In this document: piece by piece, positions 1-64,000 of the stretch | Layout: every line of letters begins with the position of its first letter | How positions within the stretch are numbered: position 1 is the first letter of the stretch | Virus record (IMG/VR): IMGVR_UViG_3300001580_000011 | Location: 34,257 to 98,256 of that record | From: a virus | Taxonomy: Duplodnaviria > Caudoviricetes | Reading direction: 5' to 3' (one strand) | DNA length: 64,000 nt | Program-made: the position numbers and the translations under genes | Notes under the pieces: generated by a model | Told to the model about the DNA's origin: nothing | What the model saw: the letters and a program-made list of their open reading frames with translations, nothing else | The model's database searches: none

Positions 1-536
1 CTCATTAACAATAACCCCCTTGTAGCAAGCTCGGGCATCATATACATATTCCAACCTAACATATCGAAGTTGTCATCGTGATACGAACATTCCCTTCTAC
101 CGGAGTTTCGTGATCTCTTGAACCAGAGATATGCCTTGTAATCGTCTGTCAGGATGGCACCACCTTTACTCAATTTGAAGTGCTTATATGGTCCGGTGAA
201 TGATATACACATATGGGTATTTGAAATATACATATCATAAGTGAACCTCAATGCTGAATCCCATACCTTTGTCGGTTCCAATTGGTATGCCCCTTTCAGT
301 GTCACGCCTTCCATTGGCCGAAATTTTACCTTTCCTCCGGCGTGAATGATCTCACAGGGAACAGATGGATATGTTCGGGCGGGAATGGTTATCTCTTTTC
401 CTTTTATATTCTCATACATAAGAGATAAAAATAAAGCATTACTTTGATTATCCAGACATACAACATATGGTGCTCTGGTGTAATCTGATAACTCTTTTTC
501 AAATTGCTCTGTTATTTTGTGAACACCCTCTGCCAT
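1..536 (-). CDS. DegT/DnrJ/EryC1/StrS family PLP-dependent sugar aminotransferase (3'-truncated by window)
   Basis: Manual translation from ATG at 536: MAEGVHKITEQFEKELSDY...NALFLSL...ITIPARTYPSV...WDSA...SFTGPYKHFKLSKGGAILTDD, matching DegT-family motifs. Confidence 0.85.
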   Translation of the reverse strand, partial: MAEGVHKITEQFEKELSDYTRAPYVVCLDNQSNALFLSLMYENIKGKEITIPARTYPSVPCEIIHAGGKVKFRPMEGVTLKGAYQLEPTKVWDSALRFTYDMYISNTHMCISFTGPYKHFKLSKGGAILTDDYKAYLWFKRSRNSGRRECSYHDDNFDMLGWNMYMMPELATRGLLLM

Positions 537-611
537 TACCTATACCATGTACCCAAAATAATTTTTATTTTTGAACTTCTTTTCAACTCTTCGATTTCAT
601 GAAAATGATAT

Positions 612-716
612 TCAATCACTTATTGTAACCCCTTTTGGATTATATTCAAGTCTCTGACAACGATATCCTTTATGACGTTTTCTTTTTATTATATTGGTTA
701 TTTTGTAGATGTTCAT
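612..716 (-). pseudogene. Probable remnant of a GIY-YIG homing endonuclease
   Basis: MNIYKITNII resembles a GIY-YIG N-terminus joined directly to a NUMOD1-like KRKRHKGYRC; only 34 codons. Confidence 0.35.
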
Positions 717-720
717 AATG

Positions 721-1515
721 TCAATCCGAAGTAGGAACGCCAAAAAATTCACATTTACTTCCACAGAAAGGCAATTCTTTTCTCTTTCCTTCAATATGTT
801 TTCTCAACATTTCCTGTCTCTTTTCACCGTTCCACATTGCTTCTAATTCAGTGTCAACAATATTTCCCAAAACTAATTCACCTTCTGGATCAAATCTTAC
901 GCATACAGAAACATTCCCGAAACGATCAATAGCCAATCGGTTCAACAAATCCAGACACACACCGTGCTCGGGTATTGTGGGTGATTTGCGATATCCTATA
1001 GACCCTTTGGGTTGGTGAATTGTTCGATATACCTTTGTTACGTCAATGTCTTTATAACGCTCAACGTCTGCTTTACCCACGAAACGAAGATTGAGATAAG
1101 GACGTTTATCGCCTTTCATAACCAAAAAATCAACTATTTCATCATACTGTTGGTTGGCAACTTCTGGTATTTCATTTTCAATAATAGAAACAGAAACAAT
1201 ATCGAGGTTGTCGATGATTTCATTTGCCTTTTTTGCAAGCAATAAACCATTGGTAACAAAATATGTTGTCTGATTTTCAAATAATTGGAGGGCTTCACCA
1301 AGACGGGGATACATCATTGGTTCACCGTTATTATGAAGGGCAACTACAATACCGGAAGGTAATTCATCGGCAATCAAGAAAAGTAGATCAAAATCAATAT
1401 CACCATAATTCTGATCACCATATAACTTTTCTCTTTCCCTACGACCACAAAAACTACACTTTTTATTGCAGCGGGATGTAAGCTCACAATTAACAACAGC
1501 CAAACCGTTCATCAT
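721..1515 (-). CDS. Radical SAM/SPASM domain protein
   Basis: CNKKCSFC (CxxxCxxC), GEPMM, TNG and a C-terminal SPASM-like C..G.V..C..LGNI..W..C..C. Confidence 0.9.
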   Translation of the reverse strand: MMNGLAVVNCELTSRCNKKCSFCGRREREKLYGDQNYGDIDFDLLFLIADELPSGIVVALHNNGEPMMYPRLGEALQLFENQTTYFVTNGLLLAKKANEIIDNLDIVSVSIIENEIPEVANQQYDEIVDFLVMKGDKRPYLNLRFVGKADVERYKDIDVTKVYRTIHQPKGSIGYRKSPTIPEHGVCLDLLNRLAIDRFGNVSVCVRFDPEGELVLGNIVDTELEAMWNGEKRQEMLRKHIEGKRKELPFCGSKCEFFGVPTSD

Positions 1516-1772
1516 AAAAGCACCTTCTTTAATAAAACATAACCTTTATTTTTTCCATATTTTAAGAAAATTATCCTCATTGAATGATAGCTCGTTTTTT
1601 TATCAAGACACCAGTATTTTAAACTTGATACTTTTTCTATTTTGTTTTCTGGTGTTTTTATGTACCAAATATATTTTGATGTGCCTTCCATTCTTTTTCT
1701 ATTTACTTCATCATTATAACGGCCTTTTGTCATATTGACTTGTCCCAATCCGGCAAAATAATTGTTATTCAT
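1512..1772 (-). CDS. Hypothetical protein, possibly a homing endonuclease DNA-binding remnant
   Basis: 86 aa ORF overlapping both neighbours by 4 bp. Confidence 0.45.
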   Translation of the reverse strand: MNNNYFAGLGQVNMTKGRYNDEVNRKRMEGTSKYIWYIKTPENKIEKVSSLKYWCLDKKTSYHSMRIIFLKYGKNKGYVLLKKVLL

Positions 1773-2320
1773 TTCTTATCCCTAAACACTAAGAGCCAAG
1801 ATTTTCTCCATTCTTCTTTGTAAAAACTATTAAAATATTTTGCATATTCCGATATTTCATCGACATTTGGTTGATGTTTGTCAATAATATTTTTTTCACT
1901 AAGGCGAACAACTCTCGGAAAGGATATTAATAATATACCTCCGGTATCTAAAACAGAAATAAAATCATCCATAACCCTTTTTGATGTTTCGTATGTAAGA
2001 TGTTCTAAAGTTTCGATTGATAGAACAACTGATACTTTTGAAATATAATCTTTTATACTTTCTTTTTCTAAATCTATACAAATAACTTTTCTGCCATCAT
2101 TTTTCAATCTTTGAAGTTTTGTCGGGTCAATGTCAACAGCTATATAATTTCCTTCCCTGATACTTCTTCCGGTTCTTGAATTAAAAAAATAATCGGCCAC
2201 CATATAACCATCACCGGAAGCACAATCCAACCAAGTAGTATATTTACCGTAGAATTTATTCGGAATAAATTTTACCAAATGTTCCGGTTTTGAATTTTTC
2301 TTTTCTGATCTATCAACCAT
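1769..2320 (-). CDS. Class I SAM-dependent methyltransferase
   Basis: LDCASGDG motif I, AVDID, ETLEHL, GGILLISFP. Confidence 0.85.
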   Translation of the reverse strand: MVDRSEKKNSKPEHLVKFIPNKFYGKYTTWLDCASGDGYMVADYFFNSRTGRSIREGNYIAVDIDPTKLQRLKNDGRKVICIDLEKESIKDYISKVSVVLSIETLEHLTYETSKRVMDDFISVLDTGGILLISFPRVVRLSEKNIIDKHQPNVDEISEYAKYFNSFYKEEWRKSWLLVFRDKK

Positions 2321-2984
2321 TTCCTTTTATTCCCTTCAATATATATTCAACGTGCCTCATATCAGCCATATCATCAATTTCAAATGAAGCCCAAAATGGA
2401 ATATCAACATATCCTATTTTACCACTAAGGCGACAACCTGATTTCAGATATGCTTCTCTGGTGGTAATATAAAAAGCACCAGTTTCAATAATATATTTAT
2501 CCTTTCTGTCCTGCCTAATTCCTCGATTTTGTAAAGAATAATTTACTGGGGACATATTCTCTTTATCCCAAAATAAAAGGTCGTTACCTTCCATGCTCAT
2601 GCCAGAAAAAACAGCATCACATTCTCCTGTAATAATTCTAGCGATACCCCGATTGATCCATACCGACTTTGTAAGTGGTGATGTAGGAGAAAGCAAAACA
2701 AGGATATCGTATTCGATATTGTCGGTGAAATGATTGATTACTTCTTCAATGGATGATGTATCACCCGCCAATTCTATTGGCCTGTCAATAACATTTACAC
2801 CCCAGCTTTTGGCGTGTTCAGCTATCACCGCATCTTCTGTGCTAACCCACGTTTCGGCCATAAAACATTGTTTACCTGTTTGGACAGCATACCATAATAA
2901 AGGTTTCCCGTTCAATGGATGAAGATTTTTTCGTGGTATACCTTTTGACCCACCTCTGGCCGGTATAAGAATTACTGATTTCAT
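2313..2984 (-). CDS. neuA: Acylneuraminate (CMP-sialic acid/nonulosonate) cytidylyltransferase
   Basis: IPARGGSKGIPRKN, VSTED, PTSPL, RQD, ETGAFY, EIDD. Confidence 0.92.
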   Translation of the reverse strand: MKSVILIPARGGSKGIPRKNLHPLNGKPLLWYAVQTGKQCFMAETWVSTEDAVIAEHAKSWGVNVIDRPIELAGDTSSIEEVINHFTDNIEYDILVLLSPTSPLTKSVWINRGIARIITGECDAVFSGMSMEGNDLLFWDKENMSPVNYSLQNRGIRQDRKDKYIIETGAFYITTREAYLKSGCRLSGKIGYVDIPFWASFEIDDMADMRHVEYILKGIKGNG

Positions 2985-3694
2985 TTACTCATTTTCTCCA
3001 ATTTCTTTTCATATTTTTTTATTCTCATATCTTTACCAGTTGTTCCTCTACCTTCTAATCCAGATTTATGTGCACTCCAAAAGTAAGAATTGTTTTTTTC
3101 CGCCGGATCAAGATAACGATAATCAAGATTTTTCCATTTTAAATCATACTTATTCATATACTTTATTACATACTGATAAAACGAAGGTTGATCCTTATCG
3201 TAAAAAAACTCACCATTCAATAGATAATCATTCCATTCATTAAGAAAATTCTCCGTCAATCTATTTGACCTTAGGGCAATAAAACCTCCAGCGACTTTTA
3301 ATTTTTCTTTTATCATATATCCCGCTATATCAAAATCACCATCTGTAATCTCATTTGGTAATGGCTGAACCAATATCATATCAGTATCCACCATAATATA
3401 AATATCCGACTCAATTGCATCTAATGTTCGAAGGAAAAAAAGTGCTTTAGATTCTATAATTCTCCAAGAAATCTCTGCCTTTTCCATTGGTTCGATATCA
3501 TAATAATCTATAGTATACTTATCCTTTAATATTTCTCTAATTTGAAAGTCACTTACACCATTATTATCCATATTCACTAAATGTAATGATATATAAGCAT
3601 CTGGATGAAAAAGTTTAATAGATGGTATCAAAACTTTGGCCCACGGTAGATAATCTTCATTAAAATATAAAATAAAACATAGACTTTTTTTCAT
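2981..3694 (-). CDS. GT-A fold nucleotide-diphospho-sugar transferase
   Basis: MVDTDM (DxD), AGGFIAL, DQ motif. Confidence 0.7.
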   Translation of the reverse strand: MKKSLCFILYFNEDYLPWAKVLIPSIKLFHPDAYISLHLVNMDNNGVSDFQIREILKDKYTIDYYDIEPMEKAEISWRIIESKALFFLRTLDAIESDIYIMVDTDMILVQPLPNEITDGDFDIAGYMIKEKLKVAGGFIALRSNRLTENFLNEWNDYLLNGEFFYDKDQPSFYQYVIKYMNKYDLKWKNLDYRYLDPAEKNNSYFWSAHKSGLEGRGTTGKDMRIKKYEKKLEKMSK

Positions 3695-4629
3695 ATAACT
3701 AACTTAAAAAAATTAAAATATTGTTCAGAAACTTCTTCTATTTTTAACAATTCTGGCATTTTTACCCTATATCTATGTAAATCAATTTTTGCCATACATT
3801 TAGTTATTTTTCTTATACTATCAAGTCGATTCCAATTCTCCGATAAAGGATCGACAGGCTCCATATTATCATCTTCTGGAAAAGTATAACACCCATAGGT
3901 CATAGAACATATTTCTGATGCACCACCACAGGCTTTTGTAGTTATAACAGGTATACCCATCCCTATTGATTCTACAACAAAATTAGAGCACGCGTCCCTC
4001 TTATTAAAATATAAAGCGAGATTAGCCATCCTCATCGCCGAAATAAAAAGGGGATTGTTGTGGGCCAAAGGACCATAATATATTATATTTGGATGTGATA
4101 CTTCAACATTATTTCTCAAATCGCCTATAACATGAAGAAAGGAATCTGGATTGGAAGAATGATAATCTAAAAAAATTGATATAATTTCTGGAAGTCTTTT
4201 CATTCTTGACCAATTTGCCACAGTGATTATATTGAAGGGGTCCGCTGGGTCGTGTTTACCACACCAAAATTCATCAATACCATTATAAATTATTGTTGAT
4301 ATGGCGCCTTCCTTTTTTTCGGTAAGATACTTTTCACATAAAACCTTCGCATAATTACTTTGATAAATGATACCATCGGCTCTACTATGTGCATCACTAA
4401 TAGTTTTATTTCTATCTTGATGTATACCGACATCATAATATGCTTGATCGAGCCTCAATACTATTGGTAAATCTGTTTCCTCTGAAATCCTGGCTGTGGC
4501 AATATATAAATCACATTTTTCTTGTGATTCCGTTTTTACCTTACATCCCATTTTTTTCCAATAAGGTAACATTCTTTTATAAAGAATATGTTTACCAATT
4601 TTTCCCGTTGTTTGTAAATACACCTTCAT
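3691..4629 (-). CDS. GT4-like (GT-B) glycosyltransferase
   Basis: ADGIIYQSN, IIYNGID, K-R-L, DACSNFVVESIGMGIPVITT; paralog of 4626..5561. Confidence 0.88.
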   Translation of the reverse strand: MKVYLQTTGKIGKHILYKRMLPYWKKMGCKVKTESQEKCDLYIATARISEETDLPIVLRLDQAYYDVGIHQDRNKTISDAHSRADGIIYQSNYAKVLCEKYLTEKKEGAISTIIYNGIDEFWCGKHDPADPFNIITVANWSRMKRLPEIISIFLDYHSSNPDSFLHVIGDLRNNVEVSHPNIIYYGPLAHNNPLFISAMRMANLALYFNKRDACSNFVVESIGMGIPVITTKACGGASEICSMTYGCYTFPEDDNMEPVDPLSENWNRLDSIRKITKCMAKIDLHRYRVKMPELLKIEEVSEQYFNFFKLVI

Positions 4630-5561
4630 ATGAGTGATTTAAATACCTCCAAATATCTTACAGCTTGTTCTTCCGAAGTAAGAACCTGTGGAAGATTTAC
4701 TCTTGGTTTTTCTTTTGTAATCTGTATCATAGCATTCAACAGACCTTCTTGAACCTTTGGTGATATCACATTGTAACTGTCACGGTATGGATAGCAAGGT
4801 TCAATACTCTTGTCCTCACCAGGCACAATGATACACCCTTCTGTCATCTGACACATTTCCGTAGAACCGCCACAGGCATCTGTAGTAATAACAGGTAAAC
4901 CTGCACCAATAGCCTCTACAACAGAGTTTGGGCAGGAATCTTTCTTAGAAAGATGGATAGTAAAATCGGCTATACTATGATGGTAGGCGAAATCCTTACG
5001 ATCAACGTGACCATAATAAAGAATGTTTGGATGTTTTACTGGAACGTTATCGTGGAGCTTACCAAAAATATGAAGGGTTGCCTTTGGAAAATGTTTAACA
5101 TACTCTCTGAACAGGTCAATCGTTTCCTTGAGTCTCTTGTGTCGCCTCCATTTAGCCGATACGATGATATGTTCTCCGGCAATTTTCTTGTGAGGTCCAC
5201 ACCAATCTTTATCTACACCGTTATAGATAACAAATTTTTTGGCTGATTTTTTGGAAGGGGCGAGATATTTCTCACACATTTGTTTTGATGAATTACTCTG
5301 ATAAATGATAGCATCGGCTACGGCGTGACCGTGACTGATACCGGAATTTCGAGCATTATAATTGGTATCTGCATCATAATAAATTGAATCCAATCTCAAA
5401 ACAATTGGTAATCCTGCCCCTTTCGTTATATGAACAAAAGCCAAATGAATATCACATCCACGATGATCGTAAAATTGAACAGACACACCCATTTTTTTCC
5501 AATGAGGCGCCATTCTTTCGGTTACTATATGACCCTCACCATTTTGTATAAATATTCTCAT
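4626..5561 (-). CDS. GT4-like (GT-B) glycosyltransferase
   Basis: ADAIIYQSN, VIYNGVD, DSCPNSVVEAIGAGLPVITT. Confidence 0.88.
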   Translation of the reverse strand: MRIFIQNGEGHIVTERMAPHWKKMGVSVQFYDHRGCDIHLAFVHITKGAGLPIVLRLDSIYYDADTNYNARNSGISHGHAVADAIIYQSNSSKQMCEKYLAPSKKSAKKFVIYNGVDKDWCGPHKKIAGEHIIVSAKWRRHKRLKETIDLFREYVKHFPKATLHIFGKLHDNVPVKHPNILYYGHVDRKDFAYHHSIADFTIHLSKKDSCPNSVVEAIGAGLPVITTDACGGSTEMCQMTEGCIIVPGEDKSIEPCYPYRDSYNVISPKVQEGLLNAMIQITKEKPRVNLPQVLTSEEQAVRYLEVFKSLI

Positions 5562-6432
5562 CTTTATTTCTTCCTAATAATACACCATTTTCTGAATAAC
5601 AATATGTTTCCCCGATTCTTGTAAGAAGTCCCTCCTCACGCCTCTTTTGTGCTCCAATATACATTTGTTTTTTTAATGCCATTACTCTATCTTGATATTT
5701 TTTATCCCTGTCCCGCCAGACATTGGAAATACTTGAGCCATGTTTTCTATAATTATAAAGGTTTTGTGGTAAATAATAAAGATCACCAACTTCTTCCAGT
5801 TTCAATATAACATCCTTGTCAACCGCTTTCAGTAAGCGATGATCAAGCCCAATTGTCATATCGTAAAACCCTCTCTTGAATGTCTTGAGATGGCTTATAT
5901 TTATATTACTTCCAGTATATCCCCTTTTTTTATAGTCGTAAACACCTAAAAGAGATTCATTTTCTGTTAAATTCCTGCTTTTTATAATTATTTTGCCCGG
6001 AATTTCACAATAGTTACTATAAGTCATTGATACATTCGGAAGCTCTTTATGTTTTTTAACACAGATATCAAGAACATCACTATTACTGAACAAATCATCT
6101 GAATCAAGAATGGCAATAAGCTCACCTTCACCAGATTCAATTGCCCATTTCAAAGCCGTTCCGTAACCACTATTAGCATTGGTTTTATACAAAGTACACT
6201 TGTCTTTGATATCCCATTTTTTTACTATACCTTTGATTGTTTCGATGGTCTTGTCTTTGGAACAATCGTCTATGATATAGATGTGCCAGTTTGTATATGT
6301 CTGTGACATAACACTTTCTATGGCATCACGAATAAAATTGCCCGTATTGTAAGCCGCCATGGCAATATCAAATACAGGTTCATCGGAAATCCAAATTAGC
6401 GGTTTACCATCATCACTTGTTCGTAAATGCAT
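5536..6432 (-). CDS. GT2 family glycosyltransferase
   Basis: AAYNTGNFIRDAIESV, IIDDCSKD, ILDSDD, YNYRKH. Confidence 0.9.
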   Translation of the reverse strand: MHLRTSDDGKPLIWISDEPVFDIAMAAYNTGNFIRDAIESVMSQTYTNWHIYIIDDCSKDKTIETIKGIVKKWDIKDKCTLYKTNANSGYGTALKWAIESGEGELIAILDSDDLFSNSDVLDICVKKHKELPNVSMTYSNYCEIPGKIIIKSRNLTENESLLGVYDYKKRGYTGSNINISHLKTFKRGFYDMTIGLDHRLLKAVDKDVILKLEEVGDLYYLPQNLYNYRKHGSSISNVWRDRDKKYQDRVMALKKQMYIGAQKRREEGLLTRIGETYCYSENGVLLGRNKDENIYTKW

Positions 6433-7369
6433 AGGGTGTTACTCCCGTCTCTTTTGTGTTTTTATCCCACTTTTTTATTTGTTTGACAATATCGACACCA
6501 ACGTTTTGGCTCCATACCTTCAAGATTTCTTGGGTAATGTTACCAATCTTTCCCTTACCAATAGGAATACCGTTAATAGATGTTACAGGTAATACACAGA
6601 ACGGTGTCCCTGTATAGAAGGCTTCATCTGCATTGATTACATCGTATATCTCTATATTTTTTTCACAGGACGGTTTAAGAGACATAACGTATTGTCTACT
6701 AATACCTCTCAAGATGTTTCTTGGTTCCGGTGTCATAAGATATCCATCTTTTACAATGAAAAAATTTGACCCGGTGCCTTCAGCGACATATCCGTCCGGG
6801 TCCAATAGAAGTGCCCAATTATTGTTTCCCTTGTATTGAGAAACTTCGATGTTTGCCATCAAATAATGAATACGAGAACGATTTTTTACTTTGGGTTCCA
6901 ACAGATTTGCAGGAATGGTTCTCTGACTTGGAATAACGGCATTTACACCACTATCAAATAACTTACCCATACCCTGAACTGTCCAACGAAGAGGAAAATC
7001 AGCAATGATTACATTAGGACCTTTATTATCTGTATCAATTCCTTGATACAAACCCAACAGGCCCCTTGTAACGTTTATCATTAAGCGATGTTCATCGTCG
7101 TCATTAAAAAGGGGTTCATTCGCTTCGATAGTGTCCAAACAAGATTGGATAACATCCTTACGCGTATAAGGAATATCAATTCTCAAATATTTTGCTGATT
7201 GGAATAACCTATCAATATGTTCTGCAAGTTTAAATTGAATTTTATTGAAACTTCGCAGCATTTCGAATACCATTGAGCCGAAGATTAACGCTTCATCGTA
7301 TATGCTAATCCGGGCTTCTTTTTCCGGTATCAAATTACCATTCCACCATACCATTCTACCCACTGACAT
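6413..7369 (-). CDS. Class IV PLP aminotransferase (branched-chain/D-amino acid type)
   Basis: VFEMLR, HIDRL, K..SRIHY, EGTGSNFF, ILRGISR, ADEAFYTGT. Confidence 0.9.
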   Translation of the reverse strand: MSVGRMVWWNGNLIPEKEARISIYDEALIFGSMVFEMLRSFNKIQFKLAEHIDRLFQSAKYLRIDIPYTRKDVIQSCLDTIEANEPLFNDDDEHRLMINVTRGLLGLYQGIDTDNKGPNVIIADFPLRWTVQGMGKLFDSGVNAVIPSQRTIPANLLEPKVKNRSRIHYLMANIEVSQYKGNNNWALLLDPDGYVAEGTGSNFFIVKDGYLMTPEPRNILRGISRQYVMSLKPSCEKNIEIYDVINADEAFYTGTPFCVLPVTSINGIPIGKGKIGNITQEILKVWSQNVGVDIVKQIKKWDKNTKETGVTPYAFTNK

Positions 7370-7391
7370 ATTATAACTCCTTTATATCTTT

Positions 7392-7580
7392 TTACTCTTT
7401 AGCTAAATAATTTTCCGGTATAAGGAAATTTTTACCTTTTCGAGGAAAAAAAACCAATATCCAATTATTTCCTTCTTCTATTATACCACGAATACCAACA
7501 ACCCTTCCACGAAAATTTTTCAAAGGATGTTTATCACTAATTACTATTACCTTTTCGTGTACGTTTATTCTATTTTCCAT
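7392..7580 (-). CDS. Small hypothetical protein (SH3/KOW-like)
   Basis: 62 aa, beta-rich, GRVVGI. Confidence 0.5.
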   Translation of the reverse strand: MENRINVHEKVIVISDKHPLKNFRGRVVGIRGIIEEGNNWILVFFPRKGKNFLIPENYLAKE

Positions 7581-7987
7581 TAACTATCCTTGTGATCAAC
7601 CTTATTTTTTTCACCAAGACCATCTACTATTTTAATATTATACTTATCACAAATTTCCTTTTCAGGAATTTCATTTGAAAATCTATCACCACCTTTAGCA
7701 AAAATTAATTGTTCTTTTGATAATACTTGTACAATAGCTTCCAACGTTTTACTTACCGATAAATCGTTATCTATTTGTTTTACTGCAATATCGACGAATT
7801 TAAGAGATGATACAATCTTTACTCTATCATCTTCATCCATAAAAATACGTCCTTTACTTATAGCACAGGACTTATTTGTATTAACTATTACAAGATGCAT
7901 TTCCCCGAGTTTTTTTGCTAATTCAAGATATTCGATGTGACCAACTTGTAAAGGATCGAAGTGCCCCGACGTGATTACGACTGTCAT
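7580..7987 (-). CDS. Cytidylyltransferase (TagD/RfaE-like, HxGH class)
   Basis: SGHFDPLQVGHIEYL, FAKGGDR; SD GGAGG upstream. Confidence 0.88.
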   Translation of the reverse strand: MTVVITSGHFDPLQVGHIEYLELAKKLGEMHLVIVNTNKSCAISKGRIFMDEDDRVKIVSSLKFVDIAVKQIDNDLSVSKTLEAIVQVLSKEQLIFAKGGDRFSNEIPEKEICDKYNIKIVDGLGEKNKVDHKDS

Positions 7988-8030
7988 TGTGCCTCCATAA
8001 AAAGTATATTTACATCTCTACTATTTATGG

Positions 8031-8210
8031 TCATCCATCCTCCGATTCTATATCGTCCAATTCCTTATCAAACTTCAAATATTCTAACATTTCCTCCATA
8101 TCTTTCATCATTTTCATAAACTCTTTTGACTTCCACCTATTGGTTATACCCATCTTATGGGGTTTACACATAGGGCAGGAATGTCTTTTTTTCTTTAGTC
8201 TTTTTCTCAT
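8031..8210 (-). CDS. Small hypothetical protein (CxxCKPHK motif)
   Basis: Manual translation MRKRLKKKRHSCPMCKPHKMG..., 59 aa, coupled to the upstream stop. Confidence 0.55.
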   Translation of the reverse strand: MRKRLKKKRHSCPMCKPHKMGITNRWKSKEFMKMMKDMEEMLEYLKFDKELDDIESEDG

Positions 8211-8884
8211 TACTCTACCTTGAACAAATCATCTGATAATTGTTTATTGACGATTTTTTTCTCTGGTTTTGGAACAGGACATCCTTCTTTTACCCACCTG
8301 ACAACACATTCATCTTGATAATATAATCTTCTTACGGCTTCTTTTTGCTCTGATGTTATTTCATTGTATTCATTAAATGATATAAAATCTGGCAGTGTTC
8401 TTTCTGCCCGTTCCCATCTCCCATTATATTCATTTATGGCATATGTAATCATATTGAATACACCTTCATTCACAATAATACCAATATTCCCGCAGGCCAT
8501 CATACCCGTATTCATAAAACAAATTTGTAATCTTCTTTCGGTATCAAACCAATGTGTTCCACTATCAGAGGATACTATCTGTATACCATTTGATGCCCGG
8601 TATCTTACGGGTATTTTTGTGCTAATCATCATAGCCATCATTGTTTTGACGGGGTTTTGACAATTCTCATCAAAATATAATGGTTCAGAGTAACTCCATT
8701 TTGTTGCTTCACATTCACAAATTATTTTTTCTCTCGGGGCTGTAACAAGGACAGGTGGTGTAAACTCTGGATTATATGCGTTGAAAATTCTATCATCAAT
8801 TGCCCTTTCATACTCATTTAACACTTCTTCCCATCCCTCTGGCATATTTTCTTTTGACCAATTATACTTTGTATATGTTGACAT
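8210..8884 (-). CDS. Hypothetical protein; distant EQSHR/ASNG-family member with C-terminal tag A
   Basis: YRASNGIQIVS...AINEYN; ends LSDDLFKVE. Confidence 0.7.
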   Translation of the reverse strand: MSTYTKYNWSKENMPEGWEEVLNEYERAIDDRIFNAYNPEFTPPVLVTAPREKIICECEATKWSYSEPLYFDENCQNPVKTMMAMMISTKIPVRYRASNGIQIVSSDSGTHWFDTERRLQICFMNTGMMACGNIGIIVNEGVFNMITYAINEYNGRWERAERTLPDFISFNEYNEITSEQKEAVRRLYYQDECVVRWVKEGCPVPKPEKKIVNKQLSDDLFKVE

Positions 8885-8992
8885 TATCTATACTCCCTTG
8901 CAACAATATCCTTATATGGTTTTTCTTTCTATGGATTTTATTCCAATTTTTCTTTTATAACACTTATTATTTATTTTATTTTTTATAGATGA

Positions 8993-9490
8993 TCATTTAT
9001 ATGTTCGTATCAATAAATCCGATTTCTCCATAATATATTCTGAGGGCCCATCATATCTATCAATAGAGGTAACAACAATTTCTCGTATACCAGAATTTAT
9101 AATGGACGATAAACAGTTTTTACAAGGAATAGAACAGGTTATATACATAGTAGTATCTTTAACACATACACCTATCCTTGCTGCATTTAAGATTGCGTTG
9201 ACTTCAGCGTGTACCGCGATACAGTATTGTAAACCTTCACCTGATTTGAAACCCATTACAAAGCGTGGACATTGGCCATTTTTATCCATAGGTAAGTTAT
9301 AATCTAATGTTTTATCTATCCCCCACCTTTTGTCACAAGTTGGAACGCCTCTTGGAATCCCGTTATACCCTGTAGAAATAATCGACTTGTCTTTGACGAT
9401 GATTGCACCAATCTTTCTTGACATACACTGTGAATTTTCACCTATAGTTTTCGCCACTTTCAAAAAATAACTATCCCAACGTTCCATCAC
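8993..9490 (-). CDS. dCMP deaminase
   Basis: STGYNG, HAEVNAI, PCKNC zinc motifs. Confidence 0.92.
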   Translation of the reverse strand: MMERWDSYFLKVAKTIGENSQCMSRKIGAIIVKDKSIISTGYNGIPRGVPTCDKRWGIDKTLDYNLPMDKNGQCPRFVMGFKSGEGLQYCIAVHAEVNAILNAARIGVCVKDTTMYITCSIPCKNCLSSIINSGIREIVVTSIDRYDGPSEYIMEKSDLLIRTYK

Positions 9491-9790
9491 TTACCACCTT
9501 CTATATCGGATTTTATATCTTTTTCCAGTATATCAATATCTCGATTAAGAATATAACTTATTTCACAGATAACATCGTTCATCATTTTATAAAGAAAATA
9601 TTTTTTCTCTTTATCACTATCCTCTAATAGATTGATGGTATTATATATTGATATTAATTCATTCATTTCTTCTTCTGCATATTTTTTCATACAATCCTCC
9701 ACGCAAAAATATATCCTATGATACAACCACTTTAAGTATACCATAGGATATATTGTTATGAAACTATTGTTTTATCTAACCGAATATTCA

Positions 9791-10591
9791 TCAATCATAC
9801 CGACTAACAACAGACATCGGTTGTGAGTTATAAAAGACATACTTGCAAAGTTTATTGACAGTATCCCGATCAGGTGTATGAGGAAGAACGGAATTTTCAT
9901 ACCATTTCTCAAAAAGTTTATCAAATTCCTCAACTCTCTGCATCAATTCCTCATATGACCATAATCCATTTCTAACCTGTAACAACAAATCTGCATCCGG
10001 TCTTGGAAATGTCATATGTCCGGTAAGAAGAAGCTCCTTACCTTCTGTCATCAACCTGTAAAGGTGCATGGCGTGTTTAGTATCATACCCAAACTTCTGT
10101 TCAAGAGCAAACCTTTTGGGATTACGGTTTTCTTTCCATAACATCCAAGCCTTCAATTCCTCTGTATCAAAAGGTACTTTACCAAGCAACCATTCCCTAT
10201 GGTTCTTCAACCTCTTGAGCTGTGCGTGAGCATAACCTGTGAAGGTATGCTTTGCCTTTGTAGAAAGAAAAGACTTTCTATGAAAAACAACATACTCCCA
10301 TAAGTCGGAAGTTGCAAGCCACATCTTTTTCGGGACAAATAATAATTCTACCATATTTGGATTACTATTTAAACATAATTTGAGAAACTTACGAAATTCA
10401 TAGTAAACTACGTCATTCATCTTATCTTCAAACTGCTCTGGCCCGCTTTCAAGGCCAACCCAGTAATCATCGGGAGACATAAAAACCCCTCGTTCATCAT
10501 AATCCGAATCGGGTGTATTGGTTCCATATAAATGAGAACCAGCAACCGTCCTATATAATAGCACAAAATTTTTTGGTAACGTAACAGTCAT
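9791..10591 (-). CDS. Pol-beta superfamily nucleotidyltransferase (RlaP/YcgL-like)
   Basis: GSHLYGTNTPDSDYDERGV, NPN..ELL, YDTKHAMHLYRL. Confidence 0.85.
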   Translation of the reverse strand: MTVTLPKNFVLLYRTVAGSHLYGTNTPDSDYDERGVFMSPDDYWVGLESGPEQFEDKMNDVVYYEFRKFLKLCLNSNPNMVELLFVPKKMWLATSDLWEYVVFHRKSFLSTKAKHTFTGYAHAQLKRLKNHREWLLGKVPFDTEELKAWMLWKENRNPKRFALEQKFGYDTKHAMHLYRLMTEGKELLLTGHMTFPRPDADLLLQVRNGLWSYEELMQRVEEFDKLFEKWYENSVLPHTPDRDTVNKLCKYVFYNSQPMSVVSRYD

Positions 10592-10825
10592 TGTATCACC
10601 AATTCCTTTATCTTGAAAACAATTTGTGTAATTTTTTGTCTTTCAAACGTAAGTTGATTCAACTTTATAAGAGTTTCTTCGGCCAAAATATAAGACTGGG
10701 CATCAAGAAGGTTTGTGAAGGCCCGGTCTATAATCGTCCGCTTTTCGCCAGCTTTTTTCAATTCCCTGTATACCAGATGTATCGTCATTCATATAAACCC
10801 CCTTCATTATTGTAAAGATATTTAT

Positions 10826-10854
10826 ATTATACCATATACTTTATATAAGGTAAA
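10826..10854 (-). promoter_or_regulatory. Early (sigma70-type) promoter
   Basis: TTTACC-17-TATAAT with extended TG on the minus strand. Confidence 0.6.
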
Positions 10855-10857
10855 TAA

Positions 10858-10892
10858 AGAAAAACCCAGTGTTTCCACTGGGTTCTCTTTTC
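10858..10892. terminator. Intrinsic terminator hairpin
   Basis: AACCCAGTG-TTTC-CACTGGGTT flanked by A/T runs. Confidence 0.65.
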
Positions 10893-10909
10893 TTCTATTC
10901 AGTTTTACC

Positions 10910-11119
10910 TTACTTCTTTGCTCGAATCTCTGCCAAAAGTGCTTCCAACTTTGCTTTTATATCAGCAGTAAGTTTTCCAGATTGTGCATCAGCGATGAGT
11001 TCATTAACCTTTGTTTCGGCATCGAGAAACCATTTCTTATTGTTTCTCCAAACAAAGAAAAATATCACGCCACTGACAGCTACGCCAGCACCAAAAGCAA
11101 TAATAACTTGTCCTTCCAT
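10910..11119 (-). CDS. Small single-TM membrane protein
   Basis: N-terminal hydrophobic helix; strong SD AGGAGG. Confidence 0.7.
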   Translation of the reverse strand: MEGQVIIAFGAGVAVSGVIFFFVWRNNKKWFLDAETKVNELIADAQSGKLTADIKAKLEALLAEIRAKK

Positions 11120-11801
11120 ATAAAACCTCCTTTTTATTAAAACTTTGAGGAAAATTTCCTCATAAATCTTTATATTATAAAAAAATACAAAATGTTAAAT
11201 TTTTTTTATAACAATCATACTTTTTGTAAACAATCGAAATAGGACAATAACTTTTTTTACCCCCCTATTTTGGAGTTAAAAAAGGTCAGTGTGTTTACAC
11301 ACTTACAACTTCTTGACAAACCCCCCTCTCCGTGTTATACTATCACCTATATTTATGATAAATAACATAATAAAAAAATATTTACAATCCCATTGAAACG
11401 TGTTACAATGGTATAAAATTATATTGTAATATGTAAGGCTAAGGAACAAGAATGAAAAAACTATGGTGTTTTTTATTTCATCGCTTCCATTGGAAATCGT
11501 TTCCTATTGGCGGCCTTGATGGTGGTATGAAAGATAGACAGATGTTTATCACTATAGGTGATATGGCTGTCTGTGAAAAATGTTATAGGGTATTTTTTAG
11601 ACCTATAAATGAATTTGGAAAGATGGAAAAAAATGAAAAAGTATCTTAAACCGTGGGAAATACAGACCATTGTAATAGGGATTATATCGGGTCTACTCGC
11701 TCTTCTTTGTAATTATTATCGACTACCTATGGTGTTTTGGGGGATAGGAATTTTTTCCGGTATCATTATTGGTTACTTACCAACAGAAAAGGAAATGAAA
11801 G

Positions 11802-12074
11802 ATGAGCAACGTGAAGAAAATTGATGAATGGCTGAAAGAAAAAGGTATTACGCTTGAGGATGCTGTTCAACTTGGTATCGCTCCTATATTACTTGAATGT
11901 AAGAAACGGGAAGCTGAACTGGAAGTTATTGAAAAACAGAATGAGGTTCTGATTACTGAATTGGATAATGTTCTCAACAAGATTAAAAGAGAATTAAAAG
12001 AAATGGATGATAATGCCCAAAGGCTCAAGGCCTTGGTTGAGTTTCAAGTAAAAGGGAGAACGTTTGACGCATGA
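11802..12074 (+). CDS. Coiled-coil hypothetical protein
   Basis: 90 aa heptad-rich ORF in an operon. Confidence 0.6.
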   Translation: MSNVKKIDEWLKEKGITLEDAVQLGIAPILLECKKREAELEVIEKQNEVLITELDNVLNKIKRELKEMDDNAQRLKALVEFQVKGRTFDA

Positions 12075-12301
12075 TTATTTGTCCGAAATGTAGAGGCCGT
12101 GTGGAGATCGTCGATACGGAAAAAGTGGATGCTCCTACTGGTAAGGGAAAAATGTTTATTCCCATCTATCAATGTCTTAAGTGTAAAAAATCTTTTACAG
12201 ACAGTGATGCAAAGAAAACACCTATGGAACAAGATATATAATCATAAATAATAATATGAAAAAAATAAAATCATATTTTATATATTTGTAAGAGATAACT
12301 A

Positions 12302-12622
12302 ATGTTTGACGATATTATAGGAAACCAAAATAAACCCTGCCGTTGCACACCATATATCAATATCAAGGTCACAAAAGGCGAGGTTGCTGAAACAAACACA
12401 TTGGGATATATCCTTATCATATACGTTGACCCAGCAAATGGTAAAATGTATTACCTTAAGTACATTACTAAAGAGAAATTCAATAGTGGTGATGAAGTTG
12501 AAATAGTTTTCGAAGATTTGAATAAAGGACCTCATATAACACAAATTTGTGAACGATGGACAATAGACAATAAAACACAAGATGATATATGTGTTGAAGA
12601 AGTAAGAAAGGTGAAAAAATGA
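12302..12622 (+). CDS. Hypothetical protein with N-terminal MFDDII motif; paralog of 13871
   Basis: YVDPANGKMYYLKY...DEVEIVF matches YVDISNGKTYNIKY...DPVEIVF. Confidence 0.7.
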   Translation: MFDDIIGNQNKPCRCTPYINIKVTKGEVAETNTLGYILIIYVDPANGKMYYLKYITKEKFNSGDEVEIVFEDLNKGPHITQICERWTIDNKTQDDICVEEVRKVKK

Positions 12623-12802
12623 AAAAGATGGAACCAAAAGAAGACACGTTTATTTCATTACAATTGATTGAAGAAGGTTCGGGAGAATATATCACGACAT
12701 TGAACCTGACATTCGATCAGACGATTAACCTTTTGCAATTCGCTATCGTTAGAGGACTAAAAGATCAAATCAAATTTATAGAAGAAAACAAGGAAAAAAA
12801 AG

Positions 12803-13039
12803 ATGTTTGACGACCTTATTATTCCCAAAAAAGCGATGAAGGTAACGCAGCGGAAAAAAAAAGATGGAATTGATCTTTCCGGCGCCACTTCTCCAATCGT
12901 TCAAAACACAGCATCACCTTGTCAAAAATGTAATTCAACAGACCTAATAATATTAATGCACCATCTAAACCCATATACAGGACGTAAAGAGTTTTTTGTT
13001 GAATGTAAAATGTGTGGACATCAGTATTGGTCGCTATAA
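12803..13039 (+). CDS. Zinc-ribbon protein with N-terminal MFDDLI motif
   Basis: CQKC...CKMC. Confidence 0.65.
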   Translation: MFDDLIIPKKAMKVTQRKKKDGIDLSGATSPIVQNTASPCQKCNSTDLIILMHHLNPYTGRKEFFVECKMCGHQYWSL

Positions 13040-13067
13040 AGACTAATATAATTGCAATTTTCGTTTA

Positions 13068-13096
13068 TTTACATCTTACTAATAATTTGATATAAT
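13068..13096 (+). promoter_or_regulatory. Early promoter
   Basis: TTTACA-17-TATAAT with extended TG. Confidence 0.65.
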
Positions 13097-13591
13097 AATC
13101 ATTAATGTATGGTTTTTTAAAATGTGAAAGGATTATTAATATGAAAACTGTTGAAATTAAAAAATATGTTGAAGCTATTAATGAGCTTCATACTGAATTT
13201 GTAAAGTCCACCAACCTCATTGAAAAACATAGATTTGCTGTAGCACTTAGCATTATGGCAGATCAACTTATGTTAGCCCTATCACCAATCATAAACGCTA
13301 AAATAATAAAACCGGGAATTATTGTAGAAGATTATTTACCAAATGATCGTCCACCTACACCTCAAAAGACAGCGAAAATATATCAATTCAAGGAAAAAGA
13401 GTGATATGTACTGGTTTGTACTTTTTCTTATAGGTATGTGCACATTTTCTACAGCAGTATTCCTTACTGTAATGTTCTCATGGCTACCATCGTGGTTTCC
13501 ATATCTTACGATAACCGTAATACCCGGAACGTTCATTGTAGATCATCTTGTTAAAAGGAAAAGAAATGTGTAGATCAATGTTCGATCTCGA

Positions 13592-13867
13592 TTGCAAGAA
13601 AAAAAGAAATGGTGTACTATAAACAATACATATGATATGTTTCCAGTAGGAACAAGGGTTCACGTTGTTACGGCCTGTCAGGATTTCAATTTCTTTTATG
13701 ATGAAACTGGTTTTGTAACCAAGAACACAGGTGAATATCTCGGTATCACCGTAACGTTTGATGAAAAAAGGGAATTTACCAACGGGGATGTCCAAACTAG
13801 TTTTGGATTTAATCCCGATGATTTATTTCCATTAGACATACCAAATAAACTATTTGAAGTGGAGTAA
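13592..13867 (+). CDS. SH3-like hypothetical protein with tag A
   Basis: FPVGTRVHV...; ends IPNKLFEVE. Confidence 0.65.
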   Translation: MQEKKKWCTINNTYDMFPVGTRVHVVTACQDFNFFYDETGFVTKNTGEYLGITVTFDEKREFTNGDVQTSFGFNPDDLFPLDIPNKLFEVE

Positions 13868-13870
13868 AAA

Positions 13871-14218
13871 ATGTTTGAAGATATTCTTGGACCAAATAAA
13901 TCGAATATGACCGATACCTCTGCCAGACATGGATGCGGCCGTCCTAGGCTAACGTGTAATGGTAAGTGTAATGGAATAGATGTTGATGGCCAACATATTT
14001 ATTTCAATTATGTAGATATAAGCAACGGTAAAACATATAATATCAAATACCGTTGGCCGGATGCTATTATGAAAAAAATGTTCGTAAAAGACGACCCGGT
14101 TGAAATAGTGTTTTATGATGGTAAATTCAAAAATGTTTCAATACAAAAGTGCCGTCGGCTGGATATTCGTAGTAAAAAATGGGATTTCATTGATATACAG
14201 GATATTATAAAACGATGA
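13871..14218 (+). CDS. Hypothetical protein with N-terminal MFEDIL motif
   Basis: Paralog of 12302. Confidence 0.7.
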   Translation: MFEDILGPNKSNMTDTSARHGCGRPRLTCNGKCNGIDVDGQHIYFNYVDISNGKTYNIKYRWPDAIMKKMFVKDDPVEIVFYDGKFKNVSIQKCRRLDIRSKKWDFIDIQDIIKR

Positions 14219-14577
14219 AAAAAATTCTCAAAATAAAAAGTATATCCGCACCGAGCAAAATATATAAATATATTACATTCCAAATTATAGAACAATCACA
14301 TCGAGGTTCTAATTTTGGTGACGAATCATCTGATTTCTCGGCTTCTAACGGTATTGTTTTGGCATCTTCCTTGTTCCCGCAGATAGGATATACAGCATTT
14401 TATGTGCGTGGAACAAACCACGATGAAGACGATAAAATATTGAAAACTACATCTAAAACTTTTGAGAGAATTCAATTTGCCATACAAGAATATAATAATT
14501 TCTTTAATGGAAAGAAAATTTCTATCGGACAAGACGATTATATCAAAAGGATAGGTATCTCATATAACGATATTTAA
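14215..14577 (+). CDS. EQSHR-family protein with tag B
   Basis: IIEQSHRG..ASNG..FYVRG..AIQEYN; GQDDYIKRIGI near the C-terminus. Confidence 0.75.
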   Translation: MKKILKIKSISAPSKIYKYITFQIIEQSHRGSNFGDESSDFSASNGIVLASSLFPQIGYTAFYVRGTNHDEDDKILKTTSKTFERIQFAIQEYNNFFNGKKISIGQDDYIKRIGISYNDI

Positions 14578-14867
14578 GTATGTCATAGTAAGATTTTACT
14601 ATTGGAAATACCCACGGATATATTTTGGGCCATAATCATCGGCCGATGGAAAACAGAAAAAACTTTTATAAAAAGTGTATCGAGCATTAGTAGTGGTAAT
14701 GAAAAAATGTAAACACGTATATCAAATAGAAAAACATGGAAAATATTTTCTCGTAAAATGTATAAAGTGTAGACAAAGATTGTTTTGTGAACATTTTTCA
14801 GAAAAATATTTAATATGTGATGATTGTATAAACATTCTTCGTAAAAACATTTTAAAAGGAAAGTATT

Positions 14868-15137
14868 ATGATTAATAAAAACAAAGAAATGAGAGCAGGT
14901 TGGATACATGAATTTTATATATCGTCAACGGCCACACATCCTTACCTCTATTATATTCCGGTAATATTTACGGATACGGTTATTCTTTATACGGAAAACG
15001 GGATAAGTGAAATTGGTAAATACAAAATAAGTGAAGTAGAAAAATCTTATTATAAAATTATTCCTATAAAAAAATTCGATACAGCTGAACCAAAAATTGG
15101 GCAGGATGAATATCTTAAAAGAATGGGCATAAGGTAG
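14868..15137 (+). CDS. Hypothetical protein with tag B
   Basis: Ends GQDEYLKRMGIR. Confidence 0.7.
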   Translation: MINKNKEMRAGWIHEFYISSTATHPYLYYIPVIFTDTVILYTENGISEIGKYKISEVEKSYYKIIPIKKFDTAEPKIGQDEYLKRMGIR

Positions 15138-15211
15138 TATAATTTTATAAAATATTTTCTACTGTTAACCAAAAGATACATATAACACACCGTTTTTACT
15201 CATCTTTTCTT

Positions 15212-15241
15212 GTTTACATATACCTTCAACTATGATATAAT
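15212..15241 (+). promoter_or_regulatory. Early promoter
   Basis: GTTTACA-17-TATAAT (T4 early-like). Confidence 0.75.
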
Positions 15242-15264
15242 ATCTCATATTTGGAGGTTTAATC

Positions 15265-15654
15265 ATGAAGAAAGAACACGCTGAAAAATTATTGAAGGAT
15301 TTTCCCTATCAGTTTTCGTACTATCACGATCACACAAAACCCATGATGCCAATGGTATTTGGATTTGAGTGTGGTGATGGTTGGTATGAGATCATTTACA
15401 ATCTCACCAAGAAATTATCGGAAGTATCGCCCACTACAAAAGTAATGCAAGTCAAAGAGAAGTTTGCTGGCCTACGTTACTATGTCGATTCATGTAATGA
15501 AGAAGGTTTCGAATTGATTAATCAAGCAGAAAAATTATCGTATAAAACCTGTGAAAATTGTGGTTCGATGGAAGATGTAAAAATAAGAGGAAAATACTGG
15601 GCACAAACCCGTTGTGAAAAATGTAAAGACGTTTCAGCGAGGGATACGAGATGA
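15265..15654 (+). CDS. Conserved phage hypothetical protein
   Basis: ECGDGW..QVKEKFAGLRYY..CENCG..C..C, a pattern common in large phages. Confidence 0.75.
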   Translation: MKKEHAEKLLKDFPYQFSYYHDHTKPMMPMVFGFECGDGWYEIIYNLTKKLSEVSPTTKVMQVKEKFAGLRYYVDSCNEEGFELINQAEKLSYKTCENCGSMEDVKIRGKYWAQTRCEKCKDVSARDTR

Positions 15655-15690
15655 AAGTAAAATCTTTGATACAAAGAGGTCATTGGGTAT

Positions 15691-15978
15691 ATGATACAAA
15701 AACCGAAAAATCAAAAACCATTGAATGGTGAATCATATCTGACAGCTAAGATTGTGACTTCCAAATATTCTACATTTTGGTATGAAAGGGAAATAGGTGA
15801 ATTGTATTATATTTGTCCTACAAGACGACAACATCGTCCATATCGTAATGGAGCTCCCGGTGATTGGTATTATGAGGTAATAGGCCCCTTTGCCAGTAAA
15901 AGATTTTTATTGGAACGCGATATTGAAATAGTTGTATTAGATGAATATAAAATTCCAGAAGAGTTATTTGAAATATGA
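15691..15978 (+). CDS. Hypothetical protein with tag A (start uncertain)
   Basis: Ends IPEELFEI. Confidence 0.65.
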   Translation: MIQKPKNQKPLNGESYLTAKIVTSKYSTFWYEREIGELYYICPTRRQHRPYRNGAPGDWYYEVIGPFASKRFLLERDIEIVVLDEYKIPEELFEI

Positions 15979-16187
15979 AAACAAAAGTGAGATATATTGG
16001 TGATAAGGACTGTTGGGGATTTGTACAAAATTTCATTTATGATGTAACAGATATTGACGAGTTAAGCGGTAATATATTACCATATTGGATTGTTTTGAAT
16101 AGTGGTATCAGAGCATCTGGTATGGCTTTCATGAAAGAAGATGCTGTGATCGTATCAATAATTCCAGACGAGTTATTTGAAATATGA
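15975..16187 (+). CDS. Hypothetical protein with tag A
   Basis: Ends IPDELFEI. Confidence 0.7.
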   Translation: MKTKVRYIGDKDCWGFVQNFIYDVTDIDELSGNILPYWIVLNSGIRASGMAFMKEDAVIVSIIPDELFEI

Positions 16188-16539
16188 AGTGTGATAATCG
16201 TAACGGACTATTTGGTGGATATAAAGCCTCCATTAATTGTACAAATAAAGCGATATGGAAAATAACCATAGATCGAAACGAGGTCAATATAAAACCGATG
16301 TATGTGTGTGATTCATGTTCTTTCCATATTTCAAAGACAATAAAGAAAAGGTTTGAATTACACGGGAGAGAAACAATAATTGAGATGGAGAGAATATTAT
16401 AAAGTGGAAAAATAGTGAAGAATTTGAACATAAGAAAAAAAGAATAGCTGAATGGCATAGGGAGCATAGGGAAGTAAAAGAAAGGTAATAGGCCGTATAA
16501 AATATTATGGTAATTATTTCACTTATGAATGAATAGAAT

Positions 16540-16797
16540 ATGAAAAAGATATTTCAAATGAACATAACCGATTCAAACTTGAAAAAAATTGGAAAATACA
16601 AATATGATAAATTTGTACAGGATTATAGAAGATGTGGTGGCAGGTTTTATGTGTTCAATGACCAAATTGGAAACAGTGTAATATATGTGGAAAGATCATA
16701 TGACCCAAAATTATACTGGATTGTGATGAAGAAAAATGGTATGCTCATTGACGTGCCTATAGAAGTTACACTGGATGGAGGTCTATTTGAGATATGA
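16540..16797 (+). CDS. Hypothetical protein with tag A
   Basis: Ends LDGGLFEI. Confidence 0.65.
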   Translation: MKKIFQMNITDSNLKKIGKYKYDKFVQDYRRCGGRFYVFNDQIGNSVIYVERSYDPKLYWIVMKKNGMLIDVPIEVTLDGGLFEI

Positions 16798-16983
16798 AGG
16801 TAAGAGCGATAAAAGCCAAATATGATGATGTGTGGTATTATAATGATATAGGAAAGATTTTTGAAGTAGAAGAAAAATTATATATGTCAACTTACTATCT
16901 ATTGAAAAACCGACCTTATGAAACAATCAGAGGCTTCCGTATTTCAGATGTAAAAGTTACCGGACGAATTATTTGAGATATAG
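16794..16983 (+). pseudogene. Small protein whose tag A lies out of frame
   Basis: The ORF stops at 16976, but 16957-16983 reads LPDELFEI* in another frame. Confidence 0.55.
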
Positions 16984-16995
16984 AAAGAACGAATT

Positions 16996-17334
16996 ATGAA
17001 ACGAGAATTGTTATTTTCAGTGACAAAGGACGATTTTGATGTTCAAACGTTCAAAGCTGGTGGTAAGGGCGGGCAACACCAGAACACCACAAATACAGGT
17101 GTTCGTATCATTCATAAGGAATCTGGTGCAGTAGGTGAATCCCGTGAAGAACGGTCACAGGCACAAAACAAGAAAGTTGCCTTCCGTAGATGTATTGAAA
17201 CAAAGATATTTCAATTATGGTTGAGACTCAAATCATCTGCCCGTATGAAAGGAATATATGATATTGAGAAACATCTTGACAAGATGATGGAAGAAAAGAA
17301 TATCAAAGTAGAAACCTATACACCAAAGGAGTAA
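16996..17334 (+). CDS. GGQ-domain peptidyl-tRNA hydrolase (release factor/ArfB-like)
   Basis: GGKGGQHQNTTNTGVRIIH..ERSQAQNK. Confidence 0.88.
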   Translation: MKRELLFSVTKDDFDVQTFKAGGKGGQHQNTTNTGVRIIHKESGAVGESREERSQAQNKKVAFRRCIETKIFQLWLRLKSSARMKGIYDIEKHLDKMMEEKNIKVETYTPKE

Positions 17335-17814
17335 TAAAATGTCTAAATCACCTGAAATGGAAAAAATTTTAAACGATATATCGAAACGCATGTATGGGAG
17401 AGAAAGGAACTCTAATATGTGTGTAGTTTGTGGTTCCGATAAGGTAAAACCAACCGATTTCAAGGATAATCTGTCTCGAAAGGAATATACCATTTCCTAT
17501 ATGTGCCAGAAATGTCAGGATAAAGTGTTTTTCGACAATGGAGAACAATAAAACAGTTATATTATTTGGTAAAATAAAATCAAAAGTGCAAGTAGGCCGA
17601 TACTGACATATGAGGGCTGTAACGTTATACAGGATAAACAAGCTAAGTATATCATGAGCCTTATTTGCAAAGACTCCAAGGCCGAGAACAAGCTGGAAAA
17701 GATAATGGAAAAAGTGGACGAAGTTATATTAAACCGCCAAGAAAACGAAGAACATCCTTATCTAGGAGATGTTTTCGACGAACTCAGGCAAATTACCTTC
17801 ACGGAGAGAAAGAG

Positions 17815-18246
17815 ATGAAACTGGAAACAGCGCAGAAGTTACAATGGCCGTGGCCTACAGAATGGGTTTACCTTGTAAAAAAAACCGGGCACATAGAGTC
17901 TCGCCACAAAAAAGAGTCCTGGGGTAAGTATTACGATCTACAAAAAGTAATACAAAACCCCTCTGTCGAGGAGATGCTGGAGAGGATGCCGAACTTTATC
18001 TGTAAAAATGCCAGCGATCCGGTTCTTTATAAAGCGATTATCTGGTCGGATAGAGACTTTAGTGTTGGATACCGTGGCGGCAAGGGGGAGGGGTTTATGC
18101 TTAATTTTCCCGATAACCTCGCCGAAGCCCTCGCCCTTCTCTGCATCTGGCTTCGGGACAATAAACTAATGGATTGGAAGCGAGAAGAGGTGGGAAATGA
18201 AGAACACGTTAAGGCATCTAAAAAAATTGGATGGAACAACTCATGA
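17815..18246 (+). CDS. Phage hypothetical protein
   Basis: ATG after SD GGAGAG; PSVEEMLERMP...NLAEALALLCIWL. Confidence 0.6.
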   Translation: MKLETAQKLQWPWPTEWVYLVKKTGHIESRHKKESWGKYYDLQKVIQNPSVEEMLERMPNFICKNASDPVLYKAIIWSDRDFSVGYRGGKGEGFMLNFPDNLAEALALLCIWLRDNKLMDWKREEVGNEEHVKASKKIGWNNS

Positions 18247-19037
18247 AAAAATGTCTAGAATGTGGTAACTGGAGTGTTAAAGTATTAAGTAGTCAAGAAG
18301 AGCAATGCTTGGCCTATGGTTGCTCATACAAAGTAATATATTCAACAGACCGAGAAAGAATATTGGAATTAGAAAAACAAGTCAAATATTTAAACACTAT
18401 CATAGTGGAGTGGTCAAGGGAAAGAGGGGAGTTATGAACATAGACCGATTTATCGCTGAGAATGTTATGCACGTTTGCTGGCATAAGGCCGATGAAACTT
18501 CGTGGTACGGAGAACGGTGTTCTTTATGTGGATTAAACACAATGGATGATGATAATAAATTGTTTTCTTTAGTTGAAACACTTCATCCCAATTATTCAAC
18601 CGGAAAACATAAAACCGACTTGATGAACTTCTGCGTAGAACAGGAATGGTGGCTGAAATTTTGGGATTGGGCTTATTTCGATAATTATCTACCAACAGGA
18701 GAATATAGAAAATCGTCAGGACCGCTTCATGCTGTATTCACCGCCTATCTCTGGCGCAGCCTACGTGAACTGGTGGCGGTTTATCATGGGTATAAAGAAT
18801 GATATGAAAACATTTGCAACGGGCGAAATTGTAAGATGGGGTGATTCATTATGGATAGTATCGGAATCGAGAAAAGATAAACTGGTATTACTTAGCATGA
18901 ATCGTGCTAATTGCTCTGCCTATATATCGGAAAATTGGCCAATAAAGAAATCGGACAGACAAGTGAAATGGGTAGCTAATAGTGTATATGATTTTATCAC
19001 TCGCACACTAAAAAATGTAGGAAAATAATTTTATAAA

Positions 19038-19400
19038 ATGGATGTATTTGATTTTATATTAATATGCCTTCCGATTGCTGCTTTTGTTTGTACTAATGTT
19101 TTTTATTTTGTTAGAACATTAAACAGAATAAAAGAAGATATAAAGAGGATAGAACAAGAGCAAGCTAGAAGGGCAGAAGAAGCTCGAAGAATATTGTCTG
19201 CAGCTAGGGTGGAAAGACAAAAATTAATATCATATATGAACTTGGTTGGAATTACCCACCCATTTACTAAAGAAGAAATTTCAAAGAAAAGGAGGGTCCT
19301 TAGTTTAAAATATCATCCAGATCGTAATAACGGAAAAGACGATAAAATGAAAAGAGTAAACGAAGCGTGTGATTATTTAGAAAAAATGTCACAAGGATAA
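19038..19400 (+). CDS. Membrane-anchored J-domain (DnaJ-like) protein
   Basis: N-terminal TM; KYHPDRN..MKRVNEA. Confidence 0.85.
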   Translation: MDVFDFILICLPIAAFVCTNVFYFVRTLNRIKEDIKRIEQEQARRAEEARRILSAARVERQKLISYMNLVGITHPFTKEEISKKRRVLSLKYHPDRNNGKDDKMKRVNEACDYLEKMSQG

Positions 19401-19585
19401 GGAAAAAGATTTACTTGAAGCTAGGGAAATGGAACACGTAAGAGAAAGTAACCATCGAATAATACTCTTATAGGGGATAGTTTTATAATGGATTTACAAA
19501 AAGTCATCATCACTAGCCAAAGACCTTGTATACATTTATGTGAATAGGTGATATAACAGAAAGAAAATCAGTAGGAGATTAGAGG

Positions 19586-19810
19586 ATGAAGAAGTTATTT
19601 TGTATATTATTGGTTGTTTTACTTACTGGTTGTGGTATTCCATTCACCAAGATAGATATGTCATTATATCAAAATGATTACCTTGAGTGTGAATGGGAAG
19701 CCGATAGGGTGGCCGGATATTATAAAGGTGGCCCTCACGCTGAACAACTTATAAAATGTATGGAAAAAAGAGGATATAATACACATAGGGAGTATGTTGA
19801 AATGTTATGA
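19586..19810 (+). CDS. Lipoprotein
   Basis: MKK-hydrophobic-LTGC lipobox; CMEKRGY; paralog of 20108. Confidence 0.75.
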   Translation: MKKLFCILLVVLLTGCGIPFTKIDMSLYQNDYLECEWEADRVAGYYKGGPHAEQLIKCMEKRGYNTHREYVEML

Positions 19811-20108
19811 AAACATTTATAACAGCAATCATAATGGTATTGGCATCAACCAGTTTTGCTTTAGCGGACACAGGAAGAATATATGATGATCGGGGGTTGG
19901 AACAAAGACAGAAGAGGGTAGGTATTATTCACCCGATGGGAAGTATCAAGGGAAAGAGGTAGATGGCCGATATTACTCAAATGACGGCAAATATGTAGGT
20001 AAACAAGATGGTGATAGATACTACTCAAGTGATGGTTCATATAGAGGTAAAGAAGTGAATGGCCGTCTGTATAATACAACTGGGAAATATAAAGGGAGTA
20101 AGAGATAA
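19807..20108 (+). pseudogene. Frameshifted secreted beta-repeat protein
   Basis: Signal peptide plus GRIYDDRG in one frame; four GRYYSxDGKYxGK-like repeats continue in another frame. Confidence 0.65.
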
Positions 20109-20374
20109 TGAAGAAGTTACTTGGTCTATTGATAATGTGTTTTATGCTAACTGGATGTGCAACACATTTTACAAAGAATGATATGTCAAGAATAAATGAT
20201 GATAAAACCGAATGTCTGAGTCTTGGTTCACAAGCAGGATTATCTGCTGATACTTTTATAGTTTATATTGATTGTATGGAAACCAGAGGATATGTAACTG
20301 ACCCCGAATATAAGAAAGGATTTGTTGATGCTTACCAGAAGAAAGAAGCTTCATTGAAAAAGTATAAACAATAA
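20108..20374 (+). CDS. Lipoprotein
   Basis: LTGC lipobox; CMETRGY. Confidence 0.75.
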   Translation: MKKLLGLLIMCFMLTGCATHFTKNDMSRINDDKTECLSLGSQAGLSADTFIVYIDCMETRGYVTDPEYKKGFVDAYQKKEASLKKYKQ

Positions 20375-20749
20375 ACACTATCTTCATATTTTATATCTCC
20401 TTAGCAATAATAACATAACTAGCCAAAAACCATAATACAAAAAATAATAACATAATTACAAAAAGTCATCATTACAAAAAGTCATCATTACTAGCCAAAA
20501 ACCATATTATATAGGGTAAATCTAATAAGGAGGGATAACAATGGAAGATTTGCAAAAAAGTCTCGTTACCAAAATTGGTGAGCAATTGAAGTCTGATAAA
20601 CCAAACATACAATTGCTTGACGTATTGAACCGATTGTTGGGAACAGTCAATAACTATCTTGTTGCTATAAGAGGTTACTGATAGTAATATCCCCTATAGG
20701 AATAATACTCTTATAGGGGATAGTTTTATAAAATCAATAACATATTCTT

Positions 20750-20779
20750 GTTTACATTTATATGAATAGGTGGTATAAT
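20750..20779 (+). promoter_or_regulatory. Early promoter within a repeated intergenic cassette
   Basis: GTTTACA-17-TATAAT; upstream AATAATACTCTTATAGGGGATAGTTTTATAA is also present at about 19459. Confidence 0.7.
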
Positions 20780-20807
20780 AGAAAGAAAAGTAGTAGAAGA
20801 GTGTAAA

Positions 20808-21080
20808 ATGGATTTTGAGACAAATTTGAGGTATGAACAGGAAAAAAAGTCAGAAGTGTTGGGGGCATTACTTTCATTTATTTTGCCCGGTATAGGTAGT
20901 ATGTATGCTGGGAAGGTAGGTAAAGGAATTATGTTCCTTTTCGGCGCGATCATTGGTTATATATTATTTGTCATCCCCGGCTTGATCGTTCACCTGTTTT
21001 CTATCATATCAGGATATAATGATGTAAAGATTTCAAATACCCTTTTGGGATTGGAATATCTCAAAAGAGAGAAAGAGTAA
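20808..21080 (+). CDS. TM2-domain membrane protein
   Basis: KKS...LLSFILPGIGSMYAGKVGKG. Confidence 0.8.
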   Translation: MDFETNLRYEQEKKSEVLGALLSFILPGIGSMYAGKVGKGIMFLFGAIIGYILFVIPGLIVHLFSIISGYNDVKISNTLLGLEYLKREKE

Positions 21081-21084
21081 GATT

Positions 21085-21441
21085 ATGAAAAAGATATTGT
21101 GTATAATAATTGGATTGGTTATGGTATTGTTTACTAATAATGTCTTTGCTCAATGGGGAACACCTGTTTTAAGGGAAAGAGATTTAATGATTATTGGTAA
21201 TGAGGATATGGTTGATTCGCTATGTCCAGCACAACAAAGTATAAACAAGTGTTGGCAGAAAGTAATGACAATAAAAAGTGAACCTACCTATAGTAAAGAT
21301 AGGAAACTTCAAATGAATGCTTATAATTGGAGTGAAGAATGTAAGGTGATTGAGAAGAATTATAAAACTTGTGAAAGGGTATTAAAGAAGATTCGTGCAC
21401 AAGATTTAAAGGATTGTAAGAAGGCCGGGTATTGTAAGTAA
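21085..21441 (+). CDS. Secreted Cys-containing protein
   Basis: Signal peptide ending VFA; six Cys in the mature part. Confidence 0.65.
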   Translation: MKKILCIIIGLVMVLFTNNVFAQWGTPVLRERDLMIIGNEDMVDSLCPAQQSINKCWQKVMTIKSEPTYSKDRKLQMNAYNWSEECKVIEKNYKTCERVLKKIRAQDLKDCKKAGYCK

Positions 21442-21784
21442 GGGTATAACGATATAAAAAGTAGCAACCAATCTATCACTACACAAAAACCCTATCATTT
21501 AATCCCCGACTGAACATATAGCATCTCAGCCCATTCTTATTCGATAATTCATATTACATCATTGTGTAAAGTGTCACCTTGGCACCCCTTTCATATCAAT
21601 ACTCTGCAGACTACTCCCGGTTTTATACTTTTTACACTGAAAACACTATACATCACCCCTTCTACAGTAACCAAAATATAAAATATTATATCACTGTCGG
21701 TATTCTTTACACATTAGTGTCGGTATTCTTTACACTCGATTAATTATTCTTGTAAGTTATTGATATTATGTAGAAAAATTAATT

Positions 21785-21814
21785 GTTTACATTTATGTAC
21801 ATAGGTGGTATAAT
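21785..21814 (+). promoter_or_regulatory. Early promoter
   Basis: GTTTACA-17-TATAAT. Confidence 0.75.
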
Positions 21815-22269
21815 AGTATTATAAACAATTGGAGATTAACAGATGAAAGATAAAAGGGAACGTAGGAAAGAGCTTTTTAAGATATCGGTTAAACCGGATA
21901 CCTCGTCTGATTATCCCGATGAAATGGAGATTGCTTATACTAAGAACGGTTTCCAGAAAACTATTTTTAGTTTGTTGCCCGAGGAAATGGAACAATTTAT
22001 TTTGGTTTTTCAGGACACTCTGAAAAAAATACAGAGATAAGAGGAAATATGGCCAGAGGACGTAAAATAGATGTTAACAGTGTTCGCCATCGGAAGTTTT
22101 GCAAGAGGCTTGAAAACGTTGACAGGTATATGAATGCTGTCACGCGTGGTATTGAACGTGGAAACAAGATGTATACAAATTCCTATGATGTAGCCCTGGC
22201 TGTTATAACGGAGCTTCGGATTGACGGATTCCAGATTATTCCCCACCCTACCAGGAAAGGTGACAAGTA

Positions 22270-22656
22270 ATGCCTAAGATGAAAGTGTATAACGATAAAA
22301 ACATCATTCGTTTAAAGGGTTTTGGTGAAACTAAATCCTGGGTTCGTAAGAACATCAAAAACAAGGGTGGCGTTGTAGACCCCGATACTTATGAATGGGT
22401 TATGCCTAATAAGGATCGTTATGTCGTGTATGCTGTGGGTGTTCGTTTAATTCCTGCCAGTGAAGTGGCTAAACGTAAGAAAGTTAAACCTGTAAACTAT
22501 GCCACCACTGATGATTTGGGTGATGTGAAAACCCCGGTGGAAAAGAAGGTTCGTGTTAAACGGGCTGTGAAAGACCCTGTTGTCAAGGTGTTAAAGCTTC
22601 GTATTGTTCGTAAACCCACTAACGGTAGCAAGATTATCAATTTGAGGATTAGGTAA
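22270..22656 (+). CDS. Basic hypothetical protein
   Basis: 128 aa, Lys/Arg/Val-rich. Confidence 0.65.
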   Translation: MPKMKVYNDKNIIRLKGFGETKSWVRKNIKNKGGVVDPDTYEWVMPNKDRYVVYAVGVRLIPASEVAKRKKVKPVNYATTDDLGDVKTPVEKKVRVKRAVKDPVVKVLKLRIVRKPTNGSKIINLRIR

Positions 22657-23551
22657 TATGGTTGTATACATTACTAAGCAATGGGAACCTTGTGAGTGTA
22701 AGGCTGCTTGTGATTATACTATTGATCTGGTATTCATGAAGGAAGCGGATGCTGAGAAGCGTGCCGAGGAACTGTATCAAGGTTTTTATACTGTGGAACA
22801 GGTGATTGAATAATGGAAATCTTACACTTCTGGTATGATTGTATGAAGGAAAAAGAAGGCCAATGGATGTTTATTGGCGGTGTAGTGTTCATGATCTGTA
22901 TTTTAATCATTATTGCCTTATAGGAGAATGTAACAATGGCTATGACCCGCAAAGACTATAACCGTATTGCCTATTACCTTGCCATGCAGGAACCTGAGTT
23001 GTTATCGGATAATAATGACATTAGCCAGGTTCGTATGCAGCATGAGGTATGTTGTTCAGCTGTTGCCCAGGCGTTAGTGGGGACAAATCCCCGGTTTCGT
23101 AAGGAATATTTTTTGGAAGCGTGTAAATTCAGTTATTGGGAAAACAGGAAACTTCCCCGATAGAGGAGCATTATGATTTTTCAATTGGAAAGAACATTAC
23201 GGAATGGCGCTACGGTTATTGCCTTTATGGGCGATATTGTCCTGGCACGATGGAACAAGGGAACCCATATGGAATATGTGACCTGGAGAATTGATAAGAA
23301 CGCAGATGCCTATTGTGGCCATTACTTTAAGGATTTGGATGAAGCTAAAGCGGATTTCAAAGAACGTATCTAATGAGCTGTAATTGTGGAAAGTGCAAGA
23401 AGATTAAAACCCTTACAGGCACTAGCGCTAAAGTTGTCAGTGACCGGATGCAATCTGTATCGCTGATATGTATGGATTAAAGATGGGTGATTTCGATTTT
23501 CATTCATGTTTGAATCATGGCCGTATTGAATAGTATGAGGGGGAACAAATA

Positions 23552-23767
23552 ATGAGTATGTATACAGATACGAATTTTAAGACCAAGAAGGCTTTGAAAG
23601 AGGCAGTGGCCACTGGAAAGAAAATCGGATATTACCAGCCGGGGCCTTTTGGTGGTAATGAACCTAAAGACGGAACGATTTTTTTGGAAGGGCCGTGGTA
23701 TCCTCAGCCCCATAACTGGTACGCTAAGGCTATAGTTAAAAACGGTATTATTGTGAAGGTTACTTAA
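23552..23767 (+). CDS. Conserved phage hypothetical protein
   Basis: NFKTKKALKEAV..GPWYPQPHNWYA. Confidence 0.7.
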   Translation: MSMYTDTNFKTKKALKEAVATGKKIGYYQPGPFGGNEPKDGTIFLEGPWYPQPHNWYAKAIVKNGIIVKVT

Positions 23768-23804
23768 TTTTTTAAAAAATTAAGTAACCTTTTATAAATA
23801 AATA

Positions 23805-24230
23805 TGTAGGAAAGAAATTTAAGCTTAGTACTACCAGAGCAGATGAGATACCAGTGGTATCGTTCTTTTGAGACATCGTAAAGCCAAGCGTCAGGAACAG
23901 TAAGGGTTTTATAACTACAACAAGGCAGTTTGTAATACTGCCTGGTATTGGACCGTAAAAAAATTACGATAGTAGGACCATAGTTGAAAACAGAAAGCAG
24001 GTGATTAAGCCAGCAATCCTGTCGTAAACAGCAGTTTGTAACACTGCTTGGTAATAGACCAAAAAGTTACGGTATAATTAGTCGAAAGCAGAAAGCAGGT
24101 GATTAAGCCAGCAATCCTGTAATAGACAAGGGTACAGCGACTATACCCCGTGAACCTTTGGTAGCAGTTAGACGATAATTAACTTCGTAATCCTGTGAAA
24201 AAAGACGAACGAAAATAGGACTATTTTCGT
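23805..24230 (+). ncRNA. Putative structured ncRNA with a tandemly duplicated ~98-nt domain
   Basis: No credible ORF; follows TATAAATA at 23793; identical 32-mer at 23991 and 24089; covarying hairpins. Confidence 0.55.
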
Positions 24231-24548
24231 GCAATATAAACAAGGTGTATATATGAAGCAAGCTACCTGGGTTAAATGTAATGGAGAGGCACATGGCAAT
24301 CCGTATATCGACCATTGTATGATATGCATACCCTATTGGGGCGAATATCCGATTTGTCCGTATTGCAATTCTACGCACCTAGGTAATGGTGTCACTAGAA
24401 CCAAGTGCAAGAAATGTGGTAAAATGGTAAGTATGAAACGGGATATCGTCCCTATATAGCGTCAAAATTTTGACGCTATTGGTATTTCGAGGTCATAACC
24501 GTATATGAAAAATCTTGCAACTATTTGATTATATTGAGAAACATTTTT

Positions 24549-24578
24549 GTTTACATTCCCTGCCGGATATGATATACT
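24549..24578 (+). promoter_or_regulatory. Early promoter
   Basis: GTTTACA-17-TATACT. Confidence 0.7.
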
Positions 24579-24968
24579 ATAGGTATAGACAATCGGAAAG
24601 GAAAAAGATTGAGAGTACAGGCCCCCCGTTATAGAGTAATCACGAATTTGGTTGAAATCGCTCAGATTCTTGCCTCAACCCGTAGGATTATTGAAAATAG
24701 TAATGGTGACTTGAACGCAATGGCTATTGTATCCAATCTTGGAATGATTGCCGAGGATTTGACTGATTTAGGTCAGACCATTGCCGCCAATCACGTTGCT
24801 ACCGCCGGAAAGATTCTTTTTTCATATCCCATGTATCGTAACAATCATATCGTTGACCGTGAAACCCTGATTCAGATTATGGGTAACATTTCCAGCGCCA
24901 TCATTTTTATCACCGATCATCGTTTTTATCACCGATAACCCTACCCGATAACATATAGGAGATTTAAT

Positions 24969-25370
24969 ATGTTTGGAAAGAAAAATACTACCGACGGTTT
25001 AACTTACAATTTTAATACCAACGGCAAGCTTGAGATTCAGCTCAAGACTAAAAACCGTATGGGTGACAAGACCAAAACCAAGTGGATGCCTGCCACGCCT
25101 AACGTGTTCCGGTCTTTCCATGGCAAGCGTAGGGTAAACGGTGTAAACTTCAAGGGGCAGGTGTTCTGCTTTATGACCAACGCCAAGTACGGTATTGACG
25201 CCTTTATGGACGGCTATAAAACAGCCCCTGTAAAGTCCCGTATACCCGAAAAGAAGCCCCTTTCCATCCAGATTGTGAAGAAGGGAAATTCCAATGGTTA
25301 TACCATGGCTGCCATTACCGATTTTTCTACCGGTAAAACTACAGTGAAGTTTCGCCCTTTTGGGAAGTAA
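24969..25370 (+). CDS. Hypothetical protein
   Basis: 133 aa, SD AGGAG. Confidence 0.65.
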   Translation: MFGKKNTTDGLTYNFNTNGKLEIQLKTKNRMGDKTKTKWMPATPNVFRSFHGKRRVNGVNFKGQVFCFMTNAKYGIDAFMDGYKTAPVKSRIPEKKPLSIQIVKKGNSNGYTMAAITDFSTGKTTVKFRPFGK

Positions 25371-25516
25371 CAGCTCCCTTATATAACATATGTTGTATGT
25401 GTGGACATATCAGATTATTATATAGCCACCATATGACAATCCTCGGAGAGCTGTGTGATTATTGTGTAATAGAGTTGGAAACAAAAAAATTATAACAACA
25501 AAAGGAGATTTACCAG

Positions 25517-25738
25517 ATGAAGAAGACAGCAAAGCCCGCAACAGACACCAAGGCCCCCGCCAAGGCAACCGCAAAGAAGCCTGAGGCGCCCAAGACCGTT
25601 ACCGGCACCCTCAAGTATAACAAGGACACCAAGCGCTTCCACGCATACGATATCAAGGGTGGAACCTTCAATGGTGCCGTGTATTTCGAGAAGGATGGCG
25701 ATATCCCTAAGACCATTACCCTGACCATCGTTTCGTAA
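25517..25738 (+). CDS. Small basic protein with a histone H1-like K/A/P-rich N-terminus
   Basis: MKKTAKPATDTKAPAKATAKKP; strong SD; codon usage rich in C/G-ending codons. Confidence 0.7.
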   Translation: MKKTAKPATDTKAPAKATAKKPEAPKTVTGTLKYNKDTKRFHAYDIKGGTFNGAVYFEKDGDIPKTITLTIVS

Positions 25739-25985
25739 TACGAAACCTATATGATACCCTATGCAAGATCGGCGGTGTCTTTTGATGCCTAACCGGGGCT
25801 GTACAGGGTATCATATAAATATAATTATACTGTATCGGAAGGGGGTGATTATCTTCTACACTGAATAACAGTTAGACCATATTTAGATTGTATTAGAATG
25901 AATTAAAATGACTATCGAAGGACTAAAGAAACCAATGAAGTAAGACTGTTACACTATTAACTTAAATTGATATTAGGGTTATTAT

Positions 25986-26035
25986 AAACCCCTATCCCAC
26001 AGGTCTTCGGATGTCTGGCAGATAGGGGTTTTTTT
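25986..26035 (+). terminator. Intrinsic terminator
   Basis: AACCCTATC...GATAGGGGTT followed by a T run. Confidence 0.6.
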
Positions 26036-26243
26036 ATGCCCATCAATTCAATCGAAAAATTTATAACTAGGAAATTCCCATATAAGGGGTATTATGTCCC
26101 CAATATGTCCCCTTACACTATAGTGTCACCTTACAAAACCTTACATAGTGTCACCTTACAAAACCTTACACTACAGTATATAGCAAGGTGAAAAAAGGTG
26201 AAAAAAGGTGAATTTAAGATATAAATATATGTAACTATTATGT

Positions 26244-26678
26244 TTGGAGGGTGACAAGGTGAGTAAATTGAATAGAGATAAGGTGTTTTATGAAGCAAAG
26301 ATCGAGAATGTCCCTGTTGATGTTCTAGCAAAGAAATATTCAGTAACTCGTAAGTCAATATATCAAATCCTACAAGGCTTTGATAAGGATGATAAGGTAA
26401 GGATATTAAAGGTTGAGATTGAAAGATTAAAGGCTATGAATGAAAAACTCAATGTACATTCTTTATTGAGAACTGAAATTGAGAAGCTAAAAAGGGTGAT
26501 AGACGATATATGGGTGAATAAAGGTGAAAAAAGGTTACAACCCGATACCAAACCCAATAGAAATGGGGATAGAGAGGGTGACACTGATGTACCCTCAATC
26601 AAGGATATATTTGCAAATAGAAACGGTAATGGTATCAAGAGGGCCACTGATGAAGATTGTGGTGGTATATTCGAATAA
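26244..26678 (+). CDS. HTH plus coiled-coil DNA-binding protein
   Basis: VDVLAKKYSVTRKSIYQIL HTH; TATAAATA at 26220. Confidence 0.65.
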   Translation: MEGDKVSKLNRDKVFYEAKIENVPVDVLAKKYSVTRKSIYQILQGFDKDDKVRILKVEIERLKAMNEKLNVHSLLRTEIEKLKRVIDDIWVNKGEKRLQPDTKPNRNGDREGDTDVPSIKDIFANRNGNGIKRATDEDCGGIFE

Positions 26679-26964
26679 TGAAAGAAACCACCACCTTTCA
26701 ATACTCCAAAGAATGTATACCGGTATATGTACTATATGATATAATACCCTGTATATACAGGTACTTAAGTACTATGTACATCCGATGTAACATATGGTAT
26801 AATGAATGTATAAAATAAGGTTAACCTACATATAATGTAGGCCTATGGGTCTACATTATTTGGAAATAATAATTAATTATAAATTAATTATTACATTATT
26901 TGGAAATACCCTAAAAACGGGTTAACCCTTATGAAAACAGGTGCTGAAATTGCAGGAATTAGCT

Positions 26965-27180
26965 TAGATATGCACTTGCTTATTCAATTACAGGGAGTTA
27001 TCAGCTTATAATTGCAACTATGCACTTGCTTATTCAATTACAGGGAGTTATCAGCTTATAATTGCAACGTTGCACTATTACAGGTAGATATGCACTTGCT
27101 TATTCAATTACAGGTAGATATGCACTTGCTTATTCAATAGTTATCAGCTTATTTAATTACAACGTTGCACTATTACAGGT
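26965..27180. repeat. Modular direct-repeat array in 10-bp register (iteron-like)
   Basis: Exact 50-bp tandem unit at 26969 and 27019; TATGCACTTGCTTATTCAAT occurs four times. Confidence 0.9.
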
Positions 27181-27425
27181 GGTTATAAAAAAATTGCTGG
27201 GCCGGGAAAATATATTATAGGGGAGATTAATATGTCTGTAAGAACAAAAAACCGTATTATAGGATGGTGTTTGATCGGTATTCCAATCCTGATCGTAACA
27301 ATTCTTCTAATGATTGAATTTGGATCTGTACCGGTATTACAATTCATAGCTGGATTTGGTGCTATCGTAATAGGTATTACGATGGTTGCTGTAGGTATAT
27401 TATATATATCGGGAGAGTATGATAA

Positions 27426-27758
27426 ATGAAAAGAGTGTTATCTGTAATCGTGGTAACGTGTTTCCTGTTTACGATGGTAGGGTGCGGGTCGAACAAAAAT
27501 ATTCCCATTAAAGACAAGGAAGGAAAGTATCGGACTTATACGTTTCAGCAGGTTGGGCTGTTCAATCAGGAAAAGAAAAACCCCCAAGTCGAATATAGTG
27601 TGATCGTTGGTAACGTGATTTGGGCAGTTATTCTCTGTGAGACTGTTATTGCACCTGTTGTTATTTTCGGTTGGTATCTGTATGAACCGATTGGTACATC
27701 TGTTGAAGGTGTGCCTGGTGCTGTGGAGCCTCCACAGCATGCTGTGGAGGATAGATAA
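27426..27758 (+). CDS. Lipoprotein/membrane protein
   Basis: MVGC lipobox; GNVIWAVILCET...GWYLYEP. Confidence 0.7.
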   Translation: MKRVLSVIVVTCFLFTMVGCGSNKNIPIKDKEGKYRTYTFQQVGLFNQEKKNPQVEYSVIVGNVIWAVILCETVIAPVVIFGWYLYEPIGTSVEGVPGAVEPPQHAVEDR

Positions 27759-28138
27759 TGTTGGAATGGTTGTTGATAGCTATTGTAATATTGGTTATAC
27801 TGATATTATATTTGGATAATCGGATAAACAAATGAAAAGATATTTTATTCCCGATAAACACGGTGTACCGTGGACGGATGCTTTTCGTGAGGATATGGAT
27901 CGACAGGGATGGAAGGCGGAGATTATAAGTGAGTATCATTTCGATACTTTCGATATATATCGTACGGAAGAAAGTAAAAAAAAGTATAAGACGATTGGAG
28001 TGTTAATAAAAAATGTGGTAAAATAATTGTAGAGGAAATTCGAATAATAGACGATAATAGAGAAATGAAAAGAGAATTATATATAAAGCTTGTTTCTTGT
28101 AGTGTATTTATTGTGCTTGGTTTCTTTGATCGTAAACA

Positions 28139-28570
28139 ATGAGTTGTTTGAAAAATAAAAAATTGCCGGCGGCGGGAAATTTTGAAAATGGGGAGTTTAC
28201 GCTTTTTATGAAAAAGAATTTGAAAATAGCATGGATATCGAAATCTGTCGATAGTGTAGTGTTTCGGATTATTGAACAATCTCACCGGAACGATGATTTT
28301 TCAAATCTGTTGGAAACGGAGCCGAATGAATATCTTTGCCCGGATACGAAGTTAAGGATTATTTCCTGTAGTATGCCTGAGTGGGATACGATTGGAAAAA
28401 TCCTTTTTGTTCGAGGTTCAGATAGACGACATGACAATGATGAAATGTTGGTTTCTGTAAAAGAATTCGAAAAAATTGAAAAAGCGGTGGAGAATTACAA
28501 TCGAGAACATAATGGGTTTGAACCGTTAAAAATAGATTGTTTACAGGACGATCTTTTTATAATAGAATAA
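28139..28570 (+). CDS. EQSHR-family protein with tag A (true start probably the ATG at 28208)
   Basis: IIEQSHR..PEW..LFVRG..AVENYN; ends LQDDLFIIE. Confidence 0.75.
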   Translation: MSCLKNKKLPAAGNFENGEFTLFMKKNLKIAWISKSVDSVVFRIIEQSHRNDDFSNLLETEPNEYLCPDTKLRIISCSMPEWDTIGKILFVRGSDRRHDNDEMLVSVKEFEKIEKAVENYNREHNGFEPLKIDCLQDDLFIIE

Positions 28571-28576
28571 AAGAGA

Positions 28577-28891
28577 ATGGTTTCGTCTTTCGGGGCTATC
28601 TCTGTTGGTGCGAAAAAGACGACAATAGGTGGTTTTCTCGTGGAAAAAAAGACATATATAGTGAAATATATAGGAAATCGTATGGGCGATATAATGACTT
28701 CGAAATGGACCGGTAGTCTTTTTCTGGTGACGGACGGGGGAGCTTCATGGAATATTGTAGACGTTCTCCATTATGAAAACCCGTTCGAACTGGACCGCCA
28801 GGGGGACAACTCGTTTTTTAAATTCAATGCAGAAGTCGTTCAAGGTTATACGATGGTTGAATTGGAAGACGATTTATTTAAATTGGAATAA
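28577..28891 (+). CDS. Hypothetical protein with tag A
   Basis: Ends LEDDLFKLE. Confidence 0.7.
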   Translation: MVSSFGAISVGAKKTTIGGFLVEKKTYIVKYIGNRMGDIMTSKWTGSLFLVTDGGASWNIVDVLHYENPFELDRQGDNSFFKFNAEVVQGYTMVELEDDLFKLE

Positions 28892-28987
28892 TATATGGAA
28901 ACGTTTATTTTTTTATTTTTATCGGCAGCGGCAATTATAACCGTTATTATCTGTATGTTTTTTGACGAATAGAAGGGAACGGATATT

Positions 28988-29197
28988 ATGGTAAGAATAT
29001 GTGAAAGAGTGAATAGTTGTCGCGTGGGCGATAATTGTCCAATTGGTGCTGGGTCTCGACATGAATGTGCCGGAACTCCGTTTTTTTGTGATGTAATATA
29101 TGCACGAGTATCCTGTATTATCGCTCCCGATAAATTAAAAAAAGAACCTATATTCGGTAACGATGAATATCTTAAACGAATGGGAATAGTAGAATAA
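28988..29197 (+). CDS. Cys-rich small protein with tag B
   Basis: Six Cys; ends GNDEYLKRMGIVE. Confidence 0.7.
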   Translation: MVRICERVNSCRVGDNCPIGAGSRHECAGTPFFCDVIYARVSCIIAPDKLKKEPIFGNDEYLKRMGIVE

Positions 29198-29199
29198 TC

Positions 29200-29481
29200 A
29201 TGACGAAAAAGTTTATTATAAGATACAAATATAGTCCTACCGATTTAATTTTTATTTGTACGAAGCAAATCAGAACGGAAATGGACCTTTATCGTAAAAA
29301 AACAGTGGAGATTTGGAAATATTGTGTTGAAAGGGAAATAACTCCCGGCTATGAAGGCAGTACGCGATATAGCAATGTAGAATTTAGATTGAACGATACA
29401 TTATGTACCGTCGAACCCTATAAAAAAAATGCAATTGACGATTTCTATCAAGACGATTATTTGAGAAGGATCGGTCTATGA
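29200..29481 (+). CDS. Hypothetical protein with tag B; paralog of 29478
   Basis: IFIC.K..EITP; ends QDDYLRRIGL. Confidence 0.7.
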   Translation: MTKKFIIRYKYSPTDLIFICTKQIRTEMDLYRKKTVEIWKYCVEREITPGYEGSTRYSNVEFRLNDTLCTVEPYKKNAIDDFYQDDYLRRIGL

Positions 29482-29735
29482 AATATCTTGTAATTTATAA
29501 CTGGAAAATCCATAACGATAGAAAATCTCTTTTCATTTGTGTTAAAAAAAATAATTGTTTTATTATCGAAGACGATATAACGCCGGATGGAAATAATTAT
29601 TATGGTGGACAGGGAAATCGTTTTGTCGGCCATAAAATTAATGATTTTTCAGAGTATATTGTAGCAGTAGAGAAATATAATGAAATTAAATGGGAACTGG
29701 ATGAAGATAATTATTTGAGAAGGATTGGCTTATAA
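29478..29735 (+). CDS. Hypothetical protein with tag B
   Basis: LFICVK..DITP; ends EDNYLRRIGL. Confidence 0.7.
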   Translation: MKYLVIYNWKIHNDRKSLFICVKKNNCFIIEDDITPDGNNYYGGQGNRFVGHKINDFSEYIVAVEKYNEIKWELDEDNYLRRIGL

Positions 29736-30064
29736 TGAGAGAATATATTGAAATAGAAGTTATTGAGATAACCAAAAAAACTGCACTTGTCCGTATAAAA
29801 AAACAGTCACGTAGAAATTTTGTTTGGGAATCGAAAAGACATCCTGGATGTAGACTTCAAGCAGATTTTTTTCCAGATATTCATATTATAAATGAGAGAA
29901 AAAAATTATTTGTTTTTTATTTAAGAGGCCGTACCGTCAGGCGCGATAATACCGATATTTGGATGCCTCGATGGGCATATAATATTTTAATAGATATGAT
30001 AATGGAGTATAACTGTATTTCAGAAGAAATTTTTTTATTGGATGAAAAATTATTTAAAATATGA
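29735..30064 (+). CDS. EQSHR-family protein with tag A
   Basis: IKKQSRR..FYLRG..MEYN; ends LDEKLFKI. Confidence 0.7.
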   Translation: MREYIEIEVIEITKKTALVRIKKQSRRNFVWESKRHPGCRLQADFFPDIHIINERKKLFVFYLRGRTVRRDNTDIWMPRWAYNILIDMIMEYNCISEEIFLLDEKLFKI

Positions 30065-30117
30065 AAATCGACTGAGCGGGTATTTTTGAATAATGTTTTA
30101 AAAGGTGGATAAAAAGA

Positions 30118-30483
30118 ATGCAAGTGAATAAGAAAACATATTTGTATATTTGTGAGGAAACAGAGTGTTCTCTTCATAAGACATGTGGATACGGTATACC
30201 TCATGTTTGTAAGAGGTCACACGTTTGTCATTATTGTTATTCTTTAAGAAAAGAAGTTAATTGTATTCCTTCTTCACAAAAGATAACTTATGTGAGGTGT
30301 GTGGAAGCTAGATCATGTAATAGGTCAAGAGGTCGTTGTAGATTAGCGGTTCCCGATTTTCGAAGGACGCATTATCAAACCTGTCCTTATGATAATAATA
30401 TAAAAATTTCATTTGAGGAATACGATACCGATTTATTGGAAAGAAATTCCGACAATGAATATTTAAAAAGAATGGGATATTGA
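30118..30483 (+). CDS. Cys/His-rich protein with two repeats and tag B
   Basis: Ends DNEYLKRMGY. Confidence 0.7.
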   Translation: MQVNKKTYLYICEETECSLHKTCGYGIPHVCKRSHVCHYCYSLRKEVNCIPSSQKITYVRCVEARSCNRSRGRCRLAVPDFRRTHYQTCPYDNNIKISFEEYDTDLLERNSDNEYLKRMGY

Positions 30484-30484
30484 T

Positions 30485-30826
30485 ATGACAGAAAGAAAAT
30501 ACATAAAATTGGATATTATTTTACGGACATATTTCGAGGTAAAATTTAAGATATCGGAACAATCACATCGAGGTCCTGTCTTTGTCGATCCGCTGCAAAA
30601 AAATTTTAAAGCATCTAATGGTATAATATTGATATCGGATGATATGCCAGAATGGAGGGCGTGGCCGAAAATCTTTTTTGTAAGAGGGAAGCAAAAAAAC
30701 GGTGATAATAATGTTTTGTCCTGTTCTATAAACGATTATACTCATATAAATGAGGCTATAGAGGAGTATAATAAGTCGTTTGCCACTTTTAATATTATTT
30801 TTAATGAGGATTTGTTCACAATATGA
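30485..30826 (+). CDS. EQSHR-family protein with tag A
   Basis: ISEQSHRG..ASNG..PEW..FFVRG..AIEEYN; ends NEDLFTI. Confidence 0.75.
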   Translation: MTERKYIKLDIILRTYFEVKFKISEQSHRGPVFVDPLQKNFKASNGIILISDDMPEWRAWPKIFFVRGKQKNGDNNVLSCSINDYTHINEAIEEYNKSFATFNIIFNEDLFTI

Positions 30827-31038
30827 GAACAAATATAAGAAAAGAGGCGGTTCAATGTGAGTTTGCAAATGTCTGTACGCATTCATGCATACATGGAGCA
30901 AAGTGGCCTCATGCCAAATCTACATCGTGTTTGGGGTTTACTTGTGATGTTATACATCAAAAAGTATGTTGTGTTTTTGTGAAAGTCGATAGTGTGAGTG
31001 CAGTTGATGAATACCTCAAAAGGCTTGGCCAAGATTGA
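30823..31038 (+). CDS. Cys/His-rich protein with tag B
   Basis: Ends VDEYLKRLGQD. Confidence 0.7.
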   Translation: MRTNIRKEAVQCEFANVCTHSCIHGAKWPHAKSTSCLGFTCDVIHQKVCCVFVKVDSVSAVDEYLKRLGQD

Positions 31039-31049
31039 TTTACAGTCTA

Positions 31050-31078
31050 TTTACAAATATGTGAAAAGGTGTTATAAT
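31050..31078 (+). promoter_or_regulatory. Early promoter
   Basis: TTTACA-17-TATAAT. Confidence 0.65.
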
Positions 31079-31843
31079 ATGATTATGAGATTATACAGAT
31101 GTACAAAATTTACAAAAGATTGTTATCCTTGTGATCATAGGTATCGACATTCCTATAATTCAGGTACTTGCTCGACAACCTGCCAACACGATAAGGAAGC
31201 AAAATGTGAGTTGTGTGAGGGTGATATGTATATAAATGAAAAGCGTGACATGGCTCTTGCTGAGGCAAGAGAAGAGAAGTATCTTGATCGTATGGGTAAA
31301 TCTATCGAAGATATTACTCAAATATTAAGAGAACAGGATACGTCAACATGGGAGGGGTTTGGTGCCCTTTTACATTGGGCAAGAGAACAGGATTGGTGGA
31401 ACGATTTTCTTGAAGAAAATGGTATGGTTATTCAGAAAGTTGTTGACGGTGATACCGAACCTGCTATTTTTGAGTATTTCCCCGTAACTCTTATGGACCC
31501 GGATGAATTTGCTGATGCTATTTCGGCCTATCTGGACGAGTTAAATGAGCAGAAAGAAAAGGACCCGACAGACGATAATGATGAAAGTGGAGGGGAGAGT
31601 ACAGAAGTTACTGAACCGCCTGAATCTAATATTTTTTTAGGTTCATGTAGTGGAAAAGTATGGTCAAATTGCATAAAAGAAAAGTGTGATCATTATTTGG
31701 ATCACGATATTACAAATTGTAAGTCATTTTATTGTCATAATATAAAAAGAAGTGTGTGGTGTGTTACTGTAAAAAAAACTATAACGGAATCTCAACGGAT
31801 TGGTGGTCATGCAAAAGATGTCTGGAGTACAAGTAATTTGTAA
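31079..31843 (+). CDS. Multidomain protein with two Cys/His-rich domains and an internal tag-B-like segment
   Basis: EEKYLDRMG after the first Cys domain; acidic linker; start placed after the promoter. Confidence 0.65.
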   Translation: MIMRLYRCTKFTKDCYPCDHRYRHSYNSGTCSTTCQHDKEAKCELCEGDMYINEKRDMALAEAREEKYLDRMGKSIEDITQILREQDTSTWEGFGALLHWAREQDWWNDFLEENGMVIQKVVDGDTEPAIFEYFPVTLMDPDEFADAISAYLDELNEQKEKDPTDDNDESGGESTEVTEPPESNIFLGSCSGKVWSNCIKEKCDHYLDHDITNCKSFYCHNIKRSVWCVTVKKTITESQRIGGHAKDVWSTSNL

Positions 31844-32060
31844 TGCAATGAAGGAAAATTTATGTAAAAATAAAGGTCCTTTATGCAGTCACGCCGTTCC
31901 TCATTTATCAAGTGAATGTATTAGATTGGATGCTTCAAACGACTGTATTTTTTCAAATTATAAAATACATGAATGCTTTCCAATTACTGTAGGAACCGCA
32001 TTTTGTGTTGAGTGTGAGGATATATTATTAACGGATTATATGAAAAGAATAGGAATATAA
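31800..32060 (+). CDS. Cys/His-rich protein with tag B
   Basis: CSHAVPH; ends TDYMKRIGI. Confidence 0.7.
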   Translation: MVVMQKMSGVQVICNAMKENLCKNKGPLCSHAVPHLSSECIRLDASNDCIFSNYKIHECFPITVGTAFCVECEDILLTDYMKRIGI

Positions 32061-32671
32061 TGAATCACAATACAAGAGAAATACACGATCCTAAATTGAA
32101 AGAACAGCTTGATGGTATTGATTTTTCCAATGCAAAACCATTCAAAGATGTTATTGAAGAATTGGAATATGAAATGGCTAATAGGTCATGGTATAAAAAA
32201 GCATGGGATTGGATTTGGTTCAAGACCTTTTATCATTTAACCCCAACCCAGCTTCAATGGTATAAAACTCAAGTAGAATGTTATTTTCACCGTGGTAAAC
32301 ATGGTTGGTCTTACATGGATACATGGGGATATGACCGATATCTTGCACAGGTTATTTCCGGTGGTGTAAAGAATATTCGTAAAAATACTTATGGGCATCC
32401 TTGTGATTGTGAGGAAGAACAGTGGAACGATATCCTCGACAAGATTGCCTTTACTTTTGATCTTGCTATTCGAGTACATGAAGAAGACCTTATATTGCTT
32501 CTTCGCGAAGATTTTGACAATGAAGAGAATTTCCTTGCACAAAAAGAACGTTATATCAAATTGTCAAAAGAAAATCCGGATTTTTGGAAGATTGTATCCG
32601 ATGAAGATACGGTGAAATATAAAGAAGGCTGGAGATTATTCGAACGGTATTTTTTTTCATTGTGGGTTTAG
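32060..32671 (+). CDS. Conserved phage hypothetical protein
   Basis: DTW..D.YLA..W..ILDKI..F..EG..LF..YF..LW pattern. Confidence 0.7.
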   Translation: MNHNTREIHDPKLKEQLDGIDFSNAKPFKDVIEELEYEMANRSWYKKAWDWIWFKTFYHLTPTQLQWYKTQVECYFHRGKHGWSYMDTWGYDRYLAQVISGGVKNIRKNTYGHPCDCEEEQWNDILDKIAFTFDLAIRVHEEDLILLLREDFDNEENFLAQKERYIKLSKENPDFWKIVSDEDTVKYKEGWRLFERYFFSLWV

Positions 32672-32674
32672 GAT

Positions 32675-33061
32675 ATGAAAAGGACATTATTCATTCTATT
32701 TGCAACTCTTATTATATTTTTACTTGTATTTCAAACATACTCCCAGGCGCAGGAAAGGTGGGTTACTATTGCTGAGGATAAATCCAACGGAAGGCTGGCT
32801 GTTGAAGTAACTACTTATGATCCCTTGAAGGGCGCGTGGTTTCTTTTCGATAAAAGAGATAAGAAAAAAATTATTCGAATTATAGAGGAAAAAGAAAACA
32901 TGGCTGTTTGCTTCAATGCATGCATTGAGAACGATGTTTTCTATACTTTACAGGAAAAACAGTGTGCAATTATTTCACAGGGTACGGTTGCTGAAACAAT
33001 TTTTATGTCTTTATTAGTCATAAGAAATGAATATGAAAAACGGAAAGGTATAAAAAAATGA
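32675..33061 (+). CDS. Secreted hypothetical protein
   Basis: Signal peptide ending SQA. Confidence 0.6.
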   Translation: MKRTLFILFATLIIFLLVFQTYSQAQERWVTIAEDKSNGRLAVEVTTYDPLKGAWFLFDKRDKKKIIRIIEEKENMAVCFNACIENDVFYTLQEKQCAIISQGTVAETIFMSLLVIRNEYEKRKGIKK

Positions 33062-33366
33062 TATTGGTAATGTACATTATAGGGTTTATGATAGGAATTT
33101 TATTTTATTGGTTATCTTCTATTATAGGGTCATTATGGCTGCAAATAGTTTTATTTCCGATTATATTTTCTGTGGGTTATTTGATAGCCTGTGGAATGTT
33201 TTATAAATTTTCGAAATAGGGTTTCGCAAAGCAACAGTGTAATATATTTCATTCTTCTGTAGAAAGGGGGTAGCAGACTATGCCGTCCCTCTTTCTTTGC
33301 GTATTTACATTTTATGTAAAATGTAGTATAATATGAATAATTATAAGTAAAAAGGTAAATAATATT

Positions 33367-33600
33367 ATGGGTAAAAAATTGTATTATGAAAGACCGATTG
33401 TTGTATATTGTTACACCTGCCGAGAATGGTATTATGAAAAGAAAGTTGAATTCATCAATATCGAAGAAGGCATACAGGGTGAAGATATCCTTACTTTCAA
33501 GTGCCCTGTTTGTTCGACAGTCAATTCCTCTAAGTTTGTTCGACAGTCAATTCCTCTAAGTTTGTTCGACAGTCAATTCCTCTATAGAGGAATTGGATGA
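33367..33600 (+). CDS. Zinc-ribbon protein whose C-terminus is altered by a tandem repeat
   Basis: CYTC..CPVC; contains a 26-bp unit three times. Confidence 0.6.
   Translation: MGKKLYYERPIVVYCYTCREWYYEKKVEFINIEEGIQGEDILTFKCPVCSTVNSSKFVRQSIPLSLFDSQFLYRGIG
33508..33584. repeat. 26-bp tandem repeat, three copies
   Basis: GTTTGTTCGACAGTCAATTCCTCTAA. Confidence 0.92.
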
Positions 33601-33848
33601 TGTGTAATGAAACAAGGATGGGTTTGGGTCGCCACAACCTATTATACAGTCGGTGTGAATATTATAGATGATGTTATTACTTATGCACCACCTATAGTAA
33701 AATGGGCAAAGGGTAAAAAATTATCAGAGTATAAATCATATCTTGAAAGAAAAGGTGTTCTTGTTGAATGGAAAGAGTATGAAGAAAAAAATAAGTGATA
33801 CCAAAAAATGTAAAAATAAAATGTATGATGTATAAAGGAGTATGACAA

Positions 33849-34349
33849 ATGAAGAAAGCCTATATTATGCTGATACTTGGGGTATTATGCCTCATGTATA
33901 CAGTACATGACTTTTATTCTATCTTGCCAATACCTGTTTTTGTAATAGATGATCCTATTATGGCAAAATCAGAAGAAATGCTGAGATATGCTGGTTGTCC
34001 AGAGAAAAAAATTCCGATACTGGCTCATGCTGTCTCAACGGCATCAAAATCTACAGATGGAGAAATTTCTCCAGCACTTATCGTAGCTCTGGTAAGAACG
34101 GAGTCTACATATAAGTCGGATGCTATATCGTCAAAAGGTTATAAAGGTTTGATGCAAACACCGAAAGCAACGTTTGAATATGCTGATGTCGATATCCTTT
34201 ATGGTGTTCGTATATTGAGGGACAAGATTCGTATTGCAAATGGGAATCTTGAATTGGCTCTGGCACTTTATAAAGGTGGAAATAATCCAGAGGCAAAACG
34301 TTATGCAAAACAGACGATGAATCTGTATATGCAACTAGCAATGAAATAG
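33849..34349 (+). CDS. Lytic transglycosylase (SLT domain) with N-terminal anchor
   Basis: ALVRTES, AISSKGYKGLMQ, ALALYKGG. Confidence 0.88.
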   Translation: MKKAYIMLILGVLCLMYTVHDFYSILPIPVFVIDDPIMAKSEEMLRYAGCPEKKIPILAHAVSTASKSTDGEISPALIVALVRTESTYKSDAISSKGYKGLMQTPKATFEYADVDILYGVRILRDKIRIANGNLELALALYKGGNNPEAKRYAKQTMNLYMQLAMK

Positions 34350-34797
34350 GAGAATGTGTTGTGGAAAAGAAAATTGATTCAACAGTAGTAAAGATGGTAA
34401 AGGAGAACAGGGTAATGAGAAATATAATTGATTGGATTCATAAACAGTTACTTTTTGTCATTACAATTACTTTTATTTTCGGAGCTTGTGCCGGATTATA
34501 TGGTGGAAAGATGATATACGAAAATAAGCTTGGTGAGGCCGTGAAAATTGGTGGGGCCGTACTCGAAAACAAGGTATATGACGTAAAGATGAGGCCGTAA
34601 TTTACATCGCAATAAATATTTATTATAATAGGAGAGTGTCAAATGTCATATAATTATGATCCTTGTGATGATTGTGATTGGGATGATTGTGAAAATTGTT
34701 ATGAGAGAGAATATAAAGAAGAGTTTGCCCAAATTCAGAGGGATGAAGCAATCTCAAAAGGCGATGATCCTATAATTTTTTCAGAGGACTTGATGGA

Positions 34798-35139
34798 ATG
34801 AAACGGTTGGTTTTTGAATGTAAAGTAAAAGGTTCAAATTTAGAACAGTATGAAGTTCGTATAATAGAACAAACCCATCGCTGTTTGGAATTTGGTACTC
34901 ATAACGATACTTTTGTTGCTAAAAATGGAATAAAATTTCAATCTGTTGGTTGCCCTCAATGGAAACCACGCAATAATCTTTTGTATGTTCGTGGATATGA
35001 AAGAAACAAAGACGATCAATCCTTTATTGTTTCCATACTAGATTATAAAAAGTTATTGAATGCTATGAAAGAGTATAATGAGACTTTTAAAATTCCAATG
35101 TCACATGTTTTAGATGATAATTTATTTGAGGTGCAATAA
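34798..35139 (+). CDS. EQSHR-family protein with tag A
   Basis: IIEQTHR..AKNG..PQW..LYVRG..AMKEYN; ends LDDNLFEVQ. Confidence 0.75.
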   Translation: MKRLVFECKVKGSNLEQYEVRIIEQTHRCLEFGTHNDTFVAKNGIKFQSVGCPQWKPRNNLLYVRGYERNKDDQSFIVSILDYKKLLNAMKEYNETFKIPMSHVLDDNLFEVQ

Positions 35140-35549
35140 TGACATTACGCCGTAATTATTATAATGTTACATCTGGACAAAATGATGAATCAAATAAGAC
35201 GCCCATCTTTCTTTCTATTAAAGAACCTATTATAATTGAAGGTGTTGAGTTTTTCCCGTTTGTTGCATACGGTAAGGGGAGAATTTTTACATCTGTTATT
35301 ATTGAACAGGATGGAAGACAACAGCAATATGATGTTATTACTGCATCGTTCACAGGGTTTTCCAAAGACCAGATGAAACTTTTTATCCGTGGAACTTATC
35401 AAAGAAAAAAAGGTTCTGTAGGTATGTTTGTTGAAAAGAACGATCTGAATTTGATTGTCGAAATTATAAAGCAATATAATGAAATATTAGGACATAGTAC
35501 TATTATACCAGACCCAAATATTCTCGATAAGGAGCTGTTTGAAATATGA
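35139..35549 (+). CDS. Divergent EQSHR-family protein with tag A
   Basis: IIEQ..LFIRG..IKQYN; ends LDKELFEI. Confidence 0.7.
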   Translation: MTLRRNYYNVTSGQNDESNKTPIFLSIKEPIIIEGVEFFPFVAYGKGRIFTSVIIEQDGRQQQYDVITASFTGFSKDQMKLFIRGTYQRKKGSVGMFVEKNDLNLIVEIIKQYNEILGHSTIIPDPNILDKELFEI

Positions 35550-35834
35550 GGCCATTTTTATTCAACGATGAAAGTACCAATAAAAATTATTATCTTGAGA
35601 TCATTGAAACACCGGGCATTGAAACAGACGACGATATGATCGAATTTTTTGATGCCAATATGTGTGATAGTGCTGAAATGGAATATCTTGAAAGACATTT
35701 TGGTGTTCACGATATTTCTTACGATTATGATGTAATGTTCGGATTTACTTCATACGAATGGGAAGATATTGAAGGATTGAAGAAGTATTGGTCAAAGTGG
35801 TTGACCGATCTTGGCTTCACAGTGGGAGAGTGGT

Positions 35835-36038
35835 ATGAGTAAACTTAGCGAAACATTGGTGGAAACGATCAAGTTTCTGGAAATCAATCCTGTTGACCTG
35901 GCAGAGAAGTCGGGTTTACCATTGGACACCGTTCTCGGTTTATTGAGAGGGGATATCGAGATTGACGAAGCTATGGATGCTGGATTGCAGATAGCATTTG
36001 GAACTCGTAGAGGGTATTGGCTACAATTTAAGGATTGA
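35835..36038 (+). CDS. HigA-like XRE HTH protein
   Basis: DLAEKSGLP..V..LLRG..I...L..AFGT...YWL. Confidence 0.7.
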   Translation: MSKLSETLVETIKFLEINPVDLAEKSGLPLDTVLGLLRGDIEIDEAMDAGLQIAFGTRRGYWLQFKD

Positions 36039-36173
36039 TTATGTAAAAAATTGTCTCTTATATTCATTATGGCAGGATATCAAAAAACTCTTTTGGTTTT
36101 GTCTTGCTCTTATTACTTTACTTACGACGGCGGTTATTATTGTGGTGAAATATTTCAAGTAGGAGAATATAAA

Positions 36174-36707
36174 TTGAGCTGTGTGGTTTCGATTGTACAA
36201 GATGGTGTGATTTTTATGGGCGGAGATTCTTTGGCTATTGATGACGATAGTAATCAAACCCTTGTCAAGGATGAAAAGGTTTTTTATAAGACCGTAGGAT
36301 TGAAGTCAAAGATGTTGATGGGGTTCGTGGGTAACTATCGAATCGGTAACATAATGAAACATACCTTCAAGTGCCCCAAAAGACTTTCCAACGATACAGT
36401 AGAACAATATATTTATGACCGTTTCATTGTCTCTCTCAAAGAAGCTGTGAAAAATGAAAACTTTGAGGATACCTCCCTTCTTATCGGATATGAAAAAAAT
36501 CTTTATGTTATAGAGGACGATTTCAGTGTTGTGTGTCCTGTTAGTCCTTATACGGCAATAGGTCACGGTGGTGCTTACGCACTTGGTGCCTTGTCCGTAC
36601 TCTTTTCTTTCGGAATAGCCCCACAAATGAAAATTGAGAAGGCCTTGTCTGCTGCCTCGGAACATTCTGCTGCTGTAAAACCCCCTTACCTGATATTGGA
36701 ATTATAA
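36174..36707 (+). CDS. HslV/proteasome-beta-like Ntn peptidase
   Basis: TTG start after SD AGGAG; SCVVSI..MGGDS, KVF, AIGHGGAYALGAL. Confidence 0.75.
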   Translation: MSCVVSIVQDGVIFMGGDSLAIDDDSNQTLVKDEKVFYKTVGLKSKMLMGFVGNYRIGNIMKHTFKCPKRLSNDTVEQYIYDRFIVSLKEAVKNENFEDTSLLIGYEKNLYVIEDDFSVVCPVSPYTAIGHGGAYALGALSVLFSFGIAPQMKIEKALSAASEHSAAVKPPYLILEL

Positions 36708-36708
36708 A

Positions 36709-36939
36709 ATGAATATACAATTGATTATAGAATTCACCGCAATGGTGCTGGTTTTCGCTGGAGTTTGGCAAATTACAATTCCAAAGAAAAATGGTTTATA
36801 TTGGATGATACTTGCACAAATATTTTGGTCAATCTTTGCTGTAATGACGGGATCGTGGTTTCTCTTATTACAAAATGTGGTCTTATTGGGATTCAATGTA
36901 AGAGGCATCCGTAATTGGACGGCAAAAGGTATCGGATAG
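36709..36939 (+). CDS. Small 3-TM membrane protein (PnuC-like)
   Basis: Hydrophobic helices; GIRNW C-terminus. Confidence 0.6.
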   Translation: MNIQLIIEFTAMVLVFAGVWQITIPKKNGLYWMILAQIFWSIFAVMTGSWFLLLQNVVLLGFNVRGIRNWTAKGIG

Positions 36940-37644
36940 ATGATTATTTACAAGGCCGTAAATAAAATAAACGGGAAATGTTATATTGGGCAAACAAAAA
37001 AATCTTTGAAAAAAAGAATTTATGTTCATATACAAGGAGCACTAGCAAGAAAAAATAATGGTTATTTTCATAACGCTATTCGGAAATATGGTAAAGAATT
37101 TTTTGATTGGGAAATTCTTTGTGAATGTTCATCAAAGGAAGAAATGGACGAAAGAGAAATGTTCTATATCAAAGAACATAATACAATGACGCCGAATGGA
37201 TATAATATGACAGTTGGTGGTGAAGGTGTATGGGGATATAAACATACAGAAGAAGCTAGAAAAAAAATGAGTTTACTCAATAAAGGAAAGATTGTTTCGG
37301 AAGAAACAAGAAAGAAAATGAGTATTGCTTTTACTGGTAGATTTGTTTCAGAGGAAACAAGAAAGAAAATGAGCGAATCTGGTAAGAAAAAAATATTTAC
37401 AGAGGAACATTTGAAAAATATAAGTAAAGCAAGAATGGGTGAAGGTAATGCAATGTATGGAAAACACCATTCAGAGGAAGCAAAAGAAAAGATAAGAAAA
37501 AGTAGGCGGGGAAAGGGGAAAAGATTTGGTGAAGATAACCCGTTTTATGGAAAACATCACTCAGAGGAAATAAAAAAAAGAATAAGTGATGGTGCAAAGA
37601 ATTATTGGAGAAAGAAGAAAGGTTGGGAGTTGACTGTAGAATGA
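36940..37644 (+). mobile_element. Free-standing GIY-YIG homing endonuclease with NUMOD3 repeats (Seg-like)
   Basis: IIYKAVNKINGKCYIGQT, GYNMTVGGEG, repeated SEETRKKMS and NPFYGKHHSEE. Confidence 0.92.
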
Positions 37645-38069
37645 AATTTCGCGGTGAATATAACTTTTTGTCAAACTTCCACTCTGCAAAAGTGGTGTAT
37701 GAAAGTGTAGAATACCCTACAGTAGAAAATGCGTATCAGGCGGCAAAAGTGGATGATATAAAATTACGAGAGTATTTTACAAAATCAAATCCGGTTGAGG
37801 CAAAGAGAGAAGGAAAAAAATTGAGTATGGTTGGACTTGTTCGCCCAGATTGGGATAATATAAAGGTCAATATTATGTATGGTCTATTGAAACAAAAGTT
37901 TTCCCATCCATACCTGAAAAAAAAATTGAATGAAATAAGGGGCCCAATTATTGAACATAATGAGTGGCACGATAACTTTTGGGGTTCTTGCACTTGTAAC
38001 ATCTGTAAGGACAAAGGGAAGAATGTGTTGGGCAAATTATTGATGAAAATAAGGGAATATAAAAAATGA
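37641..38069 (+). CDS. NADAR (YbiA-like) family protein
   Basis: FLSNF..YPTVENAYQAAK..RPDW..KF..E...WHDNFWG..G.N.LGKLLM. Confidence 0.9.
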   Translation: MKFRGEYNFLSNFHSAKVVYESVEYPTVENAYQAAKVDDIKLREYFTKSNPVEAKREGKKLSMVGLVRPDWDNIKVNIMYGLLKQKFSHPYLKKKLNEIRGPIIEHNEWHDNFWGSCTCNICKDKGKNVLGKLLMKIREYKK

Positions 38070-39220
38070 AAAGAATTGGTATTATTGATGCTGACCTGAT
38101 TAGTACAAATAAAAGGAATAAAGGTACACATCCAAATCTTGCTTGTATGAAACTTTCGGGCTTTCATAAAGTTAAAGGAGATAAGGTTGATCTTCTTCTA
38201 AATTATAATACTATTGATGATTACGATCAAGTTTATATTTCTAAAGTATTTACCGATAGTATTGTTCCCACTGTAAATGAGTTTTTTGAAGTACCATATA
38301 TTGAAAGACCATATGTAAAATATGGAGGAACCGGATTTTTTCTTGGTAATGCAGAACCCCTACCTGATTATATTGAACATCATTATCCAGATTATAATCT
38401 TTATTGTAAATGGGTTTCTCAAGAGGAAGAACGTGGTATTAAACAAGCAAGACTTAAATATTATAAAAACTATTCTATTGGATTCACCACAAGAGGATGT
38501 TTTCGTAAATGTCAATTTTGTGTCAATCAGAAATACGATAAAGTATTTTTTCATTCGCATGTAAAAGAATTTTTCAATCCAGATAAAAAAATAATTTCTT
38601 TATGGGACGATAATATTTTTGGTTATTCAAAATGGAATGAAGTATTTGCAGAATTGATTGATACAGGAAAGAATTTTGAATTTAAACAAGGAATGGATAT
38701 TCGTTTACTTTCAAAAGAAAAGGCAAAAACGATTTCATCTTGTAAGTATTATGGAGATTATATTTTTGCGTTTGATAATATAGATGATAAGGAAAGAATT
38801 ATAAGTCAATTGAAATTGTGGAGAGAATATGTAAATCCAAAAAGAAAAACCAAATTGTATATTCTTTGTGGATTCGATAAAAATGGAAATTATGATGAAA
38901 CTTTTTGGCGACAGGATATAATAAATACGTTTGAACGAATAAAGGTTCTTATGGAATTTGGTTGTGTTCCTTATATTATGAGATTTAGGAAATGTAATGG
39001 CCCATATAGGGATGTTTATCAGGGGATCAAAAGGTGGTGTAATTATGTGCCTGGTTATATGAAGAAAAGTTTCCGGCAGTATTGTGTTATCCAGGGTGAA
39101 GCCGGAAGAAATCCAGAAATAAATTCATTAAGAAAAATGGAAAAATTACATCCAGATATTGTTAAAAGATATTTTGACTTAAGAAGGGAAGATATAATTC
39201 TTGATAAAGACTGGTTATAA
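38066..39220 (+). CDS. Radical SAM protein (phage type, PNLACMKLS N-terminal domain)
   Basis: TTRGCFRKCQFCV, WDDN, QGMDIRL. Confidence 0.85.
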   Translation: MKRIGIIDADLISTNKRNKGTHPNLACMKLSGFHKVKGDKVDLLLNYNTIDDYDQVYISKVFTDSIVPTVNEFFEVPYIERPYVKYGGTGFFLGNAEPLPDYIEHHYPDYNLYCKWVSQEEERGIKQARLKYYKNYSIGFTTRGCFRKCQFCVNQKYDKVFFHSHVKEFFNPDKKIISLWDDNIFGYSKWNEVFAELIDTGKNFEFKQGMDIRLLSKEKAKTISSCKYYGDYIFAFDNIDDKERIISQLKLWREYVNPKRKTKLYILCGFDKNGNYDETFWRQDIINTFERIKVLMEFGCVPYIMRFRKCNGPYRDVYQGIKRWCNYVPGYMKKSFRQYCVIQGEAGRNPEINSLRKMEKLHPDIVKRYFDLRREDIILDKDWL

Positions 39221-39223
39221 CTT

Positions 39224-39339
39224 ATAATATTAAGTACTTACATATAACATATTGAAACGATTGAGGGCTCTTCGGAACCCTCTTTTTTTGTATTTATTTG
39301 ATATTGTTGGGGTATTTTTGATGTAACCTTGTTTACATA
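39224..39339 (+). repeat. Terminator-plus-early-promoter cassette, copy 1 (PeSL-like)
   Basis: 116 bp near-identical to 42073-42188; cUUCGg hairpin, T run, then GTTTACA. Confidence 0.85.
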
Positions 39340-39370
39340 TAGTCAATAATATGGTATAAGGTGTGATATA

Positions 39371-40627
39371 ATGATTATAGATGATTTAAAATCTCGGCAG
39401 AGTAAGATTCAAGCTCTTTATCCGTCAACGAATCAGGAAATCTATACTCCGAATTTTCTTGTGGAGAGGATTCTTGATAGGTTGCCTAAGAAGCTGTGGA
39501 CTAATCCAGACTTGAAGTGGTGTGATAGTGCAGCCAAGAGTGGTGAGTTTATGGTGGCGGTTATCATCCGTTTGATGGATGGTTTGAAGAAGAAGATTCC
39601 TAACGAGAAGAAACGGTATAACCATATCATTAAGAACATGGTTTATGGTTATTCCCTTACTTTAAGTGGTGCAATGGTTGTCCGTAAGACTGTTTACGGT
39701 GACAGGAATATCATGGGTAACGTATCTGATAAATATTTCATAGAGGAAAACAAGATGAAGTTTGATGTTATAGTTGGGAATCCCCCATATCAAGCCCCTG
39801 TGAAAGAAAAAGCAAAAAAGGGCGGCGCCGGGGCGCAACTTTGGCCAGAGTTTGTAAAGAAGTCTTTAGAATATATCAAGGATGGTGGTTATCTTGCGAT
39901 GATTCATCCTTGTATGTGGAGAAAACCGGACGCGGAAATGTGGCCGGTTCTTACTCAATATCAAATTGAGTGGATTGAAATGCACAGGGCTATTAGAGGA
40001 TATGGTGCCCCGAATGATTTAAGAGAAATAGGAACGGACATTTTTGGGGTTGGAACATCTTTTGATTGTTATGTTCTTCATAAGGTTCTTTATACTAAAC
40101 CTACAGAGGTTGATGATTTTTCCGGCAAGAAATATATTATTGATTTGAGAGAATGGCCGTGGTTGCCCGGAGCGGAGTTTGATCTTATTAAAAAAATCTT
40201 GGCTTCAGATAAGGATAAGAAATGCGAAATTATATCCAATTATAGTTATGAAACTCGCCATTTATGGATGAATGAAAAAAAGGATAAGAAGTTTAAATAT
40301 CCCTGCCTTCATGGAATTCATCAAGACGGTACTATTAGATATTATTATTCATCGAGAAATGATAAAGGTCATTTCAATATCTCTAAAGTAATTTTTGGTG
40401 ACGGGGGGTATGTTTATCCTTTTAACGATTATAAGGGTGAATATGGAATGACTGGACATGCGTTGGCTATCCCGTGTTCTTCTAAAAAAGAGTCTCTTTT
40501 AATATATAATGCACTTAAAAGTGAAAAATTTAAAAGAGTTATTTGGCCCACGAAATGGTCTAATTATGAGACAGAGGGTAAGATGTTCAAATATTTCAAG
40601 AAAGATTTTTGGAAGTATTTTGTATGA
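39371..40627 (+). CDS. Amino (N6A/N4C) DNA methyltransferase, catalytic/TRD subunit
   Basis: FDVIVGNPPYQ; degenerate motif I DSAAKSGEF. Confidence 0.85.
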   Translation: MIIDDLKSRQSKIQALYPSTNQEIYTPNFLVERILDRLPKKLWTNPDLKWCDSAAKSGEFMVAVIIRLMDGLKKKIPNEKKRYNHIIKNMVYGYSLTLSGAMVVRKTVYGDRNIMGNVSDKYFIEENKMKFDVIVGNPPYQAPVKEKAKKGGAGAQLWPEFVKKSLEYIKDGGYLAMIHPCMWRKPDAEMWPVLTQYQIEWIEMHRAIRGYGAPNDLREIGTDIFGVGTSFDCYVLHKVLYTKPTEVDDFSGKKYIIDLREWPWLPGAEFDLIKKILASDKDKKCEIISNYSYETRHLWMNEKKDKKFKYPCLHGIHQDGTIRYYYSSRNDKGHFNISKVIFGDGGYVYPFNDYKGEYGMTGHALAIPCSSKKESLLIYNALKSEKFKRVIWPTKWSNYETEGKMFKYFKKDFWKYFV

Positions 40628-41052
40628 GAACAAAAGCAAGAGCGAAATCATTAGGTGAAGTATTCACACCTACTTTCTTGGTGGAGAGAATACTTCGCAG
40701 GTTGCCACAGGATACCTTTACGGACTATTCAAAGACTGTACTGGATAATTCTTGTGGTAATGGTAACTTCATTGTTGAAGTAATGCAATGGAGAATGATG
40801 AATGGTATATCACATAAGGATGCCATATCTACAATCTATGGTATCGACATAGATGAAATGAATGTCAATGAATGTAAGGAAAGGTTATTGATGGGAAAGA
40901 CCGATCCTGACTTGAAGGCAATTGTCAATAATAATATCATTTGTGCCAATGCTCTTGACCCTGAGCATGAAGGATGGTATAATGTAGGATATATGTGGGA
41001 CAAGAGTAAACCGACAAGTAAAAAGGTGTTAAACATATTTTTCGATGAATAA
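40624..41052 (+). CDS. DNA methyltransferase SAM-binding subunit (no NPPY)
   Basis: GEVFTP, VLDNSCGNGNF, IYGIDID, NIICANAL. Confidence 0.85.
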   Translation: MRTKARAKSLGEVFTPTFLVERILRRLPQDTFTDYSKTVLDNSCGNGNFIVEVMQWRMMNGISHKDAISTIYGIDIDEMNVNECKERLLMGKTDPDLKAIVNNNIICANALDPEHEGWYNVGYMWDKSKPTSKKVLNIFFDE

Positions 41053-42076
41053 AGAATTCAAATCCTTTCTAGGACTACCTGGTGCTGGAGAAATACATCG
41101 CTGTTACTATCCATTAAAGTGTGATACCTATGGTCGTGGCTGTTCGAATAACTGTTCTTACTGTTATTCGAAATCTGTATTGTTCTTTCGTAATTTGTGG
41201 GATAATGAGAATCCTGCCACGATAGACCCCAATAAATTAGATAAGATTCTATATGATTCTCTTGTCAATGATAAGAAGGGTGATATACCATCTTATATTC
41301 GACACAGGCAACCTTTACGTCTTGGTGCTATGACCGATTGTTTCTCCGATGCTGAGATAGAAAATGAAACTACTTATAAGGTTCTTCAAATTCTCAAGAA
41401 GTATAAGTACCCGGTACTTATTCTTACAAAGAACAAGTTAGTAGCTACGGACAAGTATCTCAAGGTACTTGACCCTGATCTTGGGTATATCCAATTAACC
41501 ATTACTACTCCGTATGATGATATTGCCGCCTTGTATGAGGAAAAAGCCAGCTCTACTACGGAAAGATTGGAGGCCTTGAAGATACTTGGTGATGCTGGAT
41601 TTGCTACCGCAGTAAGAATCAATCCAATGTTTCCCATGTACAAGGATGGGCACTTTTCCCGTGGTGTTAAATCGGAGAAGTTTAAGTATTTCGATTGGAC
41701 ACTGATTGACTTGATAAAGAAGTATAAAGGGCAGACCGTTATTGCTGGTTTTGTCCGTTTATCATCATGGAACATTCGTTGGATAAAAGAAAAGACGGGT
41801 GAGGACTTATCGTGGTTGTTCGATCAGGACGAGAAACAAAAGAATAGTGCCTTACACTTTACCCTTGAAGAAAAACGGTATTACTATGAGAAGGCCAAGA
41901 AACAATGTGATAAGTTAGGATTGGATTTCTCCGTTTGTTATGATGGGGATGATTCCTATGATGAATTTAGATACCTTTGGAAGAATCAGGATGATTGTTG
42001 CAACGGTAAAGGTAGGATAAAAGGATTTACTGTTGCATGGGATTTTGAGAGAATGAAGTTAGGAAAAATGAAATAA
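41045..42076 (+). CDS. Radical SAM protein (spore photoproduct lyase-like)
   Basis: GCSNNCSYCY, RLGAMTDCF, ILTK, ERLEALK..RINP. Confidence 0.82.
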   Translation: MNKEFKSFLGLPGAGEIHRCYYPLKCDTYGRGCSNNCSYCYSKSVLFFRNLWDNENPATIDPNKLDKILYDSLVNDKKGDIPSYIRHRQPLRLGAMTDCFSDAEIENETTYKVLQILKKYKYPVLILTKNKLVATDKYLKVLDPDLGYIQLTITTPYDDIAALYEEKASSTTERLEALKILGDAGFATAVRINPMFPMYKDGHFSRGVKSEKFKYFDWTLIDLIKKYKGQTVIAGFVRLSSWNIRWIKEKTGEDLSWLFDQDEKQKNSALHFTLEEKRYYYEKAKKQCDKLGLDFSVCYDGDDSYDEFRYLWKNQDDCCNGKGRIKGFTVAWDFERMKLGKMK

Positions 42077-42188
42077 TATTAAGTACTTACATATAACATA
42101 TTGAAATGATTGAGGGTTCTTCGGAACCCTCTTTTTTTACAATTTATTGATATCATTACGGTATTTTTGATGTAACCTTGTTTACATA
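42073..42188 (+). repeat. Terminator-plus-early-promoter cassette, copy 2
   Basis: Direct repeat of 39224-39339. Confidence 0.85.
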
Positions 42189-42808
42189 ACACCTTGAATA
42201 TGTTATACTTATAGTATAAAAGTGAGAAATAAACCATATAAGGAAAGGAAAGTATGTTGAAAAAATTGATTGGAGAGGAATTGATTGGAATGTTTTATGA
42301 AACACTTTCTCGTGATTATGAAGGACGAGATTTCGAAATTCGTTTCGAGCACGCGAAGGGGGTTATCAATAGATATACGGATGAAGAAATACTTCGTGTC
42401 TATAATACAATGAAAAAGGAGCTTGGAAGATGAAAATTACAATTGAGATTAATACCAATAACGCGGCCTTTGAGGATAATGAAAACCAAATGAGAGACAT
42501 TATCGACCAGTTTTCTTTTATGTTTATTTCCGGTAAGGAAATTGGATATCTTTTTGATATCAATGGTAACAAAGTTGGAAATTTTAAAGTGGAAGATAAG
42601 TAATATTGATTGGATGAAAATACGGAAAGTAACTGAAAACTGTTTTATGAATATAGGAAATAAAATGTTGGTTCAATGTAAGAAAACTGGAAAATGGTAT
42701 GATCCTCAAAAGGAATGGGAACGTATCTGCAAAGAACAGTGGTTTATTAACCTTATGAAACGACTGAAAGATAAGTAAAATCAATAAGTTATATATTATA
42801 AAAACCGT

Positions 42809-42838
42809 GTTTACAAATAGTCAATAATATGGTATACT
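42809..42838 (+). promoter_or_regulatory. Early promoter
   Basis: GTTTACA-17-TATACT. Confidence 0.7.
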
Positions 42839-43091
42839 TCTAGTATAGAAAGTCAAGATTAACCCATAAAGGAAAGGAACAAATTATGGAAAATATGACA
42901 AACATTAAATGTAATTGTGGTCAAGTTGTTATTCAAATTCTTCAAAAAGAGATTTTCACCAAGCGCCCCATCGTTGACCTTCACACTGTAACCGAATTTT
43001 TCCAGAACAAAAACACCTACCCTATCGCCATTATGACCCCTCACCGTTGTAAAGAGTGGTGTGGAGCTGTTTATCTTACAAATAATTACAT

Positions 43092-43456
43092 TCGATAACA
43101 GGAGAGGAAAAATGAAAGTGATTGACAAGATACAAAAGAAGGTAAAAGAAAATTCACCTTTGAGGGTTGTAAAAGTCAAGATCATCAAGAGTGAGAAACC
43201 AGAAGCAAATGCAAGGGTTTATTTTTATACGGCAAATTCTGGTTTTTGGTTTGACCTGTTTTCCCGTGACAGATGGAAGAAACCCTACAAGGAATATCGG
43301 AAACTTTTACCCGATATTTTCAAGAGGGTTGGATGGGGGCCTTCGAAGGTAAACTGGAGCCAGTACGCAGGATGTTCTTGTGGATGTTCGCCCGGTTTCA
43401 TTGTTAAGGGTGTTAAGGGACTTGACATTCACGTTGATATCAGAAGGGTGTTATGA
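43092..43456 (+). CDS. Phage hypothetical protein
   Basis: WSQYAGCSCGCSPGF motif. Confidence 0.7.
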
Positions 43457-43475
43457 GATAATGAAAGGTGAAGTG

Positions 43476-43865
43476 ATGGACATTTTTCTTTTTCTTATGT
43501 TATTGATGTTGGGCCATTGGATTGGTGACTTTGTTCTTCAAAGTGATAGAATTGCCTTGGGTAAATCAGAACAGGCACACATTCTCGCCGAGCATTGCTT
43601 GGTTTACTCCGGTGTGATGGGTCTATACCTTTTTCTTATTGGGGCGGGGAACATTCCAATTGTTATGTTGGGTATGTTCTATTTGTGGATGTTCTTTACT
43701 CACTTCGCCATTGACTTTGTGACAGCCCGGGCGAACAAGAAACTATGGATGAACAATCAACGTCACTGGTTTTTTGTAATGGTCGGTTTCGATCAATTCT
43801 TACATATGTGTACAATCCTCATTTACATCAAGATGATGATCGCGACGGGGGTAAAAATTGGATAA
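43476..43865 (+). CDS. DUF3307-like membrane protein
   Basis: HWIGDFVLQ..H..THFAID..DQFLH. Confidence 0.8.
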   Translation: MDIFLFLMLLMLGHWIGDFVLQSDRIALGKSEQAHILAEHCLVYSGVMGLYLFLIGAGNIPIVMLGMFYLWMFFTHFAIDFVTARANKKLWMNNQRHWFFVMVGFDQFLHMCTILIYIKMMIATGVKIG

Positions 43866-45011
43866 TGGAAACCTTTTGGATTGTTTTTATTACCATCATT
43901 GTAATTGGTAGTCTGTTTTTACATAAAGCAATAGAGTTTGATAGGCTACCTGCTATATTCTATCTGATTATAGATGTTATTTTGACAGCAATGTTGACGG
44001 GGGTATGGTGGGTCTGGCATCGTCTATAAACGATTTTTTTCTCTTATTAGGGGTATAATGAGGGCAGGGAACAAATCGCCTTATAAACGAGCCTAGAGTG
44101 TCGAAACCCTGAATAATATCAGGTAGTTAGAAAGGAATAGTGTCGTAGAACCTCAATGATTTCAAGGGGTTGGAATGTAACAAATGTAACCAATGAAACG
44201 AATATTACAAGGGGTTCCTTGTTTACTTATTACAAAAAAGGATGGTATAATATTATGGTAAAGGAAAAAATTACGAAATGGAAGATGGTGGCGAAGTTCA
44301 ATGGTGAGCCGAAAGAAGAGGTTGAAATGATTCTTGAACGTTCAGAATTGATTGAACGTTTTGGAAAGCAGATGCCCGCCGTTGCAAATCCAGATTTCCG
44401 ATATATGGAATTGGAGATTGGCGAAATGTATATCATTGTGAAACCTATCAAAGAGGGTGGAAAGAAAAAGTAATGGAAAAGAAAAAACCTACAAGGTCTG
44501 GTGTTGGAAGTTGGTTGTTTGTTATTATACTATTCAACATATATCTTTATTATATTGCCATTCCTTCAATACCGACAACATTGAACTGGTCGGTTCCAGA
44601 AGCATACTTGTATATGAACCTCATTGGTCTTTCATTCAATTGGTTGATTGATGAAGTTATTTACTGGTATCAGACAAATAGATAGGAGAAAAAAGTAATG
44701 AAGATAAATGATTTTGTCATATATGCCTGTTATCTCCTTATCGGAACGACTATGGGTTGTGCCGGTCTTGGTATTGGTGACTGGCAGTTTTGGGTTATAG
44801 GTATATTGGCTATAATCGCTGTATCTGCTGAACAAATGAAATAGGAGTAGAAAATGAAAATTATAATTGAATTTTTTTCGTGTATAGGTTGCTACTATCA
44901 TCAGGAAGATGGTAGTGGCCGTGATAGATGTTATTATCACGGTGATGGTGATATTCTCTGGAACGTGGATGAAATTCCAGATGATTGCCCAGCAAGAAAG
45001 GATGCAGTAAA

Positions 45012-45413
45012 ATGAAAAGATGGAGATATTGGGGTAAAAGAAACAAGAAAGATAGTTTCGACCTCACGATTATGGTAGAAGTGCCTGGTGTAGATGGTGT
45101 TGACCGTGGTACTCCGTTGAAACATATTGAACGACACAGCCCTACCGGAATGGAATGGGGTTATATGGGCAGTGGTCCTTCTGACCTTGCCCTGTCGATA
45201 CTTGTTGATTATATTCTTCGATGCCGGAAAGCTCTTGGTAAAGAGTGCACGGAAGAGGAAGCGATCAGATTGGCAGACCGTCAGTATATGTATATGCAGT
45301 TTCGTGACAAGGTAATTGCAGTTGCTGACAGGAAACAGTTTTCAATTTCGTTTGATGATATCCGCACATTCATTCGTGAGAATTGGATGTTGACAGGGGG
45401 AAGGAATGGATAA
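45012..45413 (+). CDS. DUF6166-like protein
   Basis: HSPTGMEWGYMGSGPSDLALSIL. Confidence 0.75.
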   Translation: MKRWRYWGKRNKKDSFDLTIMVEVPGVDGVDRGTPLKHIERHSPTGMEWGYMGSGPSDLALSILVDYILRCRKALGKECTEEEAIRLADRQYMYMQFRDKVIAVADRKQFSISFDDIRTFIRENWMLTGGRNG

Positions 45414-46036
45414 TCTTTGGTTGGTTGGTTTTATTTTCACTCTTGCCTATATGGATTGGGATGATGCTAAGAAGTATAAAGACGGGAAAAAAGTTTTATG
45501 GTATATAATGTATATCTTCTTTGCTTTTATCGTTTGGCCCCTTGTTCTTGGTTTACATATCAGGTCAGATATCCAAAGCCTTCAAGAGAAGATAGAAAAT
45601 GGACGTAAAGATGGTTGAACAAAAAGTTGATAAGCTGGATACTATGTGGAGAAATTACAAACGTGGTATCGTATGTAACCTTGATGGTAGAAGTGCCGTG
45701 GTTGATCGTTTATCTTGTTATGAAGAAGAAATCAGGGTATTGATTTCACGATGGCCTGAAAAAGATATAAAACGTTTTAATGAACGTTTAGACCTGTTCA
45801 AGGTATGGAGAGAATCTGCAAATTGGATATTGAGGTGATATTAATGGAGATATGGATTATTGGAATAATGTTTAGTTTTTTTTACTGTGATATGGTATCT
45901 GGTAGTGAAACTATAGAAAGTCTAGGTTGGGTAAAGGTGATAGCGACGATCTTTTTTACTTTCTTTTTACTGGTGTTTTTCTGGCCTGCACTTTGTGGTA
46001 TTCAATTGAGATTAGATTTTAAGAGGTTATAATTAT

Positions 46037-46726
46037 ATGGCAGAAACCATTGTTTTTTGTGTACCCGGTAAAACTTTTTCTCATAATTTTATGAGAAGCT
46101 GGACCGATACGATTATTGAATGTAGAAAGAAAGACATCAATTTTCTTGTAAGTTGGGCGATAGGTGCTAATGTATATCAAGTAAGGAATTACTGTTTAAA
46201 TGGTAATCCAGGTTTGGGCCCAAATCAAAAACCCTTTCAAGGTCAGATCAAATACGACTACCTTATGTGGTTCGATTCGGATCAGGTATGGGGAGTAAAG
46301 GATTTTTTTATCCTGTTGGATACTATGAGAAAGAATACCGCTATTCAGATGTTGACCGGTGTTTATTCTATGGTAGCAGAAGGTGAAGCGTCCTTGACTA
46401 CTATCTGTAAACTGACAAAAGGCGAACACGGTCTTATTACCAATCAATTGTTGACGGTAGCAGATGTAAACGCTTTACCTCCCCTTGCGAAGGTGGATGC
46501 TGCTGGACTTGGTTTCTGTATGATGCGATCCGGTGTTATTGAGACTTTGGAATATCCGTGGTTTCGTCCTGTTTTTATTACAGATAAAAGAACGGGTAAA
46601 GAAGTTTATTTCTTAGCGGAAGATGTTTCATTGTTTATCAATTTGAAAGAAAAAAACATTGATCTTATTTGTGCATCAAAGGTCCGGGTCGGCCACGAAA
46701 AGGATAAGATTTACTATGTCAAATAA
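46037..46726 (+). CDS. GT-A fold glycosyltransferase-like protein
   Basis: DYLMWFDSD, GLGFCM, YPWF, EDVS, VGHEK. Confidence 0.8.
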   Translation: MAETIVFCVPGKTFSHNFMRSWTDTIIECRKKDINFLVSWAIGANVYQVRNYCLNGNPGLGPNQKPFQGQIKYDYLMWFDSDQVWGVKDFFILLDTMRKNTAIQMLTGVYSMVAEGEASLTTICKLTKGEHGLITNQLLTVADVNALPPLAKVDAAGLGFCMMRSGVIETLEYPWFRPVFITDKRTGKEVYFLAEDVSLFINLKEKNIDLICASKVRVGHEKDKIYYVK

Positions 46727-46740
46727 ATTTTTTTGAGGTT

Positions 46741-46770
46741 GTTTACATTCAAAAAGTGTTGTGATATAAT
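46741..46770 (+). promoter_or_regulatory. Early promoter
   Basis: GTTTACA-17-TATAAT. Confidence 0.7.
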
Positions 46771-46937
46771 GGTGAAAACGTCAAATAAAATAATATGACG
46801 TTTATTTATGATACAATGTTGATGCCTAGGATAGGCAATAAAAACACAGAATGTGACTACAAAGTATCAAAAAATTATGGTACGTTGCTGAAAAACAAAA
46901 TAAAACAACGTATCCAAAATGTAAAGGAGTTTTGTGT

Positions 46938-47954
46938 ATGAAGAAGTTTTTTGTATTTGTGATGTCACTTGTGATGGTGTTGTCACTAACTGGTATGGCA
47001 TTAGCCTTAGGCAACGACGGGAATATTACCGTGCACGATGGCCAGGCAAATACCGGTTCCAACGCTGTCCAAAATCAGGGTTCCGGTAATGTCAATACCG
47101 GTAATAACAATCAGTTTGGTGGTACTATGAATAATGGTGCTGGCGCTGGCCAGATTGTAACCAATCAAGGTGGTGCTGGTGGACAGGGTGGTGCCGGTGG
47201 TATTGGTATTGGTATTGGTATTGGTGGTAGCGCAAGCGCAACTATTCAGAACGGTGCTGTAAAGAACAACAATACTGATATTAACGTAAACAAAAATATT
47301 GGTATCAACAAACAGCAACAGGGTCAGATGCAGGGTCAGGCCATTGTTGGTTCTGGTAATAGTAAAAATACTATTGACAATAACAACGGTCAGAACATTA
47401 ATCCTCAGCAGAATGTAAATTTTATTTCTCCAGAGAACAAGCGTGATCTTCCGGGTTTTTATGGTTATCAGGCCCCCGGTCAGTTGGAATATCGCGGCCC
47501 TTATGAGAAGGGTATTCAATTGAAGGCAAAGCCTTGGTTGCTCAAGAGTGAATGGGGTAAGTCTGAAATTGAAGGTTTTTATTCAATGACCGATTCGGCA
47601 AAATGTAAGGTATATCCGGTAGCGAAGCTTCGGGATGCAACAGACGCTTTGAAGGTTTCCAAAGAAGGTCCGATCTCTTGTATTCTTGAGTGTACTGCCG
47701 ATAGTGGATTTGAACTGTGGGGCACGGTAGGTGTTGAAGCAATGAAGTGTGGTGCCAAGTCAATTGAAGAAGTTGTTTATACTGTTACATTTGCTAACAA
47801 GTCAAATGGTTGGAATGTTGGTATTGGTGGTGGTGTAACGGCTACCAACGGTGGTAATGATAATTACGGCGGTTCGGTCGGTGGCGGCACAGGTATCGGT
47901 TCCGTAACAACGGCTCCGGTTGAGAAGGTTTCGGCCATCTTTATTGCCAGATAA
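46938..47954 (+). CDS. Secreted Gly/Asn/Gln-rich protein
   Basis: Signal peptide ending ALA; low-complexity G/N/Q region. Confidence 0.75.
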   Translation: MKKFFVFVMSLVMVLSLTGMALALGNDGNITVHDGQANTGSNAVQNQGSGNVNTGNNNQFGGTMNNGAGAGQIVTNQGGAGGQGGAGGIGIGIGIGGSASATIQNGAVKNNNTDINVNKNIGINKQQQGQMQGQAIVGSGNSKNTIDNNNGQNINPQQNVNFISPENKRDLPGFYGYQAPGQLEYRGPYEKGIQLKAKPWLLKSEWGKSEIEGFYSMTDSAKCKVYPVAKLRDATDALKVSKEGPISCILECTADSGFELWGTVGVEAMKCGAKSIEEVVYTVTFANKSNGWNVGIGGGVTATNGGNDNYGGSVGGGTGIGSVTTAPVEKVSAIFIAR

Positions 47955-47987
47955 GATGTAAAATAACCAGTTATTTCAACTGTTTAC

Positions 47988-48024
47988 AGAGGGTTGGGAT
48001 GTAGTAATTCCAACCCTCTTTTTT
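47988..48024 (+). terminator. Intrinsic terminator
   Basis: AGAGGGTTGG...CCAACCCTCT followed by a T run. Confidence 0.7.
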
Positions 48025-48057
48025 ATCATAAATACTTGATATTAATACCTTTTTCCT

Positions 48058-48087
48058 GTTTACAAGTTACAAGAAATATGGTATAAT
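48058..48087 (+). promoter_or_regulatory. Early promoter
   Basis: GTTTACA-17-TATAAT. Confidence 0.7.
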
Positions 48088-48599
48088 ATATATATTACAG
48101 AATAGGGGATTTATGAAATGGAAAAGAATTGTAATCACTCACCTGTTGTTTTTGTGGATGAAAAGATATCAGTTGATGAAATCGTTAATCACTTTGTTGA
48201 AATACGAACAAAACCATTCAGGACTTTAGCGGGTTTTATGTATAACGGTGATATATTTTATAGTGATATTTATCACTATCTCAAGAACGTGATGAAGATA
48301 AAAAACACTTATGTACTGCATACCGTACATAGAGACGTGTGTGATAAATTGAGAGACAAACACTTTTTTATTCATTCGTAAAGGAGATATCAAATGACAA
48401 ATAAGGAAATGTGTGATCTGTTACAAAAGACAATAAATCAAATTCCAAGAGATACCAGTGATCAATTATTCATGCGAAGTATCTTATTTTCCGCTATGAA
48501 TGCCCTTGTTAACAATAAAACGAAAGAAGTGGCAAGTGCTATGTTGATTGTTCTTGCTTCAATGGATGAAATGATTGATGGTAATAGAGGGATGCTAAA

Positions 48600-49304
48600 T
48601 TGAAACAAATTGTTGTAATGGGGGATATTCACGGACATTGGGGCCCGGTAAACATCCTTCTTAATAAAAAATACGAGGAAATAGACCTCATTCTACAGTG
48701 TGGTGATTTTGGCCACTGGCCAAAATTTCACGGAAAGACGTATCTAACTGCACTTGGTCACAGACGTACAGAGGATAATTATGGTTTAAAGAACCATAAT
48801 ATTCCACTTCATTTTTGTGACGGTAATCACGAAGATCATCCTGCATTGAGGGAATGGAATGATGAAACCTGGACAGGAAAGAACGTTCATTATATGAAGC
48901 GTGGTTCTACCCTCACACTTGAGGATGGAAGAGTTGTTCTTTTTATTGGTGGTGCTAAGAGTGTAGACAAGAAATATCGCCTTGCTGGTCACGATTGGTT
49001 TCCGGAAGAGAGTATTACAGAGGGAGAACTTTATGGGCTACCCGACATTGAAGTTGATATAATTATCAGCCATACAGCGCCAAGAAAGTTCCCTGTCACT
49101 TATAATAGAGTTGGATTTGGTATTTCCGATTTCAAGGATGATAACAGGGACAAGCTGGATTATGTTTTGAATAAATATAAACCGAAATTATGGTTTTGTG
49201 GCCACTTTCACAAATACCTGACGGGTTTTACAAAAGGCTGTAAATGGACAATTCTTGATATGGCCGGTGGTGGTGGAAAGTGGTGGACATATCTTCCAAA
49301 TTGA
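48600..49304 (+). CDS. Calcineurin-like metallophosphoesterase
   Basis: GDIHG, GDFG, GNHE, SHT, GHFH. Confidence 0.9.
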   Translation: MKQIVVMGDIHGHWGPVNILLNKKYEEIDLILQCGDFGHWPKFHGKTYLTALGHRRTEDNYGLKNHNIPLHFCDGNHEDHPALREWNDETWTGKNVHYMKRGSTLTLEDGRVVLFIGGAKSVDKKYRLAGHDWFPEESITEGELYGLPDIEVDIIISHTAPRKFPVTYNRVGFGISDFKDDNRDKLDYVLNKYKPKLWFCGHFHKYLTGFTKGCKWTILDMAGGGGKWWTYLPN

Positions 49305-49346
49305 AAAACAGGACCTATAGAAGGTGTTAACATTTCAATATAAATA

Positions 49347-49501
49347 TGTAGTGGGGTGTATAAGAGCTGTATGGTGTGACATACGGTAGTAGATACAACG
49401 TATTGAGAGACTTTTCTGTCCAGCTGGCACGAAGAGGTGAAATACGTTTGATACACGCCAGACGGTTCAAATCCGTCCTCTTCAAGTATCACCCCACTAC
49501 A
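49347..49501 (+). ncRNA. tRNA-like structured ncRNA (~155 nt)
   Basis: 12-bp terminal stem; T-arm GACGG-TTCAAAT-CCGTC; TATAAATA immediately upstream. Confidence 0.65.
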
Positions 49502-49527
49502 ATATTCTTTATTTGGGAATAGCGAAT

Positions 49528-50064
49528 ATGAAATTATCGTTTATTATACCCGGTGATAAAATCCGGTTGTTAGAAGATGTTACTTTTGCAAAAGGTAACA
49601 GCTATGATCCTATTTTTGGACAATGGGAATCGCTTTCAAAGGGCACCGTACTCCAAGTTAGTCGGGTCTATATTCGAAAGAGTGGATGGTTTGATTCAAG
49701 CCTGACGTTCAAGATCGTGGAAGGGCCGGACGTTATGAGGGCTTCGCTTGCAAAATATGATTATCTCCGTAGTTATTACGAGGAATTGATAAAAGCTTGT
49801 AAAAATATATTGGTCGATCTCGATAGCCATTGTGCAGATTTTTATGTTGAAACGTGGATAGATACGAAATTTGTGAGAGAATATCATACCGGTAGTTATG
49901 AGAAATTTATCAATACTCTGCGAGCAAGGAATCATAGGAGCCAGCTTAAAGAAACAATTTCCAGATATCAAAAAATTATTGATGGGTTGAAATCGTCGAA
50001 GGTTTCGGAAGTAATTCGTATCCTTATCAAGGACATTCAAAATTGGGAAGTAGAGATTTTTTAA
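49528..50064 (+). CDS. Hypothetical protein
   Basis: GTVLQVSRVYIRK..SLTF. Confidence 0.6.
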   Translation: MKLSFIIPGDKIRLLEDVTFAKGNSYDPIFGQWESLSKGTVLQVSRVYIRKSGWFDSSLTFKIVEGPDVMRASLAKYDYLRSYYEELIKACKNILVDLDSHCADFYVETWIDTKFVREYHTGSYEKFINTLRARNHRSQLKETISRYQKIIDGLKSSKVSEVIRILIKDIQNWEVEIF

Positions 50065-50220
50065 GAGATAGCGAATGAATTGCCCTACTTGTAAGAACCC
50101 TGTCTGGAGAGACAAGGAAGAAAATATTATTATCAATCTGAACGATCTTACAGCAACGTCAGATAGATATTATAAGTGTTATCAATGTAATTCTTTGTAT
50201 ATATACAAGGACGGTAAATT

Positions 50221-50292
50221 GGCGGGAGAGCTGGGACTCAATGAGGGCTCATAACCTTCAATCGCAGGGATCGTTACCCTGGCCCGCTACCA
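50221..50292 (+). tRNA. tRNA-Met (CAT), atypical
   Basis: Anticodon loop CTCATAA and CCA end; short D-arm; T-loop ATCGTTA. Confidence 0.75.
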
Positions 50293-50293
50293 A

Positions 50294-50367
50294 TAAAATT
50301 ATGATACCATACGGCTATGTAAAAAGAGGTTAAAATTATGATACCATACGGCTATGTAAAAAGAGGT
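50294..50367. repeat. 37-bp tandem duplication
   Basis: TAAAATTATGATACCATACGGCTATGTAAAAAGAGGT twice. Confidence 0.9.
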
Positions 50368-50926
50368 TCGGGTAATATTCATCCTCATAATGAGTGTGGA
50401 ATTTGTGGTAAAGCCAGATTTTCGGCAAAGAAAGTCAGACAAAAATCCAGACAAGAAATTATGAGGGAGTTATCACACGATATGACAGAAGCAGAATGGG
50501 ATAAACTAGCAGAGATGTTTGAGGTTCAAGGATATGACACTGCAGAAGATAAACGAAGGGACACAAAAAGCGATTTATACGATAGCGGTGATAAGGACGG
50601 ACAATCCAAATAGGGATGAATCTTTCTCCATTGGAGAGGATCAAATCCGCACCGTTGCTTGGACAAGTGAATTGCCTGATGCTATGAGAATTGTGAGGGA
50701 CAATATAGGTGATATAGCTGAACTTGGACATTATAGCCTTGTTGTAATCGAGGAAATATACGAAGGTGTATATCCAACAGCAGCCAGACAATGGTGGGCA
50801 ATATGGGATAATAAATTACAAAAGTATATTCAAATCACAAGACCGAAACAGTATAAGAGATTTGGAAGGATTGGAATGTAATATTTTGATGTTAGATAAA
50901 ATCTTGTTTTGGATTGTAGGTAATAT

Positions 50927-51009
50927 AGGGCAGTAACGGAAGCGCCTTCTAAGCGCTGCATTATACCGTAATTGGAAGCATGAGGGTTCGACTCCCTCCT
51001 GCCCTGCCA
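50927..51009 (+). tRNA. tRNA-Arg (TCT) with a rearranged D-arm
   Basis: Perfect 7-bp acceptor, AGCGC-CTTCTAA-GCGCT, canonical T-arm, GCCA end; no D-arm at the normal position. Confidence 0.75.
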
Positions 51010-51013
51010 AATA

Positions 51014-51228
51014 TGTAAAGAGAGGACGAATGAAGCCCAGATAAAGGTGAATGAGCACCGTGGGTATCCGCTCCGTGAAACTCGGAGTGGGAACAGGCTA
51101 AAGGTAGAAAGAGTGACCGGACTCCCATTCCTAGCCCCGCCAGTCAGGCTGGACATCCGCCGGGATTGCCGTGATTGAAGCGACTCATGATAGCAGTGCG
51201 GGATAAGCTACCGATGCCTCTCTTTACA
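51014..51228 (+). ncRNA. Structured ncRNA (~215 nt) of unknown class
   Basis: 12-bp terminal stem TGTAAAGAGAGG/CCTCTCTTTACA and several GC-rich hairpins. Confidence 0.65.
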
Positions 51229-51239
51229 AAATAAAATAT

Positions 51240-51315
51240 GCCCCTGTAGTTGAAAAGGATCAACAAGAGTTTCCTAAACTCCATTATGCGGGTTCAAGTC
51301 CTGTCAGGGGCTCCA
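51240..51315 (+). tRNA. tRNA-Arg (CCT)
   Basis: GCCCCTG/CAGGGGC acceptor, TTCCTAA loop, GGTTCAAGTCC, CCA. Confidence 0.9.
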
Positions 51316-51322
51316 ATAACAT

Positions 51323-51445
51323 ATAGAGTAGCAATGTGTCAGCATTGGTAAGTGTCGGCGGGTCAGGAGCCAAAAAATTGTTCTGACATTACTTCTTTTT
51401 GGAAGACCTGTAATGGTGCCGGGTGGGGAATCCGGTCTACTCTAT
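51323..51445 (+). ncRNA. tRNA-like ncRNA A
   Basis: 9-bp terminal stem, D-like AGCA..GGTAAGTGT, T-like CGGGTGGGGAATCCG. Confidence 0.6.
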
Positions 51446-51453
51446 TATAATAA

Positions 51454-51603
51454 ATGGGATGTTGACCTTTAGCAAGTCAGGTAAGTGTTTCGATGTGCAG
51501 AAGTAAGGTCTACCTACCGTATCTTAGGGCCGCTAACCGTGAGTGCGCAAGTAGGAAGTATAGACCCCAAAGTGAATCGGGTGGGGAATCCGATACATCC
51601 CAT
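51454..51603 (+). ncRNA. tRNA-like ncRNA B (paralog of A)
   Basis: 9-bp terminal stem with the same D-like and T-like motifs. Confidence 0.6.
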
Positions 51604-51614
51604 GAAATAAAATT

Positions 51615-51887
51615 ATGGTAAAGAAAACAAACAAGAAATCAAATCTGAAAAGGAACATCAAAGGTCCCCATAAGGGGAAGAAGAGTGTTACTCCCTATAA
51701 ATTTTATATGGATAGGGACGAGATCATCAAAAAGAAACATAGAGAATATTTGGTTGATAAGATTATAGAAATGGCTATTTGTTCCAGCTCTGATACACGA
51801 AAGGTTGGTGAAGTAATACGAAAACATTTCAAGGATATCGACCTAAGCGAATTGACAGAAGAAGATTTCAATAGAAGAATAAAGTAA
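51615..51887 (+). CDS. Basic hypothetical protein
   Basis: 90 aa ORF within the tRNA cluster. Confidence 0.55.
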   Translation: MVKKTNKKSNLKRNIKGPHKGKKSVTPYKFYMDRDEIIKKKHREYLVDKIIEMAICSSSDTRKVGEVIRKHFKDIDLSELTEEDFNRRIK

Positions 51888-51890
51888 AAT

Positions 51891-51968
51891 ACGCCTGTCG
51901 CTCAATGGATAGAGCACTTGGCTTCGAACCAAGACAAATTGGGGGTTCAAATCCCTCCAGGCGCGCCA
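51891..51968 (+). tRNA. tRNA-Arg (TCG)
   Basis: Cloverleaf, CTTCGAA loop, GCCA end; A1:C72 mismatch. Confidence 0.92.
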
Positions 51969-51974
51969 ATAAAT

Positions 51975-52114
51975 TGACGGGAACCGCATCGTGGGTAGTG
52001 CAACAGGTATAGTCAATGACACTATCGGATAGAGAAGACCATAACAACCGTGCACGGTGAGTTATAATGTGAGTGTTGCCCGAGCTCAAGGCTGTTCGAA
52101 TCAGTTTCCTGTCA
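51975..52114 (+). ncRNA. tRNA-like ncRNA (~140 nt)
   Basis: Terminal stem TGACGGGAA/TTCCTGTCA whose 3' strand directly follows the T-arm CTG-TTCGAAT-CAG. Confidence 0.55.
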
Positions 52115-52185
52115 TTTGAAATTTTGGTGTATGGTGTGGCGCCATAAGATCACAGATTTGGCCTGTGACACACGCCTTGTATAAT

Positions 52186-52264
52186 GGGTCTGTCGCTCAA
52201 TTGGATAGAGCACCTGCCTACGAAGCAGGACAAGTTAGGGGTTCGAATCCTCTCAGGCCCACCA
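52186..52264 (+). tRNA. tRNA-Arg (ACG)
   Basis: Cloverleaf, CTACGAA loop, ACCA end. Confidence 0.95.
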
Positions 52265-52531
52265 ATTTTCACTTAAGGAGGTTTTACTATGAAAATGTGT
52301 GGACGTTGTTACGATGAGGTTGACGAACTATTTCCCTCAAATTGTTTTGATAAACCGGAAGAGTTAGCTGGGGAGGCAGCAATAGGAATGTATCATTGTC
52401 AGGATTGTGGGGCTATGGTTATCGCTGGAATGAAACATCCCGATATGTGTAAACAATGTATAGATAGAAAACACCCGGCGTTTGATTAGTTTTTTATAAA
52501 TATATGAGAACCTATACGGAGAAAGGAAACA

Positions 52532-53212
52532 ATGAAATTCGCAACATACTTATACGAGTTGACTGCCGGTGAAAAATTTGCAAAGGAACAGGCAAAGAAA
52601 TACAAGGGTGTTCCCCAAGATCAGGTTCCCATTGAGGACTTGTGGATATCCATGATGCAGGGTAATACCAAACTGGCGAGAAACATCAAGACCTTCAACC
52701 TACCTGCCATTTTGAGTTGCCCAAACTCCAAAGATTGTGCGAAAGATTGTTATGCCAAGAAGGCCGAAAGAATGAGGCCCGTTGTCCGTGCATCCCGTGG
52801 TCGTAACTTCCGTATGGCCAAAGAGAATACCGAAATGTTGAAAAAAAGAATTCTTCAACATTTGGTGAAAGGTGATGTAGTCCGTATCCACGAATCCGGT
52901 GATATGTTCAGCCAGGAATATCTGGATATGTGGTATGAGATAGCCAAGGAACGTCCCGATGTAATGTTTTATACTTATACAAAAACGGAGCATATTTGGG
53001 ATTGGTCAAAAATCAAGGCCCTTGAGAATTTCAATCTTGTCAGTTCTTTTGTTGGTGGTAAAATCAATTTTGGACCGGAAGATGAAATTAAAATTCGAGC
53101 ACAGGAATTGGGCGTTCCTATTTGTCCATGTAAAAAGGGCAATAAAGTAAAATGTGGTATTGATTGTAAAATTTGCTGGACTGAACCACAAGTATTGTTT
53201 GTCAAGCACTAA
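52532..53212 (+). CDS. Gp88-like Fe-S/radical-SAM-like phage protein
   Basis: FNLPA..SCP..C..CYA, RIHESGD, FYTYTK, C-terminal Cys cluster; TATAAATA at 52495. Confidence 0.78.
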   Translation: MKFATYLYELTAGEKFAKEQAKKYKGVPQDQVPIEDLWISMMQGNTKLARNIKTFNLPAILSCPNSKDCAKDCYAKKAERMRPVVRASRGRNFRMAKENTEMLKKRILQHLVKGDVVRIHESGDMFSQEYLDMWYEIAKERPDVMFYTYTKTEHIWDWSKIKALENFNLVSSFVGGKINFGPEDEIKIRAQELGVPICPCKKGNKVKCGIDCKICWTEPQVLFVKH

Positions 53213-53236
53213 TTAAAAGGATCAAATTGTGATGTT

Positions 53237-53761
53237 GTGAAAGAACCCCGTAAGTGGTATAGTATTAGCTTGACACACCTTCTCAAGTCTATTTTTTATA
53301 TCGGTTTACCATTTTTTTATCTATTTCCGTTAATGCTTGTTCCTTTATCTATGGTAACAGGCCATACCGTTTATTATAATATAAACCCCCCTTGTTTGGT
53401 TATCTATGATGAATTTATGATGCCGGAAAATTCAGCGGGTGCTACAAGGGCATATATTGTTTATATAAGACCTGAGCTTTATGATGAACCTATGGTTCAT
53501 CATCATGAATATAAACACGTTGAACAGTATTGGTATTCTTTAGGATTTCAAAAATTCTTTTATTTAAATTCGGTACAATACCGTTTATTATATGAATATG
53601 AAGCTTATGTTGAAGGCTTAAAATATTCCAATGACTTTGAAAACGATCTTTTAATGGCGGCGGCCGCCTTATCTAATCCTGCTTATAATTTAAGAATTTC
53701 TCCGGAATTGGCCTATCTGTTATTACAAAACGGTATAAATAAACATAGAGGAATTGAATGA
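53237..53761 (+). CDS. Putative zinc metallopeptidase-like protein
   Basis: HEYKH (HExxH) plus EYEAY; N-terminal TM. Confidence 0.6.
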   Translation: MKEPRKWYSISLTHLLKSIFYIGLPFFYLFPLMLVPLSMVTGHTVYYNINPPCLVIYDEFMMPENSAGATRAYIVYIRPELYDEPMVHHHEYKHVEQYWYSLGFQKFFYLNSVQYRLLYEYEAYVEGLKYSNDFENDLLMAAAALSNPAYNLRISPELAYLLLQNGINKHRGIE

Positions 53762-54036
53762 TGCCACTTTTTGAATTTGAATGTAATGAATGTAATACTA
53801 ATATTGAAACAATAGAGGGTTTCTTAAAGTCGGAAGAAGCTCATAGATGTCCAAAGTGTGGTCGTATAATGTGTAAAGTAGTTGGGTCAAAAATGACTTT
53901 TAAACTTCTTTATGATCCCAAGAAAGATATAGTATCTTGGGGGAACGAGGGTTATTCAAGAACCCAAAGATATAGGGAGCAGGATAAACTTGCCAAAAAG
54001 AATATATTTCCAATGCCGGTAAAAAAAGGAAAATGA
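53758..54036 (+). CDS. FmdB-family zinc-ribbon protein
   Basis: MPLFEFECNEC..CPKCG. Confidence 0.8.
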   Translation: MMPLFEFECNECNTNIETIEGFLKSEEAHRCPKCGRIMCKVVGSKMTFKLLYDPKKDIVSWGNEGYSRTQRYREQDKLAKKNIFPMPVKKGK

Positions 54037-55124
54037 AAGTAACTATATTATTACCCACCAAACAAAGTGAGCTTATTTTTCAAAAACTGAAAGGGTTGTT
54101 AGAACCGGCTGATAGAGTAATTGCTTTTGATATTCCAAAGTTTCCTGCCAGAAAGTTGGATGAAATGCTTTGGAAAGAGGTTCCAGATCAAAATACTTTG
54201 GTTATTATGATGAATCCCCATACATTGGATGTTGAAGCAGATTTTATTGAAGTGTTTAGAATGTTTCATAACTCACCTACGGATGTTTTTGTCAGATCGC
54301 CTTTGGAATCTTTCGATGAATTTTATCCAGAGAAAAATTTAAATTCAATTCGTCCCGGTGATTGTATTGCATTTCATAGAGCAATGTATAAAAGACAACT
54401 TACCGATATATCTCCGCATGTAGATTTTACTACTTGTATAAAAGAAATCATCCGCTTTTGTGGTAGGGGGACTTTTTATACACCAATGCGATCTCCACTA
54501 AAGATACAGGAAATCCAACATAAGGAAGAAATAAAAATCATCGAAGATCAGCAGAATAAAAGGCTGGTATTGATGAATAGATTGAATGAGATTAGGGAGA
54601 AAAGAAGGCAGAGGGAGGAAGAAAAGTCAAGAAAGATAGAACAGATCAGTAGGCTTCAATATGAATTGTCTCAACTGGAAATTGAAATTCAAACTAATGA
54701 GGCTTATGTAAAACAGCAAGAAGAGGAAATTAAAAAACTGGAATTGGCTAGTATTGAAGAATATAAGCAAAAAGAGGTAGCCTTATTTTCTATACAGGAA
54801 AAGATAAAGGCACAATCTGCTGCGATCCAGGAGTTAAAAATAAAAATAGAAAATGAGTTTATAACCGAAGAATATATTAGAAAAGAAAGAGAATTAAAAT
54901 ATGAAGAACAGAAGTTGGAGCTTCAAAAAAAGGCTGTTCGAGAGAAAGAAGAAAAAATGAAAGATCAGATAAAACGATCTATCAGTAGAAAAAGAGAAAC
55001 TAAAAAACAGGATGTGAATAGACAATATCTTACTGAAAATCCACAAACAAGAAGAATAGTTTTGAGTGAAATACCAAAGACAAAAGAAAACATTATAGGG
55101 GTTCAAAAAATAGATTGGGATTGA
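54033..55124 (+). CDS. Protein with a long C-terminal coiled coil
   Basis: E/K/Q-rich heptads over the C-terminal half. Confidence 0.7.
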   Translation: MKVTILLPTKQSELIFQKLKGLLEPADRVIAFDIPKFPARKLDEMLWKEVPDQNTLVIMMNPHTLDVEADFIEVFRMFHNSPTDVFVRSPLESFDEFYPEKNLNSIRPGDCIAFHRAMYKRQLTDISPHVDFTTCIKEIIRFCGRGTFYTPMRSPLKIQEIQHKEEIKIIEDQQNKRLVLMNRLNEIREKRRQREEEKSRKIEQISRLQYELSQLEIEIQTNEAYVKQQEEEIKKLELASIEEYKQKEVALFSIQEKIKAQSAAIQELKIKIENEFITEEYIRKERELKYEEQKLELQKKAVREKEEKMKDQIKRSISRKRETKKQDVNRQYLTENPQTRRIVLSEIPKTKENIIGVQKIDWD

Positions 55125-55125
55125 T

Positions 55126-55854
55126 ATGAAATTTGTTATTTTTTCGGCCGGTTATAATGCTGAGAAATATGTTAAAGAACATATGAAAAGCATACAAAAT
55201 CAGTTATACAAAAATTATATTCATATAATTGTCGATGATTGCTCACAGGATAAAACTCTATATGAAATAAATAAATATGTGGATGATAAAACAATAGTTT
55301 ATAAAAACACCGTCAATCAAAAATGGATTCCAAATGCTCTCAAATATTTACCATTATATCTTCAACCAGACGATGTAGTTGTTCTTGTCGATTTAGACGA
55401 TTCCCTCGCGCATAATTCTGTTTTAAATAAAATTCAAAAATCTTATATCAAAAATAATTGTTGGATGACATATAGTTTATTTCGTTATTCCAATGGTCGA
55501 ACATCAAATTGGATTCCTCGATATACACAGGAAATATATGAAAAGAAACTATATCGTAACACAATATGGTCTTTCGGTCATTTGCGTACATTCAAGGGAT
55601 TTTTATGGAATGCTTTGAATAAAGAAGATTTGAAGGATGCGGATGGTAATTATTTCAAATATTGTTATGATAGAGCAATTTTCTATCCGATGCTTGAAAT
55701 GTGCCCAGTAGGAAAGGTTTACTTTATTGATGACGTAATGTATAATTATAATGACGATAATGTTTTGCAAGTAGAAAAAATACATCGAAAAGAACAAGAG
55801 GAAATTAGAGATTATCTGAATGGAAAGAAAAAATATCAAACACTTCTGCCTTAG
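55126..55854 (+). CDS. GT2 family glycosyltransferase
   Basis: GYNAEKY, IVDDCSQD, VDLDD, HLRTFK. Confidence 0.88.
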   Translation: MKFVIFSAGYNAEKYVKEHMKSIQNQLYKNYIHIIVDDCSQDKTLYEINKYVDDKTIVYKNTVNQKWIPNALKYLPLYLQPDDVVVLVDLDDSLAHNSVLNKIQKSYIKNNCWMTYSLFRYSNGRTSNWIPRYTQEIYEKKLYRNTIWSFGHLRTFKGFLWNALNKEDLKDADGNYFKYCYDRAIFYPMLEMCPVGKVYFIDDVMYNYNDDNVLQVEKIHRKEQEEIRDYLNGKKKYQTLLP

Positions 55855-55886
55855 TTAACGGAAGAGTCACGGGGGTAAATTGATTT

Positions 55887-56363
55887 ATGTCACACTTTCC
55901 AAATGAAGTCGTCGTTACGGGTCGTGAATGGAAAACAAAGAAGAGAAAGTATACGTTTGAAGAAGTAAAATTATCAATAGAAACAGAAGGGTATAAACTT
56001 TTACAGTCGGAATATACTAATAGTAAGACTAAAATAAAGGTTTGTTGTTCTAATGGACATGAAAGAGAGATTAGATTTGATAACTGGTTAGCTGGCCATA
56101 GGTGTCCAAGTTGTCGAAATTACAAGGCGTTATCACCAAAATGGAAGACAGCCAGGCGCGATATGGAAAAACGTGGGTACAAAATCATATGCGAACCGGA
56201 GAAAAACTCAGCCAAAGTCAGCCTGGAATGTTCTAAGGGTCATATATTCAATATCACGATATACAACTGGCTAAAAGGCGGTCGTTGTCCGGTATGTCCG
56301 AGGTCTGAGAGATATAATGAAAAACGGTTTTTGAACTTGACAAAGTGTTATAGAAAAAAATGA
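55887..56363 (+). CDS. Zinc-ribbon repeat protein (homing-endonuclease-type DNA-binding repeats, no nuclease domain seen)
   Basis: Two C.xGH...G.RCPxC repeats. Confidence 0.7.
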   Translation: MSHFPNEVVVTGREWKTKKRKYTFEEVKLSIETEGYKLLQSEYTNSKTKIKVCCSNGHEREIRFDNWLAGHRCPSCRNYKALSPKWKTARRDMEKRGYKIICEPEKNSAKVSLECSKGHIFNITIYNWLKGGRCPVCPRSERYNEKRFLNLTKCYRKK

Positions 56364-56803
56364 TAGCTGTAAATAAATCAATAGAAAATATCCTTTATGA
56401 TATAGAAAACAAAGAAACTATATCACCGCCTCCTATGCAAAGAAAGGTGAGGGGAAAAGTACTACCTAATAAAACAGTAAAAATTATATGGGATGATGGT
56501 AAAGAGGACTTTGGATATCTCTTTGTTATGCCTGGATGCGAAGGTGGATTTTGGAACATGGTTGTTCATGTAGAAACCCCTACTGGAGAAAATGAACCAA
56601 TTTGGTGTACACTGTCTCGATTATCCTCATTCAGAAAAGTAATATACATTGACATACTATAATAAAATAAAACATTGGCTTGCTTATAAATTTAGTTGGA
56701 ACAGCGGAATCATTGAAACGTGGTGGGAAGATGGATATTTGATGGTTGGATTTCGATGTAGTGGTTGTGGAAAACTTCAAGATTCTATAATGATGAATAT
56801 AAA

Positions 56804-57127
56804 ATGTCCAAAACTAGAGTTGTAAACATAAATAAAGAGATATACGATGTTTATATTGGGCGGCCAAGTAAATGGGGCTGCCCTTTTGTTATTGGAAAAG
56901 ACGGAACAAGAAAGGAAGTCATAGCGAAGTATCGAACGTGGGTGCTTAGTCAACCGCATTTAATAAAATCATTAGATGAATTGAAAGGAAAAAGATTAGG
57001 TTGCTACTGCGCGCCGCGGCCTTGCCATGGTGATATCTTGGTAAAGATGATAGAGGAGAAAGAAGCAGATGAAAAGGTATTTGAAATATTTGAGATATGT
57101 ATTGAAGCACAAAATGTTTGTAGCTAA
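56804..57127 (+). CDS. DUF4326-like protein
   Basis: DVYIGRPSKWGCPF..LGCYCAPRPCHGDIL. Confidence 0.85.
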   Translation: MSKTRVVNINKEIYDVYIGRPSKWGCPFVIGKDGTRKEVIAKYRTWVLSQPHLIKSLDELKGKRLGCYCAPRPCHGDILVKMIEEKEADEKVFEIFEICIEAQNVCS

Positions 57128-57566
57128 AGAGTGCTTCAAGGAAAAACTTTACCTTCAAGGTATTTTTCACGATTGGACAAAATTAACTTGGAAAGAATTT
57201 TCAGCATATGCTAATCATTTTTATGGTGAAGGCAATGAAGCAAAATATAAGGCTTTCGCCAATACAAAAGGTGGTTATGCAAAAACAGATGATGAAACAG
57301 ATAGTGTGTTCAATGATGCTTGGCTTCATCACGTTCATCATAATCCCCATCATTGGCAATATTGGGTTATGATCAATGGTAACGGTGATAAACCATTAGA
57401 AATGCCTATGAAGTATCGTAAAGAAATGGTATGTGATTGGATAGGGGCTGGTAGATCACAGGGTCGTGGTTGGAAGAACGAAGTTTCTGATTGGTATAAT
57501 GCGCATAAGATGTCTATAAAGTTAGGACAAGAGACAAAGAAGTGGGTAGAAGAAAGACTCAAGTAA
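57069..57566 (+). CDS. HD-like (DUF5662-type) protein
   Basis: HK..HDWTK..AWLHH...NPHHWQYW..EMVCDW. Confidence 0.8.
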   Translation: MKRYLKYLRYVLKHKMFVAKECFKEKLYLQGIFHDWTKLTWKEFSAYANHFYGEGNEAKYKAFANTKGGYAKTDDETDSVFNDAWLHHVHHNPHHWQYWVMINGNGDKPLEMPMKYRKEMVCDWIGAGRSQGRGWKNEVSDWYNAHKMSIKLGQETKKWVEERLK

Positions 57567-58392
57567 GGATTTTTTCAATATAACACATCATCATATCGGA
57601 AATATACTCCGATGTAGCAATTTTTTCCGCATAAACAGTTAGACATTTCCTATTTCCTAAATAATATAAACCATTTTCTTTATATTGGTTTACATTATCA
57701 CCCCAAGAAAAAACGGGTATTTTTTGTTGATTACATAAAATTGTCCAATGTCCTGCGGGACAAATAACTATATCTGCTTCAGACAAATACTTTATAATGT
57801 ATTTATATCCATTCTCAAAATAATCGACCTCCCGCAAAATAATATTTTTATCACAGAGATGTGTCTTGAAATCTCCAGCAACTGCCAGGTGTCCATTATA
57901 ACGTTTACGAAGGGTATTATAGATCGCTGTTGCTCGGATTATATCTTCTTTTATATCTGGAATATAAAGTATCTTATATTTCTTTCTTATTTTTATATTA
58001 GGTATTGATATAGGAATGAATTGTTTATTATAAAACGGGTATTGATTACCGTTTTTTGATTGTGATATTGCAATTGTTGTAATATCTTTCTTATTTATTC
58101 CTTTTGCTGTGATTTGTTCCTTGAATATTTTTGTAAGAAGTGTATGGTCTTTTGCCTGGAGTGATTCGTGGGTAAATCCCTTTTGGGATAATTCGTTTCT
58201 ACTGAGGGTTTCATAAATAGGAAAGATGTTATCTTTATTTACCCAATCGTATAGGAATGAACGATTGAAATGAGTAGAAAGAAAAACACTATCTGGATTC
58301 AGTGTATTGTATACCCAGTATGCGCAAGGACGGAAATTGAATATTTCCTGTTCCCAATCTCCTGTAAAGGGGCCACAAGCGAGAACCGTCAT
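57559..58392 (-). CDS. Hypothetical protein (possibly GT-B-like)
   Basis: 277 aa; ADIVICPAGHW..IPVFSWG. Confidence 0.6.
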   Translation of the reverse strand: MTVLACGPFTGDWEQEIFNFRPCAYWVYNTLNPDSVFLSTHFNRSFLYDWVNKDNIFPIYETLSRNELSQKGFTHESLQAKDHTLLTKIFKEQITAKGINKKDITTIAISQSKNGNQYPFYNKQFIPISIPNIKIRKKYKILYIPDIKEDIIRATAIYNTLRKRYNGHLAVAGDFKTHLCDKNIILREVDYFENGYKYIIKYLSEADIVICPAGHWTILCNQQKIPVFSWGDNVNQYKENGLYYLGNRKCLTVYAEKIATSEYISDMMMCYIEKILT

Positions 58393-58877
58393 TAACCTAC
58401 AATAACGTTACCATCCCACGGGTCAAGAATTGTCTTATACTTATCAAAATCTTCTTTCGAGACTTTTATAACTTCGACGTTTCTCAAAATATCGGGAAGT
58501 AAAGTGTCAAGAATAAGCGTTTTTTCTATATTGGAAAAGACCGTCGTATCAAGAAGAACTTTATTATTCTTTCTAAAAAATGAAATAAAACCCGATCCTG
58601 TAGTATTTTTTACATAATATTTTTTTGATGTTTCCTTCAAGATAGTATTGTATATTCTAATATTATCCGATATGATAAATCTATTTGTTTTTGGATATAG
58701 AGCCAACACAGTATCAATCTTTTCTTTGGTAGGATCGGTAAAGGCCATTTCTATAAGATGAACGCGAGGGATGGATAACATCTTTTCATCATTCAAGTTC
58801 TCTTCATTCACAATTATATGATCGAGGCCTGGGACCGTTATCTTCATATTCAATCTCCTATTTTTGTAACACTCCAT
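58392..58877 (-). CDS. Hypothetical protein
   Basis: 161 aa, translationally coupled to the next gene. Confidence 0.6.
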   Translation of the reverse strand: MECYKNRRLNMKITVPGLDHIIVNEENLNDEKMLSIPRVHLIEMAFTDPTKEKIDTVLALYPKTNRFIISDNIRIYNTILKETSKKYYVKNTTGSGFISFFRKNNKVLLDTTVFSNIEKTLILDTLLPDILRNVEVIKVSKEDFDKYKTILDPWDGNVIVG

Positions 58878-58977
58878 CCGGCACGGGTTTTTCTTTTTCC
58901 GTTTGCGAGGGATTTTACTGTTTTTCCGATATATAATTTACCGTTTATTTTGTTTACTGCTTTATATATTATCACTG

Positions 58978-59976
58978 TTATCTCATTCCCAACCTAATCT
59001 TGGTAGTAAATTTGTCATAACTATTTTCCATTACAAAGTCATAAATATTTTCAATACCACAGTCGGTAACAAGCTGATTCAAATCTTTAATCTCCTTATA
59101 TTTATAAGGCATAATAAAGAATTTGGCCTTATTTATGAAATTTTCTTTCAGAAGAATAAATAATTTTTCCATTCCTGTTTTATCATTATCCAAAACAATA
59201 ATGATTCCACGATCTGATAGTTTCTCAATTTTTTTATAGAAGCCTTCACTCAAGGATGCACCTAAGCAGGACGTTCCTTGATTACCTATCATAAACGCAT
59301 CAATCAAACCTTCTGTTACTATTATGTATAAATTTTTGTCAAAGTTTTCTTCATTATGAACAACATTTTCTTTTTCCACTATCGGATTTAAATATTTTGG
59401 TTCAATATCCACCAATGCTCTACCTTGAAAATAGATAATATGACCGTCTTTATAGACGGGGATGATGGCCCTGCCCCTATATCTTCCCTTTATTGCGACT
59501 AGTATTTGATTTGCTATTTCATATGGCAGTTTTCTTTTTTCAATAAAATTTACTAAAGCACTCTGATATTTTTTTTCAATATATCCTTCAACAGGATCAA
59601 CTATACTTATACAATCCTCTACAATATTATCCATATTGACAATATGGTTTTCTTTCTTTATTTTTCTATCAATTCCTGTCAATTCTCTTTTTATCCGTGT
59701 TGGATCATAAGAGTATATCTCTTTTTTGGCCTCTTCAATCGCTATACACTTTACACGTGCATATAATTGTATAAACGATCCCGACCTATCACAGTTGAAG
59801 CAATGGTATCCAGGTTCTCCATTGTTCCAATCGAGATGAAATCTTTTTTTATAAGGATTTTTCTTGGAATCACCACAGAGAATACATCGGGCATGAAAGT
59901 GAGAACCACCTTTACTTGTGGTTACTTTGGGGAAATACTCATAAATAAAGTCGCGAACCACAGATAACGATAACAT
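58978..59976 (-). CDS. DNA primase (T4 gp61-like; zinc finger plus TOPRIM)
   Basis: RCILCGDS..YHCFNC, FQGR, KYLNP, VTEGLIDA, LDNDKTG, KDLN. Confidence 0.92.
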   Translation of the reverse strand: MLSLSVVRDFIYEYFPKVTTSKGGSHFHARCILCGDSKKNPYKKRFHLDWNNGEPGYHCFNCDRSGSFIQLYARVKCIAIEEAKKEIYSYDPTRIKRELTGIDRKIKKENHIVNMDNIVEDCISIVDPVEGYIEKKYQSALVNFIEKRKLPYEIANQILVAIKGRYRGRAIIPVYKDGHIIYFQGRALVDIEPKYLNPIVEKENVVHNEENFDKNLYIIVTEGLIDAFMIGNQGTSCLGASLSEGFYKKIEKLSDRGIIIVLDNDKTGMEKLFILLKENFINKAKFFIMPYKYKEIKDLNQLVTDCGIENIYDFVMENSYDKFTTKIRLGMR

Positions 59977-60155
59977 TTTTTATTCGTCCATACTTTCCCA
60001 CTCGATGCACTCAAATTCATAAGGGGTAAACAGAATGATTTTCTTTATATTGGTTTCAGTAAAGTGATTGAATTTACAGAAAACGATATTATTTATTGTT
60101 TTACAATGGAAACAATTTATACAGGATGGAGGCCTTTCGTTTTTTTTCGGTTCCA

Positions 60156-60500
60156 TTATGCCTCTCCGATACTCGGAGTATTTCTCACAGCATCTTCAAT
60201 TACGATTTTTTGTATGTCTTTCGGTAACATATTTATAAAGGCCTTCAGGTCCTTTACTGATTGATCTTGCTGTAACATTTTTGCCATTACAGCTGCTACT
60301 TGAAATGGCGGCCATGATGTATCAAGACTTTGAACACCATAATAAAATTTCTTTAATCCTCGTCGTAATGTTTGTGATACTGCTTGTCTTGAGATACCCA
60401 TTGACTTTGCAATATTTGACAACTTTTCATCACCGGTTGATGGGATATAATCGGTTGCTATCACTTTTTTTGTTTTTCGTGTTAGCTTTCGCTTTTTCAT
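60156..60500 (-). CDS. HTH protein (sigma region 4-like); paralog of 60515
   Basis: IAKSMGISRQAVSQTL. Confidence 0.75.
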   Translation of the reverse strand: MKKRKLTRKTKKVIATDYIPSTGDEKLSNIAKSMGISRQAVSQTLRRGLKKFYYGVQSLDTSWPPFQVAAVMAKMLQQDQSVKDLKAFINMLPKDIQKIVIEDAVRNTPSIGEA

Positions 60501-60514
60501 TTTTCCTCCACAAA

Positions 60515-60823
60515 TTATCTTTTCTTCTTCTTACCTAAATATTTAGCAGCATCTTTCTTAATAAGTTCCCTAATTCTTGGGGGGAAAAGATTATAAAAAT
60601 TTCCAACATCTTCTTCATCTACTTGAAGAATTTTTATCAGTTCCATTGCAACTTCATAAGGCCCTAAATCTGGAAATTGTTTTTGAGCATTATCGAATAC
60701 CTTTGTCATTGCTGATTTCAATGTATTTGAAATATATTGCCGAGTGGTGCCTAATTCTTGTGCAATTTCCTCACCTGACATAGCTTTTCCTTCTTTCAAA
60801 ACCATTCTTATTTTTGATGCCAT
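60515..60823 (-). CDS. HTH protein (sigma region 4-like)
   Basis: EEIAQELGTTRQYISNTL. Confidence 0.75.
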   Translation of the reverse strand: MASKIRMVLKEGKAMSGEEIAQELGTTRQYISNTLKSAMTKVFDNAQKQFPDLGPYEVAMELIKILQVDEEDVGNFYNLFPPRIRELIKKDAAKYLGKKKKR

Positions 60824-60854
60824 TTCTTTTTACCCCTTGTTTTTGTTATACTCC

Positions 60855-60883
60855 ATTATACCATATTTATAGAAAATAGTAAA
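60855..60883 (-). promoter_or_regulatory. Early promoter with an overlapping late-like TATAAATA
   Basis: TTTACT-17-TATAAT; TATAAATA at 60864-60871 on the minus strand. Confidence 0.55.
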
Positions 60884-60886
60884 TAA

Positions 60887-63800
60887 TTATCCGCATGCGG
60901 ATTCTGAACAATTCAAACAAGTTTTACATCCCTCAATCAATATAACAGAGTGGGTTCCACATTTAGAACAGAATAACTTATCGTCTGTATAATTTTCTAT
61001 TTCCAATGGAGTAGTTGACATATAATATTTTTCCAATAATTTAGCAATGGCATCTGGAATACTAAGAATTTGCGCTGGTCGTTTATCGGATTCTTCAAAT
61101 TTAAACCACGTTGGTCTATCGGAATTAATACCTTTCATTGTTTTTACAATAGCTTCAACGGAAACGCCGTGTTGAAGTGCGATAGAAATCAGGCGGCCAA
61201 GAGCCTCACCAAACACATTAAGGAATTGTCCCGATTTACCCATTGAAAGGAACACTTCCACCGGCCGGTTATTATGTGATGTAACTGTTACATAAAGTTT
61301 ACCATTACCTGTTTCAACAGTATAAATCTGACCTGGCAATTTGGCCGGACGTTCAAAGTTTGATTGAACCTCAACACCAGCCTTTTTGAATGTAATTGGT
61401 TGTTGCCTCTTACAACCGTCACGATAAATTGTAATACCCTTCAATCCTTTTTCGTAGGCATATTTATAAAGATCGGAAACCTCTGTTACGGAAATCTCAT
61501 TTGGAAGATTTACGGTGCTGGAAATTCCAGACGAACAATATTTTTGTAATTCGGCTTGAAGGTCAATACGGTCCTTATACTTGATATCGTGGGCGCAAAC
61601 AAATATGTCACGAACTTTTTTGGGAATACCGTGTAGTCCCTTCAATGAACCACCATTAGCACTTACCTTTTCCAGCAGGGTTTCGTTATACCAGTCTTCT
61701 TTTTCAAATCTCTTTTTGAATATAGGGTTGATAATATTGATAACTTCGCCTGTTTCAATGAGAGTCTTTTGGAATACAAGACCGAATGACGGTTCAATAC
61801 CATAGGAGGCATCGGCTGTAAGAGCCGTAGTACCTGTTGGTTGACAGGTTGTAAACTGAATGTTCCTTACACCATATTTTCGAACCTTCTTCATTACATT
61901 TTCATTATTACCTGTGTGCTCGGCTATAATAGAAATAATATCATCCTTGACGATATCGTATTCGAAAAATGGACCCTTAGTAGCTGCAAGATCGGTACTT
62001 TTCTCTACGCATGCAGTGGTGATACATTTCATAATTTCACCAGCGAAGGCTTTTCCTTCTACACTATCATATTTTATATCCAATTCGAACATTACATCGG
62101 CAAGGCCCATAATACCAATACCGACTGGTCGATATTTTAAAACGTTATCTTTGAACCGATCATCAGGAAACATCATTCTGTCAATAATATTATCCATTAA
62201 CCCCATGATTTCATAAGATACCCTATATAAGTTTTTAAAATCAAACTTCCCTTCCTTGATAAATTTGGATACGTTGATAGAACTAAGATTACAGGACATG
62301 TCAGGCAAAAGTGGTTGTTCACCACATCCTCTACTTACGTAACCTTCTGTTATCCATGTATCAGACACTGGTTCATGTAAATCTATAACTTCTCTTTCTC
62401 CGATATATTTTATAGAAAGAATTTTTGCTTTCCAAATGTTTCCTGTAAGAGAATAAGAAAGCACTGCTTTTTGCAACTTTAATTGTTTTTCTATATTTGA
62501 AATAGTTAATAGATTATAAATTGTTTTGAGAGAAGACCCTGAAATTATACATTCATATTTAGGTCCACCATGTATTTCTCTTTTTATTCCATTTTCTTCT
62601 ATGGTGTTATTTCGATGTTTAAAACTTTGACCCATACTACAGTGAATGTTAAACATTAAAAGAACTCTGCGTAAGTCATGTACTAACATTCTGTTCGCAG
62701 AAGAAATCTTAATAGTAGGATGTGTTGATGATAAATTCACATTTCCATCAGTTGATATGTAACCATCAAGAAGACCTTTTAATATTTCTTCATTAGAATT
62801 GTATAAAATTTCAGGGATTCTTTTTTCTTTAGAATTTCCAAACAACATTAAACTATTTAAAATTGTTGACAAGGTGTCGTTTTTCTTGATACAAAACTTC
62901 ATTGATTTATTAGTTTTGGAATATTCATATGAAAAATCTATTTTGTTTTCAATCAACAATTTTTCTATTTTTTTATTCCATTCTTCATCATCTTGATTTG
63001 ATGAAATAGTAATATTGTTTGCTCTAATAGCAGATTCTGTTATACATCCATCACCAATTAAGATACCCAAAAGAAGACCGAATGAATAATTATCAATACC
63101 ATATGTATTAAATTGGAAATTATTAGGCGGTCTACTAGGAGAAACCCTAACCCAATCACCTACTTCTAATTCTGATAATGGAATTTCTGTATATTTTTTT
63201 GTTGCCATTTTTCCAAAACCAAATTTTATTGCATGAAATTGATGCCCTTTAGTAGTAAACAATCTTCCACCATCAGAAAAATCAATTTGATATACAGGAT
63301 GAAAAGATTTTTCAATAACATCAACTTTTCCTTTTCCTAAAACAGTAAGTATATCATCCCCTTCTTTAAACACATTGGCTTTTTTATAACCACTTGGTGT
63401 GCTAACAAAAGTATCACCAACAACACAGGGGTTCGTACATTCGATAAGTTTTATTTTTTTGAGGGGGTTGTATTTATTGATTGTATCAATAAAGAGTAAA
63501 CCGGGGTCTGCTGTTTTCCATGCCATTTCCGTGAGTTTATCCCAAATTTCACCGGGCGGAATATCTCTCTCTGGTTCGCCATTTGCCGGGTTTAAAAGTT
63601 GAAATGGAGTATTTGTTTCCAATGATTTCATAAAACTATCTGTAATGGAAACGGAGATGTTCATATTTGACAATCTACCGTCGATCTCTTTACAGGAAAT
63701 AAATTCAATAATATCTGGATGCCATACTTGCATAGCGCATAGGATTGCCGCACGTCTGGCTCTACCACCACTCTTTGTAGTTTCTCCGACCGCATCATAT

Positions 63801-64000
63801 AGTTTCATAAACGAAATAGGGCCAGAACTGCGGCCAATGGGTGGTTTATCAGTTTTTCCTTCATAGATATTACTATCTTTTGCACGAAGATTTCCAATAG
63901 GAATACCAATACCGGCACCGTGCTGGAAAATCTTGCGGGCCACGTTGGCAACATCGTAAATACTATTCATACTGTCATCCAGACCTACAACCCAACAAGC
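60887..64000 (-). CDS. nrdJ: Class II (B12-dependent) ribonucleotide reductase, intein-containing, 5'-truncated
   Basis: ACWVV, GGRARRAA, NPC|GEQ, SCNLSSIN, QPTGT, KGITIYRDG, C-terminal TSCPD-like domain and zinc ribbon. Confidence 0.92.
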   Translation of the reverse strand, partial: ACWVVGLDDSMNSIYDVANVARKIFQHGAGIGIPIGNLRAKDSNIYEGKTDKPPIGRSSGPISFMKLYDAVGETTKSGGRARRAAILCAMQVWHPDIIEFISCKEIDGRLSNMNISVSITDSFMKSLETNTPFQLLNPANGEPERDIPPGEIWDKLTEMAWKTADPGLLFIDTINKYNPLKKIKLIECTNPCVVGDTFVSTPSGYKKANVFKEGDDILTVLGKGKVDVIEKSFHPVYQIDFSDGGRLFTTKGHQFHAIKFGFGKMATKKYTEIPLSELEVGDWVRVSPSRPPNNFQFNTYGIDNYSFGLLLGILIGDGCITESAIRANNITISSNQDDEEWNKKIEKLLIENKIDFSYEYSKTNKSMKFCIKKNDTLSTILNSLMLFGNSKEKRIPEILYNSNEEILKGLLDGYISTDGNVNLSSTHPTIKISSANRMLVHDLRRVLLMFNIHCSMGQSFKHRNNTIEENGIKREIHGGPKYECIISGSSLKTIYNLLTISNIEKQLKLQKAVLSYSLTGNIWKAKILSIKYIGEREVIDLHEPVSDTWITEGYVSRGCGEQPLLPDMSCNLSSINVSKFIKEGKFDFKNLYRVSYEIMGLMDNIIDRMMFPDDRFKDNVLKYRPVGIGIMGLADVMFELDIKYDSVEGKAFAGEIMKCITTACVEKSTDLAATKGPFFEYDIVKDDIISIIAEHTGNNENVMKKVRKYGVRNIQFTTCQPTGTTALTADASYGIEPSFGLVFQKTLIETGEVINIINPIFKKRFEKEDWYNETLLEKVSANGGSLKGLHGIPKKVRDIFVCAHDIKYKDRIDLQAELQKYCSSGISSTVNLPNEISVTEVSDLYKYAYEKGLKGITIYRDGCKRQQPITFKKAGVEVQSNFERPAKLPGQIYTVETGNGKLYVTVTSHNNRPVEVFLSMGKSGQFLNVFGEALGRLISIALQHGVSVEAIVKTMKGINSDRPTWFKFEESDKRPAQILSIPDAIAKLLEKYYMSTTPLEIENYTDDKLFCSKCGTHSVILIEGCKTCLNCSESACG
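62327..63427 (-). mobile_element. LAGLIDADG intein (367 aa) in the RNR, with atypical C-terminus SRG
   Basis: Starts CVVGDT; block B TKGHQF; LLGILIGDG and LLDGYISTDG; ends VIDL..TWITEGYVSRG followed by C+1. Confidence 0.9.

Follow-up and report, generated by a model that had tools for sequence, protein, structure and literature searches.

An acidic C-terminal LF peptide shared by 11 small proteins of a T4-related uncultured phage resembles the clamp-docking tails of phage polymerases

The small early genes of large phages are mostly without known function and offer no handle for study. In phage T4, gp43, gp55 and gp33 each bind the clamp through a C-terminal end that a review of late transcription describes as 'hydrophobic and acidic', freely interchangeable and carried on a divergent unstructured linker (PMC2988020). 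In the public records these tails read ...SLDFLFG (gp43), ...SLDFLYEAND (gp55) and ...TLDFLL (gp33), and gp43 of the related RB69 ends in ...ASLFDMFDF, of which the C-terminal 11-mer has been crystallised on the clamp. To our knowledge, client networks built from short docking peptides are not yet on record for any phage, and T4 offers no precedent for a dozen small ORFans acting as clients of the clamp.

In an uncultured T4-related phage, an eight-residue acidic "LF" tail (tag A) was found at the C-terminus of 11 small ORFs (Table 1). These lie in a window of 64,000 nucleotides (positions 34,257 to 98,256 of IMG/VR record IMGVR_UViG_3300001580_000011). All eleven ORFs put forward in the original prediction are present and end as quoted there; the positions given for them indicated the right ORFs, although they mark the ORF starts (for the minus-strand ORF its end) and not the sites of the tag.

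Table 1. Positions in the window and C-terminal ends of the ORFs that carry tag A.
Feature	Coordinates	Strand	Length	C-terminal end	Remarks
Tag A ORF	8210..8884	-	224 aa	...LSDDLFKVE	EQSHR-like core (...AINEYN), then ~65 more residues and the tag
Tag A ORF	13592..13867	+	91 aa	...NPDDLFPLDIPNKLFEVE	second, internal DDLF copy before the tag
Tag A ORF	15691..15978	+	95 aa	...KIPEELFEI	
Tag A ORF	15975..16187	+	70 aa	...IIPDELFEI	
Tag A ORF	16540..16797	+	85 aa	...TLDGGLFEI	
Tag A ORF, EQSHR family	28139..28570	+	143 aa	...CLQDDLFIIE	
Tag A ORF	28577..28891	+	104 aa	...ELEDDLFKLE	83 aa from a later start
Tag A ORF, EQSHR family	29735..30064	+	109 aa	...LLDEKLFKI	
Tag A ORF, EQSHR family	30485..30826	+	113 aa	...IIFNEDLFTI	
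Tag A ORF, EQSHR family	34798..35139	+	113 aa	...VLDDNLFEVQ	
Tag A ORF, divergent EQSHR family	35139..35549	+	136 aa	...NILDKELFEI	

The pattern common to the 11 ORFs is [L/I/F]-x-[D/E/K]-[D/E]-L-F-x-[I/V/L]-(x)-stop, with the consensus [L/I/F]-[P/D/x]-[D/E/K]-[D/E]-L-F-[E/K]-[I/L/V]-(x)-COOH; in each of them L-F is followed by any one residue, by I, V or L, and by zero or one residue before the stop. Among the 187 ORFs of the 98-kb record these 11 C-terminal matches compare with 0.31 expected from composition and 0.35 expected from the internal frequency of the motif (Poisson 2e-13), which bears out the excess over composition that had been set as a check, and the enrichment persists when the bearers are collapsed to 5 independent families (P 3.5e-5). 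A position table was made from 29 tags of four phage contigs. Position 0 is F in 29/29, position -1 is L in 25/29 (L or M in 27/29), positions -3 and -2 are D, E or K (E or D at -2 in 22/29), and Pro occupies position -4 in 19 tags, Asp in five and Gln in one; position +2 is I, L or V with at most one residue beyond it.

One explanation would do without any hub: the tag could result from the constraints of gene overlap or of a ribosome-binding site, or be the inherited last strand of a single divergent family. Indeed, six of the 11 ORFs end in ATA TGA, overlapping the next ATG, the next start lies within 10 nt in all eleven, and the acidic codons coincide with a zone enriched in purine-rich SD-like sequence. 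On the other hand, the L-F codons, which occupy positions -6 to -11, are free of G in a stretch that is enriched in G across the genome. Moreover, Leu is encoded by TTA, TTG, CTA, CTT and CTG and Phe by TTT and TTC, as had been claimed; since the codons differ and the residues are fixed, the variation at both positions is entirely synonymous, in line with conservation at the level of the protein. The polymerase tails discussed below share the ending without any overlap context.

The second form of this explanation, common descent, applies to part of the set. The ORFs 28139, 29735, 30485, 34798 and 35139 are paralogs of one family, EQSHR (BLAST 1e-4 to 1e-17; hhalign 99-100%), and ORF 8210 probably belongs to it as a distant member (hhalign against the EQSHR core 52%, E 1.5e-4). 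The remaining ORFs 13592, 15691, 15975, 16540 and 28577 showed no relation to the EQSHR domain when compared with the tag removed (probability <=0.2%). The bearers had been described as belonging to several unrelated families; this does not hold for five to six of the 11, which form a single family, and it stands for the five in which no EQSHR relation was detectable.

Within the family, the tail behaves as a module rather than as a strand. In the AF2 model of ORF 34798 (pLDDT 87 overall) residues 1-100 form a folded domain (pLDDT 85-97) and residues 101-113 are disordered (below 50), and in ORF 8210 the tag stands some 65 residues beyond the end of the domain. Tag A is better conserved than the body of the protein, and the linker between them diverges fast: among orthologs the identities amount to 58/64 in the tag versus 54/96 in the linker. 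Thus DDNLFEVQ is kept 8/8 in the orthologs of ORF 34798 (P0005-7, 49-55% identity), five to eight of the eight tag residues are kept in those of ORF 35139 (P0014, 15, 17, 18), and the ortholog of ORF 8210 (P0020, 57% identity) retains LSDDMFKVE with a diverged linker. Other EQSHR homologs are untagged (P0003, P0008, P0012 and P0013), and the homolog ORF 14215 carries a different peptide, tag B (D-[D/E]-Y-[L/I]-[K/R]-R-[I/M]-G), where the others have tag A. A similar exchange is seen in Cys-rich proteins, which carry tag A in a 3-kb contig (L011) and tag B in their relative 30118 of the window. With the tail modelled as disordered, homologs that lack tag A or carry tag B, and five bearers unrelated to EQSHR, the motif did not prove to be a structural strand of one family, and the explanation without a hub is disfavoured and highly improbable.

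A simple DNA pattern for the peptide finds clusters of several tags in a number of uncultured phages. The search of related phages proposed in the original prediction recovered the same tail in G001, a 161-kb genome of an uncultured phage (10 tagged ORFs), in L011, where 8/10 genes are tagged, and in the contigs L156 (8/40 ORFs) and L150 (6/29). In control loci with out-of-frame matches to the pattern, no tag was found among 259 ORFs.

The tail also occurs on replication enzymes, among them a primase-helicase-type protein of L143 (795 aa, BT4734_N + DUF5906) that ends in ...QQEELFEI. A family-B DNA polymerase of 889 aa in L019 (PF00136, 1e-39) ends in ...NSTFEELFEI, and its ...FEELFEI end matches tags at every residue; its last six residues are also those of ORF 15691. 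Since this polymerase was found by searching for the peptide, its exact identity with the tag is partly a matter of selection, which does not affect the LF-x-hydrophobic ending found across the polymerase clade. Approximately 70 of 80 related IMG/VR polymerases end in NTF-x-x-LF-x-[W/F/I]-(x), and the cultured relatives Phosso and Atu_ph07 have the polymerase tails ...TFNDLFTF and ...DFADLFGF. Like tag A, these tails of jumbo T4-related phages have the form LF-x-hydrophobic-(x)-COOH after polar or acidic residues. They differ in that the upstream hydrophobic residue, a Phe, lies at -4 from the central Phe and not at -5 as in tag A, and in that +2 is mostly Trp or Phe; their own role in clamp binding is inferred from T4 and RB69. 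In G001 the PolB tail ...RMIDSIFG is T4-like, related to LPEELFEI but not identical with it. In the genome sampled from that polymerase clade, the 349-kb phage G005, the tail is confined to the polymerase and no accessory protein is tagged; such a polymerase ending does not by itself imply a tagged accessory set. The phage's own DNA polymerase was not found on the 98-kb record or in the parts read of the 137-kb contig.

A candidate receptor is encoded nearby. On a longer contig of the phage, a gp45-family clamp gene (L007:17141-17890(-); phrog_223, E 3e-9) is located approximately 13 kb past the right end of the window, adjoining the clamp loader genes for gp62 (PF16790) and gp44 (Gp44_lid). 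The AF2 model of the clamp has a pLDDT of 97 and its Foldseek matches are sliding clamps only (probability 1.00). The clamp of G001 belongs to the same family (E 1e-72). The comparison with T4 and RB69 is a close one in several respects: tag A is short, combines hydrophobic with acidic residues and stands at the very C-terminus, it is attached through a disordered and divergent linker and is transferable between unrelated proteins, it has [L/M/I]-[F/Y] at its centre after Asp or Glu, and it occurs in a phage with a gp45-family clamp and gp44/62 loader genes. The consensus itself differs, [L/I]-P-[D/E]-[D/E]-L-F-E-I versus [S/T]-L-D-F-L-[F/Y/L] in T4, and so does the number of bearers: each genome has at least 11 such small ORFans, some of them from an expanded paralog family, versus three known clients in T4.

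Because the tag follows the rules of the polymerase clamp tails, it probably serves to dock many accessory proteins of the phage on the replication machinery. We give about an even chance (roughly 0.5) to the reading that tag A is a clamp-interaction peptide distributed over many accessory proteins, with the phage's own gp45-family clamp as the most probable receptor. Tag A would be a short linear motif for docking, like the one with which the C-termini of T4-type polymerases bind the sliding clamp, appended through a flexible, fast-evolving linker to small accessory proteins of several folds (the expanded EQSHR family, Cys-rich mini-proteins and others), and the tagged proteins would be anchored at the clamp's hydrophobic pocket on replicating DNA, or would compete for it. 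Both the clamp as receptor and an activity of the tethered proteins there are inferred. The gp55 homolog of the lineage is without the T4 clamp epitope, which suggests that one of the tagged proteins may replace gp33. The idea of a protein-level C-terminal docking peptide thus gains from the disordered tail, the conservation of tag over linker, the swaps with tag B and the polymerase-like form. Among the common hubs proposed originally, the evidence favours the sliding clamp, as a prediction, over a protease or the packaging machinery.

The peptide could instead dock on the beta sliding clamp (DnaN) of the host, hijacking or blocking its replisome; Staphylococcus phage proteins that bind the host DnaN are known. 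Like tag A, the bacterial beta-clamp motif (QL[S/D]LF; QADMF/QADLF type) joins an acidic residue to L/M-F, is often C-terminal and serves many clients, and the core x-[D/E]-[D/E]-L-F resembles the clamp pentapeptides Q-x-[S/D]-[L/M]-F, one of which figures in the title of entry 4k3o ('E. coli sliding clamp in complex with AcQADLF'). QDDLF is present in ORF 28139 and QEELF in the primase-helicase-type protein of L143. Compared with QL[S/D]LF, the 29 tags have the [S/D]-[L/M]-F core but not the Gln of position 1: this bacterial hallmark stands at -4 in 1/29 tags and Pro in 19/29, most tags having Pro or Asp in its place, and beyond Phe they have two more conserved residues, E followed by I/L/V. 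As the tagged lineages also have clamp and loader genes of their own, we regard docking on the host clamp as unlikely. The PCNA PIP box, Qxx[ILM]xx[FY][FY], was rejected, the tags having a single aromatic residue (F), no conserved Gln and another spacing.

Somewhat less probable still is another hub of replication or transcription, i.e. a partner of the gp32 tail (helicase, loader or polymerase) or RNA polymerase, with the tags as mimics or competitors. The gp32 of the phage ends in ...EDADLLKELDEL (...DADLLKELDEL) and that of T4 in ...DLDDLLNDL, both with the acidic D-L-[L/F] core that the tag has too, and the acidic amphipathic segment ADDLDAF of gp32 binds the Dda helicase (PMC11551737). 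The tag on the primase-helicase-type protein, no classical clamp client, would also fit. However, the acidic tracts that form the gp32 tails are long and the tags are compact 8-mers in which Phe hardly varies, and the form LF-x-hydrophobic-(x)-COOH is closest to the polymerase tails. Although the tails of SSB, gp32 and gp2.5 are likewise acidic with a hydrophobic tip and serve as replisome docking handles, there one tailed hub has many partners, whereas here many proteins are tailed. The SSB tip itself (D-D-D-[I/L]-P-F-COOH) was rejected as a match, since Phe is not terminal in the tags and two or three residues follow it in every one.

C-terminal peptides are classic degrons, and the genes that carry the tag are small ORFans lying in gene arrays of early type, so the tag might act as a degron, or as a signal for sorting (to a protease adaptor, to the capsid or for export), that sets the time at which early proteins are removed or relocated. 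Such a signal, or one for packaging, is ill-suited to a family-B polymerase and a primase-helicase-type protein that both end in the tag. The annotated proteins include no identified protease, and in several tags the last residue is Glu or Gln, unlike the non-polar degrons known from bacteria. We therefore consider this reading very unlikely.

Returning to the clamp, the exchange of tags A and B tentatively suggests a system of two addresses, in which the same families of small proteins (the EQSHR family and the Cys-rich mini-proteins) would be directed to the sliding clamp by tag A and to a putative second hub by tag B. The replicating phage DNA would thereby receive a large set of accessory or counter-defence proteins that evolves fast. 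If the clamp reading is true, about a dozen proteins per genome are marked by an eight-residue tail as clients of one hub, which a single peptide pull-down would reveal, and the tagged set forms a defined 'clamp toolbelt' or group of clamp competitors. The peptide could then be used for mining further phage genomes. The T4 clamp-hub model of three proteins would be widened to a far larger, rapidly evolving client set, and phages would spread short docking motifs through the swapping of tails, as eukaryotic viruses do.

Finally, among the individual bearers, ORF 13592 had no match in Pfam or PHROG, and a homolog search with ORF 28577 found none. ORF 15975 is similar to ORF 15691 only, and weakly so (E 0.03). 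The end of ORF 30485 is comparable to the polymerase tail of Phosso.

A six-frame scan recovered 11 small ORFs in the window, with exactly the C-terminal ends quoted in the original prediction. Their acidic Leu-Phe tail (tag A) is far more frequent than composition allows: LF-x-[IVL] was seen at 11 C-termini among 187 ORFs, where composition or the motif's internal frequency predicts 0.31-0.35 (P ~2e-13), and when only five independent occurrences are counted the enrichment still has P 3.5e-5. The Leu is encoded by TTA, TTG, CTA, CTT or CTG and the Phe by TTT or TTC, so that both positions vary only synonymously, which points to selection on the protein, as had been proposed. The tagged ORFs form two plus-strand arrays of small genes (13.6-16.8 kb and 28.1-35.5 kb), with one further gene on the minus strand at 8210; in ORF 13592 the motif occurs as two tandem copies (...NPDDLFPLDIPNKLFEVE). 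A profile built from 29 instances and numbered from the Phe (position 0, 29/29) has L/I/F at -5, Pro (19) or Asp (5 of 29) at -4, E/D/K at -3, E/D at -2, Leu (25/29), Met or Trp at -1, Glu (23/29) or Lys at +1, Ile (22/29), Leu or Val at +2 and an optional residue at +3.

The compact gene layout could allow another origin for the motif, namely as a by-product of gene overlap or of the ribosome-binding site. Six of the 11 tags end in ATA TGA, overlapping the next ATG, the next start lies within 10 nt in all 11 cases, and genome-wide the positions -13 to -8 ahead of start codons are enriched in G, from which the acidic codons could benefit. For the Leu-Phe core, however, this origin is rejected: the codons are G-free at -6 to -11 and change only synonymously, and the same ending is found on polymerase genes outside such an overlap context.

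That the tag is shared by several unrelated families holds only in part. With the tags removed, hhalign comparison with the EQSHR domain, named after a conserved block, gave 99-100% for the paralogs (ORFs 28139, 29735, 30485, 34798 and 35139) and 52% (E 1.5e-4) for ORF 8210, whereas ORFs 13592, 15691, 15975, 16540 and 28577 scored at most 0.2%, a relation thus being undetectable. Tag A is therefore carried by one expanded family, which makes up many of the bearers, and by at least 3-4 other, undetectably related small proteins. Scans of 10 of the 11 tagged window ORFs against Pfam and PHROGs returned no functional match, and the same holds for the tagged ORFs in G001, L011 and L017 (other phage sequences). 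Homologs of ORF 28577 were absent among 5.8 billion proteins, and an IMG/VR protein-pattern scan with ORF 35139 gave zero matches. For the EQSHR fold, Foldseek found nothing in the PDB at E <=0.001 and the ESM Atlas returned nothing usable; a PH/FERM-like beta sandwich was rejected, the best VIA-align Z of 5.3 being within background.

The tag behaves as a short linear motif rather than a structural strand, as judged from its disorder, its divergent linker and the way it is kept, lost or swapped. In the AF2 model of ORF 34798 (20 homologs, pLDDT 87), residues 1-100 form a confident beta-sheet-plus-helix domain and residues 101-113 have pLDDT <50. A conserved EYN helix closes the domain in the EQSHR alignment, followed by a linker variable in length and sequence and then by the tag, which in ORF 8210 lies ~65 residues past the helix and is kept as LSDDMFKVE in an ortholog of 57% identity. 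Across eight pairs of orthologs, 58/64 tag positions are identical, versus 54/96 in the 12-residue linker. Of the metagenomic homologs, some retain the tag unchanged (8/8 in P0005-7, at 49-55% identity overall), some lack it (P0003, P0008, P0012 and P0013) and others carry a second motif, tag B, in its place. A strand conserved within a single family does not account for a tail that is modelled as disordered and occurs on bearers without detectable kinship.

The decisive clue to what the tag resembles is an identical tail on replication enzymes. The 889-aa family-B DNA polymerase of locus L019 (PF00136 1e-39; exonuclease domain 7e-21) ends in ...NSTFEELFEI, its cultured relatives in Phosso and Atu_ph07 in ...TFNDLFTF and ...DFADLFGF, and ~70 of 80 IMG/VR relatives in NTF-x-x-LF-x-[W/F/I]-(x); a 795-aa BT4734_N/DUF5906 primase-helicase-type protein ends in ...QQEELFEI. 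The polymerase tails share with tag A the order LF, one residue, hydrophobic residue and 0-1 residue, but their upstream hydrophobic residue lies one position nearer to the Phe. In T4 and RB69 the polymerase C-terminal tail is the clamp-binding peptide, and gp55 and gp33 have "highly similar hydrophobic and acidic" ends, interchangeable and borne on divergent flexible linkers (PMC2988020). The tails in public records are SLDFLFG (T4 gp43), SLDFLYEAND (gp55), TLDFLL (gp33) and ASLFDMFDF (RB69 gp43).

The polymerase-type tail, the modularity and the disorder support the earlier view of tag A as a docking peptide for a common hub; the best candidate for the hub itself is the sliding clamp. The phage's own clamp is the predicted partner, with a probability of about 0.5. 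Its AF2 model (pLDDT 97) is a two-domain protomer with sliding clamps as its only structural matches. PF02916 (gp45) gave zero hits in the 98-kb record; the clamp is encoded on the longer contig, and its sequence has diverged beyond what this model detects. Co-prediction of the clamp trimer with the last 37 residues of ORF 35139 scored 0.01, evidence neither for nor against. Docking to the host beta-clamp is less likely: the D/E-L-F core is akin to QADLF-type bacterial motifs, but their hallmark Gln is mostly Pro in the tags. A rival reading, also less likely, is docking to the partners of the gp32 acidic tail, as the phage gp32 ends in ...DADLLKELDEL and an acidic gp32 helix binds Dda (PMC11551737). 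A degron or packaging signal is hard to reconcile with the same tail on a replicative polymerase.

As a clamp-interaction peptide, tag A would anchor numerous accessory proteins on the sliding clamp of replicating DNA; alternatively, the tagged proteins may be competitors for the clamp's pocket. In the window phage and in the phages G001 and G002 (L039, L040), the gp55 homologs have 137-152 aa and stop short of the clamp-binding epitope region of T4 gp55, which suggests, speculatively, that a gp33-like bridging role may fall to one or more of the small tagged proteins. In a comparison of tag B with gp55, the gp55 tail region matched T4 segment 3 rather than the clamp epitope. A T4 gp33 query found no match in these three genomes, an empty answer that is uninformative. 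A 732-aa glycosyltransferase-like protein ~9-11 kb past the right end of the window ends in ...ASLSLFDKKIPF, akin to the RB69 tail, and may be a clamp-tethered DNA-modifying enzyme.

The tag recurs in other phages. In L011, a 3-kb contig of a related phage, 8 of 10 called genes end in [L/F/I]-P-[K/E]-x-[L/M]-F-E-[I/L]; three encode EQSHR proteins and most others Cys-rich proteins of ~65 aa, whose window relative, ORF 30118 (E 0.001), bears tag B. The exact DNA pattern for [D/E]-E-L-F-E-I-stop was found at four loci across IMG/VR. One lies in G001 (161.6 kb, 71% complete), which has 10 tagged ORFs scattered genome-wide, a clamp belonging to the family of the window phage clamp (E 1e-72) and a T4-like polymerase tail, ...MIDSIFG, not identical to the tags. 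A DNA methyltransferase of G001 has a tag-like end, ...NVINELFL. In the metagenome collection the pattern occurs at 40 loci; the 21 with the pattern out of frame served as control and had 0 tags in 259 ORFs, and the in-frame loci include clusters (8 of 40 ORFs tagged in L156, 6 of 29 in L150). The jumbo phage G005 (349 kb, 97% complete) has the tail on its polymerase alone, so that the spread to accessory proteins is confined to certain lineages.

Tag B, [D/N]-[D/E]-Y-[L/I]-[K/R]-R-[I/M]-G-x(1-6), ends 6-7 small proteins whose genes are interspersed among those of the tag A bearers; between 28139 and 30826, eight successive genes carry A, A, B, B, B, A, B, A. The two tags share families, tag B occurring on ORF 14215, a clear EQSHR member, and on the Cys-rich ORF 30118. 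Outside the phage, the only similar string found is DDYFRTKGI, close to the C-terminal end of the gp55 homolog in G001, which we regard as a lead. Elements of this kind are already known from T4. The novelty lies in the spread of the tag to a dozen ORFans in each genome, its swap with a second tag within the same protein families and its occurrence in several uncultured lineages, for none of which a literature description was found.

Coordinates of the features (in the window unless a contig is named)
Feature	Position	Strand	Remarks
Sugar-modification gene cluster	721-7369	-	radical SAM/SPASM, methyltransferase, cytidylyltransferase, three glycosyltransferases, class IV aminotransferase
Tandem tag A ORF	13592-13867	+	
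Tag B ORF	14215-14577	+	
Tag B ORF	14868-15137	+	
Tag B ORF	28988-29197	+	
Tag B ORF	29200-29481	+	
Tag B ORF	29478-29735	+	
Tag B ORF	30118-30483	+	
Tag B ORF	32675-33061	+	
tRNA-Arg genes	50913-52264	+	anticodons TCT, CCT, TCG, ACG
Ribonucleotide reductase large subunit	60887-63970, running on past window	-	1115 aa on longer contig; LAGLIDADG intein inside
gp55 homolog	G000:C1:16218-16631		upstream of window
Glycosyltransferase-like protein	L007:13603-15801	-	phrog_7162, 4e-28; interrupted by LAGLIDADG intein
Sliding clamp	L007:17141-17890	-	processivity-factor PHROG, E 3e-9; beside gp62 and gp44
Region of short ORFs	L016:5750-7900		past clamp loader
DNA methyltransferase of G001	L030:18225-19499	+	424 aa; phrog_67, 3e-79

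The window covers bases 34257-98256 of a linear IMG/VR record of 98,256 bp, which is 38% complete (CheckV), so ~60% of the genome is absent; the GC content is ~34%. Three features mark the phage as a distant T4 relative: a primase with 28% identity to T4-type gp61, the gp55 homolog upstream of the window, and RNase H, gp32, gp44, gp62 and the clamp, which a 137,036-bp contig, assembled further for this phage, encodes just past the right end of the window. The phage's own DNA polymerase was not found along a three-hop walk of this contig. The cultured-phage collection gave zero matches to the window and ORF 34798 (megablast, tblastn). Sequencing runs with a >0.9 share of the window's sampled words were only those of one "hydrocarbon metagenome" study, and none of the listed runs holding the window was an RNA run. 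The sugar-modification cluster is downstream of a dCMP deaminase and of ORF 8210, one of the tag A bearers. Past the clamp loader, ~2 kb with zero called genes may be a candidate non-coding RNA region. Finally, four tRNA-Arg genes lie within 1.4 kb, the first being unusually long (97 nt).

Follow-up and report, generated by a model that had tools for sequence, protein, structure and literature searches.

Why would eight small early proteins of one uncultured T4-like phage end in nearly the same nine-residue peptide? The window analysed here, a stretch of 64,000 nucleotides, belongs to a 98,256-bp IMG/VR record that is 38% complete and from which polymerase, clamp, terminase and portal are absent. 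Searching the whole record in six frames for the strict core Y-[LIM]-[KR]-R-[MIL]-G, we found only eight matches, all of them on the + strand, in early genes and 1-6 residues ahead of the stop codon, whereas 2000 residue shuffles of the 196 ORFs gave a mean of 0.015 matches and a maximum of 1. The eight C-terminal instances pointed out in a sequence-only reading of this DNA are thus all real, although the coordinates given there mark the starts of the genes and not the sites of the tags. Over 14 instances the peptide, which we call tag B, has the consensus [DN]-[DEN]-Y-L-[KRE]-R-[IML]-G-[ILVY]; its glycine is invariant (14/14) and is followed by 1-27 variable residues, the one directly behind it being mostly hydrophobic and conserved, as would be expected of a helix cap. 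We hypothesise, with about even confidence, that tag B serves as a portable docking peptide through which early proteins of diverse kinds gather on a single common partner.

The first two carriers lie in an operon at 13.1-15.1 kb, downstream of an early sigma-70-type promoter (TTTACA-N17-TG-TATAAT, 13068..13096; this and all features below are on the + strand), and similar promoter sites are found at 15213, 20751, 21786 and 31050. B1 (14215..14577, 120 aa), a member of the EQSHR family, carries DDYIKRIGI at 14533-14559 followed by the five-residue extension SYNDI, and B2 (14868..15137, 89 aa), an ORFan with no homologs in 5.8 billion proteins, carries DEYLKRMGI at 15105-15131 followed by a single R. 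The other six belong to a cluster headed by two genes with a different C-terminal peptide, the acidic tag A (28139-28570, ending in DDLFIIE, and 28577-28891, ending in DDLFKLE). Behind these come the Cys/His-rich B3 (28988..29197, 69 aa, tag at 29162-29188, then VE), B4 (29200..29481, 93 aa, DDYLRRIGL at 29452-29478) and B5 (29478..29735, 85 aa, DNYLRRIGL at 29706-29732), then an EQSHR-like tag-A gene (29735..30064, ending in DEKLFKI), the long Cys-rich protein B6 (30118..30483, 121 aa, NEYLKRMGY at 30454-30480), a tag-A gene of the EQSHR family (30485..30826, ending in EDLFTI), the Cys/His-rich B7 (30823..31038, 71 aa, DEYLKRLGQ at 31006-31032, then D) and finally the Cys-rich B8 (31800..32060, TDYMKRIGI at 32031-32057), which is 86 aa long from a TTG start and 80 aa from the gene caller's ATG at 31818. 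This gene order bears out the earlier observation that genes with tags A and B are interleaved between 28.1 and 32 kb and, within the window, that no protein carries both.

The view that tag B sits on eight unrelated bodies was overstated. One Cys/His-rich module is common to the paralogs B3, B6, B7 and B8 (B7 is 38% identical to B3), so that the independent bodies number about five and not eight, namely the Cys-rich, EQSHR, B2, B4 and B5 bodies. The four paralogous carriers may simply have inherited the tail. Some likeness extends across bodies, since the tails of B1, B2 and B3 are similar past the core (IGQD..) and that of B2 is 80% identical to that of B3 over 15 aa. The carriers, of 69-121 aa, match nothing in Pfam or PHROGs, searches of GenBank phages by megablast and tblastn returned no relatives of them, and no IMG/VR relatives were found with B4 and a neighbouring 203-aa gene as queries. 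Nothing significant came out of a fold search with the EQSHR body either, where PH- or OB-like hints were all that was seen (Foldseek E above 0.6, VIA Z at most 4.8).

Orthologs in related phages keep the tag, and a lack of such conservation, which the earlier reading had named as a refutation, was not observed. In a syntenic metagenome contig, L116, we compared orthologs of the tag-A gene at 28577, B3, B4, B5, the tag-A gene at 29735 and B6, which are 45-70% identical, and every one of them keeps its own type of tag. The ortholog of B3, 45% identical overall, retains the tag as FGNDEYLERMGI and adds directly behind it an acidic extension of 27 aa with a charge of -13; those of B4 (66% identical) and B5 (58%) end in NNYLKRLGL and DDYLKRIGV, and those of the two tag-A genes in DDELFELE and, at 57% identity, DERLFEI. 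Nucleotide differences to this contig amount to 4-8/27 within tag B versus 10-16/30 in the ten codons upstream, and the replacements are conservative (D/N, K/R, I/L/V). Moreover, an ortholog of B6 (P0091, 54% identical) ends in NDYLKRMGY behind a diverged linker, B8 has a match in P0090, and a sister phage, G001, encodes two tag-B and about 14 tag-A proteins. Among the copies of this phage the codons vary synonymously, as had been remarked before, at leucine (CTT/TTG/TTA/CTC), arginine (AGG/AGA/CGA) and glycine (GGT/GGC/GGA). By these comparisons tag B is under purifying selection at the protein level. It has been suggested that such a segment could be nothing but a translational-coupling or Shine-Dalgarno element, and a tail spread among neighbours by duplication or recombination, or DNA conserved because the next gene uses it as its ribosome-binding site, could in principle give the same picture with no function of its own: four carriers are paralogous, the tails of the first three are alike past the core, this phage does use Shine-Dalgarno sites (52% of its genes versus 11% background), and the Arg-Ile-Gly codons of B4, B5 and B8 provide an AGGA 7-12 nt ahead of the next start. 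As the sole explanation this fails, since no gene is coupled downstream of B1, B2 or B7 (after B2 the next gene follows at 127 nt with its own promoter, and after B7 at 40 nt, with the promoter at 31050 ahead of it), the arginine and glycine codons change while the residues stay, Tyr-Leu is invariant although outside any ribosome-binding site, and in orthologs of 45-66% identity no part is kept as well as the tag. We regard this possibility as extremely unlikely, and the sequences have already largely refuted it.

What kind of peptide this is can be judged from its predicted structure and composition. In the AlphaFold model of B1, the body (residues 1-100) has a pLDDT above 90, and the tail (105-119), at below 50, forms a short helix at the tag, which agrees with the short helix proposed earlier and supports a self-contained peptide that tends to be helical and is carried on a flexible tail. 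Tag B would be a short linear motif of roughly nine residues forming a capped amphipathic turn, laid out as an Asp/Asn N-cap, Y-L-K-R-[IML], a Gly C-cap and a hydrophobic residue. The phage would graft this turn onto small early proteins, with at least five unrelated bodies, and so dock all carriers on one partner, either a hub protein of the host or an early protein of the phage; tag A would serve a second, different partner. We infer both that tag B binds a partner and that this partner is a single one. The tail of MinD, F-L-K-R-L-F-G-G, resembles the core Y-L-K-R-[ML]-G. A membrane-targeting helix of the MinD or FtsA kind, which would place the carriers at the inner membrane, could therefore be considered, given this likeness of short amphipathic C-termini with an aromatic-Leu-Lys-Arg-Leu/Met-Gly core and a hydrophobic moment of 0.4-0.7. 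We find it very unlikely, since the MinD and FtsA helices are net positive and clearly hydrophobic, whereas tag B has a net charge of 0 to +1, a mean hydrophobicity of -0.1 to -0.4 and only three or four hydrophobic residues, is led by two acidic ones and, in the ortholog of B3, tolerates the strongly acidic extension directly behind it. The doubt that had been voiced about a MinD-like role was in this respect well placed.

Two distinct tags coexist in this genome. Five paralogs of the EQSHR family carry tag A, while B1 carries tag B in the same place and its homologs elsewhere all have tag A; as far as these sequences tell, the two tags are exchangeable on one protein family. This would fit a docking peptide. 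Another proposal is that the tags join the carriers to each other, either B with B or the basic B with the acidic A, into mixed small-protein complexes with no separate hub. Interleaving of the genes in one cluster, the separation of the tags onto different proteins and the basic Lys/Arg-Arg centre of tag B opposite an acidic tag A are all compatible with such pairing, but the two tags occur in unequal numbers (12 with A against 8 with B here, about 14 with A against 2 with B in the sister phage) and both begin with acidic residues, so that we consider it quite unlikely. An unlikely reading, too, is that tag B is a degron that passes early proteins, once they are unwanted, to a protease of the ClpXP, Lon or FtsH type from host or phage, with tag A as a second degron class. 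The basic pair of tag B and the hydrophobic end behind it (KRIGI, RRIGL) have a loose likeness to the MuA-type ClpX signal, the carriers are many unrelated early proteins, in most of which the tag lies one residue from the C-terminus, and one tag-A gene tolerates the loss of its tag by frameshift. At the same time, ssrA- and MuA-type degrons occupy a fixed extreme C-terminal position, and a reading through the free carboxylate would not tolerate the spacing of 1-6 residues seen here or of 27 in the ortholog of B3; furthermore, the conserved Asp-Asp/Glu-Tyr-Leu is not known from C-terminal degrons, and the fragment showed no gene for a protease or adaptor. Returning to docking, its most far-reaching form, which seems to us unlikely, makes tags A and B two orthogonal address codes of a clade of large T4-like phages, routing dozens of fast-evolving early effectors to two hubs and re-addressing them by a swap of the last ten residues, and in its boldest version the invariant glycine would be a handle for covalent attachment via a phage ThiF/JAB system of the kind seen in the sister phage.

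Tag B might also be a processing or conjugation handle in which a JAB protease exposes the glycine by cutting off the variable residues behind it and a ThiF/E1-like enzyme then activates it, so that the small proteins become covalently attached to targets, as in QbsE/CysO or the tail of type II CBASS CD-NTases. The form of tag B, an invariant glycine followed by 1-27 non-conserved residues, does match the conserved C-terminal glycine with removable residues of those systems, and in the sister phage a ThiF gene adjoins a Prok-JAB gene, with RimK-like and Amidoligase_2 genes next to them. This is nevertheless highly doubtful: Gly-Gly and a beta-grasp body are both missing, the residue after the glycine is mostly hydrophobic and conserved as in a helix cap, and co-occurrence lends no clear support to a link to ThiF/JAB, since the 98-kb fragment is without a homolog of that module and C-terminal tag B is absent from ten IMG/VR records with homologs of the sister phage's E1 (up to 204 kb, 85% complete). 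Among known systems, T4 offers a parallel in design. Its gp43, gp33 and gp55 bind the sliding clamp through C-terminal tails that are short, sit on a flexible linker, occur on unrelated proteins, are freely interchangeable and are read by one hub (Geiduschek and Kassavetis 2010, PMC2988020). Tag B is likewise a short C-terminal peptide on a variable linker of unrelated phage proteins, but the T4 tails are hydrophobic and acidic, which fits tag A better than tag B with its basic centre and invariant Tyr and Gly, and they occur on three replication and transcription proteins, whereas tag B occurs on eight or more small proteins of unassigned function; a sliding clamp gene was not found on the 38%-complete record. 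In sequence, the closest look-alike of tag B is the C-terminal tail of large terminases of the HK97/Terminase_1 type: [DE]-[DE]-[YFW]-L-x-x-[ML]-[GW], following the nuclease domain (PF20441), closes PF20441/phrog_9-type enzymes such as those of Geobacillus virus E2 (..EDYLKMMGW) and the IMG/VR record L005 (..DEYLKRMGW..), with looser versions in phi3626, phiSM101 and phiHugo. This tail has been described as flexible, and the proposal is that it ties the motor to the portal vertex; tag B could imitate it and dock at the portal or procapsid. We think this distinctly improbable, the likeness being likely convergent because the octapeptide is common inside cellular proteins, where it occurs as an internal helix end of enzymes; moreover, the terminase tail belongs to a protein with ATPase and nuclease domains, whereas the tag-B carriers, none of which matches Pfam or PHROG, are small early proteins, and the phage that encodes them is a T4-like myovirus with a terminase of another family, which lies off the fragment.

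For most of the small early genes in large phages no function is known, and a shared peptide provides one experimental handle on the whole set, so that a single tag pull-down could name the hub. Tag B could serve as a search key for more effectors and as a portable targeting peptide, and two coexisting, swappable tags, if true, would mean that phage effectors are given modular addresses, comparable to the short linear motifs used by eukaryotic viruses.

A ninth, internal copy, EEKYLDRMG, had been listed with the others and did not hold up as a tag. It lies at 31271-31297 in a fusion protein (31079..31843) composed of a Cys-rich module, a Trp-rich acidic domain, a linker and a second Cys-rich module, and falls within the N-terminal region of a widespread family of Trp-rich domains (65 library matches), where it is modelled as an ordered coil with a pLDDT of about 90-95. 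In close orthologs it decays to EEYFDRDG and EEYIDRKF, and the ortholog in G001 has DEEYIDRDG. The idea that the fusion is a Rosetta stone, with the Trp-rich domain as the receptor of tag B, was rejected, since free-standing members own the segment as their ordered N-terminal region.

Matches to the tag-B pattern were C-terminal in 6/9 cases in IMG/VR versus about 8/73 in cellular genomes, and other phages have the motif as a single copy. An apparent Cys-rich match ending in DEYFKRMG on contig L052 was rejected because it is in a non-coding frame, and a literature search with the tag peptide and Trp-rich family strings returned nothing relevant. The DNA of tag A reads Y-L-K in its +1 frame, a curiosity, as only 2/8 tag-B copies use such codons.

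The 98,256-bp IMG/VR record, of which the window covers 64 kb, is 38% complete according to CheckV. Its PHROG matches, namely a tail tube, a baseplate wedge gp6 (around 25% identity to cyanophage gp6), a UvsX-like recombinase, an SbcD-like nuclease and a primase, point to a distant T4-like myovirus. Small genes densely fill the + strand from about 11.6 to 57.5 kb of the window, and sigma-70-type promoters (TTTACA-N17-TG-TATAAT) are found upstream of such genes at 13068, 15213, 20751, 21786 and 31050, so we take this stretch to be the early region; no enrichment of the late-type TATAAATA was found. Shine-Dalgarno sites precede 52% of the phage's genes, against a background of 11%. The early genes also include one for a 112-aa GGQ-motif protein (16996-17334), with a release-factor or ArfB-like peptidyl-tRNA hydrolase domain.

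In a six-frame translation of the whole record, the tag-B core Y-[LIM]-[KR]-R-[MIL]-G occurred eight times, always on the + strand and with the stop of a plausible gene 1-6 residues on (genes at 14215, 14868, 28988, 29200, 29478, 30118, 30823 and 31800, here B1 to B8). Shuffling the residues of 196 ORFs gave a mean of 0.015 core matches and a maximum of one, and an unbiased count of C-terminal 4-mers placed EYLK and YLKR at the top, followed by words of the acidic tag A (..DDLFKLE type). The eight C-terminal copies described in the sequence-only reading are thus confirmed, as is their synonymous codon variation, which a codon comparison between copies recovered. Across 14 instances (eight here, two in the sister phage record G001, three in the metagenome contig L116 and one in the library protein P0091) the consensus is [DN]-[DEN]-Y-L-[KRE]-R-[IML]-G-[ILVY], in which Tyr, Arg and Gly never vary. 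The same reading had counted eight separate small proteins; the eight tagged genes stand, but B3, B6, B7 and B8 are paralogs with a common N-terminal Cys/His-rich module, which leaves about five independent bodies (the Cys-rich one, the EQSHR-family protein B1, B2, B4 and B5). A two-helix membrane protein of 90 aa (20808-21080) ends in ..LGLEYLKREKE, a partial core Y-L-K-R without Met-Gly.

The strongest evidence that the tags are selected and modular is L116, a 1,818-bp contig whose genes are syntenic with those at 28.6-30.3 kb of the window. Its orthologs of B3, B4, B5, B6 and the tag-A genes at 28577 and 29735 are 45-70% identical, and every one has kept its own tag type, so that the tag, looked for in related phages, proved to be conserved. 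Relative to these orthologs the tags differ at 4-8 of 27 nucleotides, and the ten preceding codons at 10-16 of 30, while residue replacements inside the tag are conservative; for B3 (45% identity) the best-kept stretch is the tag region itself, FGNDEYL-K/E-RMGI. P0091, an ortholog of B6 with 54% identity, likewise retains ..NDYLKRMGY behind a diverged linker. The sister records G001 and G002 (97 and 71 kb) encode two tag-B proteins, ending in ..DDDYLKRIGAK and ..KNYLERLGVE, and about 14 tag-A proteins.

What this case contributes is the presence of two coexisting, interleaved and swappable tags in one genome; a literature search returned no paper on the tag-B peptide or on a comparable two-tag arrangement. 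The EQSHR family carries tag A on five paralogs and tag B, at the same position, on B1 only, and since all its homologs found elsewhere have tag A or are untagged, B1 is an A-to-B swap. Tag-A DNA (TTATTTGAAATA; 15961-16187 and other tag-A ends) reads Y-L-K-Y in the +1 frame, and a one-base deletion turning D-E-L-F-E into D-E-Y-L-K is a possible evolutionary route between the tags. A 60-aa gene at 16794-16986 ends in ..VTGRII*, with tag A (KLPDELFEI*) continuing in the +1 frame, parted from the body by one extra A in a GTAAAAG run; the G001 homolog has an intact ..LDPKLFEI, and the loss reflects a recent frameshift or else a mistake in the assembly. In L116 the B3 ortholog (317-607) carries, behind tag B, a 27-aa acidic extension with a tag-A-like DDDLLRDLE, so both tail kinds may share one protein in a relative. 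The gp32-like single-strand-binding protein of G001 (71453-72403, - strand; 11453-12403 of contig L032) ends in ..DQDLLKELDEL, an acidic, Leu-rich tip resembling tag A, which may therefore imitate the gp32 tail or clamp-binding tails. Tag-A-like tails also extend to a more distant phage, as three small proteins of L134 (IMG/VR 3300022700_000269, 26% GC) end in ..KELFEL, ..DDLFEL and ..NDLFEL, and a ThiF homolog with 44% identity to its G001 counterpart is encoded no more than 13 kb from them.

In an AlphaFold model of B1 from 14 family members, residues 1-100 (pLDDT >90) form a beta sheet and a long helix, without a significant PDB match, whereas tail residues 105-119 score under 50 and form, at the tag, a helix of four residues. 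The octapeptide D-[DE]-Y-[LF]-K-[RS]-M-G is often found within cellular enzymes as a helix end (73 loci, about eight truly C-terminal), and we accordingly take tag B to be an amphipathic turn that caps itself, with an Asp/Asn N-cap and a Gly C-cap followed by a hydrophobic residue. A flexible, conserved and exchangeable tail on unrelated early proteins has the look of a docking peptide, and we hold the chances that tag B is one to be evenly balanced. Tails of the same kind are known from T4, where the C-termini of gp43, gp33 and gp55 dock on the clamp (PMC2988020). A membrane helix is disfavoured by a tag charge of 0 to +1, a negative mean hydrophobicity and the 27 residues of charge -13 that follow the tag in the L116 ortholog of B3; a degron read from the free end fits poorly with a tag-to-end distance that varies from 1-6 residues here to those 27. 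AGGA within the tag codons of B4, B5 and B8 can serve the next gene, but the view that the segment is only a ribosome-binding-site element is also disfavoured, as B1, B2 and B7 lack a coupled gene and the residues outlast codon changes.

The closest sequence look-alike of tag B is the C-terminal tail of HK97-type large terminases, which has been described as flexible and for which a role in tethering the motor to the portal vertex has been proposed. Scanning IMG/VR with a degenerate DNA pattern returned nine loci, one of them a large terminase, and at six of the nine the motif is C-terminal; among homologous terminases, those of Geobacillus virus E2, phi3626, phiSM101 and phiHugo close with the motif itself or with a looser form of it. 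These phages have the motif only once per genome, and the likeness may be convergent. An invariant Gly with variable residues behind it raised the idea of a handle for trimming and activation, and G001 does encode adjoining ThiF and JAB genes, in a module (91.4-96.7 kb; 11377-16702 of contig L033) of RimK-like ATP-grasp, Amidoligase_2, zinc ribbon, HNH, ThiF/E1-like and Prok-JAB genes; however, the 98-kb fragment has no homolog of the ThiF/JAB module, and ten records with homologs of the G001 E1 lack a C-terminal tag B. Two paralogs after this module, ending in ..EDEEY and ..EDEQDEY, look like candidate substrates of C-terminal modification. From the 38%-complete fragment, no partner of tag B could be named.

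An internal EEKYLDRMG in the gene at 31079-31843, taken earlier for a further copy of the tag, is rejected as such. The product is a Cys-rich module fused to a Trp-rich domain with 65 matches in the representative library, mostly free-standing proteins of about 100-130 aa starting with ..ERDKFLTEAMGECWHE.., and EEKYLDRMG belongs to the N-terminal part of this domain, decays in close orthologs (EEYFDRDG, EEYIDRKF) and is modelled from a 63-sequence alignment as ordered coil (pLDDT about 90-95). The Trp-rich family (31079-31843 and 18305-18802 in the window; P0021-P0084 in the library) is a widespread small phage family without a Pfam model, marked, besides its N-terminus, by a Cys pair, FSTWEGFGKLWEWAQxQEWW and PDxFADAVYxYLKE, and found in some proteins as a fusion with the Cys/His-rich module, before or after it. 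The fusion proteins (31826-31843; P0021, P0023, P0024) end in an acidic stretch and V-W-S-T (..DVWSTSNL, ..EEVWST), possibly a conserved C-terminal motif of a third kind.

What the first reader, a model, noticed from the sequence alone, without database searches (positions are those of the whole stretch)
50927..51009. tRNA-Arg(UCU) with a topologically rewired D-arm
Seen: acceptor AGGGCAG, then TA, ACGG, A and directly the anticodon arm, so there is no D hairpin. The variable region (50958-50981) contains CCGT-AATTGGA. CCGT (50966-69) is complementary to ACGG (50936-39), and AATTGGA matches the D-loop start of the neighbouring tRNA-Arg(ACG), including G18G19 and A20 (a known ArgRS identity element). 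The acceptor, T-arm and GCCA end are perfect. Inference: the D-stem 5' strand and D-loop have moved 3' of the anticodon arm and rebuild the L-shape as a pseudoknot, possibly to evade host anti-phage tRNases.
Basis: partly seen in the sequence, partly recalled or inferred. Interest (0 to 1): 0.8.

Follow-up and report, generated by a model that had tools for sequence, protein, structure and literature searches.

The report
Phage arginine tRNA with rewired D-arm
This 83-base phage gene is very probably a working arginine tRNA (anticodon UCU) that has every standard tRNA part, but half of its D-stem and its whole D-loop lie after the anticodon arm instead of before it; hundreds of phages, including the classic Felix O1, share this non-cloverleaf layout, and I found no paper describing it.

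Summary
Window 50927-51009 has a perfect 7-bp acceptor stem, anticodon arm (UCU), T-arm and GCCA end, but no D hairpin. ACGG (50936-39) can pair with CCGT (50966-69) around the anticodon arm, followed by AATTGGA.

This is not a decayed gene. A pattern scan of viral contigs returned over 100 distinct genes with the same layout. In 113 unique sequences the two central pairs of the ACGG/CCGT-type helix are Watson-Crick in 113/113, using all four pair types. None of 5000 shuffles matched this.

The core nucleotides are kept: U8, A9, A14, A15, G18, G19, A20 and U48. In members found free of pattern bias, 15:48 covaries (A:U or G:C). Position 20 also tracks the anticodon: A with arginine, U with isoleucine.

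A sister lineage carries the same gene with a compensatory A1:U72 to G1:C72 change. More distant relatives have an ordinary tRNA-Arg(UCU) in the same slot of the array.

Cultured phages (Felix O1, Klebsiella KB57, Rhodococcus Trina) carry it unannotated or as "tRNA-OTHER"; ARAGORN misses 109 of 113.

Expression, charging and any anti-defence role are untested. In this copy the helix is nested, not a pseudoknot.

This scan has noted the same design on many other genomes.

The parts
50927..50933 (+). Acceptor stem, 5' strand (positions 1-7), AGGGCAG
   Evidence: Pairs perfectly with 50999-51005. The sister lineage L003 has G1:C72 instead of A1:U72, a compensatory change.
50934..50935 (+). U8 and A9 connector
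   Evidence: TA is invariant in 113 of 113 family members.
50936..50939 (+). ACGG, equivalent to the D-stem 3' strand (22'-25'), continuous with nt 26 and the anticodon stem
   Evidence: Pairs with 50966-69. Across the family the two central pairs are Watson-Crick in 113/113 with four pair types, and the third pair in 83/113.
50940..50940 (+). Nucleotide 26 equivalent (A)
   Evidence: A single nucleotide lies between the rewired helix and the anticodon stem in all members.
50941..50957 (+). Anticodon arm: 5-bp stem AGCGC/GCGCT and loop CUUCUAA, anticodon UCU at 50948-50950
   Evidence: The stem covaries across the family.
50958..50965 (+). Linker 1 (GCATTATA), bulged between the anticodon stem and the returning D-stem strand
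   Evidence: Its length ranges from 3 to 16 nt across the family. L047 and L077 share the same linker type, GCATTGTA.
50966..50969 (+). CCGT, equivalent to the D-stem 5' strand (10'-13')
   Evidence: Complementary to 50936-39; covariation.
50970..50976 (+). Relocated D-loop AATTGGA = A14 A15 U16 U17 G18 G19 A20
   Evidence: Identical to the D-loop start of the neighbouring tRNA-Arg(ACG). A scan that did not specify this motif still found A-A-N(1-2)-G-G-A in every real member. A20 is kept in all arginine-type members found free of pattern bias.
50977..50981 (+). Linker 2 (AGCAT), ending in A-U; the last U is the equivalent of U48
   Evidence: The last nucleotide is T in 113/113 where the search pattern left it free. 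Together with position 15 it covaries as A:U or G:C.
50982..50998 (+). T-arm GAGGG-TTCGACT-CCCTC
   Evidence: the T-loop matches the canonical consensus.
50999..51005 (+). Acceptor stem, 3' strand (66-72), CTGCCCT
51006..51009 (+). Discriminator G73 and encoded CCA end
   Evidence: All four tRNAs of the array encode CCA.
51240..52264 (+). Context: the rest of the arginine-only tRNA array, with canonical tRNA-Arg(CCU) at 51240-51315, (UCG) at 51891-51968 and (ACG) at 52186-52264, and structured RNAs between them
   Evidence: These are the only tRNAs in the whole 98-kb record.

Best explanation
**What it is.** Window 50927-51009 encodes a functional elongator tRNA-Arg(UCU) with a non-cloverleaf strand order:

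acceptor(1-7) - U8 A9 - [D-stem 3' strand ACGG] - 26 - anticodon arm - 8-nt linker - [D-stem 5' strand CCGT] - [D-loop A14 A15 U U G18 G19 A20] - linker ending in U48 - T-arm - acceptor - G73 - CCA.

**Shown.**
- The ACGG:CCGT helix is real, because it covaries.
- It closes around the anticodon arm.
- All nucleotides that build the tRNA core and elbow are conserved.

**Inferred.**
- The helix stacks on the anticodon stem as an ordinary D-stem does.
- The relocated loop reaches the T-loop through G18 and G19.
- U8:A14 and A15:U48 form.
- The molecule therefore keeps the L-shape.
- The host ArgRS charges it through A20, C35, U36 and G73.
- It reads AGA, this AT-rich phage's commonest arginine codon.

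**Origin.** The gene belongs to a large, mostly phage-borne family. In this lineage it took the place of an ordinary tRNA-Arg(UCU) in the first slot of an arginine-only tRNA array.
For: **Gene integrity.** Every part is present and no stem has a mismatch.

**Family.**
About 110 hits share the layout.
- A covariance model built without the window scores it at 74.3 bits. Ordinary UCU tRNAs of relatives score 33-39.

**Covariation of the rewired helix.** The two strands were located only by fixed offsets from the anticodon loop and from the D-loop motif, not by their pairing.
- The two central pairs are Watson-Crick in 113/113 sequences, with all four types and 28 and 57 double changes. The third pair is paired in 83/113.
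- None of 5000 or 500 shuffles reached the observed value.
- Sliding the partner by 1-3 columns drops pairing from 92% to 41-49%.

**Tertiary core.**
- U8 and A9 are invariant, and the last linker nucleotide is U in 113/113.
- G18, G19 and A20 are kept when the scan does not specify them.
- In 14 members found only by the model, 15:48 is A:U in 12 and G:C in 2, with none discordant.

**Identity nucleotides track the anticodon.**
- 105 of 112 aligned members carry arginine anticodons (UCU, ACG, UCG, CCU, GCG), all with C35.
- All 9 bias-free arginine members have A20. Four of 5 bias-free GAU/UAU/CAU members have U20 (my Fisher calculation gives about 0.005).
- PMC9976931 Table 1 lists A20, C35, U/G36 and A/G73 for bacterial Arg, and U20 among the Ile determinants.

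**Purifying selection in this lineage.**
- The same sequence on four contigs (L003-L006), from four samples by their record names, keeps the gene while both flanks diverge. The body is 77/78 identical.
- It carries a compensatory A1:U72 to G1:C72 change.

**Slot replacement.** Relatives at 75-81% GP88 identity have a canonical tRNA-Arg(UCU) first in the same UCU-CCU-...-ACG-GP88 array.

**Demand.**
- It is the only UCU tRNA in the 98-kb record, and AGA makes up 44.6% of arginine codons.
- In 99 viral loci, only 8 also hold a canonical UCU tRNA.
Against: - There is no direct evidence of transcription, processing, modification or arginylation.
- Nearest-neighbour folding alone does not single out the proposed fold. 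It scores -27.0 kcal/mol against an MFE of -27.7, with pair probability about 0.2.
- The outermost pair of the rewired helix is usually U.U or C.U in the family, and the helix has only 3-4 bp.
- The three-dimensional argument rests on known tRNA geometry. It was not modelled.
- Several conserved motifs were partly imposed by my search patterns. Only the subsets named above are free of that bias.
- The record is about 38% complete by CheckV, so another UCU tRNA elsewhere in the genome cannot be excluded.
It does not say which part.
Confidence: 0.8

Rival explanations
1. It is a tRNA-shaped RNA that is not used in translation. For example, it could be a decoy for a host tRNA-targeting nuclease, or a processing or regulatory element of the tRNA array.
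For: - No charging or expression data exist for it.
- It lies among several non-tRNA structured RNAs.
- The phage carries tRNAs for arginine only, which suggests a specific pressure on arginine tRNAs.
Against: - A decoy would not need C35 in all arginine-type members, A20 matched to arginine anticodons and U20 to isoleucine anticodons, an A/G73-rich discriminator, and an encoded CCA in about half the members.
- It occupies the slot of an ordinary tRNA-Arg(UCU) in relatives, and is usually the only UCU tRNA in its array.
Confidence: 0.1
2. It is a decaying pseudo-tRNA. An ordinary tRNA-Arg(UCU) suffered an internal rearrangement and is no longer under selection.
For: - It scores low on the general tRNA model (34.7 bits).
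- ARAGORN can only fit it with a poor alternative fold.
- Annotators label relatives 'tRNA-OTHER' or leave them unannotated.
Against: - All stems are perfect.
- The body is conserved, and a compensatory acceptor-stem change is present while the flanks diverge.
- More than 100 diverse homologues share the same layout, with covariation in all four helices.
- Homologues occur in 268 cultured-phage records for one subfamily alone.
Confidence: 0.03
3. The gene order is rewired only at the DNA level. RNA processing (splicing, or cutting and re-ligation as for permuted or split tRNA genes) would restore an ordinary cloverleaf.
For: Permuted and split tRNA genes exist in some algae and archaea (my own knowledge). 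Phage tRNA arrays often lie near RNA ligase or repair genes; an RNA ligase is annotated near the homologue in one Klebsiella phage record.
Against: - The 5' and 3' ends are in the normal order and pair directly.
- Restoring a cloverleaf would need two cuts and two ligations inside the body.
- No intron-like or bulge-helix-bulge motif is conserved at the junctions, and the linkers vary freely in length and sequence.
- The layout is already explained by a nested helix plus normal tertiary contacts.
Confidence: 0.03
4. The rewired connectivity exists specifically to escape a host anti-phage tRNase or another host factor that reads the D-arm.
For: - The family is almost confined to phages and phage-like tRNA arrays. 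Only 12 of 119 pattern hits in 596 Gb of prokaryote genomes are tRNA-like, all on MAG contigs inside dense arrays.
- This phage carries all four arginine isoacceptors. That would fit a colicin-D-like threat (my own knowledge of colicin D).
Against: - In this phage three of the four arginine tRNAs are ordinary cloverleaves.
- Close relatives manage with an ordinary UCU tRNA in the same slot.
- The anticodon stem-loop is unchanged, and as far as I know it is the target of the known anticodon nucleases.
- No nuclease or defence gene was linked to the family here.
Confidence: 0.15

Closest known systems
Canonical class I bacterial and phage tRNA-Arg(UCU) (Rfam RF00005), for example the ordinary gene at L002:1756-1832 in a related phage
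   Same: - 7-bp acceptor stem, 5-bp anticodon stem and CUUCUAA loop
- 5-bp T-arm with a TTCGA loop
- U8, A9, A14, A15, G18, G19, A20 and U48
- G/A73 and an encoded CCA
- The same position in the arginine tRNA array
   Different: The strand order is different. The D-stem 3' strand follows A9 directly. The D-stem 5' strand and D-loop come after the anticodon arm, where the variable loop would be. There is no D hairpin and no ordinary variable loop, so the secondary structure is not a cloverleaf.
D-armless mitochondrial tRNAs, such as metazoan mt-tRNA-Ser(AGY) and nematode mt-tRNAs (PMC7609411, PMC4013460, PMC9427863)
   Same: There is no hairpin between the acceptor stem and the anticodon stem.
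   Different: Those tRNAs have truly lost the D-stem and the D-loop/T-loop contacts, are shorter, and need adapted partners. Here both D-stem strands, the full D-loop motif and a canonical T-loop are kept at normal overall length (83 nt), in phages of ordinary bacteria.
Permuted and split tRNA genes of some algae and archaea (my own knowledge)
   Same: Parts of the tRNA appear in an unusual order in the gene.
   Different: In those genes the halves are swapped at the DNA level and processing restores a normal cloverleaf RNA. Here the ends are normal, and the mature RNA itself is expected to have the changed connectivity.
Other non-canonical natural tRNAs: tRNA-Sec, tRNA-Pyl and allo-tRNAs with 8/4 or 9/3 acceptor/T stems (PMC7609411, PMC5389517)
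   Same: They are natural tRNAs that depart from the standard dimensions and are missed or mis-scored by gene finders.
   Different: They all keep the cloverleaf order of arms. None moves a D-stem strand and the D-loop to the other side of the anticodon arm.

Membership tests
tRNA (Rfam RF00005) | Score at or above the curated gathering threshold | tested here: met
   34.7 bits against a gathering score of 29. The alignment deletes 11 D-arm positions and inserts 21 nt.
tRNA (Rfam RF00005) | 7-bp acceptor stem, discriminator and CCA; 5-bp anticodon stem with a 7-nt loop (U33, purine 37); 5-bp T-stem with a T-loop consensus | tested here: met
   All are present without mismatch.
tRNA (Rfam RF00005) | Cloverleaf connectivity: a D hairpin between nucleotides 9 and 26 | tested here: not met
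   Only ACGG-A lies between A9 and the anticodon stem. ARAGORN's attempt to force a D-arm shifts the 5' end by 14 nt and leaves mismatches.
   ACGG:CCGT forms 4 bp. The window scores 74.3 bits on a model built from 24 other members.
   AATTGGA is followed by AGCAT.
Bacterial arginine identity set (ArgRS substrates; PMC9976931) | C35, U/G36 and A/G73 | tested here: met
   The anticodon is UCU and the discriminator is G73. The identity set was read.
Bacterial arginine identity set (ArgRS substrates; PMC9976931) | A20 presented in the D-loop variable pocket | tested here: inconclusive
   An A directly follows G18 G19, and is kept in all arginine-type members. Whether it sits in the right place in three dimensions was not modelled.
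Bacterial arginine identity set (ArgRS substrates; PMC9976931) | Aminoacylation with arginine | not testable with these tools
   This needs an in vitro or in vivo charging assay.
D-armless (mitochondrial-type) tRNAs | Loss of the D-stem and of the G18 G19 / T-loop elbow contacts | tested here: not met
   Both D-stem strands, G18, G19 and a canonical T-loop are present and conserved.
Permuted or split tRNA genes | The 3' half is encoded upstream of the 5' half, or on another locus, with conserved processing motifs at the junctions | tested here: not met
   The ends are colinear and pair directly. The linkers vary in length and sequence and carry no shared motif.
tRNA pseudogene or attachment-site fragment | Truncated or mismatched stems and no purifying selection | tested here: not met
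   The stems are perfect. A compensatory change occurs in the sister lineage while its flanks have diverged.

The most novel reading that the evidence does not exclude
Bacterial ribosomes, EF-Tu, RNase P, the CCA enzyme and ArgRS routinely use a natural tRNA whose core is strung in a different order from the universal cloverleaf. This scaffold is old and has radiated in phages to all arginine anticodons and to isoleucine. It sits unrecognised in model phages such as Felix O1. [quoted passage not shown]
Probability: 0.7. Interest if true: 0.9.

Novelty: new variant of a known kind. Interest (0 to 1): 0.85.

Why it matters
The cloverleaf order of tRNA arms is treated as universal outside animal mitochondria. 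A conserved, widespread tRNA class that keeps every part but changes the connectivity would have three consequences.

- **Principle.** It would show that the translation machinery reads the three-dimensional shape and a few nucleotides, not the strand path.
- **Annotation.** The class fills a blind spot. ARAGORN misses 109 of 113 members, and GenBank records leave them unannotated or call them "tRNA-OTHER". Phage tRNA sets and codon-supply analyses are therefore incomplete.
- **Engineering.** It offers a natural scaffold for engineered or orthogonal tRNAs.

The question is directly testable, because members occur in easily grown phages of E. coli, Salmonella and Klebsiella.

Tried and rejected
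- **RNA evidence.** I laid contigs of four RNA-type public runs on 50600-52400. No contig covers the rewired tRNA beyond short, low-identity T-arm matches, so this says nothing about expression.
- **Thermodynamic folding.** The proposed fold is near-optimal but is not the MFE, so this is inconclusive.
- **ARAGORN's 97-nt fold.** This fold (50913-51009) has a mismatched acceptor and D-stem. I rejected it in favour of the perfect 7-bp acceptor at 50927.
- **Close relatives of the window.**
  - A distant blastn of 50600-52400 against cultured phages found only ordinary tRNA matches.
  - An exact search for the T-arm plus acceptor strand in IMG/VR found nothing.
  - A single-protein locus search gave one relative.
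  - The useful relatives came from the GP88 neighbour through the search for homologous proteins and the look-up of encoding contigs.
- **Literature.** Nine full-text searches and three papers read found no description of this layout. Subscription journals are not covered.
- **Earlier check in this scan.** I could not find out which part of the same claim had failed an earlier check.
- **A second short helix in this copy.** GC 50958-59 could pair with GC 50978-79, which would make a pseudoknot. This rests on three sequences with no covariation, so I do not claim it.

Full report
**Observation**

- AGGGCAG (50927-33), TA, ACGG (50936-39), A
- Anticodon arm AGCGC-CTTCTAA-GCGCT (50941-57, anticodon TCT)
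- 24 nt containing CCGT (50966-69) and AATTGGA (50970-76)
- T-arm GAGGG-TTCGACT-CCCTC
- CTGCCCT, then GCCA (51006-09)

Rfam's tRNA model matches 50927-51006 at 34.7 bits (gathering score 29). It does so by deleting the D-arm and inserting 21 nt in the variable region. ARAGORN calls 50913-51009, but only with a shifted, mismatched acceptor and D-stem. I reject that fold.

The gene is the first of four arginine tRNAs (UCU, CCU, UCG, ACG). The other three are ordinary cloverleaves. The ACG neighbour's D-loop starts with the same AATTGGA.

**Source**

The window is part of a 98-kb IMG/VR virus record with 35% G+C, estimated 38% complete. The four arginine tRNAs are its only tRNAs. AGA is its commonest arginine codon, at 44.6% of arginine codons in 80 long ORFs. 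The best DNA holders are runs of a hydrocarbon metagenome.

**Close relatives**

I collected relatives through the neighbouring GP88-family protein (52532-53212).

- *Nearest lineage (93% GP88 identity).* The sequence is identical on four contigs (L003-L006), from four samples by their record names. It carries the same odd gene at L003:160-242.
  - The body is 77/78 identical, while the upstream flank has an 11-nt indel and the downstream flank is unrelated.
  - The first acceptor pair changed on both sides (A1:U72 to G1:C72).
  - The discriminator is U, and AATTGGA is AACTGGA.
- *More distant relatives (75-81% identity).* L002, L007-L010, L013 and L014 have an ordinary tRNA-Arg(UCU) in the first slot of the same UCU-CCU-...-ACG-GP88 array.

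The rewired gene therefore stands where an ordinary one stands in relatives.

**A large family**

I scanned IMG/VR with a pattern that ordinary tRNAs cannot match: anticodon loop, then AAYTGGA, then the T-arm.

After adding the genome hits and removing duplicates, 113 unique sequences remained. I located the two strands of the proposed helix only by fixed offsets, not by their pairing. One strand is the 4 nt ending 6 nt before the anticodon loop. The other is the 4 nt before the AAYTGGA motif.

Pairing results for the rewired helix:
- The two central pairs are Watson-Crick in 113/113, with all four pair types each.
- The next pair is paired in 83/113.
- The outer pair, at the 13:22 position, is mostly U.U or C.U.
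- None of 5000 shuffles reached the observed pairing.

The tool's own count on the MAFFT alignment gives the same figures: 28, 57 and 44 double changes, and none of 500 shuffles reaching the observed values. Pairing drops from 92% to 41-49% when partners are slid by 1-3 columns.

I then built a covariance model from 24 members, excluding the window.
- It scores the window at 74.3 bits, Felix O1 at 60.5 and Rhodococcus phage Trina at 50.7.
- Ordinary UCU tRNAs of the relatives score only 33-39.
- On 112 model-aligned members, all four helices covary.

**Tertiary core and identity**

- U8 and A9 are invariant.
- The last nucleotide before the T-stem is U in 113/113, where the pattern left it free.
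- A scan that did not specify the D-loop motif found the variants TAATGGA, TAACGGA, TAAGTGGA, TAAATGGA, TAACCGGA and TAATAGGA. All fit A14 A15 N(1-2) G18 G19 A20.
- A scan that did not specify the anticodon found the same layout with ACG, UCG, CCU and UCU, plus a few GAU.
- Among 112 aligned members, the anticodons are UCU 57, ACG 25, UCG 13, CCU 9, GCG 1, GAU 4, UAU 2 and CAU 1.

Fourteen members were found only by the model, and so are free of pattern bias.
- All nine arginine-type members have A after G18 G19. Four of five GAU/UAU/CAU members have U there.
- Position 15 and the last linker nucleotide are A and U in twelve members and G and C in two, with none discordant.

This matches the Levitt pair. 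It also matches the published identity sets: A20, C35, U/G36 and A/G73 for bacterial Arg, and U20 among the Ile determinants (PMC9976931).

**How it most likely works**

In an ordinary tRNA the 22-25 strand runs on into nucleotide 26 and the anticodon stem, and the D-stem stacks on the anticodon stem. Here that continuity is kept. The partner strand arrives from the 3' side of the anticodon stem, across a bulged linker, instead of from A9. It then leaves into a normal D-loop, and the D-loop passes straight into U48 and the T-stem.

The secondary structure of this copy is nested, not a pseudoknot. A long-linker subfamily (L032, L075, L083, L113, L049) has an extra helix between the two linkers: AGTC/GACT, GGAC/GTCC, AGAC/GTCT and AGGC/GCCT. 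That helix does cross the rewired helix.

That the L-shape is kept, that host ArgRS charges the RNA and that it reads AGA are inferences. They rest on the conserved nucleotides, not on any measurement.

**Distribution and annotation**

- *Cultured phages.* One UCU subfamily alone matches 268 cultured-phage records. These include Salmonella phage Felix O1, Klebsiella phages KB57 and KNP2, Proteus phage Mydo, phAPEC8-like coliphages, jumbo coliphages such as PBECO4, and Streptomyces phages.
- *Labels.* In the 60 rows listed, the feature under the match is mostly none or a protein. It is "tRNA-OTHER" four times and "tRNA-TERM" once, and never tRNA-Arg.
- *Felix O1.* In the Felix O1 record the gene (L400:2499-2580) is unannotated and overlaps the start of ORF100.
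- *Rhodococcus phage Trina.* Trina has a rewired ACG member labelled "tRNA-OTHER".
- *Gene finders.* ARAGORN misses 109 of 113 and mis-ends the other four. Rfam's tRNA model gives 31-41 bits, and 12 of 19 checked members pass.
- *Prokaryote genomes.* In 596 Gb of prokaryote genomes, the same pattern gave mostly chance hits. Only 12 of 119 are tRNA-like, all on MAG contigs inside dense tRNA arrays.
- *Arrays.* Of 99 viral loci, 80 hold other tRNAs, and only 8 also hold a canonical UCU tRNA.

**Function beyond decoding**

Three of the four arginine tRNAs of this phage are ordinary, relatives use an ordinary UCU tRNA, and the anticodon stem-loop is unchanged. It remains possible.

**Prior knowledge**

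Nine full-text searches found no description of this layout. A 2020 review of non-canonical natural tRNAs never mentions phages or permutation (PMC7609411). [quoted passage not shown] The rV5 genome paper lists a tRNA-Arg(AGA) found by tRNAscan and does not comment on its structure; I did not check whether that gene is rewired (PMC3606486).

This scan has noted the same design on many other genomes: 105 notes in at least 92 genomes. I reached my reading before opening those notes, and they agree with it. One note says that part of the same claim later failed a check, without saying which part. For that reason I keep function and literature novelty marked as inference.

**Verdict**

- The structural interpretation is supported.
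- The "pseudoknot" description does not hold for this copy, and the anti-defence purpose is not supported.
- The gene is a member of a large, apparently undescribed class of phage tRNAs with a rewired core.
- I put the structural reading at about 0.9, and function as a working arginine tRNA at about 0.8.

Noticed in passing
window 51014-51228: A 215-nt G+C-rich structured RNA lies between the rewired tRNA and tRNA-Arg(CCU), closed by a 10-12-bp stem. It is conserved in the sister lineage (L003:340-550) with several compensatory changes. It has no Rfam match and no match in cultured phages. Short contigs of 150-250 nt at 99-100% identity, covering little beyond this element, occur in RNA-type libraries of two studies (a sediment metatranscriptome and wastewater cDNA).
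   Followed up: partly
window 51323-51603 and 51975-52176: More structured, tRNA-like non-coding stretches fill the gaps of the arginine tRNA array. Two units share the hairpin CGGGTGGGGAATCCG (at 51420 and 51578). Neither is called by ARAGORN or Rfam.
   Followed up: no
window 50927-52264 (whole record G000): The only tRNAs in the 98-kb record are four arginine isoacceptors that together read all six arginine codons. Relatives L002, L007, L013 and L014 also carry arginine tRNAs only in the stretch fetched; L008 adds a tRNA-Met and L011 has 32 tRNAs. This suggests a specific pressure on arginine decoding.
   Followed up: partly
L002:638-712 and L002:790-866: Two odd tRNA-Met-like (CAU) elements end in ACCA, and ARAGORN does not call them. 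One has a shortened connector region. The other has the palindrome GGTGGATCCACC next to the anticodon stem and a non-consensus T-loop.
   Followed up: no
L342:2425-2504, L367:7666-7745, L379:7511-7594, L355:4010-4093, L068:4321-4400, L338, L348: The same rewired layout occurs with isoleucine-type anticodons (GAU, UAU) and with CAU. These members all have A73 and mostly U at position 20.
   Followed up: partly
L274 and L284 (viral contigs): Two tRNA-like genes with a UCU anticodon loop carry a long hairpin in the variable region (for example CCGGG-TTTTCAT-CCCGG). This is a class II-like shape that arginine tRNAs do not normally have.
   Followed up: no
L085:5521-5849; L063:2679-2928; L034:8293-8478: Viral contigs that carry rewired tRNAs also hold other RNA genes. 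L085, which has four rewired tRNAs, has a bacterial-type RNase P RNA (146.8 bits). L063 has a permuted tmRNA, and L034 has a group I intron. L085 could be a mis-binned bacterial contig.
   Followed up: no
L136:4827-4918, L188:5450-5544, L189:6013-6105, L231:60-154: ARAGORN calls unusually long (92-95 nt) tRNA-Ile(UAU) genes in the same dense tRNA arrays of MAG contigs that hold rewired tRNA-Arg(UCU).
   Followed up: no

Follow-up and report, generated by a model that had tools for sequence, protein, structure and literature searches.

The NrdJ gene of this phage poses a basic question: how does an intein leave its host protein when its last residue is a glycine? The schemes of protein splicing in textbooks and reviews all end with cyclisation of the terminal intein residue, and the reviews of 2014 and 2023 give only Asn, Gln, Asp and Glu at this position, in agreement with the premise of an earlier note on this DNA that splicing depends on a terminal Asn or, in rare cases, on Gln or Asp. 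That note had described an RNR intein ending in Ser-Arg-Gly, and had left the choice between a non-canonical splicing chemistry and a conditionally or permanently blocked RNR. Our analysis places this ending in a widespread clade of inteins, which probably frees itself by an undescribed chemistry, perhaps with the help of an aspartate that has moved to a neighbouring strand.

The gene codes for a class II (adenosylcobalamin) RNR (PF02867, 7e-116; TSCPD, 1e-19) and occupies positions 60887-64000 on the minus strand of the window, i.e. the whole stretch of 64,000 nucleotides analysed here; its 5' end lies beyond the window and the contig edge. A second assembly record (L177; ENA ERZ27315071, contig k141_868804), which is identical across 6,114 bases, supplies the complete protein of 1108 amino acids, with the intein at residues 263-629. 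This recurrence implies that the Gly ending did not arise from an isolated mistake in reading or assembly. Within the window, the N-extein (63428-64000) ends in ECTNP, the intein (P0001) spans 62327-63427, and the C-extein (60887-62326) runs from CGEQ through the TSCPD domain and a Cys-rich tail to the stop codon. Read on the minus strand, with slashes marking the junctions, the sequence is ...ECTNP/CVVGDTFVSTP...SDTWITEGYVSRG/CGEQPLLP, where the codons AGT AGA GGA TGT (62335-62324) specify the final three intein residues Ser365-Arg366-Gly367 (62327-62335; block G positions 5-7, with GGA for the terminal Gly) and Cys+1 (TGT, 62324-62326).

Alignment of the exteins to 1xje places the N-extein on residues 133-321, stopping at TNP, and the C-extein on residues 322-639, beginning at CGE, with no residue lost or gained; the intein thus lies exactly between Pro321 and Cys322 in the numbering of the T. 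maritima NrdJ, and Cys+1 is equivalent to Cys322, the thiyl-radical cysteine. With the intein removed, the equivalents of the redox cysteine Cys134 and of Cys322, Cys333, Asn320 and Glu324 are all present, and the protein scores 497.6 bits against TIGR02504 (NrdJ_Z; cut-off 399.95). Given the repeated Cys, the sole alternative boundary, VVGD...SRGC, was rejected, since the intein would then start with Val and be followed by Gly. The Ser-Arg-Gly ending therefore stands as first described, with the codons, the 1xje boundaries, the second assembly record and more than 100 homologues in accord. The earlier note was equally right that Cys+1 is the radical cysteine, and that the ending is more than one substitution away from His-Asn, since Arg-Gly would need about three base changes per codon; its view that the reading frame, block B and both LAGLIDADG motifs are intact also holds.

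The intein itself, with 367 residues encoded by 1101 nucleotides and zero internal stop codons, consists of a HINT splicing domain in which a LAGLIDADG endonuclease is nested. The N-terminal nucleophile Cys1 of block A (63425-63427) is invariant in 86/86 and 113/113 homologues, and conservation within the clade is 95% or higher for both residues of the block B motif T59-x-x-H62 (63242-63253). The endonuclease domain (approximately residues 113-305; 62513-63091; PF14528, 4e-12) contains a GDG motif (G125-D126-G127, 63047-63055) and a DG motif (D227-G228, 62744-62749), both invariant among the homologues and each with a catalytic acidic residue (Asp126, 63050-63052; Asp227, 62747-62749), and is accordingly predicted to be a LAGLIDADG homing endonuclease. 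An AF2 model of the intein (pLDDT 91.9, pTM 0.90) finds its best Foldseek matches in the TliVMA intein, PI-SceI and PI-PfuI (7qsu, 1ef0, 1dq3, 6qaz; E 6e-20 to 1e-15). These homing inteins have the same two-domain architecture and fold, but share a mere 11-16% identity with it and possess canonical Asn ends.

The conserved elements of class 1 inteins are present, namely Cys1, the block B Thr-x-x-His, Cys+1 and an Asp at block F position 4 (F:4; Asp349, 62381-62383), the last being invariant in both the Gly-ended and the Asp-ended clades discussed below. Class 3 does not fit, given the presence of Cys1, an Asp at F:4 and the absence of a WCT motif. What is absent is the class 1 apparatus for step 3: in a colinear alignment with His-Asn-ended inteins from the same site, the His pair (F:13 and G:6) is replaced by Asp356 and Arg366, and the cyclisable C-terminal residue (Asn, Gln, Asp or Glu) by Gly367. 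These same-site inteins, along with Gln-ended forms such as the RNR intein of Chilo iridescent virus, are distantly homologous to the phage intein (21-28% identity) and share with it Cys1, the block B TxxH, Asp F:4 and Cys+1; they depend on the cyclisation of Asn or Gln, aided by His or Asn at F:13, whereas Gly is unable to cyclise. The paired change of His to Asp at F:13, which lies within Asp356-Thr357-Trp358 (62354-62362), had been missed in the earlier note, and we regard it as the main mechanistic clue at this locus.

Homologues of the phage intein can be delineated by [ST]-Asp-x-Trp at F:12-15, x-Gly/Cys-Gly-Glu at the C-terminal junction and insertion at the NP/C site, to which the phage sequence conforms with SDTW...SRG/CGEQ. 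Every sampled member ends in Gly; the sample comprises 113 distinct inteins, the genomes of at least 82 species spread over many phyla, and some 12 viral contigs. Asp is found at F:13 in 113/113 of these inteins and in all of the at least 82 genomic cases listed. The 85 full-length homologues at the same NP/C site end in ...[ST]D[T]WIT.G.V.xG/CGE, and the same ending recurs in 69 library representatives (E<1e-30) and in every more distant Gly-ended form. The +1 residue is always Cys, and the penultimate residue varies between R, V, Q, Y, K and M. Hence, of the xRG/C ending for which the earlier note had suggested a search, x-Gly/Cys is invariant throughout the clade and the Arg is not fixed. 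All four Gly codons (GGA/GGT/GGG/GGC, 27/18/25/22) are used for the terminal residue and both Asp codons (GAT/GAC, 55/37) at F:13, pointing to selection on the amino acids themselves. Even two viral mini-inteins of about 145 residues, which lack the endonuclease, retain DTW...SRG/C. The carriers among the matches listed include bacteria, Chloroflexota among them, as well as phages and archaea, the latter both within and outside DPANN; the motif occurs in just 4/401 sampled genomes from the phylum of one carrier (G001), the kind of patchy occurrence that mobile elements typically show. Together these observations make it almost certain that the Gly-ended RNR inteins form a real and conserved clade. 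We found no description of such inteins in the open-access literature, a search of limited scope that does not prove their absence from print.

Does this clade splice? In 10/10 genomes tested with a Gly-ended intein, the interrupted gene is the only PF02867 gene and NrdD is absent; one of these genomes is a complete 5.4 Mb chromosome, with the motif inside its only RNR match. As these organisms have no other RNR, splicing would have to occur in the clade, and in conjunction with the sequence conservation we consider it very probable that its members splice. This bears directly on the choice between an unusual chemistry and a blocked RNR: the invariant x-Gly/Cys, the synonymous turnover and the sole-RNR genomes favour the former, and a permanently blocked RNR is untenable for the clade as a whole.

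The nearest relatives of the Gly-ended inteins help to explain how this might work. A scan of GTDB species genomes, in which F:13 was left free and the terminus restricted to Gly, Asp or Glu, recovered two combinations of F:13 and terminal residue: Asp with Gly in at least 82 genomes, and Leu, Ile, Tyr or Phe with Asp in at least 38. No mixed state, be it Asp with Asp or a hydrophobic residue with Gly, was seen among the matches listed, and Asp was found at F:13 in none of the at least 38 Asp-ended cases listed. Another set of 119 Asp-ended inteins uniformly shows T-L-T-W...S[LF]D/C. The two groups share the host enzyme, the NP/CGE site and a ..YD.YEP..-TW-T.G..../C framework, and neither has the His residues at F:13 and G:6 or the Asn at G:7; they differ sharply only at G:7 and F:13, with the other catalytic positions common to both. 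The prototype of the Asp-ended group is the Chy RIR1 intein of Carboxydothermus hydrogenoformans, which we take to be a member of the sister clade and which reportedly splices. Its terminal Asp-to-Ala mutant is said to have still cleaved C-terminally; if so, cleavage in this superfamily may be able to proceed without either carboxylate.

In a tree built without the G:7 and F:13 columns, the Gly-ended inteins form one clade (113 rows, support 96), within which the phage intein lies closest to P0220, L033 and P0219. This clade is sister to the Asp-ended inteins of the Leu/Ile type (joint support 100), with the other Asp-ended forms and the Gln- and Asn-ended forms outside, so that the Gly end is derived from an Asp end. 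The paired change was a single evolutionary event; its covariation thus amounts to one observation followed by long retention, and not to many independent events.

Based on these observations, we propose that the phage intein is a class-1-type homing intein lodged before the thiyl-radical cysteine, whose branched intermediate is resolved by a relocated carboxylate; we lean slightly towards this explanation as a whole. The first two steps would be canonical, with an N-S acyl shift at Cys1, aided by Thr59, His62 and Asp349, followed by trans-thioesterification onto Cys+1. As the last residue is Gly, step 3 cannot be its cyclisation. Instead, the carboxylate that is terminal in the Asp-ended sister clade would here have crossed to the opposite strand of the terminal beta-hairpin, as Asp356, a position from which it could cleave the branched intermediate between Gly367 and Cys+1, either by attacking the Gly carbonyl to give a mixed anhydride that is hydrolysed later, or by activating a water molecule; the terminal Gly might serve to make room for this carboxylate. 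The final strands in the AF2 model comprise residues 357-360 and 363-366, with a two-residue turn between them. His F:13 is described as acting directly on the terminal Asn of canonical inteins (reviews of 2014 and 2023), and this, combined with the register of the hairpin, would set residue 356 opposite residue 367. The chances are about even that C-terminal cleavage hinges on Asp356. Somewhat more tentatively, the Gly-ended RNR inteins might constitute a fourth mechanistic class, evolved from Asp-ended inteins, in which an F:13 Asp acts across the hairpin on the Gly-Cys bond.

A precedent for such a move is offered by the class 3 inteins, such as the DnaB intein of mycobacteriophage Bethlehem, in which a terminal catalytic group has likewise migrated into block F, the step-1 nucleophile now being Cys F:4 (PMC2807308). 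However, class 3 relocates the N-terminal nucleophile and keeps the terminal Asn, whereas the phage intein has a canonical N-terminus and differs in its C-terminal chemistry. Were Asp F:13 indeed the agent, the two cases would be parallel, and the evolutionary path would lead from Asn or Gln to a terminal Asp and on to a relocated Asp.

An alternative, which we regard as unlikely, assigns Asp356 only the part of a general acid or base. Here, an N-to-S acyl shift at Gly367/Cys+1 would convert the amide to a thioester and free the amine of Cys+1, onto which the N-extein would pass from its thioester at Cys1; the fate of the leftover Gly thioester would be either hydrolysis or capture by Cys1, the latter yielding a cyclised intein. 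No cyclising residue is necessary in this route, and Gly-Cys is the classic acyl-shift dipeptide, as at intein N-termini and in the Hedgehog proteins (PMC3207474), whose Hint autoprocessing domain shares the HINT fold. The Hedgehog Gly/Cys is, however, at the N-terminal junction and is processed without ligation, and the B-type bacterial intein-like (BIL) domains, which also share the fold and undergo atypical C-terminal cleavage, differ in not being homing elements that occupy conserved sites of enzymes. The invariant Gly and the constant Cys at +1 are in keeping with an acyl shift, but the latter is uninformative given that the radical cysteine is fixed by the host enzyme. Moreover, the same thiol would be required for two acyl groups, and the route explains neither why a hydrophobic F:13 accompanies the terminal Asp in the sister clade nor why G:7 and F:13 are the sole sharp differences between the clades.

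A second possibility concerns this phage copy alone, namely that it no longer splices or does so only conditionally, leaving an inactive or conditional RNR and a phage that relies on host dNTP synthesis. The copy departs from the clade at 7/44 highly conserved positions (clade median 1), placing it among the most divergent approximately 8% at these positions, and the departures in the splicing domain include L7F and Y348I, the latter adjoining Asp349. The intein has also drifted strongly towards AT, with a GC content of 24-31% versus about 38% in the exteins; furthermore, phages can live without an RNR of their own, and the viral record is only about 38% complete, so that another RNR might be encoded elsewhere. 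Yet each of the seven departures introduces a residue with AT-rich codons (F, Y, K, N, I), just the changes that a drift in base composition would be expected to produce, and five of them affect the endonuclease domain. Despite the very high AT content the frame of 367 codons has stayed open, all residues with an assigned part in catalysis are retained (C1, T59, H62, D349, D356, T357, W358, G367 and C+1), and the exteins are above the NrdJ equivalog cut-off with Cys134, Cys322 and Cys333 in place. We accordingly consider such a loss or restriction of splicing decidedly improbable, and the best reading, within the modest preference given to the explanation as a whole, is that the phage intein is a functional representative of one ancient clade rather than a damaged copy. 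Among cultured phages, no relative of its RNR exceeds 33% identity.

It is still less probable, indeed barely so at all, that the clade copes by other means, such as a trans-acting protease cutting at Gly/Cys, RNR halves that associate non-covalently, or an enzyme that works with the insert in place. Split phage RNRs that reassemble are known, for instance the Aeh1 NrdA and the phiYS40 NrdJ (PMC3653736), but the present insert is at the tip of the finger loop with the radical Cys (Pro321/Cys322), where a 367-residue domain or a break is hard to reconcile with catalysis. In addition, no dedicated protease is common to the bacteria, archaea (DPANN included) and phages in which the same intein ends occur, and the N-terminal splicing apparatus is conserved in full. 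Finally, for the notion that a sequencing error, frameshift or wrong boundary masks a normal His-Asn end we found no supporting point, and its likelihood is negligible, being refuted by the identical second assembly record, the perfect abutment of the exteins on 1xje, the sharing of the ending by more than 100 homologues and the colinear alignment, which sets the Gly exactly under the Asn of canonical same-site inteins (..NHSYVVGGVVVAN/C versus ..SDTWITEGYVSRG/C).

The Gly-ended inteins bear on more than this locus. A large natural clade of this kind that matures an essential enzyme would show that cyclisation of the terminal residue has an alternative. C-terminal cleavage independent of a terminal Asn would avoid succinimide or iso-Asn by-products, and Gly-ended inteins could be developed into tools whose cleavage or ligation is controlled in new ways, for which the viral mini-inteins are ready-made test objects. 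There is also a bearing on annotation, in that tools demanding a His-Asn end will miscall Gly-ended inteins as degenerate. With the phage intein, the Pfam Intein_splicing model reaches just 21.4 bits against a cut-off of 35.8, and comparison with PDB sequences returns marginal matches alone.

The final 3.1 kb of the window encode, on the minus strand, a class II adenosylcobalamin-dependent ribonucleotide reductase (RNR; NrdJ), recognized by PF02867 (7e-116) together with a TSCPD domain, and by TIGR02504 in a profile search (497.6 bits; cut-off 399.95). The window is the end of its IMG/VR source record (98,256 bases, about 38% complete by CheckV), and the 5' part of nrdJ lies beyond the contig edge; the full protein of 1108 amino acids comes from a second assembly, an ENA record identical to the window over 6,114 bases. 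Cultured phages contain no close relatives of this RNR, the best being below 33% identity. Within the gene, at 62327-63427 (minus strand), lies an insert of 367 residues (P0001), which starts with CVVGDT and ends with SDTWITEGYVSRG, followed by CGEQ. In alignment with the Thermotoga maritima NrdJ structure (1xje), the N-extein extends through residue 321 (..TNP) and the C-extein begins at Cys322 (CGE..), with no residue lost. Given that the exteins abut on 321/322, the insert, with Gly as its final residue, sits directly before the thiyl-radical cysteine. The earlier note's observation of an RNR intein at NP|C ending in Ser-Arg-Gly is correct throughout. A LAGLIDADG endonuclease is nested in the insert (PF14528, 4e-12), and the top structural matches of its AlphaFold model (pLDDT 91.9, pTM 0.90) are the TliVMA intein, PI-SceI and PI-PfuI. 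By fold, position and N-terminal chemistry P0001 is an intein; nevertheless, two features that define class 1 inteins, a cyclisable terminal residue and the assisting histidines, are missing.

A search with the intein recovered about 85 full-length homologues (33-49% identity), all in RNRs at NP|C and sharing the ending ..[ST]D-T-W-I-T-x-G-x-V-x-x-G|CGE. The search for a conserved ending that the earlier note had proposed thus finds the Gly|C end in all of them, with a variable penultimate residue. When 1.84 billion cluster representatives were searched exhaustively with HMMER, 1140 matched, and each Gly-ended intein among them has an Asp two residues upstream of the Trp. Among the genome matches listed, carriers belong to Chloroflexota, Patescibacteria, Rokubacteria/Methylomirabilota, Nitrospinota, Acidobacteriota, DPANN and other archaea; about 12 IMG/VR viral contigs also carry such inteins. 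They are patchily distributed (in one phylum, 4 of the 401 genomes sampled carry them), as a homing element would be. The Gly ending of P0001 is a property of a clade and not a lesion. No description of Gly-ended inteins was found in the open-access literature searched, their nearest known relatives being Asp-ended RNR inteins.

Canonical inteins at the same site align colinearly with P0001 (..NHSYVVGGVVVAN|C versus ..SDTWITEGYVSRG|C), and relative to them the block F histidine (F:13) is replaced by Asp356 and the terminal Asn (G:7) by Gly367; a third replacement, of the penultimate His (G:6) by Arg, affects a position that varies within the Gly-ended clade. An Asp-ended sister family at this site comprises 342 matches, of which the 119 examined end in T-L-T-W...S[LF]D|CGEQ. 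In a species-genome pattern scan that left F:13 free and permitted Gly, Asp or Glu as the last residue, Asp at F:13 accompanies Gly at G:7 in at least 82 loci and Leu, Ile, Tyr or Phe accompanies Asp in at least 38, with no mixed states among the matches listed. Comparison of the two clades singles out F:13 and G:7: no other position is highly conserved within both yet non-conservatively different between them. Cys1, Thr59, His62, Asp349, Thr357, Trp358 and Gly362 are common to both. In a tree computed without the F:13 and G:7 columns, the Gly-ended inteins form one clade (113 rows, support 96) with the Leu/Ile-type Asp-ended inteins as sister (joint support 100), and Tyr/Phe-type Asp-ended, Gln-ended and Asn-ended inteins fall outside this group. 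By this topology the Gly end has a single origin, from an Asp-ended ancestor, and the covariation counts as one change that was strictly retained afterwards rather than as many independent ones. All four Gly codons are used at G:7 (27/18/25/22) and both Asp codons at F:13 (55/37), indicating that retention acts on the amino acids. Related inteins at the NP|CGE site (rows P0219-P0360 and L131-L165) end in four chemically different ways, and the F:13 residue differs with the ending: His goes with a terminal Asn, Asn with Gln, a hydrophobic residue with Asp, and Asp with Gly. A viral Asp-ended intein, L151 (..PVTKSLLGNGISTRD|CGEV), has Lys at F:13. Several bacterial NrdJ proteins with an Asp-ended intein (P0101, P0102, P0116 and others) are 2,000-2,700 residues long with several Hint/intein Pfam matches, and appear to contain at least three inteins per single RNR gene.

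Comparative sequence data suggest, by three concordant arguments, that the Gly-ended clade splices. All ten carrier genomes examined have exactly one PF02867 gene, the one with the intein, and none has a class III NrdD; they include a 10.4 Mb single contig and a complete 5.4 Mb chromosome, whose sole RNR match contains the motif. A free-living bacterium of 5-10 Mb cannot dispense with RNR, and a 367-residue domain in the radical-cysteine finger loop is hard to reconcile with catalysis. Two IMG/VR contigs (L132:3001-3489 and L143:3001-3492) encode Gly-ended mini-inteins of about 145 residues, which have no homing endonuclease domain and keep both the CVTGD... start and the ..DTW...SRG|CGE end; their small size makes them fit for biochemical and structural work. 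Finally, the entire N-terminal splicing apparatus is conserved in the clade.

According to reviews, known inteins end in Asn, Gln, Asp or Glu only, and a terminal Asn is acted on directly by His F:13 (PMC4031507, PMC10663303). In the P0001 model the last two strands (residues 357-360 and 363-366) are joined by a two-residue turn, and residue 356 would face residue 367 provided that the strand register continues. Read most simply, the paired change would mean that the carboxylate of the Asp-ended inteins shifted from G:7 to F:13, with Gly at G:7 leaving space for the relocated Asp356 carboxylate. Asp356 would then have one of two roles: attacking the carbonyl of Gly367 in the branched intermediate to give a mixed anhydride, or activating a water molecule. 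Class 3 inteins, in which the terminal catalytic group is likewise relocated into block F, offer the nearest conceptual precedent. The leading alternative to a relocated carboxylate is an N-S acyl shift at Gly|Cys. Amitai et al. 2004 reportedly observed that the Chy RIR1 intein was cleaved at its C-terminus when its terminal Asp was mutated to Ala; if so, there would be a route that needs neither carboxylate, which is a caveat to the proposed relocation.

The phage copy keeps all residues implicated in splicing. It is nevertheless unusually divergent: of 44 positions with a conservation of at least 90% across the clade, it deviates at 7 (clade median 1). Its closest intein is 47-49% identical. 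In the clade alignment five deviations lie in the endonuclease domain (L223Y, R240K, S245N, G260N and R279N; 62513-63091, minus strand), the remaining two being L7F and Y348I; the catalytic Asp126 and Asp227 are retained, and homing activity may be weakened. All seven deviations are toward AT-rich codons, and a sharp GC trough at 62250-63300 coincides with the intein (24-31%; the flanking exteins have about 38% and neighbouring genes 30-37%). We read this as long residence in an AT-rich phage genome, with an endonuclease possibly decaying, rather than as loss of splicing; a copy dead for splicing is the less likely case.

Nearby on the minus strand is a DNA primase gene (58978-59976; phrog_47, 9e-37), and neither of the two genes at 57559-58877 matches a PHROG family. 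Just downstream of nrdJ, at 60156-60823 (minus strand), two adjoining small proteins of 114 and 102 residues resemble each other in a helix-turn-helix segment (SRQAVSQTLRRGLKKF and TRQYISNTLKSAMTKV); one of them weakly matches phrog_3512, a phage sigma factor family, and Sigma70_r4, and the pair may be paralogous phage transcription factors.
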